Part shown: in pieces, positions 1 to 64,000 of the stretch
Layout of the letters: every line of letters begins with the position of its first letter
Numbering within the stretch: the stretch's first letter is position 1
From: Lepidodermella squamata
Lineage: Eukaryota; Animalia; Gastrotricha
Reading direction: 5' to 3'
Length of the DNA: 64,000 nt
Assembly: GCA_047495785.1 (NCBI GenBank)
Contig: JBLDXI010000042.1
Location: forward strand, 3,410,001 to 3,474,000
The notes under the pieces: model-generated
Seen by the model: the letters and a program-made list of their open reading frames with translations, nothing else
What the model was told of the DNA's origin: nothing
Databases searched by the model: none
Made by a program: the position numbers and the translations under genes

Positions 1-765
1 CTTTTCTCCCAACCGCCGTTATTTTTTATAAAAAGAACCAGCTGATCAATCGAAGCGCCGAGGTTGAAATTGTTGATAACCCGAAACCAGACAGGCGCGT
101 GAGCTTTCAAATGCTCAGTCATTTCCATCCAAAATTTGATGTCATTAGCGCTGAGAGAAACGCGACATTTCCGGAGTTCGAACATAGTAGCCAGAACTTG
201 GCGCAATAAGAAGGCGGCATCGTAATGAGAGAGATCAAATTTAACCGCTTGCACGGCTATTTTTCGATATAAGCCAGGTGTATTAATGGCTCCAATGCGG
301 CCCAATTCCATGAAAAACCACAAACGGCTGCTCAATTTATTTCGGATTTCCGATAACGAGCACGTGTCTACTGCGAGATCAGCCCAAATTTTTACCATCT
401 CGCAAAACGAATGAGGAAAGGTCACCTTACAATGAGAAAAACTATAAGAATTGATATATTTTACATGCGTAACAACCTTTGTCAAATCTTCTAGCAGCTT
501 GATTTCTGCAGGTGAGGCGACAGTTTTAATGCACAGCTATGAAATGTTGAAATAGTAAATTTTTGAAAAATTATTAAAAAATTACCCTATCAAGAACGGC
601 GAACGACGCGTGCCGAAAATCATCGTACTTCTTTAATAATGAGAATAGCCGCACTATTCCTTCAACACTTTGATCGCCGCTTCGAACGCCTTGCTTCCCC
701 AAATTAGATATCAGCTTCAAAAGCTCCGAAAAATGAACAACACTCGATGGAAGATTAAAGGGCAT
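1..765 (-). CDS. G1: MIF4G-like helical protein, short class similar to G8; 3' end runs off the window
   Basis: Exons ~765-586, 536-477 and 425-81 are joined by GT-AG introns. They give MPFNLPSS...FAVLDR/LCIKTVASPAEIKLLEDLTK/VTFPHSFCEMVKIWADLAVDTCSLSEIRNKLSSRLWFFMELGRIGAI...SLSANDIKFWMEMTEHLK. This parallels G8 (KQWARSHL...KFLEELCNFGVI...LRAEDAAFWQRRVVDLR). Confidence 0.7.
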
Positions 766-828
766 CTACTTGATAACAAAACAAAATTTCGCTAAAAATC
801 TGAAAATTACGAATAAATGTGTGTAAAA

Positions 829-3800
829 TCAACAGAATTCTTGTTTTGGAGAGCGTTTCAAGTCGATATCTGATTCCATATTCGAGCTCCGTTTTCGGCT
901 AGTCAACGTAACACCATAAACAATCGAATTTTCTCTAACAGGAGGTTTGGCGGCAACTTCCTCATCGTCATCCGATATTACTATCAATTCCGATTCGGGT
1001 TCAGCCTTGCAGAAGCAAGGCCGTTCTGGAAGCGATTCGCTCTGGTAGACTTGTTTATTCTGGTAAGGTATAGATGGGTTCTCGAAAACACCCGAAATCG
1101 CCTGAGCAGATCCGATTGCATTTTTCTGGAGTGCAGAAATGAAAACTTGATAGAACGTATCGCACAACTTTTCGGGACAGGAACTGAGGTAATTTTTCAC
1201 CTCTTCCACGGCTTTACTCAACTTTTCAGGTTGCCTAGCTGTAATAGGATTTATCGCAGCCAGTAAAATTGACAATTTTCGAGCAGCCCGCTGCCGCCCT
1301 GATAATTCAGGCCAGTTCGTCTAATTTCGGTCATTTTTCAAAAATCAAGAATATTACGAAATTAACCTACCCTTTTCAACAAGAGAATTTCGTGAATAGT
1401 CGCTTTCATAACGTCAGAGCTCTCGTTTTGTATACCGATTTCGGACAAAGTCTCGAAACAGCCCGATAATTTATCGCTCATTCCATTAGCTTTTGCGTGA
1501 GATTCAAGGTACTTTCCAGCATCAGTCATCATTTCCATGAGACCTTCGTATGCATGCTCAGTATTCACTTTCAATAGGCTGTCCAAAAATGTCATCACGA
1601 AACCGAAAGGAACGCAATTTTTGACGTATAACAGCCCGATTATTCTACCATAAATACATAACTTCGACTGAACTCAGATAAAACCTAAAATAATACCTCG
1701 GGGTCTCAATTAAATTTCTCTTCAATGAAAAATGTAGCTCATCGACCTGCCCTCTCAACCGTTTCTGCTGCCGAGGCTGTGTTGAACAAAATTATTAAAG
1801 GTAATAAAAATATACGAAACAATACCCAATCTGATGCTTGAATTTCACACTCTAATCGCGTCAATTCGCTAGAAATATGCTCAATATGAACATGGCTGAC
1901 GTTATTCAACCAAATTTCTTGCATAACAGCCATAAAACGAACACCTTTATCGTTCACAACCTTCAAATGAGATACGTTTTTAAGAAGTTATACCAACTCA
2001 ACGAGAGACAAACAAACCAGGCCGAGAGAAATGATGAATTCGCAAGCTCGATTTCGAGTCTTGCCATTGTGAATTTTATCTAAAATCCCGTTGCTAATTA
2101 ATCCGATGGAACGCTCAAACTCGTTCAATGAAAGATTTTTCAACGATGTCTTGAAAAGTTCAGCAGTTTCCGCGATTGATTCATCCGATTGGAGATCAAG
2201 CTCGTCGATTTTCGTATGAAAATCAAATAATTGAGACGGCTTTTCTTTTGGTGGAGCAGCTTCATTCAACATCGGATCATCCGCCAGATGAATTTTATTT
2301 GTCATTTTATGATTTTTGTGTTGCAATTTTGCTGACAATAATTCGCCTTGACCGTGGATGAAATTCCTGATTTCTTCGATTATCTCAGATCCGCTCAGCG
2401 AGCCGTCGAGAGACAAAGTTTTCAACTTCGCCAAACATGAAGAAATCGCCTTTTTCGACCCGCTTGATAGCATAGAAAACGTCATCGAGTCAGTTATTTC
2501 GGCAATTTCCGAAAGAAATTTATATAGAACTTGCAATCGGAGAATGTCTTCTTTCTGCGGGTTCTTTAGGTCAATTTTACACGATGCTATCAAACCTTCG
2601 GCGTACAACTGATAAATGCTGCTCGACAACAATTCATCCTCACAAAATCGCTGAACCAGCCTGGAAAATTCAATTAACATTGAAGTTTTTCCAGGGGGAA
2701 ATAAAAATTACTTCAAAAAAGTTCTCAGGCGATCTTGATCAACGGCTTCAGGATTAGTTCGAATAGCTGACTGACGTGCCCATGTCATGATGTATTTGTT
2801 GAAATATTTCCTACCGTCGAGTCTGTCCTTCTTACGGCCATTCAGTATCTGAAGAACGGAGATTAACATACAAGAACACTTTTTTGAATATTCACGGCAT
2901 ACATACTTGGGCGAAAAGCTGCTTGACAAAATAGTACAGCGCATTGGACGAATCGGTATCAAAGTCAATTACAGACGACGTCTAAAAAATAATAAATTTT
3001 AAAATCGAGCTAAAAAATCATGCCTAGTTTGTTGACAAGGCGAAAATATTAATCACTTAAGAATCCGAATCATTTTGACGCTTCCTATGCCTCCACGAAG
3101 AAAATCATTGAAATACCCCGAAATTTCGAATACCATTTACTCATCCCTATCTCCGGGTTTCAATAGTGAGACATTAGAAGGATTTTTCCGGTATTTTATT
3201 TTAAACATTCTTTGCAGGATCTCGATTCTCGACTCAGCATGCACGTTTGGCATCCTTATCTGGCTAAACATTTCGGCACCTTTCTCGAGCGCCGTGGCGT
3301 TCTCAGTGAATAAGATAAATTCGGCTTGGAGTCGCAACAAGCAACCGCCAACAAATGAACGCAGTAGTGATCTTCAAGTCTTTATGTCCTTAAAAAGCGG
3401 TTGTTGGCCAATCACGACACGAAGTATTGGAACAGTCTCTAAGCAGCGCGCTGGCTAGCAACGTTTCTCGACCCAAGATTTCGAAATTCAGATTTTCTGC
3501 CCGAAGAGAAGATCGCAGAGAAGATCGCGAGTTCAAGAACAATATGCTCAATGACTTGAAAGAGACGATATTGAACGAGATGAACAGAGCAGCCGGGAAC
3601 CGCGAAAAGCAGCCAAATGTTGCATCCATACGTGTGTATGTCTCGGAGTTATTTCCACATGGCCCTCTCACACCCATGGCTACAGCTCCCTGAGTTATTT
3701 GAGTTATTCCTTGAGGAACCCCGAGTTATTTGCTCACCTTCGCCTTGAAAACCCGATGCTTTATTTCCTTTCCTCTAACAAGGCGCAGTGTGTTTTTACC

Positions 3801-6800
3801 CTACAAGCTTTCAACAGTTGTTGTGTTATTTTTGTAATTGAAGGAGGCTTCATTCTTTATTTCTTTGACAGTGCGGCCGGCAGTCCTGTTTTTTCAATAG
3901 AATTACCTTATGGTCCCGACTGCTCGCCTGCCCTCGCTGAACTGATTGGGCAATCTTTGGACAGTGGGCAGATTTTGGACGGTTACGGAATTTGGAAAGA
4001 CAGAGTTCGAGCCGCCAACACCGTGGGCAAGCGTGAAATTTAGGCCTGCGACTTTTTTGGATACTGATATGACGGATTTTCGGAATTTTTGGATTTCTTT
4101 TCTAAAGATGATTTTGAAAACTCATTGCGAGTCAGTAGTTGAGAGCATGGGGTCAGTTCTCGATTGCCATGCGTCCCACGATTGGCCAATCAATGCTGCG
4201 GTATCTCGAGAAGTATTCTTACACTTGAAAAGGCCGAATCTGCCCATCAGAGCTCGGACAAATTGCTGCCCTCGACCGTCATTTCCAAGGGGGCAGGTGG
4301 AATTTTAAGCCTGAATCCGACCGGACACGAAATTCAAGGATCTTAGGGGTAAAAAAGGGGTCACAAGAATTTCCTCCAAAAATCCTTGCCATTGACGAGT
4401 GCCTTTTCAACAACAATGGTATTTTCAATCCAACGAAACACACTATTCGGCATCTATTCTTTCGACAATGTAGCCCGATGCTTCGAAAAATCCGTGGTGG
4501 GATTACGAATTATCGGAGGAGTCTAGCTTGACATTTCTTGAAAGCAACCTTCTCAGTCAGACTCGAAATCGACGATGAGGCTCTAGTTTGGAAGTTAGTT
4601 GACAAGCGACACGAACCTTTGCTAACGAACCTTTTCAACTGTTTTAATGGGGTTTGGACCTTCTGACCTCAACTAGACTATGTAGCTAGGGTTTTCAAGC
4701 ATGCCCAATAATTATTTTCGGGTCTGGTCGATCGCTGAACACTTCTCCTCACTCGTATTCGTGCAATTGGTTCAATTTCAGTCTTTTTTCTGATTCTTAC
4801 ATATAGGTAGCCGTATTGCTTTTTATTAATGTCTGAACCCGTGAATATTCTGGGAAGATTCTGGGACGGACCGGCGAGATTCCGCCGACCGACGACTTGC
4901 ATCTGCCTTCTATTATTTACTTGCCGATTTATCCGATGCCAACACGCTGCCCGAACGTAGCCTCGAAGCCGGAGGAGCCTGCTATAGAAGAAGTGTTCTA
5001 GCTGATAACTTGCTAAACGTTGATGATTATCTAGTGCCATAGAAGTTGTGCCATAGGAATATTGCTATTCCTATAACGGCATTAATGCAGCTTCTAATGC
5101 AGATATCTGTTTTTGTTAACTGTTTTCCAGTTTAGCGTATTTCAATTGCCGTTATTATCACTGCAAAAGTATTGAGGTTTGTCAACCTCCAATACTTTTG
5201 CTTCACTCGCTATTACGTTCCCGCGAAGGAAGAAATTGCCGAGAATCGCGGCGACACTTTGAATCGACCGGCTGCTATTGGCCCTCTCATCGAGCTAGCC
5301 GATACGGAAAATTACCGGTTCGAGGACCTGGAGTTGACGATGGAACAGATCCTCGAGGAAACACCAATTCAACCGGGTCGCATGTGCCGAAAAAGGCAGC
5401 TTGAACGGGCTGAAACTGCCACGCCTGTGATGGAGGTGAAGACGGCTAGAAAGGGTGGTTAAGAAAGCTTTCATGCTTCCTGTGACGACAGTGTATTATA
5501 TTATTGGATATATCATTATAAACAAGATTATAGGTTTTCAGAATTTAATTTAGTTGAAGTTTATTTGAAGAGCTCCTTGGGGCTCGGGGCTCTTCTCCTT
5601 CTTGGCTTTCTTCTTTAACTCGCTTTTACGAGAAAATATAAAATTAACGATTGTGATTAATTGCTCTCCTGTTTTAGATTGTTTTCATCTCGTTGTTACT
5701 CGATTGCTTTACAGCGCAGTCGGTATTGGCCACGGAAGATAACCAGGTAAGGGTCTCGATCGTTACATTGGCGCCGAGACCCGTTTTGGTTAGTGGTCGT
5801 GTGTTTTTGAATTTTGTGTCTGTGTTAACCTTGTTTCCGTTTGTTTGATGGCGGGACTCGGCAGGGGGACCCCACAGTCAGCGGGTAGGGTGGTGATGCC
5901 AGGAACCCTATTTGCGGGCGAGCAGGACTCTCAGGGGCAAGAGGATTCTCAGGATTCCCAGGGGGAGGTGCTCGTAGACCGATTTAGGATATCACTATTA
6001 CTCGTGGGAGGGTTCCAATATCCAGTGGCATTGTGAGATATCTTATGGTCGAAATCTGGCTCAAACCGAGTTCCCCTTACTATGTTGGATCACGTGATCA
6101 CAGACGCCATTCCACCGTTTCTCCTAGGCTACGGCCCCTTCGTCTTGCAGCTTGCAGAATTACCTGACACTAGCGCAAGCTGCTATTTTCTTGCTTTTGC
6201 AACAAGAGTTGATGTTCGAACGCCTGATCGATGAGCCTAATGCAAGGCGGGTTAGTGATCTCGGCCTGAAATGGGCCTGAAATGGCCTGAATGAGCTTTC
6301 GACGTTTCATTCACCTTCGAATTGTATCTCGGCGTTATAACCCGCCAACTACAATCAGCCTCCGGTGTTCCTGTACAACTGGCGAACCGGTTTGCTGTTG
6401 TCGACTTCATTCGAACGTGACTGGAATATCTCCGTCTGGGTTTTATTGCTCCGGAAACACCCGACGCCAAAACGCGGCGTCAACAAAAACTCAATTTTTC
6501 CAATTTTGCCATTCAACGGCGCATGTAACTAGGTGGCGGTTGTCCTGGAATAATGTCGCGCTTCCACGAGGTAATATGGAATGGAGCCGAAATGTGTCGA
6601 AATGTGTCGCAATGGCGAAAAGACGGAGGGTTTAAGATTCCACATCGGGCAACGCATCAAAAGCCGTCTGATGGACCTACTTGGGAAGGAGTTACTGAAG
6701 ACTTGTCCCATCGCCGGTGGCCGGGCTAAAGTGGATGGCGTGGTTGTTACGCGTCAAATCATACCCGAGGACCGCATTTTGAAAAGTAAGCTCGACGTGT

Positions 6801-8392
6801 CTATTTGCTGCTTTCGGCGTGTCTAATTCTTTTCTCTTCGACAGATTTCTTCCTCCAGCTGCCGGTCGTGCGATCTATTGGGCAAGACATGTCACGCAAT
6901 GCCAAAAACTACCGTAGTTACCGAAATACTAACCCGGGCTTATACAAAAATGATACCTCGAAAAATGGGGAAAAGTAGGCTTCTATTCAAGACTAGGCTT
7001 CTATTTGAGATAGGCTTATGCACGGAGACCTGACGTTACTTTCCGTCTTTCAATCTCAAAACTCATCAAAGTATTCATTATTAGTTATTAGCTAGGTCGT
7101 CTAATAGCTGGAAATCAAGACTAATAAGGAAAGCTTTCACTAAAATCATCATAAACCGCAGATTATTCCATATCTTCACGCATATTTCCCATATGCGATA
7201 CTGAATTTCTACTTACGAACTTGTTTTCTGAATGACTTTAGCCGTAAAATATTTACACTTTCGTGTAATAAACGAGAGATGAAAATTTTTATATTGATTT
7301 TTGACAGCTTCAATTATCAACTGTTTTTACACCAGCGATTTCTCTCTCATTTCAAGGCCGCGTGAGGCGTCATTAGGACTCAAATTCGAAATACACTCAC
7401 CTTATCCAAGACTGAAGCCGCAAAGTCAGCTCGCAACTTTTCGTCGTTGATGTGCTTTGCGAAATATTTCTTCAAGTCGCCAAGCAAACGATGAGTTTGG
7501 TTGTAATCTTCGACAACTCCACTGCCGAAAATTTGCTCTAGAAACGAGTCCGCAGTAGTTGACGGGTTCTGCTCATCAGGCGAATTATAACTGAAGACTG
7601 GAAACTTGATGTCACCACATGATGCCAAATGCTTGTGATCATGATTTCGACTGTTCAAATATTCGAATTTTTCTGCGCTATTCAACTCAGGAGTTTGCAA
7701 CATAACACCTGCAAGATGGCACGACGCCAAATTCAACGCAGAAATCTGGCTTGGATTCAACTTGAAAATGCCTTCAAGTTGCAATTCGTCGAGAAATCGA
7801 ACATAATCGCATAGGAAATGGACCGATTTCCGGGCTCCTCTTGCGCTGAAAGTCGCCATTTGCTTGAACAAGGAATCGACTTGAATTAGATCCTGTTTGG
7901 CCAACTCTTTAAATAGCCTGAAAATAAAAAATGCATTAAAAAAAATATTTTTTTTTTCAAAAATTTATACCTTAGCCTTGAGTCCATGAGCTCTTGGCTA
8001 TATGCGATTCTATGTCGTGGAATCGCCGAGTTTATTACGGTTTTGAAAGCACTATCGAATCTGACTTTTGCCTTAAGCTGCCGAGTTTCCTTGAAAATAC
8101 ACGATTGATAACCAGAAGAAAATAAGATACTCGGACTCACTGCGATAATTGATTTCAAAAACGTCACGAAATTCGGAATCACTTCAACGTCCATTTTGTA
8201 GCCAATCATGATCAAATCAGCCGCAGCACGAATCATGTCAGCGAACGATTGAGCCTTCAATAACAATGGCTTTACTTCATTGACCACACGCCTAATTTCA
8301 GCCATCGAAGAGTCGGATTTTAAGGCGGAAATTATAGGACCGAATGAAAGCTTGTTACTAACAGGCTTCACTTTCTCCTTCTTTTTACCCAT
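829..8392 (-). CDS. G2: protein with three MIF4G-like (eIF4G-derived) repeats and a Cys/SUMO/SIM/NLS tail
   Basis: Exons ~8392-8141, 8090-7971, 7917-7401, 2982-2907, 2847-2711, 2660-2019, 1961-1826, 1777-1697, 1645-1372 and 1320-829 splice in frame. The last repeat IIGLLYVKNC...AYEGLMEMMTDAGKYLE...SSDVMKATIHEILLLKR/TNW resembles eIF4G FIGELFKLKM...SLECLCRLLTTIGKDLD...SSRIRFMLQDVLDLRGSNW. Confidence 0.85.
5481..5785 (+). mobile_element. 5' LTR plus primer-binding site of a decayed LTR retrotransposon
   Basis: The termini TGTGACGA (5481) and TCGTTACA (5767) are imperfect inverted repeats. They are followed by a tRNA-complementary-type PBS, tTGGCGCCGAGACC. Degenerate internal sequence follows to about 6300. 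Confidence 0.65.
6910..7040. mobile_element. Degenerate small MITE (taccgta-type end, internal aggcttctatt repeats)
   Basis: It starts taccgtag and carries three aggctt(c)tat repeats. The design resembles the intact element at 24794-25245. Confidence 0.35.
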
Positions 8393-8460
8393 TAAATTGT
8401 AAAACCTATAAAATTAAATCAGTTTTCTTTTAAAAATAATTCACTCTTTTGGCACAATTT
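8393..8460 (-). promoter_or_regulatory. Intergenic spacer with a donor-less splice acceptor (putative trans-splice site for G2)
   Basis: 68 nt separate the G3 stop from the G2 ATG. The minus strand reads ttaattttatAG|gttttacaatttaATG. Confidence 0.5.
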
Positions 8461-11400
8461 CTAAATTTCAGATTTGGGCGAACGTTTTACAACAAATTCT
8501 TGATTAAAATCGGAATCATTCGCCCTTTTCCGATTATGTCGCGAAACGCCATAAACAATTATTTCGCGATCGTCAAACATTGATTGAGGTTGGTCCATTC
8601 CTGTCGATTCGGGTTCGACCTTGCAAGAGCACGTATCGGTCTCGAATTGATCAAAATGCTCATGGTCTGATGTCAAAGCAGAGGTACCAGAAGACTGCGC
8701 AGCTTCGATTGAGCTCTTTTGTAAGGCCGAAATGAAAACTTGATAGAATGATTCGCACAATTTGGGCGCACAGGAACCGAGGTAGTTGTTGACTTCTTTC
8801 CCGGCATTGGCTAGTTTTTGCGGGTTTTTCGCGGTTTCCGGGTTGATTTCTGACAACAGAATCGCCAATTTTCGAGCAGCTCGATCACGAATAGACATTT
8901 TCGGCCATCCAACCTAAATTTACGAAATAAGATACATTTTCAGTCATTCGTTTAGGTTTCTATTCTCGCGATTCGTGATCATTACTGATCTCACGCTATG
9001 AAAGCATTGAGAACGATTTTGGGTTTCTAATCAATTTTGAAGCTCGACCGATTGACATTATCGCTGGATGTCATCGGCTGGTTGGTACCCCGACGATATC
9101 AATACTGGACGACCGAGATAAGAGACTTAATTACATTGTTTTCAAAGCGTCTGTGGAGGAAGCCGGTCGATGTGCGACTGCCGCATTGAAGTTCATCATC
9201 AACTTCAGTCTATTAAATCTTTTTTCCCAACGTGTTCACTATCTACACAATTTTTCCAAGTTTGATTATTACAAATATCACTGACGAACGTTCTTTTTCT
9301 AAATTAGCAAGAATCAAACTATTTTTAGGTCGACGATGACCCAAGATCGACTCAACGGGCTTGCAGTAATAACGATAAATCATAACCTTTAGAAACTGAT
9401 TAATACCGAAGCTAGAGAAAATCCAAGACGAAAATGTAGAGACAATATGGGCCGAATTAAAAACTATCTTCTTCGAAGATCATTTTTCTAAAAGGTTCGA
9501 AAAATTGTGTAGGGCGCAACTGGATGTATTTTATTAAAACGATTAAAATGACAAAATAACAGATTATTATTAGTATCATTACAGCACGCGATCTTCGCGT
9601 CGCGTGTTAAGCTACATTGGCGCCTAGGCGCCGTAACACCTGTGTGTCAATTATTCTCCCGTAACAATAGAAGAAAACGCCTATTTAAACTGACTGTTTT
9701 ACTATCGTATAGTATTATCGACCAAACGCCCAGAACTCACGCTTGTCACTTTTATATCTCTGCTTAAAACTGTGATTCAACCTGCTCATCACTAATTATA
9801 TGCTGCCTTCAAATTAGGTTGTTTTATGTCACTGATTTAACAATAAACAAGTTCTTGTAACCGAGCCGTTATTCTTATTCCGCGAGACACGCCTCACAAA
9901 TTGAAAAAGCGATGACATCGCAAATCTAGGCGCAGGCGATGGTTCCGACATGAGTTATCTCTTTTTTCTCTTGACAATCATATAAGCTGTATTGCTACTG
10001 AGCCTAGTAGACACCCTATTATGTCTTCTTTTTTATTTAGAATTGTCAATGATTTTAATGGAAGAGGCCCCGATGCTAAAAACTGCCTAGGGCCCCGGAA
10101 CATTTTCGGACATTAACGCTGACGCTAAGCAAGGTGAAATTCGAAAACCAATCGTACCGGCACTATAGAATTTGGAAAAAAATCGCCTCCGATGTTAATA
10201 AAGACTGTTCGACGCCTCCCACGACTAATGGCTAGCAATGCCGCCTGAAACACCGCGATTTGAAGCAGATGTACTCCGAAACGAATTTTTACTGTATTTA
10301 GAGTACTTCAAGTAATAACATTATCAGCTAATGCAGTATAATTGATTTATCTTCCAGCTCATTTTCATTAAGCGGTTGCTGATGTCAACGGACGATTTAT
10401 CGACGTTCTGTGATATTCCGGGAGGTCTAACGAGCGCAGTGTATTCAATAGAAGCCCATTATTACGATCAATAACCGAAAACGAACCCGCGTTCTTCACT
10501 AAATTTCCACATTTTAGGCGTCGGGGCTTATCCGCTACTCGATTGGCTAATGATTGGCTATTCGGCTCATGAGATTGCAACAGAAAATCCTACTGGCCAA
10601 CTTCGTTGTTGACAAGCCAGGGCAGTTCTTACCGTAGAGGACGCTTATCTACGGAAGTCATGTTATGAGTCTTATCTAATCGGTGTGAAATGCCAAAAAT
10701 ATAGCTTCGAGACTTTCGTCAAGATACGCCTGATCAGAAGAAAGTCACCAAAGTTATTGGTGGAATCAACTTCTAGAACGGCTTCGAAACTCTGTTATGG
10801 TCTATGGAATCCCAGAAGCTGAAATGGTTCCTGAGCTAAGTGACATAGCGATCGAATGTTTCCGGAAACATTCCCAACAAAATGTATCCCAGATCGCACC
10901 ACAAGGATGATTAAAGCGTTTGTTAATAGTGTGCTAACCACAGCATTCAAAACAGCGTTACCTACGGAATGAAAATCGAGCCGATGTCTAGTCTATTGGA
11001 TATGTCGAAGAAACTCGTGGAATATGCCAAGCGTACGACTAAGAATAAGACGTTGAAAGATGCCAGAATCAACTTTTTTCGTTCAATCCTAGTTTTCCGT
11101 TTTTAGGACTCAAAAATTGAAGAAGAGTATCGACGCGTTTTCAAATCACGGCGTACTTGCTTCCTAACTGTTGCGAATGTTGCGAATTCCCGACAAGAGG
11201 ATCCCAAAAACAGCCAGAGGAAACGGACGGGTCACCAACGTCCTAAGAACCAACCCCCGGCAAAGCACAACAAAACGAACATTGCGCTTGCAAATTTTCA
11301 AGAGGATATGTAGAAGATGGATGAAAGCTCAACAGGCGACCTACCTACCCCCGCACCGAACTGCCCTGTTCTGGAGGCCCGCCGTTGGAATCTGACAAGT

Positions 11401-14400
11401 CGGACTCCCAAGTCAGCCCCGCACTCCTGCAATCGGCAATGCAGAACGAAATTCTGGCCGACGTGCTGCACTGGTGTGTCATTTACCAGGACGATTCCCT
11501 GCCCGAATTACTACGACGGTTGCGAGCGGTACTGGAGAAATTTCGGGATTACCGCGTCAGCCTCTCGCCAGCCAAGTGCGGAATGGCGCGGCCCGAAGTC
11601 AAGTTCCTAGGACGGCGTCGCAAATGACCCCGACCGCACGGCCGATATCCGCAACTTTCCACGACCGACCTGCCGGCGTTATGTCTGGAACCTTAGAGCC
11701 GCAACTGCACCAGTTCGCAAGCGTGGGCCACGACCCGGTGCTCGTTTCGACCTGCCGGCCGACAGCCTTGATCAGCAACTCGAGTGGCTACTTCAGCTAA
11801 TGCCCTCCGACGCCCGCGAGGCCTGGCTCGACATCTGAGCTCGTCGCCACGCCCGCTACCTAGGAATTCTGGCGCTCCACGAACGCGAGCGGGTACAGGC
11901 CGCACCCGCAACCACTGCGCCCCCTCAGCTGACCACTGTGCCGGCAGAAAACCGGTCTGCCGGCTGCTTCGCTCACGACACTCACGTCGCACGCCGAGGT
12001 TCGAGCCACCACCGCCGATCCGAAACCGAAACCGAAGGCCGCCGTCACGGTTGGCAACGTCTCGGTCGCCGCGGTTACCGCCGAAGGTCAGGCTGGCAGG
12101 CATGCTTTCAAGCGCGTCTCGACCGCCCCGATGGACTGCCAGCGCAACATGTTGTCTCCTGACGCTCTCGCCTCGACGCGCTCTGGCAGCACGCTAAATT
12201 AGTAAACATGGGGGCGGCGTCATCGTCACAACCACCATCGAGCCAGGCCTCTGAGCTAAACGTATCAAGACCAAGTAGGAATGAGTGAAGAGCGACCGTC
12301 GCAGGATGCCCCATGGGGCAAACCTAGATCACCTACTAGCTGTTCAATTTACAGTAAAAAATGTGGGCCCTATCTTAGTCAAAAAATTAAAAAAAAATCT
12401 GATTTACAAAATTATTAATACCTTTCTTAAGGAGAGAATTTCGTTGATTGTCGCTTTCATGACACTTGAGCAGCCACTTTGTTGGCTAATTTGAGTTAGC
12501 AGGTCCAAATAGCCGTTGATCTTATCGCCCATTCCATTAGCCTGGGCGTGGGATTCAATGTCTCTACCTGCATCGGTAAACATTTCCAACAGCCCGAGAA
12601 AAATGTGATCGGTTCTTGAAAGAAACAGGTTGTCCAAAAACGAAATAATGTAACCAAAAGGCAGGCAGTTTTTCGTATATAATTGACCAACAATCCTAAT
12701 ACAAAAATTCCAGTGTACAGTATAAACTCAAATTCGCGCAAATTCCTACCTTGGGCATTCAGCTGAGTTCTTTTCGAGAGATTTCTTCAACTTTTCCACG
12801 CGTTCGAGGACTATCATTTTTTCCTGAGGCTGAATAGAGAAAAATAGTTCAATAATAATAACTGGAAATGTGGAAAATTTGTATCTCACCAGGTCAGAAT
12901 ATTCTGCTTCTCTTTCCAACTGTTCGATTTCTCGTCCGATCTGATGAATGCTTGAAAAACTAATGCTATTGATCCATATTTCTTGGGCTAAAGACATCAC
13001 CCGCAATCCATCGGCACTACCCACCTTAATAGCGAAATTTCAATAGATTGCGAGTATTTATCAAAAAATTGACGAACCCGTCCGAGAGAAATAAATATAT
13101 CACAAGCCCTGTCCCTCGTTTTCTGATTCGAAATCCTGTCGATGACCGTTTCAATCAAGAACGAGACGTATTGTTTGAAATCGGCGGTGGGTAGCTGTTT
13201 GAGTTTTTCCTTCAAAACTTGGGTCAGTTTTCCAACAGATTCAGGCGATTTCAAGTCGAGATCTTCGATCAACATATCGATGCTAACCACCGCACTAGAA
13301 TCGATATTTTCGATTTCTGGCGATTTTCTCACAATTTCTGGCTCAGGTTCAGGTTCAGGCTCAGGCTCCTTCGAGTTATCGAGTGGAGGTGATGATTTAC
13401 CCCAGAAATCGGTGGATTTTTTGAGAAATTTTTTCACTTTCAGGCATACTGATCTATTGAATTTCGACAAATCTTTCGAATTCGCTACATAGCCATTCCA
13501 TAGCTTCAAATTTGAAAAGCACATTGATATAGCCCTTTTCGCGCCGATCGTGAAATCAAGAGATAGCTTGGCCTTTTTCGTTTCGTAAACGTGCTGAAGA
13601 AAATTGAGCAGGGCAGCTAATCGCTTGCCATCTTTATCCTCCGCTTTCTCCGACCCATCAGTACACACATCAACAATGCAGACTTCCACCCAGCGATGCG
13701 CAAAAGCCTGGTAAAGGTTGGTAGAAATCAATCTTTCTTCGCAGAAACTTCGAGCCAGCCTGCAAATTGTTTGTAATTAAAACATTTGTTTCGGTTTGAA
13801 ATTCCAAACGAGAGGATGTTTTCGAGTTTCTGATTTGCTATCGTCAATGGATCGATATTTTGGCAAACGGAATCAATCCATTCCGTCACATATTTGTTGA
13901 AAAATCTGCCGCCAGCTGCTCTTGTTGACTTCTTCAAAGCCTGAATTTTCGTTATTTAAACATAAATTTAGCAAGAAAAATGAAAAACCAAACATTTTTG
14001 AACAGAAGTATCAGAAATTCGGTAAAAGAGGGCCGGAGAGGCGATGCAAGTTTCGCTACCTATTAAACAAACCGAAATGTTACAAATATTTTCAAAGAAT
14101 ATTTTGCAAATTTACCCTTTTTAGCAGGGCACTCGCAAAATCGGACCGAAATTTCTCGCCCTTGCTATTTAGGCAATGCTGAATTTCCCGAGTTAGTTCA
14201 TCGGACGAATCAAAATTTCGCCCAGTATTACTGCAGACGCGCTTCAAAATATCCGAAATCGCAGTGGTCGAGTCGGGACCAGCAGCATTTTTCGTAAAAA
14301 TCGGGAATAGCTCTTCAGCGCACGATTCCAAGTGATTATGATCCGTTCGACTGTTCAAATACGACAATTTCTCCCGAGTCATGGCCATTTCAAGCATTTC

Positions 14401-15146
14401 GGCATTTCTTAGTAATAAACCAGCAATATGACACGCTGCCGAGTCAAGTTGTTGTTTCACCGATGGGGCGAGCTTGAAAACCCGCTCTTCGGCCAACTCA
14501 TCAATGCATCGAATGTAGTCACATAGGAAGAACGCGTTTTCCAACACCCCTCTGCCACTCATCACGGTCATGTGGTTCAACAAAGGAGTGATGAGTATGA
14601 GACGTTTTCTGGCTAATTCCTTCAGAAAATTGAGTCTCATCGCAATAGCGTGCGAGTTGTAGTTGCCTTTTTTCCGCGGCAACGAAGAACTGAGCGTAAC
14701 TCTGAAGGCAGCTGCTAATGAAAATGATGATTTTCGCTTTCTGGTACGCCCATTTTCCTGAAAAAACATGTAGGGAATAATCTCAGAAATGACGAAAAAA
14801 GATCAAATCTTACCGCTATAAGTATTTTCAACATTGCGGCGAAATTTGGCTTCAAATCGTTAGCAGCGTCATAGCCCTCGCTAAGCAAGCATCTCGCGCA
14901 TTCGCTAAGCTGATTTTTCGTCACAGCACTAGCGATTATCGGCTTGATTTGGGCCGCAACTTCCGCCACATCAACGGGAGTCGAGTCCGGTTTCAGAGAC
15001 TCAATATGACCGCGGAGTAAAGATCGAAATGGCGTAAGTGCCTTTTTATTTCCCACCTTCTTTTCATTGGCCTTTTTCAAGCGTTTGGCCATCATTTTCA
15101 GAAACCGCGATTTTTTCTTACTAGCCGTCTGCTCCTTCTTAGCCAT
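8461..15146 (-). CDS. G3: protein with three MIF4G-like repeats, paralog of G2
   Basis: ATG at 15146 (MAKKEQ). Exons ~15146-14815, 14757-14116, 14059-13990, 13940-13810, 13759-13078, 13024-12890, 12829-12749, 12695-12422 and 8913-8461. Motifs are collinear with G2 (CDYIRCIDEL, DHNHLESC, FNKYVTEW, TDAGRDIE, SSVMKATINEILSLRK, WPKMSIRDRAARKL). The last intron (~3.5 kb) is filled with TE remnants. Confidence 0.85.
9200..10110 (+). mobile_element. 3' remnant of a hAT transposon (C-terminal dimerisation domain)
   Basis: ~9224-9390 reads FPNVFTIYTIF...ERSFSKLARIK, then after a frameshift RSTMTQDRLNGLAVITIN, which is the hAT dimerisation motif. A hAT-like end (ggcccc...tgcctagggcccc) lies at ~10064-10100. 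Confidence 0.7.
9508..9898 (+). mobile_element. Solo LTR nested in the hAT remnant
   Basis: TGTAGGGCG...CGCCTCACA termini are flanked by a perfect 5-bp TSD, AATTG (9503-9507 and 9899-9903). It contains TATTTAA and an AATAAA at 9842. Confidence 0.75.
10368..10650 (+). mobile_element. PIF/Harbinger transposase remnant
   Basis: The sequence reads LAVADVNGRFIDVL*YSGRSNERSVFNRSPL, then after a frameshift HILGVGAYPLLDWLMIGY. These are Harbinger DDE-region motifs, disrupted by a stop and a frameshift. Confidence 0.75.
11385..12220 (+). mobile_element. Ty3/Gypsy pol remnant (reverse transcriptase fragment)
   Basis: PALLQSAMQNEILADVLHWCVIYQDD...LRRLRAVLEKFRDYRVSLSPAKCGMARPEVKFLG is a Gypsy RT YxDD region. 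The segment is GC-rich and internally deleted. Confidence 0.75.
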
Positions 15147-15185
15147 TTTAAAGCCTAAAAGTATCAAAAAAAGCCGAAAATAATA
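15147..15185 (-). promoter_or_regulatory. 39-nt intergenic spacer with a donor-less splice acceptor (putative trans-splice site for G3)
   Basis: The minus strand reads TAG tattattttcggctttttttgatactttTAG|gctttaaaATG. There is no GT donor between the stop and the acceptor, and no room for a promoter. Confidence 0.55.
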
Positions 15186-18100
15186 CTAGGCCGAAGACAG
15201 TTTGTTTTCTTCGTTTGATTTGAGCGCATTAGCACGAAGGCTCTTTCGGAGCTTTCTCATCTCTTTTTTCGCCTTTTTGGACAAGGGTTTTTCATTTGGT
15301 ATGATTTTATCACAAGAAACAACAATCAATTCAGGTTGAGGTTCGGGTTCAGAGGTAGCCTCAGGTTTACAAACGCAAGATTCGCGAAATTCGTAAGCTT
15401 TATCTGCCGAAAGTAGCTTTTCGGTATTATTTTCAATTTCGAGAGATTTTAGAAATCCTTGGCAACAGTGTTCGGGGCAGGTAGAGAGGTACTTTCTCTC
15501 CCTTTCCCCAGATTCAAAAAGCTGTTTCGCCGAACCAAGTTCAACTTCCGACAATAAAATGGTCAACTTCCGAATCGCACGCTGGCATTGCGATAGCTCA
15601 GGCCATCCGTTCTAAAATGTCAACACAAATTATGAAAAATAGAGTGAAAAATAAAAAATATTGCCTTTTTCAGTAAAAAGATTTCGTTGACAGTAGCTTT
15701 TAAAATGGCGGAGGCATCATTTTTCAGATCCAAGTTGGTTAAAATCTTCAACAATTCGTCAAATTTATCGTTAGCTCCAGGGTCCGATTGAGATCGAGCT
15801 TCAATGGATTTACCAGCATCAGTCAATAATTCCATGAGGCCTTCGAAAGAATACTCGCTGTTAGCAACTAATAAATTATCCAAAAATGAGAGGGTGAATT
15901 CAAGGGAGACGCAGTTCCTCTTGAAAAGCAGTCCCACGCTTCTATCAAAACATAAATTTAGCGACAAAAAATTGGATTTCCATTCAAATTTACCGAGGAA
16001 TCTCGATTAATTTAGTAATTAACGACCTTCGAAGCTCTTTTATTTTAGGCAAGATCATTCGCTTCTTTTTCTAAGAAATAACAAAATATTCAGGCTGAAA
16101 TTCCACAGAAAACTAACGAACCAAGAAGGCAGTTTCAAATTTTTTCTCGAGTTGCTGCAAAGGGCTGTAGATAACTTCAATTTCAGGTAGACTGATACTT
16201 CTCATCCAAACTTCTTGCAAGACATCAATAAATTTGAGATCGCCCTCGTTAATTGCCTTAATCAATAGAAAAATGGTTACATTTTATCAGAACAACTTAC
16301 TCGTCTCATACCTTGTCCATTAGAATTATGAGATCACAGACTCCTTTGCGGGTTTGTTGGTTTGTAATTCTTTTCAACAAATTATCATGCAAATCTTCGA
16401 CGCATTCCTTGAAATCAGCCAAGGATTGCTTCTTCAAAAAACCGCTGAGACGATTCGCGGCTTTTCCAATTGATTTCAATGACTTAATGTCAATAGGTTT
16501 CATCCGCCTCGAAAACTTCGATTTCACCGGGTTGGCAGCCTTAGAGACGGCCTTTGATGATTCATCATCGTCGAAATCTTGAGAAGCCTCTCGATCCAAT
16601 TTCAATCGAAGCGAATCGCCATGACTACACAAAAATCTTTCAACCGCTTTCTGAGTCTCAATGGTCAAATCTGAATTATCTGACCAATCATTCACGCTGC
16701 ACGACCATTTTTCCAAATTTCCCAAGCAAGTTAAAATCAACCTCTTCGAGCCCTCCGGCAAGTCTGAGAAAATTTCCGTTTCCAAAATGTCAGATATCGC
16801 GAGTAAATATGAGATCGTATATCGAGCAACATCTTCTGAAGGTGAATTATCAACACCTGGGGTCAATGCCGCCGCGAAATGTGAGGCGAACCGCGCATAA
16901 GCTGTGATTGATAGTAATCCATCGGAGCAAAATCGAAACATTAACCTAAAATAGGAGGGGAAAAACATTTTAGGTCCTAAATATTGAATTTTTTAGCATT
17001 ACTTCAGTGTGGCAATGAGTGTTGCTTCCGACATTGTTTCCGGATTTGCCTTACCAGCCGATTTTTTGGCCCATATTAAGACATATTTGTTAAAATATCG
17101 ATGTCTGGCAAATTTGTCTTTCATCCGGCAGCAAAGAATCTACAAAAAAGATAATGGAATTCCGAAATTTTCTGTTGGTTATTTCTTTCACTATGAATTT
17201 TAAGTGTTTGCTGTCGTACAGATACTGCTAAGATACTGATCCAATCCCTTTCGCTAAAAGGTTTAACTAGCATTTAACGTTGCTTTTAGCCTTTTAATCA
17301 TTCTACCGATCTCGCAAGAAACTGAAAATATATCGACTCAAACGGGTGTTAGACCATGGAATCCGCCTGTTACAATTCCGCCTGCTCCTGCTTCCTAACT
17401 GATAGGATGATTGATGCGTAATAACGCCTAAAAAGCAGCAATAATGTTTACCCCTTCTCATTTCTCATGGTTAGCATTATCGAACGGCAAACTACAACAG
17501 TTTCAATTTATATAAATAAAATAGATTGATATGTTATTTCTGTTATAGGTGTTCCTAAAAGAATTAAACAAGCCATGAGAATTTACTAAGTTATACAGCT
17601 AGTCGTTGAAATTTGAAAATGTAGCATGTCATTTACAGCATAAATAGTGACGGCCGAGGCGGTCGAGGCGGTCGTGGCGGCAGGGCGCGGGGCGGGAGGT
17701 GGCGTGGAGGCGCTAAGCGTGGCGGACTACACCAGCAGCTCGCCTCGCTTGACAAACAGGGTCGCGCAGATAGGAAATTACATCATACAACAGCATCAGC
17801 AAGTGCAGCAGCCGCAGGGTCCAGCAGAACTGCAGCACCCGTCAATGAAATGACTGAGTTGAGTTGGTTATTTCTTTCACTGTGAAATTCAAGTGTTTGC
17901 TGTCGTACATAAAAGGCGAAAAACTCCGCCTGCTCCTGCTTCCTAACTGATAGGATGCTTGATGCCTAAAAAAGAGCAGCAATAGACCGTTCGGCATTTC
18001 CACGCTTCCTGTCTCGCGACGCCTCGAAAGAGCCATTTTCGCACATGGCAAAGCTACTACCGGAAAACCTTAATGTTACATAGGCTGGGACGGAGTTCAG

Positions 18101-20269
18101 CTGTATAAAAGATCCACACAGTCGCTGTGGCCATTGGTTATTAGCAGTGTTGGCGCTCCAATAAAGTTGCTGTACTCGGTGTGGATGGAATACCTGTTTC
18201 CGGAGCAAGAGTTCATTTTCAAGCCCTTTGTAGAAGAGATGAACTCAGACTTCGAGATGGAACTAGTTTGTCATTCGAAGCTCGGCCTGCAATCATGGTC
18301 ATTCCCGCGAGTTCAAAGGAAAATAACATGAAGCAGAGCGGATTTGATTCAATTCGCAACTGGCACGCCCCCGGCCGTTCAAGAAAGGAGCTCGGACTTG
18401 CAGATAACGATAGTAAGAGTATTTTCGCCAATTGTGGAGAACTTCGTACTTCGTACCCATTAACAAGCCGCAAATCTGTGACTTAATTGGTTATTTTATA
18501 TTTCCTTTTATTTCAACTTTAGTTTTATTCGATCAAACTGATAACGGTGACTATAAGACTGACAAAACCGAATTCGTTCTGCAGGCGACGCTTAAGACTG
18601 GAACTATTCGGGTCTACTTTTCAGGATTACGTCGTGGCGTACTTGAAGTCACGCATGTCGCTGTCACTATAAAAACTGCCTCTAACAGGGAAGCTGTTTG
18701 CTGCTAAATTGAAACTGGCCCAGATGAGCGATATAGGGCGAGCTTTTCAATGAGTACCTCGGTTCTTGAAAATTAGGCTAGCAGCCATTTAAAAGCCTTT
18801 CACAGGGTCTTCAAAAAACCACTTTTCCAGGGCTGATGTGCCATTTTAAAGGCTAGTTTCCATCTAAGTATAATTTCTTATGTCTGAGTCTCAGGTCTAG
18901 GTTACGAGAATGACATGCACTCGACCCGTCTTGGAAAACGGCACGCCTACCCTCGGTTTCTCCAGGTCTAGTAGGCTTGAAATTGAAACATTGCGAGCTT
19001 CAAAGGCTACGAGTAGTTCTCAACTTTCATCAAAAATAATTCGCGAAAACTTTGGAATATCATCAAATCAAAACTCAGAAACTTTGTGTACAAGGTTTGA
19101 AAACACTAACGACTAAAACTCTCAAAAATCCGATAAATATCACGAAATTTACACAACAAAATTCAATAAACGCTAACCTGAGAGAACATCTGATTTACGA
19201 AGGACCAAAATTCATCCGGCATCTCTGCGTTTTCCGAAAAGCATGCAGTTGTCTACGATATAAACCGTTACATTTCTTCGATTACAAATTTCAAAAAATG
19301 ACAAACCCTTTCAAGAAATGCCATAGCGAATTCCATCCGAACATGTTCGCTACCATGATGACGGCCGAAAAAGTGTTTCAGCTCAATGTCAAAATTGTGT
19401 TGCGATTTGAAGCTCTCCATTGGATTTCGAAACATTTTCTCCAATATTTCAGCCGCCGTTTCAACAGGATCCTGGCCTGTAGGCAAAATAGCGGGAAATG
19501 GCGTTTCAGCGCATGAATCCGAATGAATGTGATCGATTCTGTTGTCGAGATATTCCAGCGTCTCGGCAAATGATTGAGAATCCGAAAAACGGCGAATGAC
19601 CCCAGCAAGGTGGCACGACGCCGAATTCAAAATCGAAATATGCGTGCTATTCAGCTTGAAAATTCGTTCATGACTTATATCGTCCATAAGTCGGATATAA
19701 TCGCATAGAAACGGTGCGGTCTTCTTGACACCCCTCACACTCAACAATTTCATGTGATTTAGCAGCCCAAATGGTAAAATCAATCGTTGCTTCGCCAATT
19801 CCTTAAAAAATCTTCGAGTCGAAAAATGAATGATGAAAGTCTATTTTTGATGAAATTACCGAAGTCTTGAACTAAAAATGGGAGACTCGTAGGTATTTCT
19901 CCTAGGTATCGCTGCACTCAAAACGGTTCTAACTGCGCTTTGAAAACTGAAAGCAGTATCCAAATTTCTAGCCTCCTAAAACAATCAAATAATTCAAAAT
20001 TCGAGCAAAATAAAAAAATATACCTCGACGAGAATTTTCAAAAGAAGGGTGAAATTCGGCAGCAAATCGGCTTCTATTTTAAATCCTTCGGCGATGAGAT
20101 CTGAAGCAAAGTTGATCATTTCCGGTTTTGACTTGGCCACAAGTAAAAGAGGTGCTACATCGGTTACGATTTTCGCGATATCATCATGAGCTGAGTCTGG
20201 TTTTAATTTTGCAACATGAGCGTGAAACACAGACTCATAATCTGCGGCTTTTCTCTCTTTTTCTTTCAT
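15186..20269 (-). CDS. G4: protein with three MIF4G-like repeats, paralog of G2/G3
   Basis: Exons ~20269-20024, 19976-19860, 19812-19306, 19253-19178, 17139-17003, 16945-16311, 16257-16122, ~16071-16027, 15941-15665 and 15611-15186. It has the same motif series as G2/G3. The last intron uses a GC donor. Confidence 0.8.
17617..17990 (+). repeat. Dispersed repeat with RGG- and Gln-rich coding potential, copy 1
   Basis: It aligns by eye with 22287-22566. Sub-fragments also recur at ~17176-17220 and ~17377-17445. Confidence 0.75.
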
Positions 20270-20320
20270 TTATTACAACATTCACCTACAAAAATCAAAA
20301 TCAGAAGCTTTTATTAAAAA
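20270..20320 (-). promoter_or_regulatory. AATAAA followed by a donor-less acceptor upstream of G4
   Basis: The minus strand reads ttAATAAAagcttctgattttgatttttgTAG|gtgaatgttgTAATAAATG. Two in-frame stops directly precede the ATG, so G5 and G4 cannot be one ORF. Confidence 0.55.
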
Positions 20321-20502
20321 CAAGGAATGCACAAAGGTAATATGACTGAGATTATTCCGAGACACTCCACAATTCTCGTAAAAATAGTTGCTTCTATCTT
20401 AAGAAAATCAGAACGAATGAGATCCGGAAAGGTCTCCGAAATCGCTTCCTGAGTCTCACTTTTGTTTTCGTGATTTACTTTTCGACTTGGTTTGAACAAC
20501 TT

Positions 20503-23500
20503 TCAACGGTTTGGAAATGCTTTTCGATTCATTTCGATTTCAGCTGCTTTAGATGGGCTTTTATCAACCCTGAGCTGGCTTTTGCATAAGCAATTGAATT
20601 GGGGTAAACTATTGAGAGATACTCTTGCAGCGTCTGTAGCGCCGTAATTTAGAACAGAAACAAAAACTTGGTAAAAAGAATGGCAGAGTGGTTGAGAGGA
20701 GAGATATTTTTTGACTCTTTCCCCAGCTTCGGCGAGTTTACGAGGTTCTTTCGCAGTTTCCGGATTAATTTCAGCCAGCAATATTGCAAGTTGCTGGGAC
20801 GCTCGCTGGCATTGCGACAACTCAGGCCAGCCTTTCTATAACATTGAAGTCAGAAATTTCGGATGAAAAAGGATATTAATTTTAAAAAATACCTCCTTTA
20901 ACGAAATTATCTCGTTTATAATCGCTCTCGTCACAGCCGAGCAATCATTTGACTGAAGAATTTCCATCAGACGCGTGAAATATCCATTAAATTTATCACT
21001 CATTCCTCGAGCTCGGGCGCAAGACTCGGCAGCTTTACCAGCATCAGTCAAAAAGTTCATCAAGACTTCAAAGGATCTCTCTGCATTTCTTAATAACAGC
21101 AAATCCATTAAGGCAACGAAAAATTCAAAACAAAAATCAGCAGAAAATAAGTTTTTTCGGTACAGCTGACCCACGATCCTAGTAAAAATTCTGGAAAATT
21201 AGTGAACAATTGCAGGACGAGCGAATACCTTGGAACTTCGAGCAGATATTGGGCCAGCTTCCATTCTTCACTTCTTACTTCAGAATAATCACGTGCTTCT
21301 TGTTCTGGAATTCGACTTGAAATCTGGCGGATTTTACCCAGCCAAATTTCTTGAAGTAAAGTCGTAATTGATAGTCCATCGTCTTTTTTAATCTACGATA
21401 TGACATTTTTACAAAAATTCTACCAAAAACAGCTTAGTCAATACCGTTCTAATCGATATAATGAGGTCACACGCTATATCGCGCGTTTCTTGACTCGTGA
21501 TTTGACCCAGCAGTTTTCGATTAAATATTTCGACGCATTGTTTGAGATCAGAGCGGGACGATCGCCGTTTAAAAAATTGTTCAAATCGTTCCCAGCACTT
21601 TTTCCTAGATTTCTCTGAGGTCAACATAAACTTTTTGGAAGGCATTTTAGGGTTCATTTTCGTTGCAGGCGAGTTTGCCGAGGCGAGTTTCGTTGCAGGC
21701 GAGTTTGCTGGGGAAAAGCGACCTCTCGTTGACTCATCAAATAATTTCCCCGAAAAGGATTCGCCATGACATTTGATGAAGTTTTCAATGCCCCAGATAT
21801 CTTTCGAGTTCCGGTGTAAATTTCGCAGATTTTCTAAGCAATCGAAAATTGCTTTCTTTGTAACTTGCGACAACTCTGCAAATATTTCCGTATCTGCAAT
21901 TTGGGCCATTTCCATCAGAAAGCAAATAATCGATCGAATAAGCTGTCCGGAAGGCTGTCTCTTTGAGTTGGGCGATAATACCTTGAGAAAACGCGAGGCG
22001 AATATCTGATAAGCATCGCCACATAACAGCCGATCATTGCAAAATCGAAAAACCAGCCTAAAATCAATAAGGAAAAATAACATTAACGAATACACTCTCA
22101 AACAAAATATGCAAAACAAAAACAAAAAATGCGTCCGGATAGCGCCGAACTGTGTCTATGGACATCTATCCTGCCTAAATTCTAAATGGTGCGTTTCAAG
22201 TTGATGATTTTTATACTGAAACCTCAATTTGAACCGACTTCTTCATATGCACTTCTCGACCCCTCTACAGACGTCCGGCTGGGTTCAAATGTAACATGTC
22301 ATTTACGCAGCATAAACAGTCACGACCGTGGCGGTCGCAGCGGCTGGCGTGGCGGCGCTAAGCGTGGCGGATTACACCAGCAACCAGCAACTCGCCTCGC
22401 TTGGCGAACAGGGTCGCGCAGATAGGTAATTTCCTTATGCAGCAACAGCAGCAAGTGCAGCAGAAGTACAACGCCCGCCTATGAACTGACTGAGTTGACT
22501 TGAGTTGGTTCATTTCTTTCACTATGAATTTCAAGTTTTTGCTGTCGCACATAAAAGGCGAAAACTCAAAAAATGTGATTCTACCAAACTCGCATGAAAC
22601 TTAATTAACGAAGAAGTTCGCCGTCAGCTTTCGTCATTGTGCTCTCGAAAAATATCTCGGGGTCTTCCCATCGCACCTAAGAAGTGCAACTTTCTGGCGG
22701 CACCAGCTATTATATTCCGTTCAAAACTTCGTTGGCCAGTTTTTTCCAGCTTTTCTCTCGGAAATTTACCAGCTCAGTGCGCCGCCAAGTATCTCGGTGC
22801 TTTAGCCATGTCTCCTCTGTGCAATTCGTGGCTATACTCAATTAACTGATACGAAGGCGCCTTCGATTTCTGCGCAACCAACAACGGAAACAAATATCTT
22901 AATAACTGATTGAAAGCCGAAGAAACTGACAGAACTATTCACGCTCTGACCGCCTTTCTTTCCAAAGCAGACAATCTCATCGACCATTGTGTTTGGACGA
23001 GTCTGCCAGAGGCCGAGTGTATAGATATAGAAGAAAAACCTAGCAACCGAGGCCAAGGGCGCGGGAAACGCAGATGATAAAAAATGCCTTACATCTCGGA
23101 ATGAAGAGAATTTAAATAAATGTGTTTCTGCTGAATACAAGTTTTTTCCGATGACTTTATTGGTTGTTTAAGGGTAAAATGGTTATGTGGATACTGGCTG
23201 CAGTCATCATATGTCTAGCACTCTATCGTCCATATACTCATATGTGAGTATTCCCGGATTTGCAGAAATTCGCTGTATACTCATATACTATACTACAACT
23301 ACTACTCATATATTTTTTTACGCGAGACCTGTGCATCTGAAAATACCCATGATGCACTTGGAGTAATGAAGGAGCAGAAACTGTGCGTAACCGACAAAGG
23401 CATATCTGATCGTAGGGCGGCGCGCGGTCCGGGAGCGCGCGCGCAGTACTTAGGTCTATATTATACGTATTATGTGCGGTCACGTGAACGCGCGCCTATA

Positions 23501-26500
23501 CAAATTACCTGTAACCTTCCGGGACTTTTCATGCAAAAACCATAAATGATATTCCTATGCAATAAAAAACATTGAATAGCCCTATAAGAGAGCACCATTG
23601 GGGAAGTTTTTTTTTGTTTCTGCGACTTACGGTTGTTGAGAAAAATTGGGAGAAAAATATTCCAATTTTTAAAAAACCCTTCCTTCCGGGACTTTTCACT
23701 CGGCCAATATAACCACTGGCGAGTTGATTTTTACATATCGGAATAGCTCTATATTTCAGCAGCATTGGGGAAGTTTTTTTATTTGAAAATCTGTCATGGT
23801 TTTACAGATTTTGTTGTCTGAAGTGGACGCACTTTGGAGCCTCGCGCGCCTATTTTGACACTATTAACGTCGTCTACAGACATACGATTAGCGTAAATTC
23901 GAAAAATAAGGCGGCCAATGGATTCTTTGGGTTGTATTTAATAAAATGTATGTATGTTTATGTTTCAATAGCTCAATTTCAAAGAGAATTAGGCGAGAAA
24001 GGATACTTTTTTACCGCACCCCGAGCGCGCGCAGTTTTGGGTGAAAACGACGCGTTGCCATGTCGATAAGTGGGGGTTGAGCGTGTTACGCGCGCGCGCA
24101 GCAGGCTCCTTTGTAACCGCTAAAACCGAGAGTTTCGGCTCCTTCATTACTCCAAGATGATGCATCCCAATACACAAGTCACACCCGTAGATATCAAATC
24201 TGAAGTCAAAATCACCCTATACTCATTCCTTGAATAAGAAATCACTGATTATCGATTATATATAGATTATCGAATTCCACAATTAGCTAATTTTTTCATT
24301 TCACCTATATGAGATGCGCCATGTTTCAAAGTATTTTTGGTGTAAAACAGCTTATTTTTAGAAGGCAAGTTTTCCAAGAAAAAAAATTCAAAAAATCGCT
24401 GGTAGCGTCTTTTCAACAGCCAAACTCTAAAACCACATGATTGCTGCATAATTTGGTCTTGCAATGTTTCCAAGCTAGCGCTAAATACTCATAGGTGAGT
24501 ATAGCAATTTTGAGCTTTAATGCCGTATACTCATATGAGAGTAAACCTAAATAAGACCTGATGCCGTATACTCATAGGTGAGTAAATGGGATTTGCTGGA
24601 AAACGCCGTATACTCATAGGTGAGTAAGCAGCTTCCACGCTGGCGCCATATACTCAAATATGAGTAACAATTTGAAGTTACTTCATACACTCTTGATTGA
24701 GTACTGTTACTGATTAATCCTGGCTCAGTGATGAGTGATGATGGGGAAATAAACGAATACTAAATGAGAGCGTCGGAAGTCGGAAGTACCAACTACCGTA
24801 TTTTACGAATTATAAGACCCTGCCCTGTATTTTTTTCAAACGAGGTTCAAGTCCTGCCCTGTATTTAGGGTCTGCCCTTTAATTCGGCTCGGCCCTATGA
24901 TTTTCTCGAACCTAATCAGTCACCAGAACAGTACCTAGATCAACAGTTAAAACCGCCGAATAACCACTATAGCTACTGCCTTTCACCTGTGACTACACGC
25001 GTGAAGTGTGTGCTCAAATGGATTAGGGTGGATAAAGGACGATTAGTGCACTTACTGACGAGAAATCGCAACCTATCCAACTTTAACCACTTACCCAACA
25101 GGCGCCCATGTAAGCCACTTCATACAAGGCCCTGCCTATTATTAAGGTTCTGCCCTTTATTATTTCAAATGACCATTACCCTCTGCCCTTTATTCCGGTT
25201 CTGCCCTATAATTGGGTCCTGCCTAATAATTCGTAAAATACGGTATCTTAATATTTGCGTGGTTTTGCTGAGCATACGGGTCCAGCTTCGAGAGTTTCGG
25301 TCCCAAATTTTGGACGCGAGTACCACTCTGTTAAATCACCAACCCAAGAAATTACTAAGCTCAAAACAAGGTCGCGCAACGTATGGGATACGCCGTAATT
25401 GTGCAATTACCAGAGAGTGGTGACAAGAATAGATTCGCTCATTGTCTCTGAACCGGCTTTTTTAGCTGATTGACTGACCCAAAACAATAAATACTTGTTG
25501 CCATGTAGGCCATCGCCATTGGCTTTCATTTCGGTGTTCAGATGCTAAATTGCAATTCAACTGAACACATTTGAGCTCAATGATTTGAAGTACAAACCTT
25601 GGTAAAAACATCTTGCAAAAAAGACCAAAACGCTTGAGGCACATCCAAATTTTCAGCAATAACATCTGTTGTCTTAAAAATTACACACAGAATAGCACGA
25701 AATATGGTAAAAAATTCTCATTGCTTACTCTAGACAGAAAAGCAAAACAAAATCTGACCCGAATTTCTTCGTCATGGCTATGTTTGGCAAAGAAATCTGT
25801 CAGCACATCGTCGAAAACATGCTGAGATTTGAATGCTTCCAGCTTATTTCGAAAGATATCGTCCAATATGCCAGCAAATGGTCCAATGGGGGCTTGCTTA
25901 ACGGGCGGAATTTGCAGTTTTGAAGTCTCATTGCATGATTCGCAATGCGTGTGATTATCGACTCGTTTGTTAAGGTAATTCAAGTGTTCAGCGGACCGAT
26001 ATTCAGGATGCCGCAACATGAGTCCAGCGATTTGACAAGACATATCGTTCAACGTCTCGATTTGGGTTTCTTTCAGCTTAAAATGGCTCATTTCAGCCGT
26101 TATTTCATCAATAAAGCGAATGTAATCGCATATCGCCAGTCTGAAACTCACGATGTCTTTCGAACTCATAATATCCATGTGATTCAACAAATCATTAGCG
26201 TGAATTAAACGGTGCTGAGCGAATTCCTTAAAAAGTTTCAGCTGAGATGCAACTGGGATTTTTTTTCGAGGAATCGCTGAGTTCACAACTGACCTAAAAA
26301 CAGGATGAAAACGGACGACTGTTTTCAAGTCTTTAGTAACCTGTACATGGAGAAATTAAATTAAATTCCATACAACAACCAACGTTTAGCAAACTTACCG
26401 AGAGAAATATCTTCAAAAGCGAGGCATATGCAGGTTTCAAACCATCATCGATTTCACACCCGACATTGATCATACATGCGGCATAAGTATAAAGCTCACT

Positions 26501-26629
26501 CTTCGACTGGGAAGCTAATACAGGTTCGATTTTGGCGACGATTTGCGCGATATCGGCGGCTCCAGAGTCAGGTTTCAAAGAAGCGATAAGGGCGCGAAAT
26601 TCGTTTTCCAATTTTTCGTATTTTTTCAT
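20503..26629 (-). CDS. G5: protein with three MIF4G-like repeats, paralog of G2-G4
   Basis: ATG at 26629 (MKKYEKLENEF). Exons ~26629-26399, 26340-25730, 25673-25598, 25545-25411, 22058-21445, 21393-21229, 21179-20894 and 20835-20503. Motifs include CDYIRFIDEI, NHTHCESC, IVGQLYRKN, TDAGKAAE, CSAVTRAIINEIISLKE and GWPELSQCQRA. Confidence 0.8.
22287..22566 (+). repeat. Dispersed repeat with RGG- and Gln-rich coding potential, copy 2
   Basis: Blocks shared with copy 1 are aatgta.catgtcattt, gcgctaagcgtggcgga, acagggtcgcgcagatagg and tgactgagttga...ttgctgtcg.acataaaaggcgaaaa. Confidence 0.75.
23231..24705. mobile_element. Non-autonomous DNA element with palindromic subterminal repeats
   Basis: The palindrome (gccgta)TACTCATAnnTGAGTA occurs at 23231-23310 and six times at 24486-24705 with a ~41-nt period. 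An internal inverted repeat pairs ~23357-23382 with ~24131-24156. Confidence 0.55.
24794..25245. mobile_element. MITE of the Tc1/mariner-pogo type
   Basis: It has perfect inverted ends taccgtattttacgaattat / ataattcgtaaaatacggta, including the TA target site. Multiple subterminal ctgccct repeats are present. Confidence 0.85.
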
Positions 26630-27134
26630 GTTTTTCTTTCTAGTAAAACCTATAAACTGAGCATTTGTGCTTCGATAAAATAAATTAACGGCAAGCGATT
26701 TGAATTCCACCAGCATTTTGCACCAGTTTTCATAGAGGCTCCACGGTGCATTATTTTTCTATTCCGGCGGACTCGAGCGCTTTCGATGTCCACGAGAGGC
26801 TAACGAAACATTCCATTGGCACAAATGGTCATCATTTCCTTGGTTTGGGATAATATCACAGTCAATATGATGGTCAGGCTCAGGCGCGCACTTCTCAAGA
26901 GCAGAAATGAATACAGAAGCCAACAAATTCTTCATCTCTTGAGGAAAAGCACTAATAAAATCGTTCAGTTCTGTTTTCGCTGAAGCAAGCTTTTGAGGAT
27001 TTTTCGCAGTTTCCGAGTTGATTTCTGCCAGCAAAATGTTCAACTTTCGAGCGACACGTTGAGAAATGTCTAACGGCGGCCACTTGTTCTGCAATCAGAA
27101 AATTATAAAATGTCATTTGTTTACATTTATTTAT

Positions 27135-28173
27135 TTTATGGACTTGGAGAAAGCCTACGACTTTGTTGACCGCGAAGAAGTGTGGAAAGCGCTAGAGGGA
27201 CTGGGAGTAGAACAATATCTCATCGGAAACATAAAGTCCTTGTACAGAGACAGCATAGCAACGGTTAGGGTTGGTGGTGTTGCTTGCGAGCCTTTCAGGG
27301 TCACAAAAGGGCTCAGACAGGGCTGCCCTTTATCACCGTTGTTATTTATTTGCGTCTTCAACGTTGTATGCCAGAGAGTTAAGTTAGAAAAGTGCGGAGT
27401 ACCGCTCACTGACGAAGAGTGGCTCAATATTTTAGCTTTTGCTGACGATACTGGGCTGTTAGCCATGCATAGGAACGACATGCAACTTCTTATCGATATT
27501 TTTGTTGAGGCTTGCCAGAGTCTAGGGCTCAAAATAAATGTGCCAAAAACCAAATTCATGGTTATTAACAAAGGAAGATGAAATTGTTGAGCCTTTTATT
27601 ATTTACAACGAACGACTGGAAGAAGTTAGTAGCTTCACATATTTAGGTAGTATAATTACCTCAGATGGAGCTTCAAAAAACGACACCAGGGCAAGAATAG
27701 AGAAAAGCTGCAAAGCTTTCGGTGCCTTGAAAAAATATATTTTTGGTAATAAATCTATACCTATTAGCGTAAAAATGAAGTGTCTTCGAGGTACAGTAGA
27801 ACCGGTTGCGAAATTTGGGGGTGAAAATTGGACGATGACCAGTGAGGATGAACGGCGAAGTGAGTGGAGGCTGAAAATTCATAGTCTGGGTTGATGATTC
27901 TGATACTTCTCGTGGGATTTTGTATATTTTGTTTCATTGATGGAAAATGATTTCGGTTTGACCAGGATCGGTCCCCTAGACTGGTCCTCCTCCGACACGC
28001 GCTCTGCTTGCCAGGTCACCACCGTGACCTGTCCGGCAGGGTGTGTACACCGGAGTGACTTTTTATTCTCAGCACGCCTTTTTGTTGTTTTTTCTAATGT
28101 TGTTTTTTACTGTTCTTTTAATCGCAAAAGTGCTGAAGAATAAAGGAAATGTTATGTTATGTTATGTTATGTT
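27135..28173 (+). mobile_element. 5'-truncated non-LTR retrotransposon (RTE-like RT), antisense in the last intron of G6
   Basis: Motifs are FMDLEKAYD, GLRQGCPLSPLLF, LAFADD and GLKINVPKTKFM, then after a frameshift near 27575 LEEVSSFTYLGSII...ARIEK. It ends with AATAAA and a (TGTTA)n tail at ~28139-28173. Confidence 0.9.
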
Positions 28174-28556
28174 TACAAAATGAAAATTACTAACCGATTT
28201 CATCACAAGAATTTCATAAATTGTGGCTTTTATTCTGCTTGAGCAGTCACTTTGTTGGTTTGTCTGTTGCAGAAGTTTGAAATAATTATTCCACTTTCCG
28301 CCATTCCCACTGGCTTCAGCGTGAGATTCAATAACTTTTCCAGCTTCGGTTAAAATTACCAGCAACGCTTCGCAAGCGAATAATTCCTTTCGTGACATAA
28401 GCAAGTTATCGATGAATGATAGAACATAGCCTATTGACAGGCAATTCATGAGGAAAAGCTGCCCGACTAGTCTGTAAAGTGTAAAAAGGAATTAATCAAT
28501 CTAATCTATTATTACCCACTTGTAGTTATTTCCGCCTGAGTTCTGAAATTACTCAG

Positions 28557-28660
28557 CCACTGTGTTCACCATTGTTCGCGGATCAAGTCAGACGGGCGGA
28601 TTTTATAAATAACCGCCCGTCTGATTTTTGTCTTAACCCGAGCAAAGGTCAACTCAGTGG
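28557..28660. repeat. ~105-bp foldback (MITE-like hairpin)
   Basis: The core tcagacgggcgg / ccgcccgtctga is a perfect inverted repeat. The outer arms ccactgtgttcacc / ggtcaactcagtgg are imperfect. Confidence 0.65.
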
Positions 28661-31600
28661 TCATCTGTTCCGGATGAAAATTAAGACAAACCAGAAATAG
28701 ACATACTAAGCGGGCAATATACTATAATTAGACAAAACTACCTTGAAATTTCAAGGGACTTTTTACTCAAGCCGCTTTTGAGTTTCTTGGCTCGTTCCAG
28801 TAATTCCATTCGCTCATGGGGCTAAAATTTTAGGAAATTTGAGCAAGGATTATTCTGAATGAAAGCTTTCATTACATATAAATATCCAGCTCCTCGCTCT
28901 GCCAAGGCGATTTCTTGTACTGAAGTACTTATAGAAGAGGAACTGATATATTTGAGCCACACTTGCGTAGCCAGAGTGAAACAACTCGTTCCTTCAGGAT
29001 TTTTAACCTGGTGATAACAACAAAAATTAGAAGTCAGTATCGTTATATTGGCAAAAGTTATTTTTTTAAGGCTATAAAAGCCTTCAACACTGCCGAACCC
29101 AACTCTATGTAAGCAAAAGGTCGCTTTTCGAATATTTCCACGAAATTAAAGCAATTTATGAATTCCATAGTAACAGAATTTTACGCTGAATCTAACGATG
29201 GTTCGTTAATTTTTAATTACGCTGATAAATCATGACATCATGGAAGGTTTCGAAAAGTGGTTTTAGGCTCATTGAAAATTCCAAAATATGGTTCCGCTAA
29301 AAGTATGACCCGCAGGTAATTTGCCATCGCGCTGACATGTAATAAAATCGACTAGAATTTTCAATAATGCAAAATTCTTCAGACAATCGAGATTAGAAGT
29401 TTCTGATTCACAAAATTTCCAGAAATTTGCCTGTTTGCTGTACATAAAAAGAATTTTTTTTTTATGAAAAAACGCACACTATGGAGCACGATGAGCAGCT
29501 CACATGCGCGATCCCGAGTTGCAGCAACGACTTTGTTTACAACAGTATCAACAAGCCGTTCCACAAGTCTTTCCACCTGTTCCGACGATTGATGCAAGAA
29601 CGCTTCCTTCAGGGATGAAGAGATTTCTCGAAAAGAGTCATCGGAATTGAGATCCAAGTTATCAATAACCGAATAGACGTCAACAACAGGGGGCTGTTTG
29701 AACAGATTAAATACCGCCCTCCTGTTCATCTGCAGCTGCGAAACGGTAGCCGGTGGTAAATTCCATTTGAAGCCTAGTCGTTCAACAAGCTTTTTTGCTA
29801 GGCCATTTTCAAATTGCACCATTTTTTCTGCCATTCGTTTCTTGAAACTGGGTGATCGGTACTAAATCCTGACAGTCACGGATCCACATGCAAAGATCGA
29901 CGATGGAATGAAAAACTGTTTCCTTTGTACGCAGAGACATCGCTGTGAAATCTGGCGATATTTCCATCAAATGCTGCATATATTGACGCATGAAAAGCAA
30001 ATTCAATTGAATGGTTTCATCGTAACGGGTTAGACCGGTTGCGTCAATTTTACATTAGATGGATAAACGTCGTGAAATCTCTTCATAAATTTGAAATGGC
30101 AACAAATTTGACCGGCAAAACTCAACTATCAATCTATGGCGAGAGTGAGAAGATGAGAAATTTTCAAGCTTAAATCTTACTTGAGAAAATTCGCTAATTT
30201 TTGGCAGCTCGTAAGGGCGGGATTAACTCGGCAAATAATTGCATGAGCCCAAGTTGACAAAAATGGGCTGCTTTTAACCTATTCAAAGCAACATTGAAGA
30301 ATAAATTTCAAACTCGTAACTAAAAACGCAAACTTTGAGCAACCGATCTGCAATAAGTTGAGCGTAACTAGCCGGGAAGAAAGTTTCGTGATCGACAGCC
30401 TAATCATTATGCAGGCATTACGCAAATATGGATGGGCTCAAAAGTACGTACTCGTTGGAGAAGAATCAAGGCCAAGTCTGATGGGTCATCTTTCAGTGGC
30501 TGCGAGAAGAAGTCATCCAGATCGCTGATCAAACAGTTCCATTCATCTTTGGTCTTCGGAAGTTTTTCGACTCTCCGCTCGAGGTACACCTTCCTATTAT
30601 GTTTTCCGACAAATAATCGTCCTTCATTCGCTTGAGCCATTAAGTTCTAAATGATGATACGGAAGTACAGCCGAATGTAAAACAAAAATCATGGTTTAAT
30701 AGGTATTTATTGATCACATCAATATTTAATAACATTGTGATTATCACATATCGTCCGGCTTTCGCTTCGCCTCACTCAGCCACAAGCGAGATCCTTATTT
30801 CTCCTGCTATTTGAAATCCAATAAATTGAAAAATATGCGAAATCAATTAAGTTCTGCTGCTTCAATAGCAGCCTGAATGCCTCCGAAACATCATGTTTAG
30901 AGGTCCAATCCGAATGTACAATGGTCGAGACGATGTCCTCGTTAGGTATCGGGGTCCAGCCGGAACCACTTTTCTGTAGTAATCAAAATAACTTCCGTCT
31001 GACTGCTGACAACCAGTTGTTTCCTTTCATCCATCACATGCGACTTCATTCCCTTATCTAAAAGCACCAGCAGTTTGTGATGAAACATTTCGCATATAGT
31101 ACAGGCCAAGTCGGTGATTCACTCAGAATAGATAAGTAGAAGAAAGGTGCCAAATTTGATCCTTCAGCCAGTTGAGAGAATAATTTTCCATCTTGAATAA
31201 ACGTAATTGAGCCCGCTTCCGAATAATAATCGATATCTACTAATTTCAAAAATTCGCTCAGCAATACTGATGTGTATTTCTCAGATGTGTATTTCTTGGC
31301 ATCAGTGCGTGTAGTCCGTTTAGACTGCTTAGAATAGCATATTTTTGTTAACGATCCGATCGGCCAACATCCAAAGAAGCGAGAAGCCAACTGTTTTCTA
31401 AAAAGAAGTCAAATGCAATTGTTAATGATTTAGATATTATATAGAACACTTGATATGGGGAGGGGTTTTCCTTAGTTGTTAAAACTATTTCTGCTACACT
31501 AAATTTGCCCAATAGTCTTACGTGTGCATTTTCATCTGAGTTATAGTTTTAACTGCCCTACACCGGAACGATAATCATTCCACCGACGGCTTCTCTCATT

Positions 31601-32039
31601 TCTAGAAAATATCGTGCGTGCTACAACAATTTCATCACAGTCTTTGGCAAGGAACACCCGACCAACTTACACATACAAGCACTTCGGCACGTTTGTCTCT
31701 CATGTCACCATCGACAAATTTCTACGCTACGGTTCCCTCAAATTTCATTGCAAGCTCATCTAGGCCGAACCTTCTCGAGCAAACAGGTCAGCGTGGGAAC
31801 TGATCGAGAACATCTACAGCAAGTCGTAAGGTCCCGCTGCAAGGCGGTGACGGTGACCGGGTCAGCGTTCTCTAATTCAAATCGGGAGCCATCAGTCGAA
31901 CCGCGAACCTCATTACTCACGGTACGATAAGAATTTCGGTACTGATATAAATAATGGTGTACGTTATTACGAGAATATATCGAAAATAATGCTAACAGCG
32001 GCCTTTCAAGGCTGTTGCATGTTGCCGGCATCACTATAT

Positions 32040-32290
32040 TTCGAAAGAGCAAGCCGCTTATTTGAGAGCTCTGAAGAATGAACTACCACCGGACCACATA
32101 ATTATTCTAGCCGATTTCGCAGAGAACTACTCTTTCTGTGTACAAGATGCGGTTTGCTATATCGCAAAAGAGGAACTCAACAAAATGTTTTCCAGGTTCA
32201 AGCTTTCCATCGGTCGACCAAGCCACGCTTCATCTCTTTGTTGTCTACTACAAAAATGAAAAGGGCGAGTTGGCCCATGCGTCTTATTGC
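32040..32290 (+). mobile_element. DNA transposase remnant with a DFAENY motif (Sola2-like, tentative)
   Basis: It reads AAYLRALKNELPPDHIIILADFAENYSFCVQDA|VQAFH..QATLH, with a short GT-AG intron at ~32152-32195. The superfamily assignment is from memory only. Confidence 0.55.
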
Positions 32291-34721
32291 GTCGACGCTG
32301 CCTGCTCGTCGCCCTGACACCGCCTGACCGTCTGTTCCACGCCTCGCGTGTGATATGACTTAACTGAATCAGCAGCAACCAATGCCAGTCTCTCACCAGG
32401 TGGCTCAGCTACAACAGCCGCGCTCCATGACTCCTACAATTATGTCGGATTCTCGTCGAGCACAGTTCGCTCAGAAAAAACAGAAAACGCCGAGCAACAT
32501 GGTATCACTCCAAGCACAGGTCGCTAAGCAGCAACAAGCGTCGTACTCCGCATCCTACTAAATGCCGATAGCACCCATGCCGATGGTGATTCATGTGACT
32601 ACCAAGATTCACGGCGGAAGGATACATCGGCGTTGATTTTCTGGTCGAGCTCTCGAGTGTCACCACAACAACATCGCATCGATTCGATGGCGCGCTGACT
32701 TTCACTGGGACGTCTCCTCCCAGTTGGGCGATACGATCATTGAATTGACGACATGGAAATTGTTAGCGATGCGACATGCGGACGCGCTTAAGAGTCAGAA
32801 TTATAAACTCGGGAAAGTGGAAAAGAAGGAGTTGACTTCGACTAAGTCAACGTTGGAAGCTGAAATTACGACACTGCGCGGGACTATTAATGAATATCAG
32901 TCGTTGAGGAAGACTTTCGATGAGATGGCAGCCCAGTACGTGGATTTATAAACATGTCGATATTCGATTCCGATGTCAACTCAAGAACTTAGTGATGAGC
33001 AGAAAAAGCCGCTATTATGCTGATGTTTTTTGCCTGCTGTTCTGAAAATTCAAGGAGGCCACTGTTTTCGCTATCGGAATCGCTCATAGTGATAGCTTTT
33101 CGAGTGCTGACTGTGCGGGCTATTTTCTCATCTTTTCGGCAATCGTTCCTCGTGAACGAAACGAAGATTCGAGCCGACGAAGTGATGACAAGTTGGGCTG
33201 AAATCGACCCTCCGTGTTTTTAGACATCATTATGTTGTTTCTCGCATTCATCGCATCTTTTTCTGCATTTTTTGGATTTTCTTATTCTAAGCCCTCCATT
33301 CTATTCCCTCCAGATCTCTCGGACCTTGCTCACGGACCGTTGCCCGAACGTGGACTCTCTGGCCGTGCGCGTCTTCTGCGAGAGTCTGGGCATACGAGAT
33401 ACGAGTCTTTTTTATCGACTCCATCGTGCCAGAAACACAGGCACAGCTTCAACCAATGCTCGATGGTAAAGACGGCGCAGGAAAGTTTTAAGAGCAGCCA
33501 TACGCCTTCGACCGCAAAACGGATGCCTCCCAGTACACCGTTCCTGGAGCCGACGCCACCGGCCACAGTTTTGGCGCCGTAGTGGCAGGGTCGGCATCCA
33601 AAGTACATTTTTGAAAATGTTAGCGACCTTTTAGACGCTTTGTTACGCGTTCGGCCGCAAATATCTCCGACGATCAATGACCGAGTCGGCGGCGCAAACT
33701 GGCGGTAAAAATGGTCGATATTTTGCTAGAGCCGAGCTGTTACCCGCTCTATTCCCTTTCCTCATAAGCTTATTCTATATCGTTCTATATCTTTGTCTAA
33801 TTATAGAATTTCACCATACATCATCATATAATCTACTCGTGTCAACGACATATTTCCCAACTGGATTAATGACATGCCTGTGGTGCCATGATCAAAGAAC
33901 TTCTTTGATCTATCGACCTAAATGCCATTATTTAGATGAGCGAATAATTTACTGTAGTCGACAATGCCAGACGTCGAGTCTCGCAATTTGGAGAACCTTG
34001 TCATTCATCATCGGATCGATTGGCGAGAGAGGTTAACAACGATCTTCGTCGCTATCGTTGTTGGTTTCATTGCCGGGGTAGGTGGCGTGTATTGGACCCT
34101 CGAGTCTGTCAAGCGCGCAGCTTGCGGATAGTCGGCTTTTCGAGCGGTGCTAAGAAATGGACTTTCAGAAGTCCCACTGACTGAGGCCTCTATGTTTCAT
34201 TAGTTTTGTGTCACTATTTTTTGCTTCACCGAGCTATAATTGGACATAACCGCATGCCATAGAAAACTTACCGTTATCAATAATTTCAGCGTGGTAGCCA
34301 AAGTCGGCTTCAAAGCGTCGTCAGCATAGCAACCTAGCCGAATCAGTCGCCAGAAACAGCGCTTAGTTGGTCAATTTTTTGTCTCGACATTTATAGCCAT
34401 AACCAGGTTTCAAGTCAGCTCTTAATCTTTCTTCAGTTTCTCCCGGCCTGAGCTTTTTCCTTCGTCTTCTTTCTACCAGTATCGCCCATTAACAATCAAA
34501 TAAAATCTAAACATAAGTCACAATATCATAATTATGATTTATTAAGAGTAAATATGCGTTAATAAACGCTAAATAAGCCGCAAGAGCGGCAATCGAAGAA
34601 AGAAATCATAAACATCGCAGTCGAATTCACGCTAAATAATTAGACCGGGTATAAGAGCACTATTTTTAGAAGCCGTGGCCTTCATGCTTAAAAGATTGTC
34701 ACAAGATTGAGGAAGCGGCAT

Positions 34722-37700
34722 TTAGGCTGTCGCGACAGCAGACTCGGAGCCAACCAGGCTAAGACCCTTCAGGGCGGGTTCCAGATCATCGGCGGTCGAC
34801 TCCTTAGGACCAGAAATCGATTTGCGAGTTGAGTTTCGCTTCTCACGGCGCTTGGCCTTGCCATCGGGGGACGCCTTGGGCCTCATCCAATTCGGATTCT
34901 GCAACAAAAATTAGCCAAAAACTCGCTGAGAAAAATAAAACGAACCTCCTTAATAGTTTCGACAAACTTGGCTGCGTTGGAAACAATCTCATTCTCCGGC
35001 TCCTTGGCCTTCATGGACTCGGTCCATTTCTCGAGCTTCTTCAAGCAATCGCGATAGAGCGAAAAGTGACGGGTTGAGTTGCCCCAGAAATCAATCGCGA
35101 ACAGCTCGTCCAAGTTCTTCAGGAACAAGTGGAGCGAAAGCAGACGGGGGAGGGTGATCTCGGCTTGCTTGGGCAGCTTGACCAGTGAGCGCGAGAAGAA
35201 AGCGAGGTAACGGCGTTGAATCAGATCACGGCTGAACATTTCCTTGTAAAACCTGTAAAATCGTAAAAATATTCAGGACTTCGCATATAAATTCTAGACA
35301 CCCACCAGAATTTTTCGAAGAATTTCTGAACAGCTTCAATATCGTCGGGCAGGCGCTTCTTGGTATCAAACCAGGCACTGACGTAGCGGTAGGTCTTCAG
35401 CGGCTTGTTGTTGCCATTCGCCTTGAAAGCCGTCCGGCCCAGTTCGTCGAAGAGGCGGGCTAAACCGGTTGAAAGGGGCGATTTTTCAGACGCCTTATCC
35501 AAAATATCGTAGACAAAACCGCGAACAGTGGCGGCGTTGTGCGATTTGCACAGCTCTTTCATCTGTTCAATGACAGATTTCACGTTGTCTGGGTTTTCTT
35601 CGACGGTTGCGAAGAACGAGCGGATCGATTCGGACAGATCGGTGACTTGGCCATCGTCGACAATTTCAGGCGAGGATTTTCCGCTCGACTGGTCGGGGCT
35701 AGAGCGGCGGCTGCTGTGACCACTGTCGTTGCCCGTTTTCGGGGTGATGGCCCAAACGGGGTCCTAAAAAATTCAAATTTCAGGCTAAGGGGAAAATTGA
35801 ATGAAAAATTCGTTATTGGAAAAATAATCAAAAACCCAACCTTAAAATATTTCCAAATTCCCGTAGAAAATTTTTACGTTTCCTATTCTACTTGAATTTA
35901 GAATTTAGAATTTAGAACGGTCAACGAATTCTGTTTCGCCACCGCCATGAACTACATAACATATGCCATCGAATTCGTCAACGCTAGTTGCCGCACGAGA
36001 TCATATCTTCTACAAGCTCTTTCGCACCGGCTTTCAGCAACGAGATGATTTCATTTCGACTTCGCAAACTGTTGATACAGATTGTTCAAGTGCTGTGGAA
36101 GTGCAACGTCACTTTGAAAACTTGTCCGACGAAGTGGACATTCATTTTTATTCCTTCGAAAGATGCAATGCTGTTTGGAAAGTATTCGATCTCCAATGCA
36201 TTGAAAAAACTAGGTTGCGACCTATTACACAGTGTAATGCAGTTTCATTTACCAAAGCATTGAGGTGATTTCTGCTGAGGTGATATCATAGCTTATTATT
36301 ATTACATTATTTAACACTTTAACTGCCAAAAATAAACTGCGAGGTCCGATATTTGGGTCTAATTCCTGGGTCTGTCAAAAAGTCATTTTTTTCGATTCAA
36401 ACGATGCGTCGAGGGGCAAAATGCCTGACGGCAAAGTGTAGGCCATGACCTGGCGGTTCTTTTGACACCGAATTCGGGGCCACAAGGTCTGAGGAGGTCA
36501 TTGAAAATGACAGTGAAATAACGTCGAAAATTTTGGATTAGAGCCAAAAATCAGACCCAAGAATTGGACCTAATTATTAGACCCAGATTATGGCGCAACA
36601 ATCGAAATTTCACTGTTTTTCAAGTTTGATTTCTGTGCGTTCCTTTAAGTCTTTGGCCCCAAATTCGGTGTCAAAAGAACCGCCAGGTCATGGCCTACAC
36701 TTTGCCGTCAGGCATTTTGCCCCTCGACGCATCGTTGACCCGAAAAAAATGACTTTTTGACAGACCCAGGAATTAGACCCAAATATCGGACCTCGCAGTC
36801 TATTTTTGGCATTTAAAGTGTTAACTGATCTTTCTAACATTTTCATTAGTGGCCACTCTCAAGCAATCAACAACTTATGCCGAAAACGACTCGCTTGCAG
36901 CTTATGCCATGCTCTACAAACGTGAAGTGCGGGTAATCAAACACAACTGCGAAGTTGTCGTTCGTGACGACCGCCCTTAATGCCGGTATAGTACTACCGG
37001 AATATAAAGTCATTATACCAAATAATTTTTTATTCATTTAAATTAAAATTGAAAATTGAAAATTGAAAAAAAATGTCAATCAAATGAAACAAATTATTTT
37101 ATATAGCGACTTTATATTCCGGTATTACTAAACTACTTTTAATGCGCGGATTTCGTGGCGTTCATTGGCCACGTCGTTTTGGCGTCAAATAGGTGACTCC
37201 ACGATTCGCTGGTGGCAAAACGGTAAAATAACCGTAAAATCGTATTTTTAGGATTCATTTTGCTTTAATAGGAGGACATGTATGCGCCATTTGTCGCTAA
37301 ATACGGAAGCCTAGAGTCGGCTTGGCATGACAACACTGCTGCTCAATCGGTGGACTCGCTCATTGACGCACTTCCAATGGTCTGGGACGTCCTGTTGCCG
37401 CGTAATATTGTCGTTATGCCTCACGGCACAAAAGAAAACAATTTGTCGAATTAGTCGGTTTGGTTACAGACAGTAATAAGGCTGTTTCTGCGCCCAGTAA
37501 AGGGAAAGAGGATTATTTTCAACCTGAGGCTCAATCGCCGACCGGGTATTATCATTTTCTACCGATCGGCTCGCTTCCACATGGTCATAATGACTAAAAC
37601 TCAACAAGAAAAAGGGGCCCACCCTTAAAGGGGTAACCAGATTCAATTATGCATTCTAAGCACTGACTGGTAATCATGAACTTGGCCGCTCGTTGCCACT

Positions 37701-40700
37701 TGCATTTAACATATCGGAAGAAGACATTGAATCTTCAGCCGTCAGTTTTCTCAGAGCCTTCATGAGTCGCGCTGGCACGTATCAACCAAGATGCATAACG
37801 GTTGATAAGGATCAAAAAGAGAAAGAGATATGCAACCCGAGTACCTAGAAGAACTGTTGGCTGTTTTTCTCATTCATATACCTAGCGATGGCAAACTGCA
37901 AATTTTGCGACTTGCGAAAAAGATCTTCACAAAACGGATTGCTGCTTACATAAAAGACCGCGAGGGTATGACTGAGACGCCATTGCAAGACCGATTTAAG
38001 CCTACAACTACATCAAAATCGACCATCGGGGTTTTCCGGGATCTCTCCGGAAAATTAATTATTTCTTCGGTTAATCGCGGACACGCCCGGCTGTCCTGTC
38101 AACAGTGCCTCCACTACTTTGTTGGCCTGGACCTAAAATTCACTCTTCAAAACGATTAATTAACAGAGTTACCTATCAATTATGTTATTTTTATCTCTTA
38201 CAAACAATATCTCAAATTCGACTGACGCGTAAAAATTGCGAAATAGTCGAAAATTTACGTTTTTCCTTTCTTCATAGAACTATAAACATGAATAACGCAG
38301 CAGCTGTGAAACGCGCTTTGTTAATCGCTAACCGCCCTGCCGTTGTCGATACCGTCGAAGCCGGAACCGTAGAACCTAACCGCCCTGCCGTCGTAGGAAC
38401 CAAAGCTGATGAGTGGAGGACAATTGGTAGTCGCCGATGTTTTAAATCAGAAAAATCTCCCGCCGGCAGTCGTTCGGATCTTAGAAGGTGCACTAGCGCA
38501 TGTGCGTGTAAATTCTGGCGAAACTGTGAAAAGATGGCGAATTTCCAGCTTACATCTCACCTAATGTATTTAATTAGAGGTACCCGATGTGTACGATCAG
38601 AAACGTAAAATCCAATATACTTGGTCATGGTCTCTTTCATTGGGCGCATTAGCTCGAGGATAAGCTTCATTCAGTAACCGATCGAGAACGAAGTTTGGGA
38701 ACTGCTCAGTCATTTCAGCAGGAATATCAATGTTAGCAGGGTCTTCAAAGCGTAACTCATCATCAATAACACCGAAATCAGCTGGCATAGCAACTACCAA
38801 ATTCCTCTTCTCTCGAGGATTATAAAACTCTCCTGCCTGATACATTTCGACTCTCTTATTCAAAATTTGTAGTAATGTTGACACTTATTTCCGCGTCTTT
38901 TTGTCAACTATTTTACGACTTGGGCTAGATTTAGACCCTATTAGAATCATTTAGGGTCTAATAGACTCGAGCTAGAGTCGTTTTAACGGTAAATAATGGA
39001 AATTTCCCCTAATGCAACGAATACCAATTAAACTTGCGATGCTTTTCTCCTTATCTGGCCCAACTTCGGGCTTCGGGTGCGCATGGATGTTACTAGAGCG
39101 AAAACCTATGCTGCACATTCCAACAATTTACACTAAAAATCATTCTCAGCAACCCTTTTTCATGGCTACCTGTTCAACTGTTCTCCGTTATTCTCATTTC
39201 TACTACTATTTTCTCCCTAGTTCATATAAAAAAATTTGGAATTTCAAAATTAAATTTTACGTTTTAAAATAACTTTTAAATGTTTCAATTTAATTTTTAA
39301 TAGCTCGAATGGTTACAAACAGCACCGTCAAATATGAGATTTGAATTTATTTTGATAAAAATTCGTACTTGCGAAAAAGATCTTCACAAAACGGATTGCT
39401 ACTTACATAAAAGACCGCGAGGGTATGACTGAGACGCCATTACAAGACCGATTTAAGCCTTCAACTACATCAAAATCGACCATCGGGGTTTTCCGGGATC
39501 TCTCCGGAAAATTAATTATTTCTTCGGTTAAATCGCGGATAAAAGATGAAATATTCTCTCGGTAGGTTTAATATAAATTATTGGTTGAATTAGTTGAAAT
39601 TAGTAAAATTAGTTCAACTTTGTCAAAAAATTCGCCAAAAATTTTGAAACCTATGGGGCACGCTGTATCTCATCTGAGAAGAGCTTCGCTTAATTAATTT
39701 GTTTGTTATTCAGTAGGACAAAACAAGGTGAAGGGTTGACAACCCTGACCTAGATTCACTCTACAGTTAAGATTTCTGTCTTTAATTGGATGCTTTGTGA
39801 AATTTTGAAGCTATAAGTATAGAAAAATATGGAATTCGATCTCCACTAAAATTCTCATCTCCAAATAATGGTAAAAAATCTCAAACCATCTTATTACCTC
39901 TTTGTGGGCCTCGACGAAGCTCTCCATTTCACTCAGGGTCTCCGAGGATGATTCGGTGAGCGAGGCCTTGACCTCCTTAACCCATTCCTTGAGCTTCTTG
40001 AAGCAGCTCGCGAAAATCTTCGGCAGCTGATCAGCCTTATCAGCCTGCCAGAAGTCGGAATGACGCAGCGATTCGATGTTTTGCAGCAGGCTGTACAGGT
40101 AGACGCAACGCTCCGGGGTTGGGCGGCGAACGTGGCCGTGGCTCAGGATGTAACGGGCCAGCGTCTTGTAGCAGTGCATCATGATGACCTTGTGGCGCAG
40201 AAGTTCGTTGTAGAACCAGAATTTCGACGTGTACGCTTGAACGGCCTCGGTATCGTTGGGAATGCGCATTTTACGGACAAACCAGGTGGTGGCAAGGGCT
40301 TCGACCTTAATGCGCTTGTGATCGCCACTGTCAACCTCAGAGGTGAACTGAAAAAAAACAAAAATAAAACGAAAAATAAAAGGCATAATTTTTTTCTAAT
40401 TTCTAAATTTTTTCTAAATTTAAATTTAAATAAATCTCAAATTTCAAATCTTAAAAATTCGAAAATTAAAAAATAATACTAATAAAAAGCATAAAAAATT
40501 AAATACGAAGTGCCTATTTGTACATAATTATGTGGTATATTTCAACTATTTGTACATAATTTTCAAAAGTGAACTTTGTTATTTCACGAATTTTTTGGGT
40601 TTTCTTGGTTAGGGTTAGGGTTAGGGTTAGGGTTAGGTTCAGGGTTAGGGTTTGGGGTTGGGGTTGGGGTTAGTTTTGAAAAAAGTTATGTACAAATAGG

Positions 40701-43700
40701 GAAAAATATGTACACATAATTATGTACAAATAGTTAAAATATACCACATAATTATGTACAAACAGGGGCACCCAATTAAATAATTAGACCCGATATTTTA
40801 GAAAAAAAAGAGTTAAGAATAAAACAGAATAAAACACGAAAGAATAAAACACATTATTTTACAAAATATTTGAACAATTTAAATTTCATTTACCTTTGGC
40901 ATAGCCTCAAGGAGCTGGGTCATGCCAGGCGAAGCTGGGCATTTCGCTTGCGAAGCTCCATCGAGCAAGCAATAGAAGAAAGCGCGAATCGAAGAGTTGT
41001 CGCTCGATTCGATAAATTCGTTGATTTCCTTGATAACAGCTTCGACATTTTGAGCATCCTCATCGACACGGCTGACGATAGAATTGACCTTCTCAGTGTA
41101 GTCTGGCTTATCAGCCCTCGAAGCCGAATCGCCACGCTCGGCATTCGGATCATGTTCAAACGTCTGAAAAAACCCCCAAAAAATAACCCAAAAGATCGGA
41201 AAAAAATCAAAAAAACCTTCTTGCTGGTTTCAAGGAAATGTTCGCAATAAGCGACGACTGACTCGGGCAGCTTGTCCTGCTCCTCGGACTTGGCCTTTTC
41301 CAACCAAGCAGTCAGACGGTTGTAGACCTTGTGGTAGACAACTGGCACAGCGGTACCCATTTGTTCCTTCCAGAAGCCAGCGGTCTGGAGTTCTTGGATG
41401 TTTTGCAGGAACAGGTACAGGAAAACAATGTTGGCAGTGGTTGGGTTCAACTTAGCGCCGAGGAGGTAGTGAGCCAAGTCTTTGTAGCTCTGTTGCTTGA
41501 TGACACGGTGGCGGAGAAGGATATTGTAAAACCTAACGAATAAATAGCGAAAATCAACGATAATTCTTTCAAATGGTTAATAACTAACCAGAATTTGTCG
41601 AAGTATTTTTCGACGAGTTCGAAAGTTTTCGGGATTTGGAACTTGTGATGGAACCAGCCCTTGACAACATGCTCCATTTCCAGCGAATACTTGTCGGATC
41701 TCTTCTTGAAATTGAGCTAAAAAATTCGAGTAAAATAATTGAATATATCAAATTAAATTGAAAATAAATCGCCGCTGGGCTAATGAAACCCGCTAAGTAT
41801 ATAGGATTTTTCCTGTAGACTTAGCGGGTTTCATTAGCCCAATGACGAAATTGAGAATCATAGGTCTAGATGGTCTCTGTTGTCGAAATTGTCGACCATT
41901 TTATCAAAGAATTGCAATTACAGCTTTGAAACAGGATTATTTCCTCGCCATTTCTTGAATGCTTCCTCAATGCATCCGAATTCGCTAGATAGCAAGTTCC
42001 ATATAAACGTTGAAGTCCTAATAAGAGACGATGCTAAACCGTTCATTCTAGAACCTTTAAAGACCGCTACAGCTTTGACCGCCAACACAAAGCAAATTCA
42101 TCGTCGCCACTCGTGAAAATGAGAACGATTTTCATGGCCAATCTTGACGATGAAGACGTCCGGTATGAAGTGGAGAATGATGACACGCCACTTCACGTCG
42201 ACAGGCACGGCCTCGCGGCTCATAATGATCAAGGAAACTGCTCACGCGTGCACTACTTTGCCATCGCGCGCAACGTGTTATCTCCCCAATAGAGCCGTTG
42301 ATGTGCGCCTCAGTAGCAGTTCGAATTTTTCGTAGTCAGTGCTGTTTTCCACACTTTATCTTCAACTACATGAACAATTTCCTCTACCAAACTGGATGTT
42401 TTTGGAAAATTTAAATTACTGAGAAGAAGCTGAGATTGAAATAGAACCCTAATAAACTGTCGACATCAAATGGGACAACATGCCCCTTTGAATTGGTTCC
42501 CGGTATTTAACATCGAGCGTACCATTGGGATCGGCACATCGACATCCCAATGAAGTAGACTCAGGTTCGCGACGCTGGGGAACGAGGCCTCCCGGCAAGG
42601 GTGCCGCAAGGGCCGTCGCAGCAATCAGCTATCAACGTCCGACCTCGGCGTTCGAATCCGCGACATTGAAGACGACAAAGAAAACAACGGCGGCAACGGA
42701 GGCGGCGACTCCGACGTCATAAGTTTCATATTTTTGTGTGTTTATTTGCGTTCAAAGCAAAATTCGGGGTTCAAAATTTCTTCACCTGAAAAGCGGCTTA
42801 TGGTTCGTCTCTACAAGATTGGTGGTGATCTAGTTGAAGTTGTCAACTAATTTCGGAGCAGGACAAATAGCCTCTTCTAGGCTCTAGTTATACGACTCGA
42901 ATGGCTTCAGCTAGATGTAGACCCTATTAGAATCATTTAGGGTCTAATAGCTAAAGTCGTCCTAACGGTAATTAATGAAGTTAGAAACTAGCGCGACTAA
43001 TTTCTCAACGAATCCCAATTAAACCTGCGATGCTTTTCTACAATTATTTGAACCAACTCCAGGCTTCGGGTGCACTCGGATGTTCATAGCAAAAGCGAAT
43101 GCCATTCATTCCAAAAATTTTCAAAATCAACTATCATTCTAACCGACCCCTTTTCAAGGCCAAATTAACCTGTTCAACTGCTCCATTGTTCGTAACAAAG
43201 ATATTTTTGAAATTGAATATTTAGGTTGAATTTCGTTAAATAGCTTGAATGATTGCAAGAAGCACCGTCCAATTTGATATTTGAATTGATTTTCATAAAA
43301 ATTCTTACCTTATGCATGCCATCCATGAATTTGATGACACCGGACGCCAATGGTGACTTCAAGTCTGACATTTTGTCCAGCAAAACGCGCAAGAACTCGC
43401 GGAAATACTCGTTCCTCGGCGAAGCGTCCTTCTCGTACCAGTCCCTGATTTCGCGAACAACAACCGGCACATTGTCAGCGTCAACCTGCAGACGAGCGAG
43501 CATGCTGTTAGCAGTAGCCGCGAAATCCCAACGTTTCGGTTTCGCCGGGGCTTGCTTTTCCTGCTGTTGGCGATGAGACGGTTCGGCGCTGCCACGCGGC
43601 ATCGGCAAATCGCGCTGAACCTCGCAATTCGCGCTGTGGGTGTGGCGTTTGTTGGTCACGCGAAGGGTGACGTATTCGAAGATTTCCTTGTTGCCAGGCT

Positions 43701-44943
43701 TATCGATCAAGTTGTGCTTGAGGACAGTTCCGGCCAGGTAGCACGAATAGGCGTCCCATTTGCGGACCTCTTCAGCTTTGAGCATGATACCTTCGATCTT
43801 CTGCTTTTGTTGCTGGTCGACATTTCGGAGGAGTTCGTAGATGAAGGGGATGCAGAACTCGCGGCCGCGGGTCAGGAATTCGTCAGCGCATTGCAAGAAA
43901 ACGCGGGGTAGAACCAGCTTTTTCTTAATCAATTCATTGATGAAGCTAAAAATTAGAAATTAGAAATGTAAAAAAAATCTTTAGGGATTATTAAAAATAA
44001 TAAAAAATTAGCGAATGAAGCAGGCCGAAGATCTCAAGAATTCTACAAAGCGCAATGCCATAATCCTGAAAATCCTCCAACTCAGCTAAGATTTGAGTTC
44101 ATTAGAGATTTTAAAAGTAAATTAAAAGAGAAAAATTGGCCTGAAACTTTCAGGCATTTGTTCTACATTCGTGTTATCTCGTGATAAAAAATGATGGTTT
44201 TAGAGCAGCACGGCTTCAAAACCAATTAAAAATGCTCCAAAAGAGCAAATTAAAAAACATGGGTTGCAAAAAAATCAGATTCTTGCGCAACACAAGCGTT
44301 AGCGTGCACTACAAACATTTTTTTTATTCCACCGGGGACCCTGTTTCGTTCATGACTTCGCCCATCGCTTCATCAATTTTCGAACTATATAAAATATTTA
44401 ATCAATTTGTGTCATGAAATCGCAAAAAATTACGATTTTGTACACAAGAATTGAGAAAGTTGAAGATTAAAATGGTTGCGTACGCAATATATATTAAGGT
44501 ACCCGAGTCCAAATCATACGTGATTTTGATAACGGAGATGTTAAGAGAGCTTACCGTAATTTAGGCTGGAATGAAGGTGAGCATTTTTCCTTGCGCGGCG
44601 GCATCGCGCGAACAACAGCAGAGCGCAGCGAGCTTTCGAAATTCGCGTTCTCGCCATTCGGCAGCGGGACCGAAACTTCGCGCAGTTCACGGCAGATTTC
44701 AGCGATAACTGGCTGCAGCTTTTCGTCCGAATCAGCGCCAGCTTCAATCAAGTCAGCAATCGTCAAAATGAAGTTGTTGCGAGTAGTCGCGGCTAGGAGA
44801 GCTGGTTTCACGGTCTCGACGGCCGCGGCGATTTGCTCAGGGGTCGATTCTGGCGTTAGATTCTCCAGAAACGCACGCGACAAGGTGGTTCGAGCGGGTA
44901 CAGCGGGCATTCTTCGATCGGCAGATTTTTCAGACTTTTGCAT
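34722..44943 (-). CDS. G7: protein with four MIF4G-like repeats (an N-terminal repeat plus three 'KFWFY' repeats)
   Basis: Exons ~44943-44556, 43945-43309, 41716-41590, 41532-41218, 41163-40894, 40347-39898, 35763-35303, 35252-34946 and 34898-34722 splice in frame. Exon 1 FLENLTPE...VIAEICRELREVSVPLPNGENANFESSL resembles eIF4G ILNKLTPQ...[30 protein letters not shown]. The motif WF..K...P...E.V......KFWFY occurs three times. Confidence 0.85.
36311..36824. mobile_element. piggyBac-type foldback MITE
   Basis: TTAA is present at both ends (36311-36314 and 36821-36824). The terminal inverted repeats are ~170 bp and near-perfect (cactttaactgccaaaaata... / ...tatttttggcatttaaagtg). Confidence 0.88.
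36989..37130. mobile_element. Small MITE
   Basis: Inverted ends tagtactaccggaatataaagtc / gactttatattccggtattacta surround an AT-rich core. Confidence 0.7.
37640..37835 (+). mobile_element. Mutator-like (MULE) transposase remnant
   Basis: NHELGRSLPLAFNISEEDIESSAVSFLRAFMSRAGTYQPRCITVDKDQKE fits the MULE pattern GxxxPxAF...P..i.tDkD. Confidence 0.6.
37911..39539 (+). repeat. ~170-bp near-identical direct repeats (37911-38081 and 39368-39539)
   Basis: cttgcgaaaaagatcttcacaaaacggattgct...tcttcggttaatcgcgga is present twice with only a few substitutions. Confidence 0.85.
40510..40771. mobile_element. MITE with an internal (TTAGGG)n tract
   Basis: The ~50-bp inverted ends are gtgcctatttgtacataattatgtggtatat / atataccacataattatgtacaaacaggggcac. 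TTAGGG/TTGGGG repeats lie at ~40609-40673. Confidence 0.75.
41776..41841. repeat. Near-perfect ~66-nt hairpin in a G7 intron
   Basis: The sequence is tgggctaatgaaacccgctaagt-atatagga-tttt-tcctgtag-acttagcgggtttcattagccca. Confidence 0.8.
42910..43305 (+). repeat. ~400-bp diverged repeat, second copy at ~38925-39370
   Basis: Shared blocks are tagaccctattagaatcatttagggtctaatag, ccaattaaac.tgcgatgcttttct, ggcttcgggtgc, cctgttcaactg and agcaccgtc.aat.tga.atttgaatt. Confidence 0.75.
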
Positions 44944-45119
44944 ACAAAATAGCTAGAAAATTCAGATTAAATCATCGATAAAGTTTCTTTCAATTAGAAA
45001 ATTTGACAAAATTTGGAAGCACAACAACGAGATTATATAAGTAGATATGTATGAAGTTAGATCAGTCATTTGAGTAGAATATGTCGTGTTAAGATCTCTC
45101 AACAAAGCGGAGTGGGGAG

Positions 45120-46220
45120 CTAATTATTTGATGCCGATAGTTGTTTTCGCAGCTTTGGTAGACCAATGTCGATTTTCGGAGATTCATCCAAAAAATTCTC
45201 CTCATCGAACGGAAAAAACTGAGTCTCCGGCATATCCATCCCATTTTCGGTCGGTGAATCAGATAGGATTTCAATCACCTCTTCGTTCTTGGAAGATTTT
45301 TCAACAGAAACTGAAAAAATTATTTGAAAATAAAAAATAAAAATGCCACCTTAAAAATCTTACAGAACTCGAGAATACTTGGTTGACGTAGAACCCGCCT
45401 AGGTCTGCGACTCCAGCCGCCTTTTTCAGCTAATTTCTCAAAAAATCCAAGTATCTCCTTCGCACGCTTCACGCCCCGGCGTTTCACTACTTCCGGGTCC
45501 GTGCATTTTGACCGCAAATCAACGACACGGCGTTGCCAGAACGCAGCATCTTCCGCTCTGAGAACAATGCCTCGTCGATCCATCAACTTGTCAACAGTTG
45601 CCATAACGCGATAGATGAACTGGATAGTGTGCAGTTCGATCGAATCAGAAATTTGAAGATTTATCATTAGACGGAAAAATCGAAGTCCAATGACACCAAA
45701 ATTGCACAGCTCTTCAAGAAATCTGAAAAAATGAAAAAAAATAATTCCAGTAAACTGCGATTCAATTTTAACTCACTTCAAATGAGTTTTGCAAATCTGT
45801 TCCACCTGTCTCATGTTGGAAAAGACCAGATGAGACCTAGCCCATTGTTTGGCTGCCAACGTAAGTTCATTAGCCCCAACATCTGCTGTTCGGAACTGTA
45901 AAAAATGAGGTTATGAAAAATAAAATTAATACAAAAAATCTCACCTTGTCGATGAAACTTCGTAAAAATGACCCAGGCCGATTTTTGAGCAAACTGAGCG
46001 TTGTGAAAACAACCGCAATAGAGCGATTAAGTTGATCTTTGGGGCCACTGAGAATCAAACGAGCGACACGAACAGCTAATTTGTTTTGAACAGCAGGTTT
46101 CGGATTTTTCAGAGACTTGAGCTCAGCCATGAGGGCTCTCAAGGTCGGCAATTTTCCGGAAGGAACCATCTGGTGGGAGTATTCAACTTTCACCTCGTTC
46201 TCTGCAATGAACTCGCTCAT
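45120..46220 (-). CDS. G8: short protein with a single MIF4G-like repeat and an acidic SIM-like tail
   Basis: Exons ~46220-45945, 45898-45777, 45722-45365 and 45310-45120. The protein contains KTHLK/FLEELCNFGVIG and ends ...EEVIEILSDSPTENGMDMPETQFFPFDEENFLDESPKIDIGLPKLRKQLSASNN*. Confidence 0.7.
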
Positions 46221-46365
46221 TTTAGTCTGCAAGCCCCTTCGATGTACCTTTTTCCATAAAAAAATAACTTCCTAGCAAAATAAATCGCTGTATTCAAATC
46301 ATAAATGCAAATTGTTGGAAAAAGCAGATATATAAGAAAATTAAAATATAATCACAGAGCTTGTT

Positions 46366-49300
46366 TTAATGCTTAGCAGAAGGGCCCGAGTCAGCAATAC
46401 CACTCAGGGGCCGTTTACGAGTTTGAGACTCGCTAGTTTGAACCTCCACAGGTTCTTCTTTGAGACAAGATTCACAACACAACGAGTTCGAAGATAGATC
46501 AGAATTTCGAGGAGCGCCATTTTGAAGCATTTTGAGCATTGTATCGTGGAAGGCCATGCAAGTTTCGCTCGCTGAGCAGTGCTGTTCGATGAATTTTCTG
46601 GCGTCAGCAAAACTCGAAGGGTCGCTTGGCAGCATTTTTCGTAATTTTGATTCGAAAGTGAGAACCATCTTTTGGACCGAAGATAGTGGAACCCAGCCGT
46701 TCTAAAAATGAAAATTTTGATTGTAGAAACGTAATAGCTTCGAACCCATAGAAATCAGTAAAAACTTGACGCTTTTCCTTTTCGAAAAATCGAAACCCGA
46801 AAAAACAGCTGTAACATCATTATTACTGATTATTGATCTAGGTCCCAAAATTAGGTAACCCTGTCAATGTGACCCATCCCACCTCATGATAAAGGAAATA
46901 GCGATCTATAGAAGCCAATGTGCTAAAAGAGGACCAACCTTTTTAAGCAGTAGTATGTCCTCAGCTAGGGATTTGAGCCGTGACGAAGAGTCGACACTAG
47001 CGAAGACAGTGTTCAGTTTTCCGAAAATTTCATCAAACATCGGCCTCAGATCTTGATTGATCGCCTGAGATTCAATAGCCGTCCCAAATTCACCCAACAT
47101 AACTTGCATGCCTTCGTAAACGTGTTCGTCCCAGGTGTTCACCAATACATCGAGGAGAGAGATGACGTAGGTCACCGGGGTTATTTCCGCCGAAAATAAT
47201 GTTCCAATCAATTGAGGGCAATAGATCGACTTGCTCTGATAATGTTGCTTGAATTCAGCCAATTTTTCATTCAAAATTAGTTTTTCTCGAGCCTGATAAA
47301 AAATGAAGGAATAAAAATTGGGCAAAAAAGCCAAGAAAAAAATCTAACGGTATTAGCATGGTTCAATTCATCGAGCAAAGCTGAGATCTTTGCCTTATTT
47401 TGATCGAGTTGATGCGAAGAAAACATTTCAAAGCATTGTTCTTGAAGTTCGGCAATGAAGCTTTTGCAGCAGTTATTCGTGACCTTGGCAAGAGAGGAGC
47501 AAACTCGAAATCCGAACTCCAATGATCGAGTTTTTCTGGCTTCATTCACAATCTGGATGAAATGTATCAAACACTCAAAAGTAAAGTTGAAATTAAAAAT
47601 TACCCTTTCGATCAGCACGGTTACTATGTCCCGGAAAACTGATGGTGGTTTCAGTTTTAATCGAGCCAAATATTCATCGGCTTCCAGCTGGGCATTCAGC
47701 AGAGAACCACTGACTTCATTTCGATTCGTATCCGATTTTTCAGGGCTAAACCCGAGAGAAATAGAACTTTCCAAAGCAGCAGCACGTTTAACCCATTCTG
47801 AGCTCTGTTACGAAAAAATTAAAAGCGCGAAAAAATGAAAAATTTGCTTACGTGGCCGATTTGCTGCAAATATTGAGTGATTTCATTCAACTTTGGAAAA
47901 CTCGTGAAATCCGCTGCGCCACACGCGATTGTGAGAAAGCGGCACGCGAGCGAAAACAGAGCACACTCTTCATCGTCGAACAGCCAGATTTTCGCGCGAT
48001 ATAACCGATCGACCTCTTGGATGAGGCGATAAATGAAAAACACGGATGCGTGGTTGCGGCGGGCCATTGGCCGAGAAATTTGGTCTTTGTAGACTTTGAA
48101 GGAGACCAGGCCAATTTTACACAGTTCACTGTGGTACCACAGCTTGTTAGCGAGGGTTTCAGCTGATTCGAGAACAAGAGGGCATCGGAATTTACCCAAC
48201 ACCCACTCTTTTACAGCCGAAGAAAATTTGAAGATTTCTTTTCCATTCGAGATCGAACACTGAATAAAATCGATTTTATGAAAATCAATGGCGTCAAGTT
48301 AAATTTATACTGATTGTAAAGCTTTGAGCAAATTGATCGCATGGCTCGGCAGATGAGTTGAATCTGAGCACATTTCCAGAATTTTATCGAGAAGATTGAA
48401 AGTGGCGATTCCGAAGGCTGCTCGAGAGGACATTTTGTTGAATGCTTTCTTCAATTCGTCCGAAATACTCGCTTCGTTTTCCGGCTTTCGAAACAACTCG
48501 TCGACTTTTTGTTTAACCTCATTTGGACCGAAATCAGCAAGTTTGGACACACCTTTAGCCTGCTTAGGCTTGGAACCTTTCTTTTTAGGTGTTGGACCAT
48601 CTTAAAAAATTAAGAAAATACTAGAACAAATCGATGAGAAATCAATAAAATACCTGGAATTACGATTATTTCTGGAGATTTGGAACCATCCCGGCTAATA
48701 GATGAATTTGCAGCGTTATTCGGCAGCGAATGAAATTGATAGATATCGAACCTCTTGTCTCCAAGAGATGCCCATTTGCTTATGTTGAATTTCTACATTT
48801 TGAAAACTTAGATTGAAGATTAAAACAAATTCAGCTGTTGTTTTACCTTCGATTGCGAGATCAAATAATTTTGTATTTCAGTGGCCTGTTCTTGATCGAC
48901 GCCGAACCACGAGCGGGTTTCGAGGACAGTTGAATGAAGAGTTTCGATGACCAGCAGTTGTTGCTGTCGGTGCTTTTTCGATGGCGACAAGCGTTTACTG
49001 CTCAACATTTCATCGATTTCTTTCAGATAGCAATGCAAAACATAGCATAAACGACCACATTTCTCAGCACCATTTAGAATATCAACGAGGGTATTAATCT
49101 GAATTGTCTCGCTTTGACAAAGAAAAACGCATAGCCATAGCTTGTCAACACTTGAAAACGCAGATTCAACAGTGCTGAAATATTTTTGCAGCCAAAGCTT
49201 CGCCGAAGAGTTGAAACCGATGTTCTAGAAAAATCCGCCTTAATATTGAAAAATTGAAAAATGTATCATGAACTTACGCCTTTGAACGCCTTTAGGATTG

Positions 49301-50399
49301 TTGGAACTTTCTCCTTATCAGCACTGAGTAGCTCGTCGAAAATCGTCAGCCAGACCTCATTCGCCGATTCGTCCAAGAAAAATCGACGAGCGAAATTTTT
49401 CAAACTTCTCCCATTTTTTTTCTTTTCACCGCTGATAATTTGCTGAATGACCCGTTTTAGATACGACAAGCCAGTAATTCGATCGCCAACAGGCAACGGA
49501 AGGCCGTGGGGGAAATCACAGGAATGTTTACGCTGATGACAGCCGCCACGATTTGCGAGGAAACCAGAAATTTCCTTAGCATAGGCTTCGTCGTTAAGGC
49601 GGATGTTTAGAAAAATATGCCGGAAGTAGCACGCCATTCTTGTCCACGATTTTTTCTCCCGATCTTCAGCTTTTTGCGCGAGATTTTCGTCATAGTTACG
49701 CAGCATTTCGTAAACGTAAGGCACGGCCTGTTCTAAGCTTCGAGTTTTGATCAATTTCACAGTTTTCAGGAACATGACCACCCGCGGTAATACTTTCCGA
49801 AAAACGAGCTCATTTAGGAAGCTAGAATTAATTAATAATATGCATGACAGCGGAAAACATGCAGTTTCACTTCATTACCTCAAACAAGTTTTAAACGCAA
49901 TCGAACATGGAAATTGTGAGGGTGAAACAATGAGAGCAACTGCTACGAGAGAGGCTCGAAATTCCTTTTTCCTTTTTGGTTTATTCTGGCCCTAAAATGA
50001 GAAAATTGTAATGAGAATAACGATTCACAAGAAAATAATCACCACAACATCTCCGCATTGTTGCAATAAATCGGCAAGAATAACTTGTTCAGCGGCACTT
50101 TTCGCAAGGTAGCCCTGAAAAATGACCTTAAAGACATTGAATTCAAAAATTCTAATTTTTCAAACTTTGTAAAATAGAAATTTCATCGCATCATTCCACA
50201 TCTCCATTTTCCCATCTGAATTTTCGAGAACAGTGAATAATTTATCGAGGCCAGCGACGGCTTCATCCATTTGATTATTCGTCGGACTATTAAGCAGTGA
50301 ATTCACAATGGTCGAAATACCAGACTCGCCGTTATTTTGAACCCGATTGACGACAACACGCCAAAAGTCTGCGACAGAGTGTCGATTCATATTAGCCAT
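46366..50399 (-). CDS. G9: protein with four MIF4G-like repeats and a Cys/SUMO/NLS tail
   Basis: Twelve exons: ~50399-50166, 50115-50043, 49992-49878, 49821-49278, 49226-48847, 48793-48654, 48600-48310, 48259-47852, 47804-47604, 47553-47348, 47292-46940 and 46701-46366. The last repeat SFIAELQEQCFEMFS...ELNHANT/AREKLILNEKLAEF...PQLIGTLF...SSRLKSLAEDILLLKK/NGWVP matches the metazoan eIF4G MIF4G, including its coiled-coil insertion and the NWVP exit. Confidence 0.87.
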
Positions 50400-50488
50400 G
50401 AAGAAGTAATCAAAATTCTAACAAAATTTGAAAAAATTGGGAATTAATAAGTAATTAAATATACTAAAAACAAATGGCCTTGAACGGT

Positions 50489-53400
50489 TCATCTTTTGGC
50501 ACTTGGCCCGTCGTTATTGAGACTAAATCGCTTACGAGACCTTGGCTCAACGGGCTCTTCCTTACAGCAAAAATTATTCGATTCCTCAGCAACAGGCTCG
50601 GAACTTACTGGCACAGTTGCGGGGGTCAAATTCGACCTTAAAGCAGCCAACAAAACAGAATTGAAGGCACTACACTTCTCGTTATTGCAATGGGACAATA
50701 AAAATTCCTGAATTTTTTCGAAAACTTCCGGGTTAGAATCAATCGACGATACCATTTGCTGAAGATCTACGACTGCTTTTTCAGTCTCAGACATGACTCG
50801 CCATTGATTCTGAAAAATTGCGAACATAAAAATGTTAAATTTCATAATTTTTACGAACTTACATTTTTCAAGGCGATAATTTTGCTGACAATAGACTTGA
50901 GTTTATCAGAGCAAGTTGTACTTGGCATAATTTCATTCAATTTTATGAAGCATTCGTTCAAAAATTCCTGAAGATCGTTGGAAGATGCTTGTGATTCAAT
51001 ATCCGTTCCGCATTCCGTGAACAACGTCAACAATCCTTCGAAAATACTTTCATCCTTGGTTTTGATTAGCGTATCGATGAACGATACTAAGTAAGAAACT
51101 GGAGTTATTTCGGCTAGAAATAGTCGACCGATTAGTTGCGGTATGAATAACGCTTTGGCCTGCACAGATTTCGAGAAAGTTTCAAGCGAGTCGGCTAAAA
51201 TGAGTTTTTCCTGAGGCTGAAAAAATCTGGAAATTTATTCAAGCCCAATTTAATAAAAAGAATTTTTACCGAGTCACAACACGCTAATTCTTTAGTGAGC
51301 TGGGCTAATTGATTCTTGGATTCATCCATCTTTCGAGACGAGAATAGCCCCAAACATTGCTCTTGGAATTCAGTTATGAAAGTTTTACAACAATTGCTCT
51401 TCAAATCGCGAAGAGCTTCGATTAGATCGACTCCAAACTCGACTGATTGACGGGTTTGAATTTGCTCAAGAATCTATAAACAAATAATTTAATAGCTATC
51501 ATTTTGAATAAAAAGCCGATAAAACATACGAGTTCGATCACCTGAGCAACTTCATCGCGGAAAGTATCAGGAGATTTCAACCTGAGCCTCTTGGAACAAC
51601 GCTCAACTTCAGCTTCGAGGTCATATCGTGGTAAATCATCAGTTTTGCCGGTAAGCGGTGGCGAGGCTGATTTAGGCTGAGATTGCAAAGCTGGGCGAAT
51701 TTTCGGCAGCCATTTTGAATTCTGGAATAATTGCAAGTAACATTATGACTGAATAACACGACAAAAAAATAGAAATTATTGCTACGGACTGAAAGCAAAA
51801 AATAACCTGATATAGCTACGTAACTATCATCTATAAAGTAGTAACACTACCATCAACTCATTACAAAAAAATCGCACGCGTTGCCAAGAAATAATTCGCC
51901 ACGCGCTTTCACAAGTAGTCGTGAAAAATAACACACATTTCTAATATTCACGACCTCAAATTTTCAGACATTAAAAAACCAAAATAATTGCGGAATAAAT
52001 TCAAAATCTATTCAAAATCACCTGTTCCAATCTTGCCAAAAACTCTACAATCTCTGCTTTTTTTACGAATGTAGAAAATTCCGGTGATTTACACGCGTTC
52101 GATAAAAAGTGGATAGCTGTTTCGAAAAAGGCTCCATCTTCTTCATCGAATTCCCACGATTTCGCCCGAAACAAGCGATCAGCCTCTTGAACTATCCGAT
52201 AGATGTAGTAAACTGTGGTTGGGGTTCGTTTGACCATTGGCTTCGCCGCGTGGTCTTTTATCACTTTGAACCGAACTAGACCTAATTTGCACAATTCGCT
52301 GTGGTACCAAAGTTTCGAGGCGAGAGATTCTGTTAGTTCCAAGGTGGTAGGGCATCGGTATTTTCCAAGAACCCATTCCTTAACAGCAGCTTGGAAACGA
52401 AAAACTTCCTTTCCACAAGAAACTGAGGCCTTAAATTTTGAAAAAATGATTAACAAATGAATAAAAAATTATGAAAAAAAATTACTGTCTGCAGATTTTC
52501 CAGCAAATGTTTGAAATGATTGGGCAAAAACGAGGCTGAGGCGCATTTTTCCAGAACGCGATCTAGTAAGTTGTAGCACGCGATTCCGAACGGCGCGCGC
52601 CCTTTCATTTGGCTAAATATGGACTTGAGCTCGGCGGAAACATCTTTCAGTTTAGACGGGTCCGAGGATAATAGGTCTACTAATGACTTGATCCGATCGG
52701 GATTGTGAGAATCGGATGACGAAGCAGCTTGAGACCCTTTCTTTGTGTCTTTAATCGGATTATCTGTGATAAAAAGAACTTGAATAGCCAAAGATAAAAA
52801 ATGTCCGCTTGGAACCTGTAGTTTTTTTCAACGGTGTTTTCGCCGGAGAAGGCTGATGAGCTAAATAAAAAATTCAAATTAATATTTTAATGCGTGAAAA
52901 GTTGTAACATAGCTCAAACTCGAATGATCTCAAAAAACGAATCTCGGGTTTCTCAGTCCTCGCTTGGTTGCTTGAATTAATACGAAATTTGGTCACAGGT
53001 ATCAAAGGTACTAAATATTTATGGAACCTTGGGTTGGCCATTCTCATAATCTCTCCACGTTCGCGATGAGCGCGCCTCCAGTACATACTGCAAACGCTCA
53101 AACCCCTCATAGACCTACTCTACCGAGCCGGTTTATGCAGCTCTCAGCATTTTGAATAATGGTCATAATTCAGATTCTTGGACAACGAGAGCAACAGCAG
53201 CCCATTATCGAGGTCCTGCCCTCTCAGCGAGAGGGGGGCACGATTGTTCTCGTCAACAGCTTCAAGTTTGTAGCGAGGGAGCGCCGTAAAGACGGAAGGA
53301 GCGTGGCATGCAGCGCCAACAAAGTCTGCAAAGCAAAAGTCATTGGCCGTTTTTCGAAATCGACAGCGACAATCCACAGCACGCGCATATGCCTCTGACT

Positions 53401-56400
53401 GAAAGTCAAATTTCAACGACGAAAGTCAACGCAAGGGTTATAGGATGTGGCTATTCGCTTTCTCTAAGGCTGAAGTCTGAACACCCTGGTTACAGCTTGC
53501 TTCAAGATCTACTCTTGTGGCTACATGCGGGTGATGCCATGTCCCACCTTGAATTTCTTCACGATTGGTGATTGCGAATGGGAATGGCAGTCCTTATAAG
53601 CCATTGGAAGGGCTAACAGCGCCGGTCAACAGCGACGTTCACGGCCGACAAGGAGCTTGAGCTGTGTGCAAGAAGAAATCGCGCAAATCGCGAGTGCCCA
53701 AATTTGGGCTCGCCAGTAGATATGACTACTGAAACGGCTAAATTGCCGGCTTTGCGATTCACAGCTGGCACCCAGGCTTTCAACATGTCATCGGGACTAG
53801 CTTTTCAGGTCTCAGGTGAGCTGCTGACGGACGGGAAGGCGAATTGGCCTATCGTACGGCTTGGTAGTTTCAAGCCCGTCTCTAGAGTCACTGCATTGCC
53901 AGAGCGGCGGCGATCGTTGTTCGTGGACCCTACTATGTACGGCCACCAACAGGGCGCTGAAAAGGTGTTGATCCGTGCAGACTCAGTGCAGGCCGGTGTT
54001 GTTGAGAAGCACATTGGTCTGGAGCCTGAAGTGCTGCGAGCCGTGGCTGAGAAAAGCTCAACTGATGCTCAAGGTGCCACCGGTGAAATTCTGCCGATGT
54101 AGATTGCATTGAGGGTTGACTGAAACAGATTTTGATTGTGTGTTATACTCCTAGGCCTTCCATCCACAATAAACTTGTTAGCTAATCTGTGTTTAGAGGT
54201 TCTTCTTAACCCAAATCTGCCAAATTCTATTACCAGTATTTATCAAATTTCCTATTTATCAAATTTTCAGTGAAGTGCCACTGAAATCGATTCCACTCTG
54301 TTTCAAGCGGTATGTGGCCAGCTAGATGCAATGTTCTGAATTCTGCAATTTTCACTTCCGATTTTGCAATTTTCTTACGATGACAAATTCCAAAATTTCT
54401 TCAGATTCAGAAGATGTGTGTACAGTTTGTCATGAAGTCCTGGAGGAGCCGGTCAAGTGCTCTCAAACCCGAAAACAGACGATGTCACCTCGACTTGTTG
54501 TTTCAATTATATCTGGGCACAAAGGCCACCCTTCCAAAAAGGAAATTCACAAATCGGTTTCCTCGACTAGCAGCTTGCCTCGTACAGAACTTGATGATGA
54601 CTGGACTTCAAAAGCAAAATCAGCGCTCGATGGCACGGTTTCAGTGTGCTGGAAAAATTAAAAATCCCAGGCGTGAGAAAGTGGCTCTGTCACTACGTCG
54701 TGATTTACGACGTTCGGGAACGTCGAGAAATTGAGCGTTTAGGGAATCAACTAATATATATGATTGAGCTAAATTCAAGGAAACGCTTCGAAACAGTACT
54801 CAGAAACATCGAATTTTGGCAAAGTTGAAACAAATATTATGAACCTTTGACGGCTGAATTTGATTTGGGTGGTGAAACAGGCTTCGCAGGGCTAGGAACA
54901 GTAAGAGTGGTGGCAACAGCAGGAACCGGGACTGGGGCAGGTTTCTGAACCGGAACAACGTTAGTAATAACAGCGGCGGGAGTAAAATTGACCACTGGGG
55001 CAGCTGGTTGCAGAGCCTGCTCGATTTTTTTAGATTCCGATTTTCGCAGACATATCGCTCCTTTCCTCTATAAAAAAATATAAAAAAATTAGAAAAAAAT
55101 AAAACAATTTTACTTACTCTCTCCAGATCTGTTAAATAAGCCAGCATTTCAGGCACTTCATCCGAAAAAGCTTGACATGACCGTTTGAAATCTTGACTCC
55201 TCATCTGCCGACTGATGTAAGCAGGCAATCCAACGCCCAAATGGCTCAAATGAGCCGGTGACATCGGGGTGGCTTCATTATCGTAAAACTCGTCCATGTC
55301 TCGGATGAATCGATACAGCAAGTAGCAACACGCCGAAGATTTGTAGTTTTGCAAGATTTGAGGCAAAACTGTTGGCGCAATGACCTTCGCTTGGGCTAAC
55401 GCCGTCACGTACCATACTTTATGAATTGAAGGTAACGGATTATCGGAAATTCCGAAGGTCTCGTTCAACCAATGAGTAGCTGAGTCTTTGAACCCGAAAA
55501 TTCTCTAAATAAGTCAATTCATATAATTTGGAAATGTATTCAACATTTCTTCTTACTTCTTTTACTAAAAAAATGGCGCTCGATCCGGCGGTTCGTTCAA
55601 GCCTGGAAATCTGAAAAATCCAGCCTAATAATAATTTCACATAATTTTAATTGAAAATTTACCGCTTCGTGAATCGAAAATAACGCGTCAGTTTGGAAAT
55701 CATCGTAAAGAAATCGTTTCACCATTTCGCTGATTTTTCCCGATGGATTTTCGCCATTCGAATCGAGATCGATAATTTCAACAATAAATCGTTTCAACGC
55801 CACCATTCCAGTTATTCGATCGCCAGTCAAAGTCTGGATACGGGAAGGTAGTGGCAATCCGTCTGGGTAACTGCATGCTTCATCCGAGTGCGTGTGAATG
55901 ACGTCACGTGACGTTAAATAATCGGTTATTTCCTTCGAAATTTCCAACTCGCCGGGCGAAATCATTTCATTGGCGATCAGATTCAAGTAACACGCCAGTC
56001 GATTCCAATGGTGACTATCATTACCACCGAAGCAATGCAATTGTAAGACATCGTTATTCTTCAACAAATCGAGGAGGTAGGGAGCGGCTAAATGAAGATG
56101 GCGAGATTTTGCGATACGTTTCGCGAGTCGATACAAAACATGAGGTGGTAATCGATTCACCTTGACCAATTCATTCAAAAACCTTGAAATTAACGTTACT
56201 TTCATTCATTCAGATAAAGAAACAACAGACTTGAGTGAAATGAAATAATCCGAAGTTCGACGGCAAGATGGAGGCGGAACACTTTGAACAGCATTAACAA
56301 GTGCCATGGTGAAGGGTGACAGATTTTTCCGATCACTGGCAATAGAGCCGACTTTAACCTATAGAAAGGATTCACTTTTCAATTCGATATTTTTCAATTT

Positions 56401-59400
56401 GCGATCAGCTCACTTCGCCGCAAAGGGAGAACAATTTAGCTAGCAAGTGTCGTTGCGGTTCCGTTTCCAACGTGTAACCCTAAAACACACATAAATAATC
56501 GATTACCTTTCAACTCCGAAACTTGGACTTCAATTGTCATTATTTACATACAGAAAGTATGACGAGCAGGGTAGGTCGCTACGCAAAGCCGAAAAATTCG
56601 TTTCCACAGTGATATATAGCAGCATGCGTAATATACAATGTACTATGCTAGACTCATTGCTGACCAGTCGCAAAGCATGATAACAACGCAAAAGTATGAA
56701 TTACACTCATAGTAAGCTACAATTCTATTAACATATAACTTTTTCATATGGACTCATCGAACGATATCGTCGGCATGAAGACAAACTGTCGTCAAAATGC
56801 TTCAGTATTAAGACACCCAAAATTATTTGCTGGTGTTATTAGAACTCCTAATATCGCCGGGGTCAAGACCTGGTGGGACGGGCAGCTTGTTGCTGCGGCA
56901 AAATCTTCGCGACGGGGCGACCTGGAGGTGGACAAAGAGCAGCCGGGTCTCCTTTTTTGTCATGTCCTTAGTGGATAAATGCGGTACCGTCTCACAGGTA
57001 TAGATAATTACGACCGGTGAATCTCGCACTTCCCTTGCTTCCACCAGCCTCCACCAGGGAATGGGTACGTATTTCGTCGCAACCAGTTCTATGGAATGGT
57101 AGACGAAAACTGGGCTGGGGTCCCCTCACACATGGAATACCCCAGCGAGCTACAGAGCCATGCCGCTGATAATAGTTTGGACCTTTCTATCGACAGTGCG
57201 GCGAGTGATGGCGGCGGCGCTAGCTTTGCTGGCGTTGGCAGACGTAGCCACAGCTTCAGCCTCATTTTCTAGCTCGTTTTGTTCCTGTAGGGACTCAACA
57301 GGCGATTGCACTGACCGGAAATCTGCCCCTCTCGCGGGCGCTAAACTAGTAAATTAATACCAGAACGCTTCAGTGATGTAAATATTTCGTCAAGAGCTTA
57401 GTGGTGCAAATATTTAGACCCCATTGAAATCTCAAACATCTGTCGTCTTTCTTCAACATTGATTTACCGTGTCTGCCTAATTTTTCATTCATCAATCTTG
57501 TGTCTGGTGCAAATGTATATACGTTTGATATTAATTTTGATACTTCGAAGTACATTTCACACCAACTTGCCATAAGTTTTGCTATTTCTGCATGTCTGAA
57601 CGGTGAAATTTTACACTTTGTTGCAGCCTCTAGTGGCCTCTAGCCAAGTACGCACGACTGACGAACTGTTGAAACTGTTAACGGCCCAGCGTACCACACG
57701 CGGGGGATGGCTCGACGCCTCTAGCTTTAAATTGACTACATTTTTAGCTCTTTGTTACGCTTTTATTCTCGTTCTATTTTACAAACTAGTGTTTCATCAA
57801 TCTTATCTTTATCAAATATCTTTACAATTATTTCAGGCGTGCTACCACCGTTCAACGCTTGGCTGAACGTGCAGCCGAATGGCATTCCTATGGCACGTGA
57901 GCACACTCCATCATTTCAAAAATCGTTCACTGAAAACTGATCAATTATTATAGTTGAACAAATTTATCAGCTGAATCTTTATCAGTGCGCGGTCCAAGTT
58001 GCTGTACGGGATAAAGTAAACCTTATTTATGAAAAGGTATTCTATGAGGACTTGCTGCTGCAGGTATAATTTAACCTCATTAGTAGGTATGCCTTCTCCA
58101 CATTTCGTCGTTTGTCGTTGTGGTCGAGGGAATAATTTGCGTTTTTTTTATTGCTGTCGGCTTAATCCTGCTAATCGTGATTCGACGCCTTATTCGCAAT
58201 CTGTTGGAAGGTAACATCTTGATGTTCCATAGGCAGAGAAAATAATATTATTATTTCTCTTCGTCGACTCGAACGACACTCAAGCCAAAGCTACGGCCGA
58301 GCTACGCCAATGCATACCCGCGATCGAAACGACTGTTGAAAGTGGTCAAGAAAACGATGTCATCGATTCGGCGAAGCGACCCTGTCTTCAACCGTCGGTG
58401 TCTGTTGAGAGCGGCGATGATGTTTGGGCGGACTATGACGCGAAACTGGCTGCTGTTCAGGTGTCTACCCTCGATTAGATATATGTGTAATTTCAATTTC
58501 AAGCGCGCCAGCCGGCAACAGGTGGTAACAACCACAACGAAGACGACGCGTGATGCGTGATCACAACAGCAAGGCTCTACACAGACTGCTCCAAGCCGTG
58601 ACTGCAACAGCAATGACAATTAAAAACTCTTAAAAATTTCTTCTGAAATCTGAAATCTTGTATTGCCTGAAAAAGTTTATACTGCTAAAATAATAATACT
58701 GCTTGCCTGTTAAATATTTCCTTTTAATTGGAGTTTACTGGGACAGCCAAGCCTGCTGCTACTACTCTGATGGACACTCGAGGGCACAACGTTGTATGTA
58801 CCCGAAATGCCTGCATACGGCTATTAACTACTAAGTCGGCGAGTCTACCGGTTCTCGTGGTCGAAAGCGAAAGTCATTGCTTGATGGTTGGTGGTTCGGT
58901 ATTGTTAGCGAACCGGGCCGAGTTCAACCTCGCCTCAAGTGAGTTCTCCTACTCGCCGCTCAGCCCGTCCGAATCGTTGCCCGACGATGTCCGCGGGGTC
59001 ATCGTCCGTGCGGCTGAACCCGGATGATGGTTTGCGTTTTGTGCTAGCCAGCACGAGTCACGATCTAATCATTCATTTATTTACCCATTAGTTTTTATCT
59101 ATTTGTTACTGACTTAATATGATGAGGGGCGGTTGATTCCGTTGAAATTTTCCCTGCCATACTTTGGTAAAACTACGTTTTCATCGTCTATCTTCTATCT
59201 TTCCAGCTAATGCAAATCACTTTGTGATATTTTTGACAACTCACCTTGCTCAGAATGCAAGCTATGCCATCTTGCAAGTCAGACAGCCTCGTTAGACGCG
59301 CCAAAGCCGCCCGAACTTGCTCCGTGGCTTGTTCAAATGAGATAGAACTCGGTTCGGAAAACAAAGCCGTCAAAATCGGCGACAACGCATAAGGCCCAGG

Positions 59401-59517
59401 TTTGTGCGGATTCGAAAAGTTGGCGTACCAAAATGATCGCAAATCATTTTCAGGCTGCGGCCGGTAATAGGTGCTGGTATGCTGCTGAGGTGCCGGATAC
59501 CAAAATGGCTGAGCCAT
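50489..59517 (-). CDS. G10: protein with four MIF4G-like repeats, closest paralog of G9
   Basis: Exons ~59517-59245, 56479-56414, 56358-56232, 56182-55663, 55610-55557, 55505-55118, 55067-54846, 52860-52816, 52763-52486, 52429-52021, 51721-51529, 51473-51270, 51217-50863 and 50809-50489. It is collinear with G9 (GDRITG, AFGIAxxNLLD, AVKEWVLGKxRCP, KLWYHSELCKxGLV, PQLIGxLFxAEITPV). Confidence 0.87.
53190..53700 (+). mobile_element. FLYWCH-like zinc-finger / MULE-associated remnant
   Basis: SQREGGTIVLVNSFKFVARERRKDGRSVACSANKVCKAKV resembles a FLYWCH domain. The downstream sequence is disrupted. It lies antisense in a G10 intron. Confidence 0.5.
58310..58480 (+). mobile_element. Gypsy integrase remnant
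   Basis: YPRSKRLLKVVKKTM...AAMMFGRTMTRNW resembles the integrase motifs YHPQSNG.AER and PAELMFGR. It is degenerate. Confidence 0.4.
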
Positions 59518-59591
59518 TATATAGGGAAAATCACGAATTAAGACACCCTAAAACTTGAAAATTAGATAATAAGAATAAGCAATATATTTTG

Positions 59592-61955
59592 TCAACGCAA
59601 CAAAGCTCTTTTAGCAAGTTCTTCAGGGGTATGGACGTCTGATGTTCTTTTGCGAGTCTCAACTGGTTTGGATTTGCAGGACGTGGAATGCGAACCCGGA
59701 ACCGCCGCACCAGGTAATAATAATGATTCAAGTTCCGAAAAAAGACTTTCGAATAGTGATTGGACCGCCGCAAAATCAACTTTTGATTTGACGAATTCTC
59801 GAATATTTTCCAACATTTGTTTTCTCGAGCCAACTTCAGCATTCTGCACCTCGAGGAATTTAGCATACAAAACTTTAACAGCTTTTGCTTCTTCGCTTTT
59901 TCGGGACTGCTGACTAGAACTGGCTGATCCGGAAGATGAAACTCGACATGTATCGCTCTCATAACTCGACTGTTTCATCTCCTTTTCAGATTCGGGAATA
60001 ACATTAGAATTTACCAACTTAAGGCGCATAAGAGCATCATGAAACCAGGGTTCTCGCCCCTTCTTCGAGTCCGTAATCACGGCTGATCGAAAGCATTCGG
60101 CCAAGTTGGGGCTGACCAAGGAAATTTCCTAAATTAGATCAATTTATCAAATTCGTGTGAGTCTCAATCGCCACAGGCCCTTTTCAACTAATACCTTGTG
60201 TACATTTTCGAGGAATCTGGAAAAATGATCAGGAATGATAAAGCGATCAAGGCACGTCGTATAAATAGAAGACATCAATGCCGAAACAGCTTCTTCGAAT
60301 GATGTTTTCGAAAGCGAGCACAAAGTTCGCTTGACAGCAGCCACAGTTTCATCATTAGGATTTTTATTTTTCGATAGCTCGGAAATCAATCGAGCCAGCT
60401 TCGTTTTCAGATCTTCCTCAATTTTCAAATCGAAATAACGGCAATGCACTAGTAGACCTTTCGCAGCATTTTTCTTCTCTCTTTTAGACAGGCGATCAGT
60501 ATTGGGACGATACTTTCTCGATTTGATGGACTTGAGTTCAGAATATCTCTGCGAAAAAATCTTCACATCCAAAATGAAATAAAATTCGGTTTGATTACAA
60601 AAACGAGTTCTTACTTTATGGATCTCTGAAGTATTCTGCAGAGCCTCTCGCGATTCGGTATCATCCGCATCAGAGTTCTTCAAATGATCAATCAATAATT
60701 TAGAATGGGTGACGATAACTGCCGAAGATTTTTCATCGAACTGCCAAGATAAATTAGTTGCCAAATTGTTAAAACTTTGTAAAATAAGGTAGATCGCTTT
60801 GAATTTCGACCGGCTGGCTTTCCGAGAGCCAAAATAATCGAGTAGGTATCCGAAATCCAGGACGCGGCGTTTACATAAAACAGCGTTGAAGCTAGAAAAA
60901 TTAGTCAATTATTTTTAAAAACTGTTAATTAAATAATTTATATACCTCGCAATCTTGGCGAGGTCAGACTTGATTTCAACATGCGAAATGCGATTCTCGA
61001 ACCAACTTTTGGTGAAATCTGGAAACAAATTGGGCGATTTCTGAAACAAAATTGTACGCGATTCCGCATGAAAGAAGTTCGAATTGCTTACCTCCAGAAG
61101 TTTCGACAGTAATAATTGAGATACCCCAGAAAAATGCTGCGATTTGAACATTTCGTCCAAAATAACGTCGATATGGCAACGTAATGCCGCGGTATTTCGC
61201 TTTGTTTGGAGGATAACTGGCTCGATCTGATTGAAATTATATTGAAATCTTTCGACAGAATCCGTCAAGAGTTGAATCACTAATCGACGTGTTACGTCTG
61301 TATCAGTCTCAACAGATTCAATTTGAGCTCGGTTTTCCATAGGGACAGCTGAAAGGGAAATGTAAAAAACTGTTCATTTTTATAGAAAATCATTATGCAC
61401 CTCTCCTTCGAACGAAACGACTTTTTAAATACTTTTCAATATCGCGCATTTCTTCCGAACAGTTGCAATCAGATTTAAACTGATGCACCATGTCAGTTAA
61501 CAGGCTGGCGTTTTCGTCCCAGATGAATGAACATGATTTGACTTTGTTGGATCGCTCGTCGAGTTGATCGATAAATCGTATCAGTTCGAACATGCACGCA
61601 ATAGCAACCGAATTCTGCCGCTGTTTCGCCAAGTTTTCAAACATGTTGCAAAACGCATTGCTTCCAATGAGATTGCGGTTTACGAGCATATTTAGAGAAC
61701 TAAAAATTTAACAAGATTCAACAATTTTATGGAAAAATAAATAAAATTGAGTAGAACTTACTTTAAGCGCTGAAAGTTAGCCACGAAGGAACGCTCAAGT
61801 GGATGTGGAATCTTGGCTGCATATGTTTCAAGAGATTCTCTGAGTGAATAGCGATGTTTGGCAGGTTCAGCCTAAAATTAAGAATTAGAAAGCAAGCATA
61901 AATACTTCCAGCTGAAATATCATTTTTCTGCCTTTGCCCTCTCCCAACTCTCCCT
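59592..61955 (-). CDS. G11: divergent MIF4G-like repeat protein; 5' exons not found in this window
   Basis: Exons ~61955-61905, 61871-61762, 61700-61400, 61349-61092, 61041-60945, 60891-60614, 60548-60195 and 60129-59592 splice in frame. FQRLN/SLNMLVNRNLI...CMFELIRFIDQLDE parallels SRLR/LFKELAKQDLI...LCDYVRFLDEL. It ends RKRTSDVHTPEELAKRALLR*. No start codon was identified. Confidence 0.7.
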
Positions 61956-63239
61956 ACATTATGAATTTTGAAGAAAATAAAACGTCATTTCTATTCAAAC
62001 GTCGAGTTCGGCGCGCTAGGCTGTCATCCGAAAAACGAATTATTCGTCTTATTCGGCCATTATGAACGTTGCATGTCAGACACTGCCTGCAATCGCATCT
62101 TGACTTACCCTGGATTATTTGAGGCTTTCCCAATTTCACTATTTTTTTGCTCATCCAGATGATGTCCGTTACTTGGTACTGGGTTACATGCGACTGTGAC
62201 GATGACGGTGCTGATCACTTATTTATTCCGATGAGCTATTAATTATTTTAAATCTCGTGAACTCGTGAAATTTCAATACTTAGAATCAATAATTTTGAGC
62301 AATAAAAATTGGCGGCGCCATTGGGAGCCGACATGCGCTTCGCTTTTAGTAGTGCCGACAGGCTGGCTTGTGAGGAAGTGATCCAATTGTTGTACTCGAT
62401 CGATTCGCCGATTCCCTTCTCGAGGTAATATTAAGGCAGCCAGCGATCACTTCAATTTTCGCGTCCATGGTGAAATGCGCCACCCTCATTGAAGTTCTCG
62501 AACCCGGCGATACATTCACGACAATGACAACGAGATGAACAACCGCCTGTATCACATGAGATCTAAACTCCATGATCGTCTCAACTTTGAAGGAGATTAT
62601 GTATCAGTCTAATCCATTCGTGCATACTTACAAGTAAGCCGCCGAACTACTCAGCTCACCTGTCATGAGACCGCTACTGATGAGCTTGGTTTAAAGGTTC
62701 AGCTGATTGCCCAATTTCGATCCACGAACGATCCTCTTTATATATTCATTACAAGCAGCGGGAACGTGGTAATCTTTTTAGAAGCTCCAAGCCGTGGCAA
62801 GGGTCGTGCTAGCCTGAATTAACTGCCAACGTAGTTGACGCCCCTTGGCAGAGGTCAGTCAAAGTTGACTCACTCCGATAAATCACGACTGAAAAATTAG
62901 TCATTCTTCTCGTCATCACAATATAAATACTTTGTTCATTCGATTGCCATCACAGCTTATTGCATGTCTCCTATTCTTTACACACACGAAGTAAACACTC
63001 TTCAATCTTTAATTGGTTCTTTCATGAACGTAGTTGCTAGCCCCTATGGTAATTCGGATGAAATGCTGCGATGCAAATTCCACCATCTTGTGAATTATGC
63101 CACTCAGGTTATCGACTACGGAAAGCAGCGATTTCATTCAAACTTTAAATTCACGAGGGCTCTGTGCTCTGTCACGCAATAAAAACTATATCTCTAACCA
63201 TAAAAACCCCGCTAAGCAGATCGCGGATGCTTGTCCACT

Positions 63240-63943
63240 ACTGGACAAAATGTTTTGCGCATGCCCATTTTTAGCGTTTTTACACCCTAGCACGTGTCTT
63301 GAATCCATCTGGTGTTGTTTTTTGTTTTTCTTTAACAAATGTTGTCAAAATGGCAGGAAATGGTCTTTATAAACAACTTTGATCATCCTGAAGCTTCATT
63401 CATATCAGTTTCTACGTTTATGAATGGTATTTACTGCCTTTCAAAGAGGTCAAATTATCGGCCTTTCCAAAGTTTCTAACCCTCGCCAAATCGCATTACA
63501 GCTCGGACTTTCAATCAGGACAGTTCAGCACTTCGTCAAAACATATCGCGAAACCGGTCAAACAGAGGCGAAGAAGTCTACGGGTCGGCCGAAGAAAATA
63601 ACGCCCCGAAAACAACGCCGAATCGCCCGTTCAGCTTCAGCTGATCGCCGGAAACCTTCGCCGGATTTGAGGTTCTGACGTTTATTTACTTGTTTATAAT
63701 TCTTTATTTACTTGACGTCGAGGAGTCAGAGTCAAGTTGATTTCGGCTGTAAATAAAGAATTATAAACGTCAGAACCTCAAATTAGGGTCAAATCAGCTC
63801 AGGATGATCAAAGTTGTTTATAAAGACCATTTCCTGCCATTTTGACAACATTTGTTAAAGAAAAACAACACCAGATGGATTCAAGACACTTGCTAGGGTG
63901 TAAAAACGCTAAAAATGGGCATGCGCAAAACATTTTGTCCAGT
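63240..63943 (+). mobile_element. Internally deleted Tc1/mariner transposon
   Basis: The TIRs are ~150 bp (63240-63395 and 63796-63943). ORF 63424-63678 encodes the Tc1 N-terminal HTH (RGQIIGL...IALQLGLSIRTVQHFVKTYRETG...GRPKKITPR). No DDE domain is present. Confidence 0.9.
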
Positions 63944-64000
63944 TAATTTTTAAATCATGCACTTTTCATCATCACATCATCACATTTTGTTTTAAATCAT

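What the first reader, a model, noticed from the sequence alone, without database searches (positions are those of the whole stretch)
1..61955. Tandem family of at least 11 genes encoding poly-MIF4G proteins apparently derived from the eIF4G middle domain
Seen: eleven same-strand paralogs whose spliced products are chains of 1-4 helical repeats. The best-preserved repeats match remembered metazoan eIF4G MIF4G sequence at both ends (G7 exon 1; last repeats of G9, G10 and G2-G6), including the coiled-coil insertion before FIGELF and the NWVP exit. I see no eIF4E-binding region, MA3 or W2 domain. Known: MIF4G domains of eIF4G, CWC22 and CNOT1 bind and regulate DEAD-box helicases, and eIF4G is a target of viral proteases and IRES elements. 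Inference: this is a lineage-specific, fast-diverging family with an architecture I do not recognise. It could act as helicase adaptors, as RNA-silencing or transposon-control scaffolds, or as antiviral decoys.
Basis: partly seen in the sequence, partly recalled or inferred. Interest (0 to 1): 0.92.

Follow-up and report, generated by a model that had tools for sequence, protein, structure and literature searches.

The report
Tandem family of eIF4G-derived poly-MIF4G genes
This animal genome carries about two dozen side-by-side genes whose proteins are just 1-4 copies of one domain taken from the translation factor eIF4G plus a family-specific tail; the genes checked are intact, one is shown to be transcribed and spliced, I found no paper on such a family, and its function is unknown.

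Summary
The window has 11-13 minus-strand gene models; the count depends on two possible joins. They belong to one tandem cluster of at least 24 genes over about 235 kb of contig C42, and no copy lies elsewhere in the 121-Mb genome. Six models (667-1090 aa, 8-12 exons each) have open frames. All their introns are GT-AG except one GC-AG intron, which RNA contigs confirm. RNA contigs confirm the splicing of one 875-aa gene.

The last repeat is an eIF4G-type MIF4G domain. Exon profile against the PDB: eIF4G1/eIF4GII, E 2e-6. Family HMM against the genome's own eIF4G: E 6e-23. AlphaFold2 model against human eIF4G1 HEAT1: Z 16. The upstream repeats, which Pfam misses, are also MIF4G: pLDDT 94, the 12 best of 48,161 PDB chains are all MIF4G domains, and the HMM hits the genome's own eIF4G at E 8e-11. 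No MA3 or W2 match lies in the cluster, and the curated genes have no N-terminal extension.

A conserved C-terminal tail (Cys pair, acidic SIM-like stretch, basic NLS-like end) suggests a nuclear role. Paralogs are old (34-41% identity, synonymous sites saturated), so "fast-diverging" is not shown. Function is inferred only: most likely multivalent regulators of DEAD-box helicases. First readers flagged the same cluster in neighbouring windows of this genome.

The parts
1..765 (-). The gene runs off the left edge, and its last exon is G000:C42:3408643-3409593 (L001:8643-9593).
   Evidence: Family profile hit at window 42-530, hmm 65-191. The last exon, 317 aa, matches the MIF4G HMM at positions 47-225, i-E 1e-13.
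829..8392 (-). M12 (G2): 9 exons, 924 aa, three MIF4G repeats plus tail. It has a 4.4-kb intron at 2982-7400.
   Evidence: Open frame with GT-AG introns. Repeats at aa 21-222, 276-485 and 537-764.
8461..15146 (-). M11 (G3): 9 exons, 931 aa, three repeats plus tail. It has a 3.5-kb last intron at 8914-12421.
15186..20269 (-). M10 (G4): 10 exons, 875 aa, three repeats plus tail. It has a 2-kb intron at 17140-19177, and one GC-AG intron at 15612-15664.
   Evidence: Five splice joints appear directly in RNA contigs of run X1, and three more are supported by a shifted joint or loose ends. The 16257-16311 intron rests on the model only. Translation is open. Repeats at aa 25-211, 299-445 and 510-737.
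20503..26716 (-). M9 (G5): 8 exons, 844 aa, three repeats plus tail. It has a 3.35-kb intron at 22058-25410.
26759..29834 (-). M8 (G6): single-repeat gene (last-repeat type) plus tail. Its last intron holds a reverse-transcriptase fragment. The model is approximate.
   Evidence: Exon hits at 29478-29846, 28171-28491 and 26786-27088. RVT_1 match, E 8e-22, at 27063-27578 on the plus strand.
34722..35763 (-). M7: one repeat followed by the exit motif NPNWMRPK. It is probably the 3' end of M6 (G7) across a ~4-kb intron. The join is not shown.
   Evidence: N-half at 35245-35664 and C-half at 34943-35272. Model.
39811..44943 (-). M6 (G7): three repeats. The first exon is 44555-44943. The model is approximate.
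44962..46220 (-). M5 (G8): about 353 aa, one repeat followed by GGWSRRPRR, which resembles eIF4G's NWVPRR exit.
   Evidence: Profile hit at 45425-45763. Model.
46366..50399 (-). M4 (G9): 12 exons, 1090 aa, four repeats plus a tail that begins NGWVPLS.
   Evidence: Open frame with GT-AG introns. Repeats listed. The last repeat matches the MIF4G HMM at positions 58-226, E 3.5e-15.
50489..53110 (-). M3 (3' part of G10): 8 exons, 667 aa, two repeats plus tail. Its exons parallel the 3' half of M4.
   Evidence: The last repeat matches the MIF4G HMM at positions 31-227 of 227, E 3e-21. Pfam MIF4G on exon 50854-51234 gives E 2e-4.
54641..56625 (-). M2 (5' part of G10?): two repeats whose exons parallel the 5' half of M4. 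The join to M3 is not shown.
   Evidence: C-halves at 55900-56205 and 55115-55501. Model.
59188..62154 (-). M1 (G11): at least three repeats. It is a paralog of the gene at L002:3471-6857. The model is approximate and its 3' part looks degenerate.
   Evidence: Hits at 61417-61707, 60612-60908 and 60165-60440. Model.

Best explanation
Shown: the window is part of one tandem cluster of at least 24 genes on one strand, spanning about 235 kb. The genes arose by repeated duplication of a gene that already carried several copies of eIF4G's middle (MIF4G/HEAT1) domain. Each protein has 1-4 MIF4G domains and then a family-specific tail. The tail starts with a Trp 'exit' motif like eIF4G's NWVPRR. It continues with a helical stretch, a Cys pair in CxCK.EP.E, an acidic-hydrophobic SIM-like stretch and a basic NLS-like C-terminus. 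The genes lack eIF4G's eIF4E/PABP-binding N-terminus and its MA3 and W2 domains, so they cannot assemble an eIF4F complex. The genes checked are intact, and one is transcribed and correctly spliced.

Inferred: MIF4G domains of eIF4G, CWC22, NOT1, Sgd1/NOM1 and Gle1 work by clamping the two RecA lobes of a DEAD-box ATPase. By analogy, these proteins most likely act as multivalent adaptors or regulators of eIF4A-family or other DEAD-box helicases on RNA. The basic C-terminus suggests they act in the nucleus. Different paralogs may be specialised for different partners or RNAs.

My confidence is about 0.9 for the identity and about 0.3-0.35 for the helicase-adaptor mechanism.
For: Identity of the repeats:
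- The profile of seven window exons hits only the eIF4G1, eIF4GII and yeast eIF4G MIF4G C-terminal halves in the PDB, E 2.4e-6 to 2.8e-4.
- Pfam MIF4G gives E 2e-4 on one exon and 1.4e-4 on a neighbouring single-exon repeat.
- A locally built MIF4G HMM hits the spliced last repeats at up to E 3e-21 over positions 31-227 of 227.
- Family-only HMMs hit the genome's own eIF4G far better than its DAP5, UPF2, CWC22 or CBP80. Last repeat: 5.8e-23 for eIF4G-a, 6e-19 for eIF4G-b, 6e-7 for DAP5, 6e-4 for UPF2. Upstream repeats: 7.7e-11 and 2.9e-8 for the two eIF4Gs.
- AlphaFold2 of a single-exon last repeat (pLDDT 89.6): best chains are eIF4G1 HEAT1 Z 16.0, DAP5 15.0 and yeast eIF4G 14.8.
- AlphaFold2 of a single-exon upstream repeat (pLDDT 93.9): the 12 best of 48,161 chains are all MIF4G domains, Z 12.5-10.9, covering the whole model.

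Intactness and expression.

Order of duplication: repeats group by their position in the protein across paralogs, with supports of 86-100. The mid-domain intron is phase 2 in all three repeats of M10.

Tail motif: present in at least 11 cluster genes.

No MA3 or W2 in the cluster.
Against: There is no direct evidence for helicase binding. The single co-fold, a heterologous eIF4A3 with a last repeat, gave no verdict. Several MIF4G domains bind non-helicase partners instead (UPF2 MIF4G-3 with UPF3, SLIP1 with SLBP, PAIP1, CBP80). I did not check whether eIF4A-contact residues are conserved. The two folded repeats come from a paralog about 10 kb to the right of the window, not from a window gene, because every window repeat is split by an intron. 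Z scores of 12-16 fall in the range that helical repeats can reach by shape alone, so the fold argument rests on which chains rank first and on the sequence profiles. The NLS and SIM readings are motif-level only.
Confidence: 0.55

Rival explanations
1. The family is a genome-defence repertoire. The diversified MIF4G arrays would act as decoys or sensors for viral or transposon factors that target eIF4G (proteases, IRES RNAs), or as scaffolds in nuclear, SUMO-linked transposon silencing. The large tandem family would reflect an arms race.
For: The cluster is large, held on one strand and has many divergent paralogs. The tail carries SIM-like and NLS-like motifs. Constraint looks rather relaxed, with a crude omega near 0.4. 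Giant-virus MIF4G proteins are among the structural look-alikes.
Against: The paralogs are old and stay position-specific in the tree, with pN well below pS, rather than showing recent turnover. No site-level positive selection could be tested. There are no expression data from germline or infection.
Confidence: 0.2
2. The proteins are cytoplasmic competitors of eIF4G. They would titrate eIF4A, eIF3 or mRNA away from eIF4F and so repress or redirect translation, in the manner of truncated eIF4G, DAP5 or PAIP1.
For: The repeats are closest to the eIF4G, DAP5 and PAIP1 MIF4G domains. No eIF4E-binding region is present.
Against: The conserved basic C-terminus points to the nucleus. This rival gives no reason for about 24 diverged copies or for 3-4 domains per protein. 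eIF3 and eIF4A contacts were not tested.
Confidence: 0.12
3. The proteins are plain protein-protein scaffolds with non-helicase partners, as UPF2 MIF4G-3 binds UPF3 and SLIP1 binds SLBP. On this view the MIF4G fold is reused only as a binding platform.
For: Upstream repeats share only about 10-15% identity with eIF4G. Known MIF4G partners are diverse, which I take from established knowledge of UPF2, SLIP1 and CBP80.
Against: Nothing argues specifically against it. The eIF4G-type origin makes a DEAD-box partner the default expectation for at least the last repeat.
Confidence: 0.1
4. The array is decaying duplicates, or generic HEAT/ARM repeats that only resemble MIF4G by chance.
For: Pfam gives no hit on the largest ORFs. 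Foldseek E-values are only about 1e-3. M8, M1 and M7 look interrupted or truncated.
Against: Six genes keep open frames across 8-12 exons. All their introns are GT-AG except one GC-AG intron, which RNA contigs confirm. One gene is spliced in RNA. pN is 0.40-0.45 against pS of 0.68-0.82. MIF4G chains head a search of 48,161 structures for both models, and the sequence profiles are significant.
Confidence: 0.03

Closest known systems
eIF4G middle domain (MIF4G / HEAT1) of eIF4G1, eIF4G3 and yeast eIF4G
   Same: It is the best sequence and structure match for both repeat types. The long helix before the FIGELF-like helix and a Trp-containing exit motif are shared.
   Different: There is no eIF4E/PABP-binding N-terminus, no MA3 and no W2. 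The domain is repeated 1-4 times. The tail is family-specific. The genome has its own canonical eIF4G pair on contig C12.
UPF2 (three tandem MIF4G domains; PMC3936715)
   Same: It is a chain of three MIF4G domains of similar overall length.
   Different: The genome has a separate canonical UPF2 on contig C9. The family HMM scores it at 6e-4 against 6e-23 for eIF4G. The tail differs, and I saw no UPF1-binding region by inspection.
DAP5/p97/NAT1 and PAIP1
   Same: These are eIF4G-derived MIF4G proteins without an eIF4E-binding site. They rank second and fifth structurally for the last repeat, Z 15.0 and 13.2.
   Different: DAP5 keeps MA3 and W2, and PAIP1 has one MIF4G plus PAM motifs. The genome's own DAP5 lies on C46 and scores only 6e-7.
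Unstudied MIF4G-only arrays in other animals: Orchesella dallaii CAL8148144.1 (3 domains) and CAL8148149.1 (4), Planococcus citri XP_065222935.1 (5), Aphidius gifuensis XP_044010136.1 (2), and fish 'eIF4G3-like' proteins
   Same: The proteins are made of several eIF4G-type MIF4G domains and nothing else that Pfam recognises.
   Different: Where the tree could place them (the springtail, mealybug and fish proteins), their repeats group within each species, so they are separate and younger duplications. The wasp protein did not enter the tree. Their domains are strong Pfam matches (190-370 bits), whereas this family reaches 21-27 bits at most. They give no match to this family's upstream repeats beyond the generic MIF4G signal.
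Unnamed metagenome proteins P0002 (813 aa) and P0003 (606 aa), ENA assembly ERZ27332993
   Same: These are true family members. They have the same order of upstream-type and last-type repeats, E 7e-58 and 2e-42. Their repeats fall inside the family's two groups in the tree. They also sit in a tandem array.
   Different: They are intronless single ORFs on a 37%-GC contig of an unknown eukaryote, and they lack the Cys/NLS tail at their ends.

Membership tests
MIF4G domain (Pfam PF02854) | A profile match at Pfam's gathering score of 30.8 bits | tested here: not met
   Only contiguous exons could be scanned, and every window repeat is split by an intron. The best scores were 21.5 bits, E 2e-4, and 27.3 bits, E 1.4e-4. 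Spliced proteins scored against my own MIF4G HMM, built from 122 Pfam-seeded domains, reach 67 bits, E 3e-21, over positions 31-227 of 227. That HMM was built from proteins picked by similarity to this family, so its scores are mildly biased upward.
MIF4G domain (Pfam PF02854) | A ten-helix, five-hairpin right-handed solenoid | tested here: met
   AlphaFold2 models have pLDDT 93.9 and 89.6 with 10-11 helices. The top-ranked PDB chains are MIF4G domains over the full length, Z 12.5 and 16.0. The models are of a paralog at L002, not of a window gene.
MIF4G domain (Pfam PF02854) | Significant sequence homology to solved MIF4G domains | tested here: met
   Window-exon profile A1: eIF4G1 at 2.4e-6, and the top five hits are all eIF4G. 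Upstream-repeat profile A3: the top four hits are eIF4G at 0.002-0.01.
eIF4G proper (eIF4F scaffold) | An N-terminal region with the eIF4E-binding motif and a PABP site | tested here: not met
   Repeat 1 starts about 15-50 residues from the N-terminus in M9-M12, and the RNA-verified M10 begins with its ATG 24 residues before repeat 1.
eIF4G proper (eIF4F scaffold) | MA3 (HEAT2) and W2 (HEAT3) domains | tested here: not met
   Whole-genome six-frame scans with PF02847 and PF02020 give no match on C42 between 3.30 and 3.54 Mb.
eIF4G proper (eIF4F scaffold) | Binds and stimulates eIF4A | tested here: inconclusive
   The co-fold of eIF4A3 (P0134) with a last repeat returned 'no answer'. eIF4A1 was not tried.
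UPF2 | Orthology to UPF2's three MIF4G domains and its C-terminal UPF1-binding region | tested here: not met
   A canonical UPF2 lies elsewhere, on C9. The family HMM gives it E 6e-4, against 6e-23 for eIF4G.
CBP80/NCBP1, CWC22, NOM1 | Best reciprocal similarity to these MIF4G proteins, or an MA3 partner domain | tested here: not met
   The genome's own CBP80 and CWC22 score 0.07 and 0.0045. No MA3 match lies in the cluster.

The most novel reading that the evidence does not exclude
The cluster is a diversified repertoire of nuclear helicase adaptors built from a translation-factor domain. Each paralog would couple a DEAD-box ATPase to a different class of RNA, such as transposon or viral transcripts, possibly through SUMO-dependent recruitment. 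That would make it an innate, multigene RNA-surveillance system of a kind not yet described.
Probability: 0.12. Interest if true: 0.85.

Novelty: new variant of a known kind. Interest (0 to 1): 0.62.

Why it matters
MIF4G is the best-understood protein module for switching DEAD-box RNA helicases on and off. In the well-studied MIF4G proteins it occurs once per protein, or three times in UPF2 and CBP80, and those genes are single-copy or low-copy. Here one animal lineage has multiplied an eIF4G-derived MIF4G both inside the protein (up to four copies) and in the genome (about 24 genes). It has also removed everything that ties eIF4G to translation initiation and added a tail that looks nuclear.

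If these proteins bind helicases, they form a natural library of diverged MIF4G surfaces for studying partner specificity. If they act in defence or silencing, that would be a new use of a translation-factor domain. The finding also shows that MIF4G-only arrays have arisen several times independently in animals and have not been studied.

Tried and rejected
- Literal motif search for FIGELF and NWVP in six frames: nothing in a family reading frame.
- Pfam on the ten largest ORFs: no MIF4G hit. Those exons carry the C-half of one repeat and the N-half of the next.
- R1 C-half exon profile A2 against the PDB: no MIF4G hit. Homology of the upstream repeats needed the wider profile A3, the family HMMs and the fold.
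- First gene-finder pass: it read through in-frame introns. The retrained pass fused neighbouring genes. I curated six genes by hand, and the rest remain approximate.
- dN/dS between paralogs: synonymous sites are saturated, so it is not computable.
- Identifying the organism: a neighbouring PPCDC gene gave 43% as best identity, unnamed. eIF4A3 gave 84-88% to many ecdysozoans. The organism stays unidentified, and its own proteins are not in the searched sets.
- The search for homologous proteins with P0002 found only itself. The length limit of that tool applies, so this is not evidence of absence.
- Co-fold of eIF4A3 with a last repeat: 'no answer', which is neither support nor evidence against.
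- ESM Atlas by shape and by features added nothing beyond MIF4G, HEAT and giant-virus look-alikes.
- No whole window protein could be folded or sent to Pfam, because spliced sequences have no reference and I did not type them in.
- Read laying was given 5,301 letters.
Full report
**What is in the window**

The sequence is eukaryotic, with about 41% GC and introns of about 48-60 nt. Six-frame ORFs on the minus strand form a paralogous family.

RNA contigs of run X1, laid on 15100-20400, skip introns whose ends read GT..AG on the minus strand, and one intron is GC..AG. Five joints appear directly. Three more are supported by a shifted joint or by loose ends. One intron (16257-16311) rests on the model only. 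Together these give a 10-exon, 875-aa gene, M10, spanning 20269 to 15186.

I wrote a small splice-aware gene finder and curated its output against M10. This gave five more complete open frames: M12 (924 aa), M11 (931 aa), M9 (844 aa), M4 (1090 aa) and M3 (667 aa). All the introns in these five models are GT-AG.

The other models (M1, M2, M5-M8 and the partial M13) are approximate. Exon-by-exon parallels with M4 suggest that M2+M3 and M6+M7 are each one four-repeat gene split by a 2-4-kb intron. Without them it is 13.

**Extent of the family**

A profile of seven window exons finds 24 matches in the 121-Mb genome. All lie on contig C42 between 3,304,147 and 3,539,170, and all are on the minus strand. 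I fetched 258 kb around the window. Two family profiles collect about 90 and about 58 exon pieces there, and none is on the plus strand. The window is therefore the middle of a tandem cluster of about two dozen genes.

**Are the repeats MIF4G?**

Last repeat:
- The seven-exon profile hits only eIF4G1, eIF4GII and yeast eIF4G in the PDB, at the C-terminal half of their MIF4G domains, E 2.4e-6 to 2.8e-4.
- Pfam MIF4G reaches E 2e-4 on one exon.
- A MIF4G HMM that I built from 122 Pfam-seeded domains hits the spliced last repeats. The best is M3, over positions 31-227 of 227, E 3e-21.
- An HMM made only from cluster sequences hits the genome's own canonical eIF4G (contig C12) at 5.8e-23 and its neighbouring paralog at 6e-19. 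It hits DAP5 at 6e-7, UPF2 at 6e-4 and CWC22 at 4.5e-3.
- No window repeat is contiguous, because each has an intron before the FIGELF-like helix. I therefore folded a single-exon last repeat of a paralog about 10 kb to the right, L002:3471-4163. The model has pLDDT 89.6. The best of 48,161 PDB chains are eIF4G1 HEAT1 (Z 16.0, 206 residues aligned), DAP5 (15.0) and yeast eIF4G (14.8), followed by PAIP1, CWC22 and UPF2.

Upstream repeats, which Pfam does not see:
- A jackhmmer search from a single-exon upstream repeat (L002:4219-4857) links the window's upstream repeats to the last repeats.
- Its profile's top four PDB hits are eIF4G, E 0.002-0.01.
- The family-only HMM hits the genome's own eIF4G at 7.7e-11.
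- The AlphaFold2 model has pLDDT 93.9. The 12 best of 48,161 chains are all MIF4G domains: yeast and human eIF4G, CWC22, mimivirus vIF4G, DAP5, UPF2 domains II and III, and PAIP1. Their Z scores run from 12.5 to 10.9 over the full length.
- Foldseek agrees, with modest scores (TM about 0.5, E about 2e-3).

Z values of this size can arise among helical repeats by shape alone. The argument therefore rests on which chains rank first, together with the sequence profiles.

**What is missing and what is added**

Genome-wide scans with MA3 and W2 find the expected canonical genes but nothing in the cluster. In the three-repeat genes, repeat 1 starts 15-50 residues from the N-terminus, so there is no eIF4E- or PABP-binding region.

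After the last repeat comes a Trp motif: NGWVPLS, NGWPELS, NPNWMRPK, and GGWSRRPRR after the single repeat of M5. These resemble eIF4G's NWVPRR as I recall it from human eIF4G. The genome's own eIF4G reads KDGWVFKQR at that position.

A tail then follows and recurs in at least 11 cluster genes. It has a Cys pair in CxCK.EP.E, an acidic-hydrophobic stretch such as ELIVISDDDEE, and a basic end such as KR..KR. I read these as SIM-like and NLS-like from the motifs alone.

**History**

Paralogs in the window share 34-41% amino-acid identity. Synonymous sites are saturated (pS 0.68-0.82), while pN is 0.40-0.45. The duplications are therefore old and the genes have been under constraint.

In M10, 28 exonic differences from the contigs of runs X1 and X2 split into 12 synonymous and 16 non-synonymous. 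That gives a crude omega near 0.4. The list was truncated, so this is only a hint.

A maximum-likelihood tree puts all last repeats in one clade (100/100) inside the eIF4G-type group. Upstream repeats form a second group (98/98). Repeats sort by their position in the protein across paralogs. The mid-domain intron is phase 2 in all three repeats of M10. The multi-repeat gene therefore existed before the cluster grew.

**Relatives elsewhere**

HMMER against 1.8 billion representative proteins finds only 95 hits at E 0.001 or better. Only four reach 1e-10.

True family members are two unnamed metagenome proteins, P0002 (813 aa, three repeats in the same order) and P0003 (606 aa). They are intronless and lie in another tandem array on a 37%-GC eukaryotic contig.

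MIF4G-only arrays also exist in a springtail, a mealybug, a wasp and fishes. In the tree, the springtail, mealybug and fish repeats group within each species, so those arrays are independent inventions. The wasp protein did not enter the tree.

Five literature searches found only UPF2 described as a tandem-MIF4G protein, and nothing on a family like this.

**How it probably works**

This section is inference. The well-studied MIF4G domains closest to these repeats regulate DEAD-box ATPases: eIF4G with eIF4A, CWC22 with eIF4A3, and NOT1 with DDX6. Proteins made of several such domains but lacking all eIF4F contacts are best explained as multivalent helicase adaptors. The tail suggests a nuclear location.

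I give this about one chance in three. The main alternatives are a defence or silencing repertoire, cytoplasmic competitors of eIF4G, and non-helicase scaffolds. A co-fold of eIF4A3 with a last repeat gave no verdict.

**Verdict**

"Fast-diverging" and the proposed functions are not shown. This is a new family and architecture built from a known domain, and it is interesting but not yet mechanistically informative.

First readers of this scan flagged the same cluster in the adjacent windows.

Noticed in passing
window 27063-27891 (+): A reverse-transcriptase fragment (Pfam RVT_1, E 8e-22) lies on the opposite strand, inside the last intron of the single-repeat gene M8.
   Followed up: partly
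window 2982-7400, 8914-12421, 17140-19177, 22058-25410: Four close paralogs (M12, M11, M10, M9) each have one intron of 2-4.4 kb among introns of about 50 nt. M10 and M9 have it at the same exon junction, while M12 and M11 have it at other junctions. The contents are mostly unrelated. M10 and M9 share about 230 bp at 79% identity (17700-17926 against 22345-22567).
   Followed up: partly
window about 6906-7188: A dispersed repeat of about 280 bp sits inside M12's large intron. At least 39 other copies lie on many contigs at 79-98% identity, so it looks like a SINE or MITE.
   Followed up: partly
window 11400-12200: A GC-rich block inside M11's large intron has long open frames on both strands and no Pfam match. 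The intron as a whole has only a few partial copies elsewhere in the genome (contigs C74, C85, C26, C32, C10).
   Followed up: partly
window 36311-36824; 37910-38081 and 39367-39539: A stretch of about 514 bp matches its own reverse complement at 84% identity, so it is a palindrome. Two 173-bp direct repeats at 97.7% identity lie 1.3 kb apart. Both features sit in the gap between M6 and M7 and look like mobile-element remains.
   Followed up: no
window 15612-15664 (-): This is a GC-AG intron, and an RNA contig confirms that it is spliced out.
   Followed up: yes
L023 and L027 (G000:C12:438001-446000 and 418001-425000): The canonical eIF4G gene has its MIF4G and MA3 parts in one 958-aa exon. 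A second eIF4G paralog lies 20 kb away on the same strand.
   Followed up: partly
L024 (G000:C9:2070001-2077000): The canonical UPF2 gene lies directly beside a helicase gene whose sequence looks SKI2/MTR4-like by eye; it matches the Pfam DEAD family. Both are on the same strand.
   Followed up: no
L028 (G000:C10:487001-494000): Two CWC22-like copies, each with an MA3 match, lie within 3 kb of each other.
   Followed up: no
L005 (ENA ERZ27332993, contig k141_278390): A metagenome contig from an unknown eukaryote (37% GC) carries a same-strand array of this family's genes as long intronless ORFs, next to a Patched-like gene.
   Followed up: partly

Follow-up and report, generated by a model that had tools for sequence, protein, structure and literature searches.

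The 64,000-nt stretch of DNA analysed here (the window) contains eleven genes that are all encoded head-to-tail on the minus strand, which raises the question whether they are transcribed separately or share trans-spliced polycistronic transcripts. The original prediction was a single trans-spliced polycistronic unit of >60 kb. Its trans-splicing component gained support from a spliced leader (SL) RNA gene and from a leader joined at 44953, whereas a single unit of that length is unsupported. The locus is best read as a fast-evolving tandem array of MIF4G-like genes that is SL trans-spliced and organized in one or, likelier, several operons; a probability of roughly 0.55 is given to this reading.

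The genes and the ten junctions between them are listed in Table 1. All ten stop-to-ATG spacer lengths of the original prediction were reproduced exactly. The minus-strand orientation is backed by 13 GT..AG introns in RNA contigs, 12 of which measure 47-57 nt and one 237 nt. As the first Met is invariant in the aligned N-terminal exons of five copies, the ATGs of the array are taken to be real starts. At the right edge, the ATG of gene J follows the stop of the next family member at a distance of 316 nt. Neither the Rfam nor the tRNA scan gave a match in the window, and the sole Pfam match among 24 exon peptides and 10 long-intron ORFs was the RVT_1 domain of an antisense fragment.

Table 1 Genes, junctions and further features of the array (window positions unless a flank is named)
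Feature	Positions	Strand	Stop > ATG	Acceptor G	Remarks
G1, 5' part of family member	1..765	-			ATG 765; extends beyond left window edge
G1 C-terminal exon, in flank	L018:8643-9593				MIF4G-like domain and CxCK tail
Junction 1	766..828	-	829 > 765	800	63 nt; candidate acceptor G at 800 (CAG), 793, 768 (TAG)
Gene A (G2)	829..8392	-			~790 aa, at least 5 exons, one ~4.4-kb intron
Junction 2	8393..8460	-	8461 > 8392	8406	68 nt; ttttatag, 13 nt before ATG
Gene B (G3)	8461..15146	-			3.5-kb intron, about 12408 to 8913
Junction 3	15147..15185	-	15186 > 15146	15155	39 nt; cttttag, 8 nt before ATG
Gene C (G4)	15186..20269	-			~730 aa
Junction 4	20270..20502	-	20503 > 20269	20286	233 nt; AATAAA 22 nt before acceptor; in-frame TAA abuts ATG
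Gene D (G5)	20503..26629	-
Junction 5	26630..26758	-	26759 > 26629	26640	129 nt; two acceptors, G 26650 and 26640
Gene E (G6), probable pseudogene	26759..34489	-
Reverse-transcriptase fragment	27066..27894	+			Pfam RVT_1, E 8e-22; antisense in last intron of gene E
Junction 6	34490..34721	-	34722 > 34489	34507	232 nt; AATAAA 30 nt before acceptor
Gene F (G7)	34722..44943	-			~1000 aa; mRNA with spliced leader
Junction 7	44944..45119	-	45120 > 44943	44953	176 nt; ttttctag at 44954-44953, proven trans-splice site
Gene G (G8)	45120..46220	-			314 aa, 4 exons, every intron RNA-confirmed
Junction 8	46221..46365	-	46366 > 46220	46272	145 nt; 51 nt before ATG
Gene H (G9)	46366..50399	-			at least 10 exons, introns mostly RNA-confirmed
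Junction 9	50400..50488	-	50489 > 50399	50418	89 nt; tttgttag
Gene I (G10)	50489..59517	-			two ~3-kb introns
Junction 10	59518..59591	-	59592 > 59517	59548	74 nt; gttttag
Gene J (G11), 3' part	59592..64000	-			ATG beyond window, ~65364

Candidate acceptors were scored with a weight matrix trained on 102 short cis-intron acceptors from the region, and a site was accepted if it reached at least the 10th percentile of real introns and lay no more than 60 nt upstream of an ATG. An intron-grade acceptor precedes all ten array ATGs at a distance of 8-51 nt. Across the 204 kb analysed, just 20% of the ATGs reach the same score, and ten out of ten would arise by chance with a probability of ~1e-7. 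Nine T-rich TAG acceptors had been proposed beforehand, located 8-30 nt before the ATG (51 nt for G8). Apart from junction 5, these are the sites picked by the matrix; at junction 5 the pick is 26640, and the acceptor proposed at 26650 is present as a second AG. The several candidate AGs expected in the G1 spacer were found as well. All nine of these earlier acceptors carry TAG, compared with 41% of the cis introns (p 6e-4). When acceptors were chosen without bias at 17 junctions, T was found 11 times and C once (p 0.001).

Assembled RNA contigs from a public run were used for one 6-kb stretch that includes 44953, 46272 and 50418. In these contigs, a leader of 26-28 nt, termed SL-A, is joined exactly at the predicted acceptor 44953 of gene F, whose upstream neighbour stops 176 nt from the gene F ATG. 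The loose contig end at 44954 on the minus strand reads ATCTGCGTATCGATTTTCGAATTCTA. This sequence is absent from the window and agrees letter for letter with the leader exon of an SL RNA gene, in which this exon is followed by GTATGA with the GT donor, an AAUUUGA Sm-like site, a 3' hairpin and a T run. One such unit (in L009) has the order ...ATCTGCGTATCGATTTTCGAATTCTAAG|GTATGA...AATTTGAGGGC...GCCCTC TTT and adjoins 5S and 28S. The gene is present in 553 genomic copies inside rDNA units beside 5S, many of them spaced 8.46 kb and next to 28S and 5S. SL-A ends in …CGAATTCTAAG. A second leader gene, SL-B, ends in …AAATTTTCTGAG, and the sole leader observed, on the downstream gene F, is SL-A. The genome thus makes a classic spliced leader, and trans-splicing is used at one junction of the array. 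A common leader had been anticipated at all proposed AGs: it is present at 44953, and the other two sites in the stretch covered by the contigs, 46272 and 50418, had no reported loose ends.

In the proposed operon model, the mature 5' end of each gene would probably arise when a leader of ~28 nt, supplied by the SL RNA genes of the rDNA units, is joined to a UAG acceptor that precedes the ATG by 8-51 nt. This joining is seen for gene F, and we infer it for the remaining array genes. The 3' UTR of the upstream gene would reach nearly to the next acceptor, so that the tight junctions, at least, would most likely be transcribed together with the upstream neighbour. The distance from stop to acceptor is just 28-54 nt at four junctions, which appears too little to fit a promoter ahead of the downstream acceptor. 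The model is also supported by the flanks, where the layout carries on and takes in unrelated genes. With this packing and the leader on gene F, operon-style expression of the array is plausible.

Separate transcription of the tandem genes is a possible but lesser alternative. Each gene would be driven by its own compact promoter, placed in the spacer or within the last part of the gene upstream, and would receive its leader after a short outron. Tandem duplication alone would account for the head-to-tail order and the common strand, and in known systems trans-splicing serves single genes too (PMC7986045). A compact promoter could fit into the five spacers of 129-233 nt, and a TATA-like TATATAA precedes the proven acceptor 44953 by ~90 nt. 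No contig bridging two genes was shown among the assembled contigs, a type of data that reveals neither precursors nor transcript starts nor poly(A) sites. Neighbouring genes also differ in contig depth (57-61 for gene G, 11-24 for the upstream gene H), a measure that is unreliable for ranking genes. However, the spacers of 39, 63, 68 and 74 nt already need to accommodate an upstream 3' UTR, a poly(A) signal and an acceptor, and the three of 39-68 nt are too short to fit a 3' UTR together with a promoter. In the two longest spacers (~230 nt), an AATAAA lies directly before the acceptor, at a distance of 22-30 nt. Likewise, the RNA of gene H extends at least 48 nt beyond its stop to 46318, at most 46 nt from the acceptor of gene G; position 46318 in this 3' UTR is covered by RNA contigs and 46257-46268 is uncovered.

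The opposite extreme, in which all eleven genes and >60 kb form one polycistronic unit with one promoter beyond the right edge, is unlikely. It agrees with the tightness of every junction in the window and the acceptor at each, with the use of the leader at one internal gene, and with the finding that no convincing plus-strand gene breaks the same-strand run within the window. Yet the tight run goes on beyond the right edge for 60 kb or more, reaching at least +122 kb on the window scale, and extends ~4.7 kb leftward. The promoter placed just to the right of the window by the original prediction is therefore not evident. The run would imply a unit of >125 kb and ~25 genes, while the longest operons in the literature compared have nine genes (a chaetognath, PMC12460157) or seven (Ciona, PMC7986045). 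Promoters could reside in several repeat-filled introns of 3-4 kb, and no precursor was seen in the assembled RNA contigs. In the flanks, the run also holds unrelated genes, namely RING-ankyrin genes and a PPCDC-like gene (matches of 43% identity). That the whole run of at least 125 kb and ~25 genes, with MIF4G-like paralogs, RING-ankyrin paralogs and the PPCDC-like gene, gives rise to a single giant transcript or a few of them, kinetoplastid-style in an intron-rich animal, is very improbable. If it were true, tandem duplicates could be born expressed, since a new copy would inherit its acceptor and could do without a promoter. A single giant gene or several fused ones, with their parts cis-spliced from upstream donors to the acceptors, would explain why the acceptors resemble ordinary intron ends, but this is hardly credible. 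At 44953 it is the leader and not an upstream exon that is joined, as had been expected for an AG without a cis donor. At most junctions an in-frame stop either separates acceptor and ATG or immediately precedes the ATG; those noted earlier for the G1 and G4 ATGs were seen 3 nt before 765 and 20269. Moreover, the conserved C-terminal tails of the array genes end in stops, and their conserved N-termini begin at Met.

The array genes mostly appear to carry a C-terminal domain like the MIF4G domain of eIF4G-type proteins. In a profile search of this domain against the PDB, 8/9 matches were MIF4G chains (best E 4e-4), including those of eIF4GII, eIF4G1, DAP5 and CWC22. The predicted fold places eIF4G HEAT1/MIF4G in the top ranks of Foldseek, albeit at weak E values (0.02 upward). 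In distant homologs, the part matched by the profile is annotated as Pfam MIF4G. PF02854 gave no above-threshold match on the window exons, where introns split the domain and the exon-wise scan is weak; the best family member of the flank scored 27.3 bits against a cut-off of 30.8. The family is similar to eIF4G-type proteins in the profile and predicted fold of the C-terminal domain but is without their MA3 or W2 domains. Gene F shares its N-terminal 230 aa with genes A-D, followed by repeated helical modules and no CxCK tail. The helical module M1 had no match by profile or fold, and module M2 none by profile, so that a reading with three MIF4G domains was rejected and the C-terminal domain is the one part linked to MIF4G. 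Gene E is a probable pseudogene: its exon 1 tracks the paralogs only after two frame changes, and nothing corresponding to their second exon was found. By blastp at E 1e-3, gene G shows no similarity to the remaining genes of the window. The description of the array as built entirely from paralogs thus holds for most of it, with genes E and G as exceptions. A homolog search with the five aligned N-terminal exons and an exact look-up of three flank proteins both returned nothing from collections that apparently lack records of this genome.

The leader was compared with published sequences. A search for it in 8 million papers gave no match, and it is unlike the published chaetognath and Macrostomum leaders. 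The leader is also unlike those of C. elegans, Ciona and rotifers. The 3' half of SL-A aligns with the Oikopleura dioica leader at 15/18 positions (shuffle p 0.015), a partial match. Since the leader is unlike the published leaders compared, the lineage may have operons that have not yet been described.

Tunicates (O. dioica, Ciona) resemble the present case in a compact genome (121 Mb here), introns of ~50 nt, a leader on genes with a close upstream neighbour and tiny or absent intercistronic regions. They differ in having one leader gene instead of two, and the spacers here reach up to 233 nt. Tunicates carry cellulose synthase and GH6. A whole-genome search that finds the MIF4G genes gave no matches for either, nor for the nematode cuticle-collagen N domain or the arthropod cuticle R&R domain. 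Operons made of paralog arrays are not described in the operon literature compared. The reference operons of O. dioica are defined by a spacing of ≤60 bp, and the median lies at about 31-57 bp (PMC7986045). In the chaetognath Paraspadella gotoi, operons were called at <250 bp between genes, leader genes often lie in rDNA clusters, several leaders occur without operon-specific use, and a burst of tandem duplication has taken place (PMC12460157). The spacing limit, the rDNA-cluster leader genes, the several leaders and the tandem duplication are all counted as likenesses. In contrast, the published chaetognath leaders (GGAAGCT...TTTAAA) are dissimilar to SL-A and SL-B (PMC2481426), and the longest operon, of nine genes, combines mixed housekeeping functions and not paralogs (PMC12460157). 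The SL1/SL2 operons of nematodes share the short gap from poly(A) signal to trans-splice acceptor, more than one leader and leader genes beside 5S rRNA genes, but the leader here is unrelated to C. elegans SL1. Kinetoplastids similarly have many genes in long runs on one strand, with a leader added to each; cis introns are nearly absent there and all mRNAs are trans-spliced, whereas the organism here is an intron-rich animal.

If the array is operonic, trans-splicing would keep tandem duplicates expressed without promoters of their own, a new copy needing an acceptor only, and this could help to explain bursts of tandem gene families in compact trans-splicing genomes. An expanded MIF4G-like family, related to scaffolds of translation and mRNA handling, is of note where mRNAs bear a special leader.

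Some smaller observations concern individual genes. A loose contig end at 48602 was considered as a second leader site and rejected, as it corresponds to an ordinary 52-nt cis intron. An upstream ORF of 11 codons begins at 46257 in junction 8. A cDNA contig from a related species spans the 3.5-kb intron of gene B.

The window has a G+C content of 41%, contains only two ORFs longer than 250 aa and is eukaryotic in character. The coding exons are all read from the complementary, minus strand. Contigs of the public run X1, which behave as RNA, contain 13 joints of the form CT..AC on the plus strand, i.e. minus-strand GT..AG introns, 12 of them 47-57 nt long and one of 237 nt. A simple exon-chaining model combined with paralog comparison recovered eleven units: a left gene, genes A-I and gene J. 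From the mapped stop and ATG positions (see table), the ten spacer lengths of the original prediction were reproduced exactly. The first Met is invariant in the aligned N-terminal exons of genes A, B, C, D and F, and the C-terminal tails CxCK...KRSPK or GPSAKR recur directly upstream of the stops; these are therefore real gene starts and ends. Several long introns differ in position between copies, and no Pfam match was found among the ORFs within them. One stretch is G+C-rich and includes ORFs mirrored on both strands.

Positions of features in the array and its flanks (coordinates outside 1-64000 are in the flanks)
Feature	Position (strand)	Remark
Stop>ATG pairs, window junctions	829>765, 8461>8392, 15186>15146, 20503>20269, 26759>26629, 34722>34489, 45120>44943, 46366>46220, 50489>50399, 59592>59517 (-)	
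Further tight junctions	114976, 109845, 105678, 100809, 80104	62-125 nt; TAG acceptors
Further junction	65364	316 nt
Long introns	about 3000-7300, 8900-12400, 16970-19270, 22125-25680, 35700-39800, 51721-55118, 56205-59238	2-4.4 kb
G+C-rich stretch	10000-12000	49% G+C
Mirrored ORFs	11693-12197	both strands
M1 exons	7401-7916, 14116-14757, 19274-19840, 25684-26340, 43309-43944, 49278-49820 (-)	second exon of most copies
Gene E	26759-34489 (-)	exon 1: 34489-34266
RVT_1 reverse-transcriptase fragment	27066-27894	antisense, last intron of gene E
Upstream ORF, gene G	46257-46222 (-)	11 codons, MEKGTSKGLAD*
Small indels	46246-46268	DNA run X2
RING-ankyrin paralogs	97498-109845 (-)	right flank pieces L016, L017; spacers 93-125 nt; TAG acceptors
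PPCDC-like flavoprotein gene	-4104 to -4655 (-)	left flank piece, L018:5345-5896
SL-B	L009:1970-2000 (-)	genomic rDNA repeat piece
Dispersed SL-A copies	L002:1500-1525, L003:1495-1522	genomic pieces

To characterize the sites upstream of the ATGs, an acceptor weight matrix was trained on 102 short cis-intron acceptors. An intron-grade acceptor is found at most 60 nt upstream of the ATG in 10/10 junctions, a score that just 20% of the ATGs across 204 kb attain (chance of 10/10 ~1e-7). The acceptor positions originally listed are thus borne out by the matrix. All nine of these sites read TAG, versus 41% of cis introns (p = 6e-4). When sites were picked blind to position -3 in 17 junctions, flanks included, the YAG sites comprised 11 with T versus one with C (p = 0.001).

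RNA contigs were inspected over 44600-50599 (6 kb, three junctions). At 44954, a contig runs on into 26 letters absent from the window. On the minus strand these read ATCTGCGTATCGATTTTCGAATTCTA, followed by an AG common with the genome and an exon starting 9 nt before the gene F ATG. The 28-nt leader, termed SL-A, occurs 553 times in the genome, with many copies spaced 8.46 kb apart, and lies between the 28S 3' end and the 5S gene of a repeat unit. After it come GTATGA, an Sm-like site (AAUUUGA), a GC hairpin and a run of T; judged by its sequence, the element is a textbook spliced-leader RNA gene. The leader on the RNA together with this gene establishes that trans-splicing takes place, and one junction is proven to use it: the acceptor of gene F, where the end of the upstream neighbour is 176 nt away. 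Leader addition had been predicted for all nine TAG acceptors and holds for this one. At 46272 and 50418, no loose end was reported in the X1 contigs, which says little because contigs break at such branch points. A loose end at 48602 proved to be an ordinary 52-nt intron.

A second leader gene, SL-B (ATCTGCGATTGAATATTAAATTTTCTGAG, then GTTAGT), lies in the same rDNA unit, about 470 nt upstream, and begins with the same seven bases as SL-A. There are 539 SL-B copies genome-wide, many outside rDNA; no use of SL-B was seen in the RNA contigs over 44600-50599. Among dispersed SL-A copies, the one on L003 has no GT donor after it, and the one on L002 is followed by GT but not by the SL RNA intron, with an ORF beginning about 40 nt later. 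Such copies may have arisen by retroposition of trans-spliced RNAs or by insertion into leader genes. SL-A was not found in the literature searched. It differs from chaetognath and Macrostomum leaders and from the leaders known in nematodes, Ciona and rotifers. With the leader of Oikopleura dioica, an alignment in the 3' half matches at 15/18 positions (shuffle p = 0.015). Cellulose synthase, GH6, arthropod R&R cuticle proteins and nematode cuticle collagen gave no match in the genome, in which the same search tool found MIF4G genes.

Family members, all on the minus strand, occur between -78 kb and +114 kb relative to the window; the sole break in their run, at -44 to -8 kb, is occupied by other genes, some of them plus-strand. 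Between about -4.7 kb and at least +122 kb, a crude ab initio model finds minus-strand genes exclusively. This run also contains two or three RING-ankyrin genes and a PPCDC-like gene. The latter, whose homologs carry PF02441, lies 113 nt beyond the last family member and has an acceptor 11 nt upstream of its ATG.

The operon-type packing of the array is real. At four junctions, only 28-54 nt separate the stop codon from the acceptor. In two spacers of ~230 nt, AATAAA lies 22 and 30 nt upstream of the acceptor; each of these spacers amounts to little more than the 3' UTR of the preceding gene, directly abutting the next acceptor. In the X1 contigs, gene H RNA covers 46318, which is 48 nt beyond its stop and 46 nt short of the gene G acceptor. 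The array shares this abutting layout with operons of Oikopleura and Ciona (PMC7986045) and of chaetognaths (PMC12460157). Several operons or partial co-transcription across the array is the favoured reading, with a probability of roughly 55%. Separate promoters combined with trans-splicing are a distinctly less probable arrangement. Tandem duplication by itself yields head-to-tail order. The tight spacers offer a promoter little room, although one could possibly overlap the upstream gene's 3' end, and a TATATAA lies about 90 nt upstream of the proven acceptor.

The single >60-kb operon originally proposed, driven from immediately beyond the window's right edge, is unlikely as stated, given how far the same-strand run continues. 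One giant operon is rated very improbable, since the unit would exceed 125 kb and the longest operons in the literature consulted hold far fewer genes, namely nine in a chaetognath (PMC12460157) and seven in Ciona (PMC7986045). Spliced-leader operons are an already known kind; added here are a leader observed on a gene whose upstream neighbour is close by, an acceptor signature consisting of TAG alone, and an account of how far the array extends and what it contains. An 11-codon ORF is present between the candidate acceptor and the ATG of gene G. Several small indels in X2 mark this leader region as polymorphic.

Genes A-D are full-length paralogs (identity 28-38%), and the similarity of gene F to them is limited to the first 230 aa. 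Genes H and I pair together (26-30%), with a C-terminal domain common to A and C. For gene G, no similarity to other window genes was detected. Gene E requires two frame changes in exon 1, has no detectable second exon and holds a reverse-transcriptase fragment; it is probably a pseudogene. A spliced Logan cDNA contig of a related species (L025), whose protein is 59% identical to gene B, joins the MIF4G-like exon to the last exon, so the 3.5-kb intron of gene B is real. In another organism, several same-strand family ORFs are found beside a Patched gene on an ENA metagenome contig (L026, 37% G+C).

The C-terminal domain of the family is MIF4G-like. Its profile matches the MIF4G chains of eIF4GII, eIF4G1, DAP5 and CWC22 (best E = 4e-4); in Pfam it stays below threshold. 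The AlphaFold model has a mean pLDDT of 65 (about 90 over residues 120-200), and eIF4G HEAT1/MIF4G structures rank first against it in Foldseek, at weak E values. An exhaustive HMM search returned 114 proteins, of which the named top ones have Pfam MIF4G at the matched region. No match was found for the two other helical modules, M1 and M2, including an all-helical model of M1 (pLDDT 78) compared with solved folds. The residues of M1 that stay invariant across most copies are D, C, E, R, H, C and L, and its R..H(x)H...C stretch looks like a metal-binding site.
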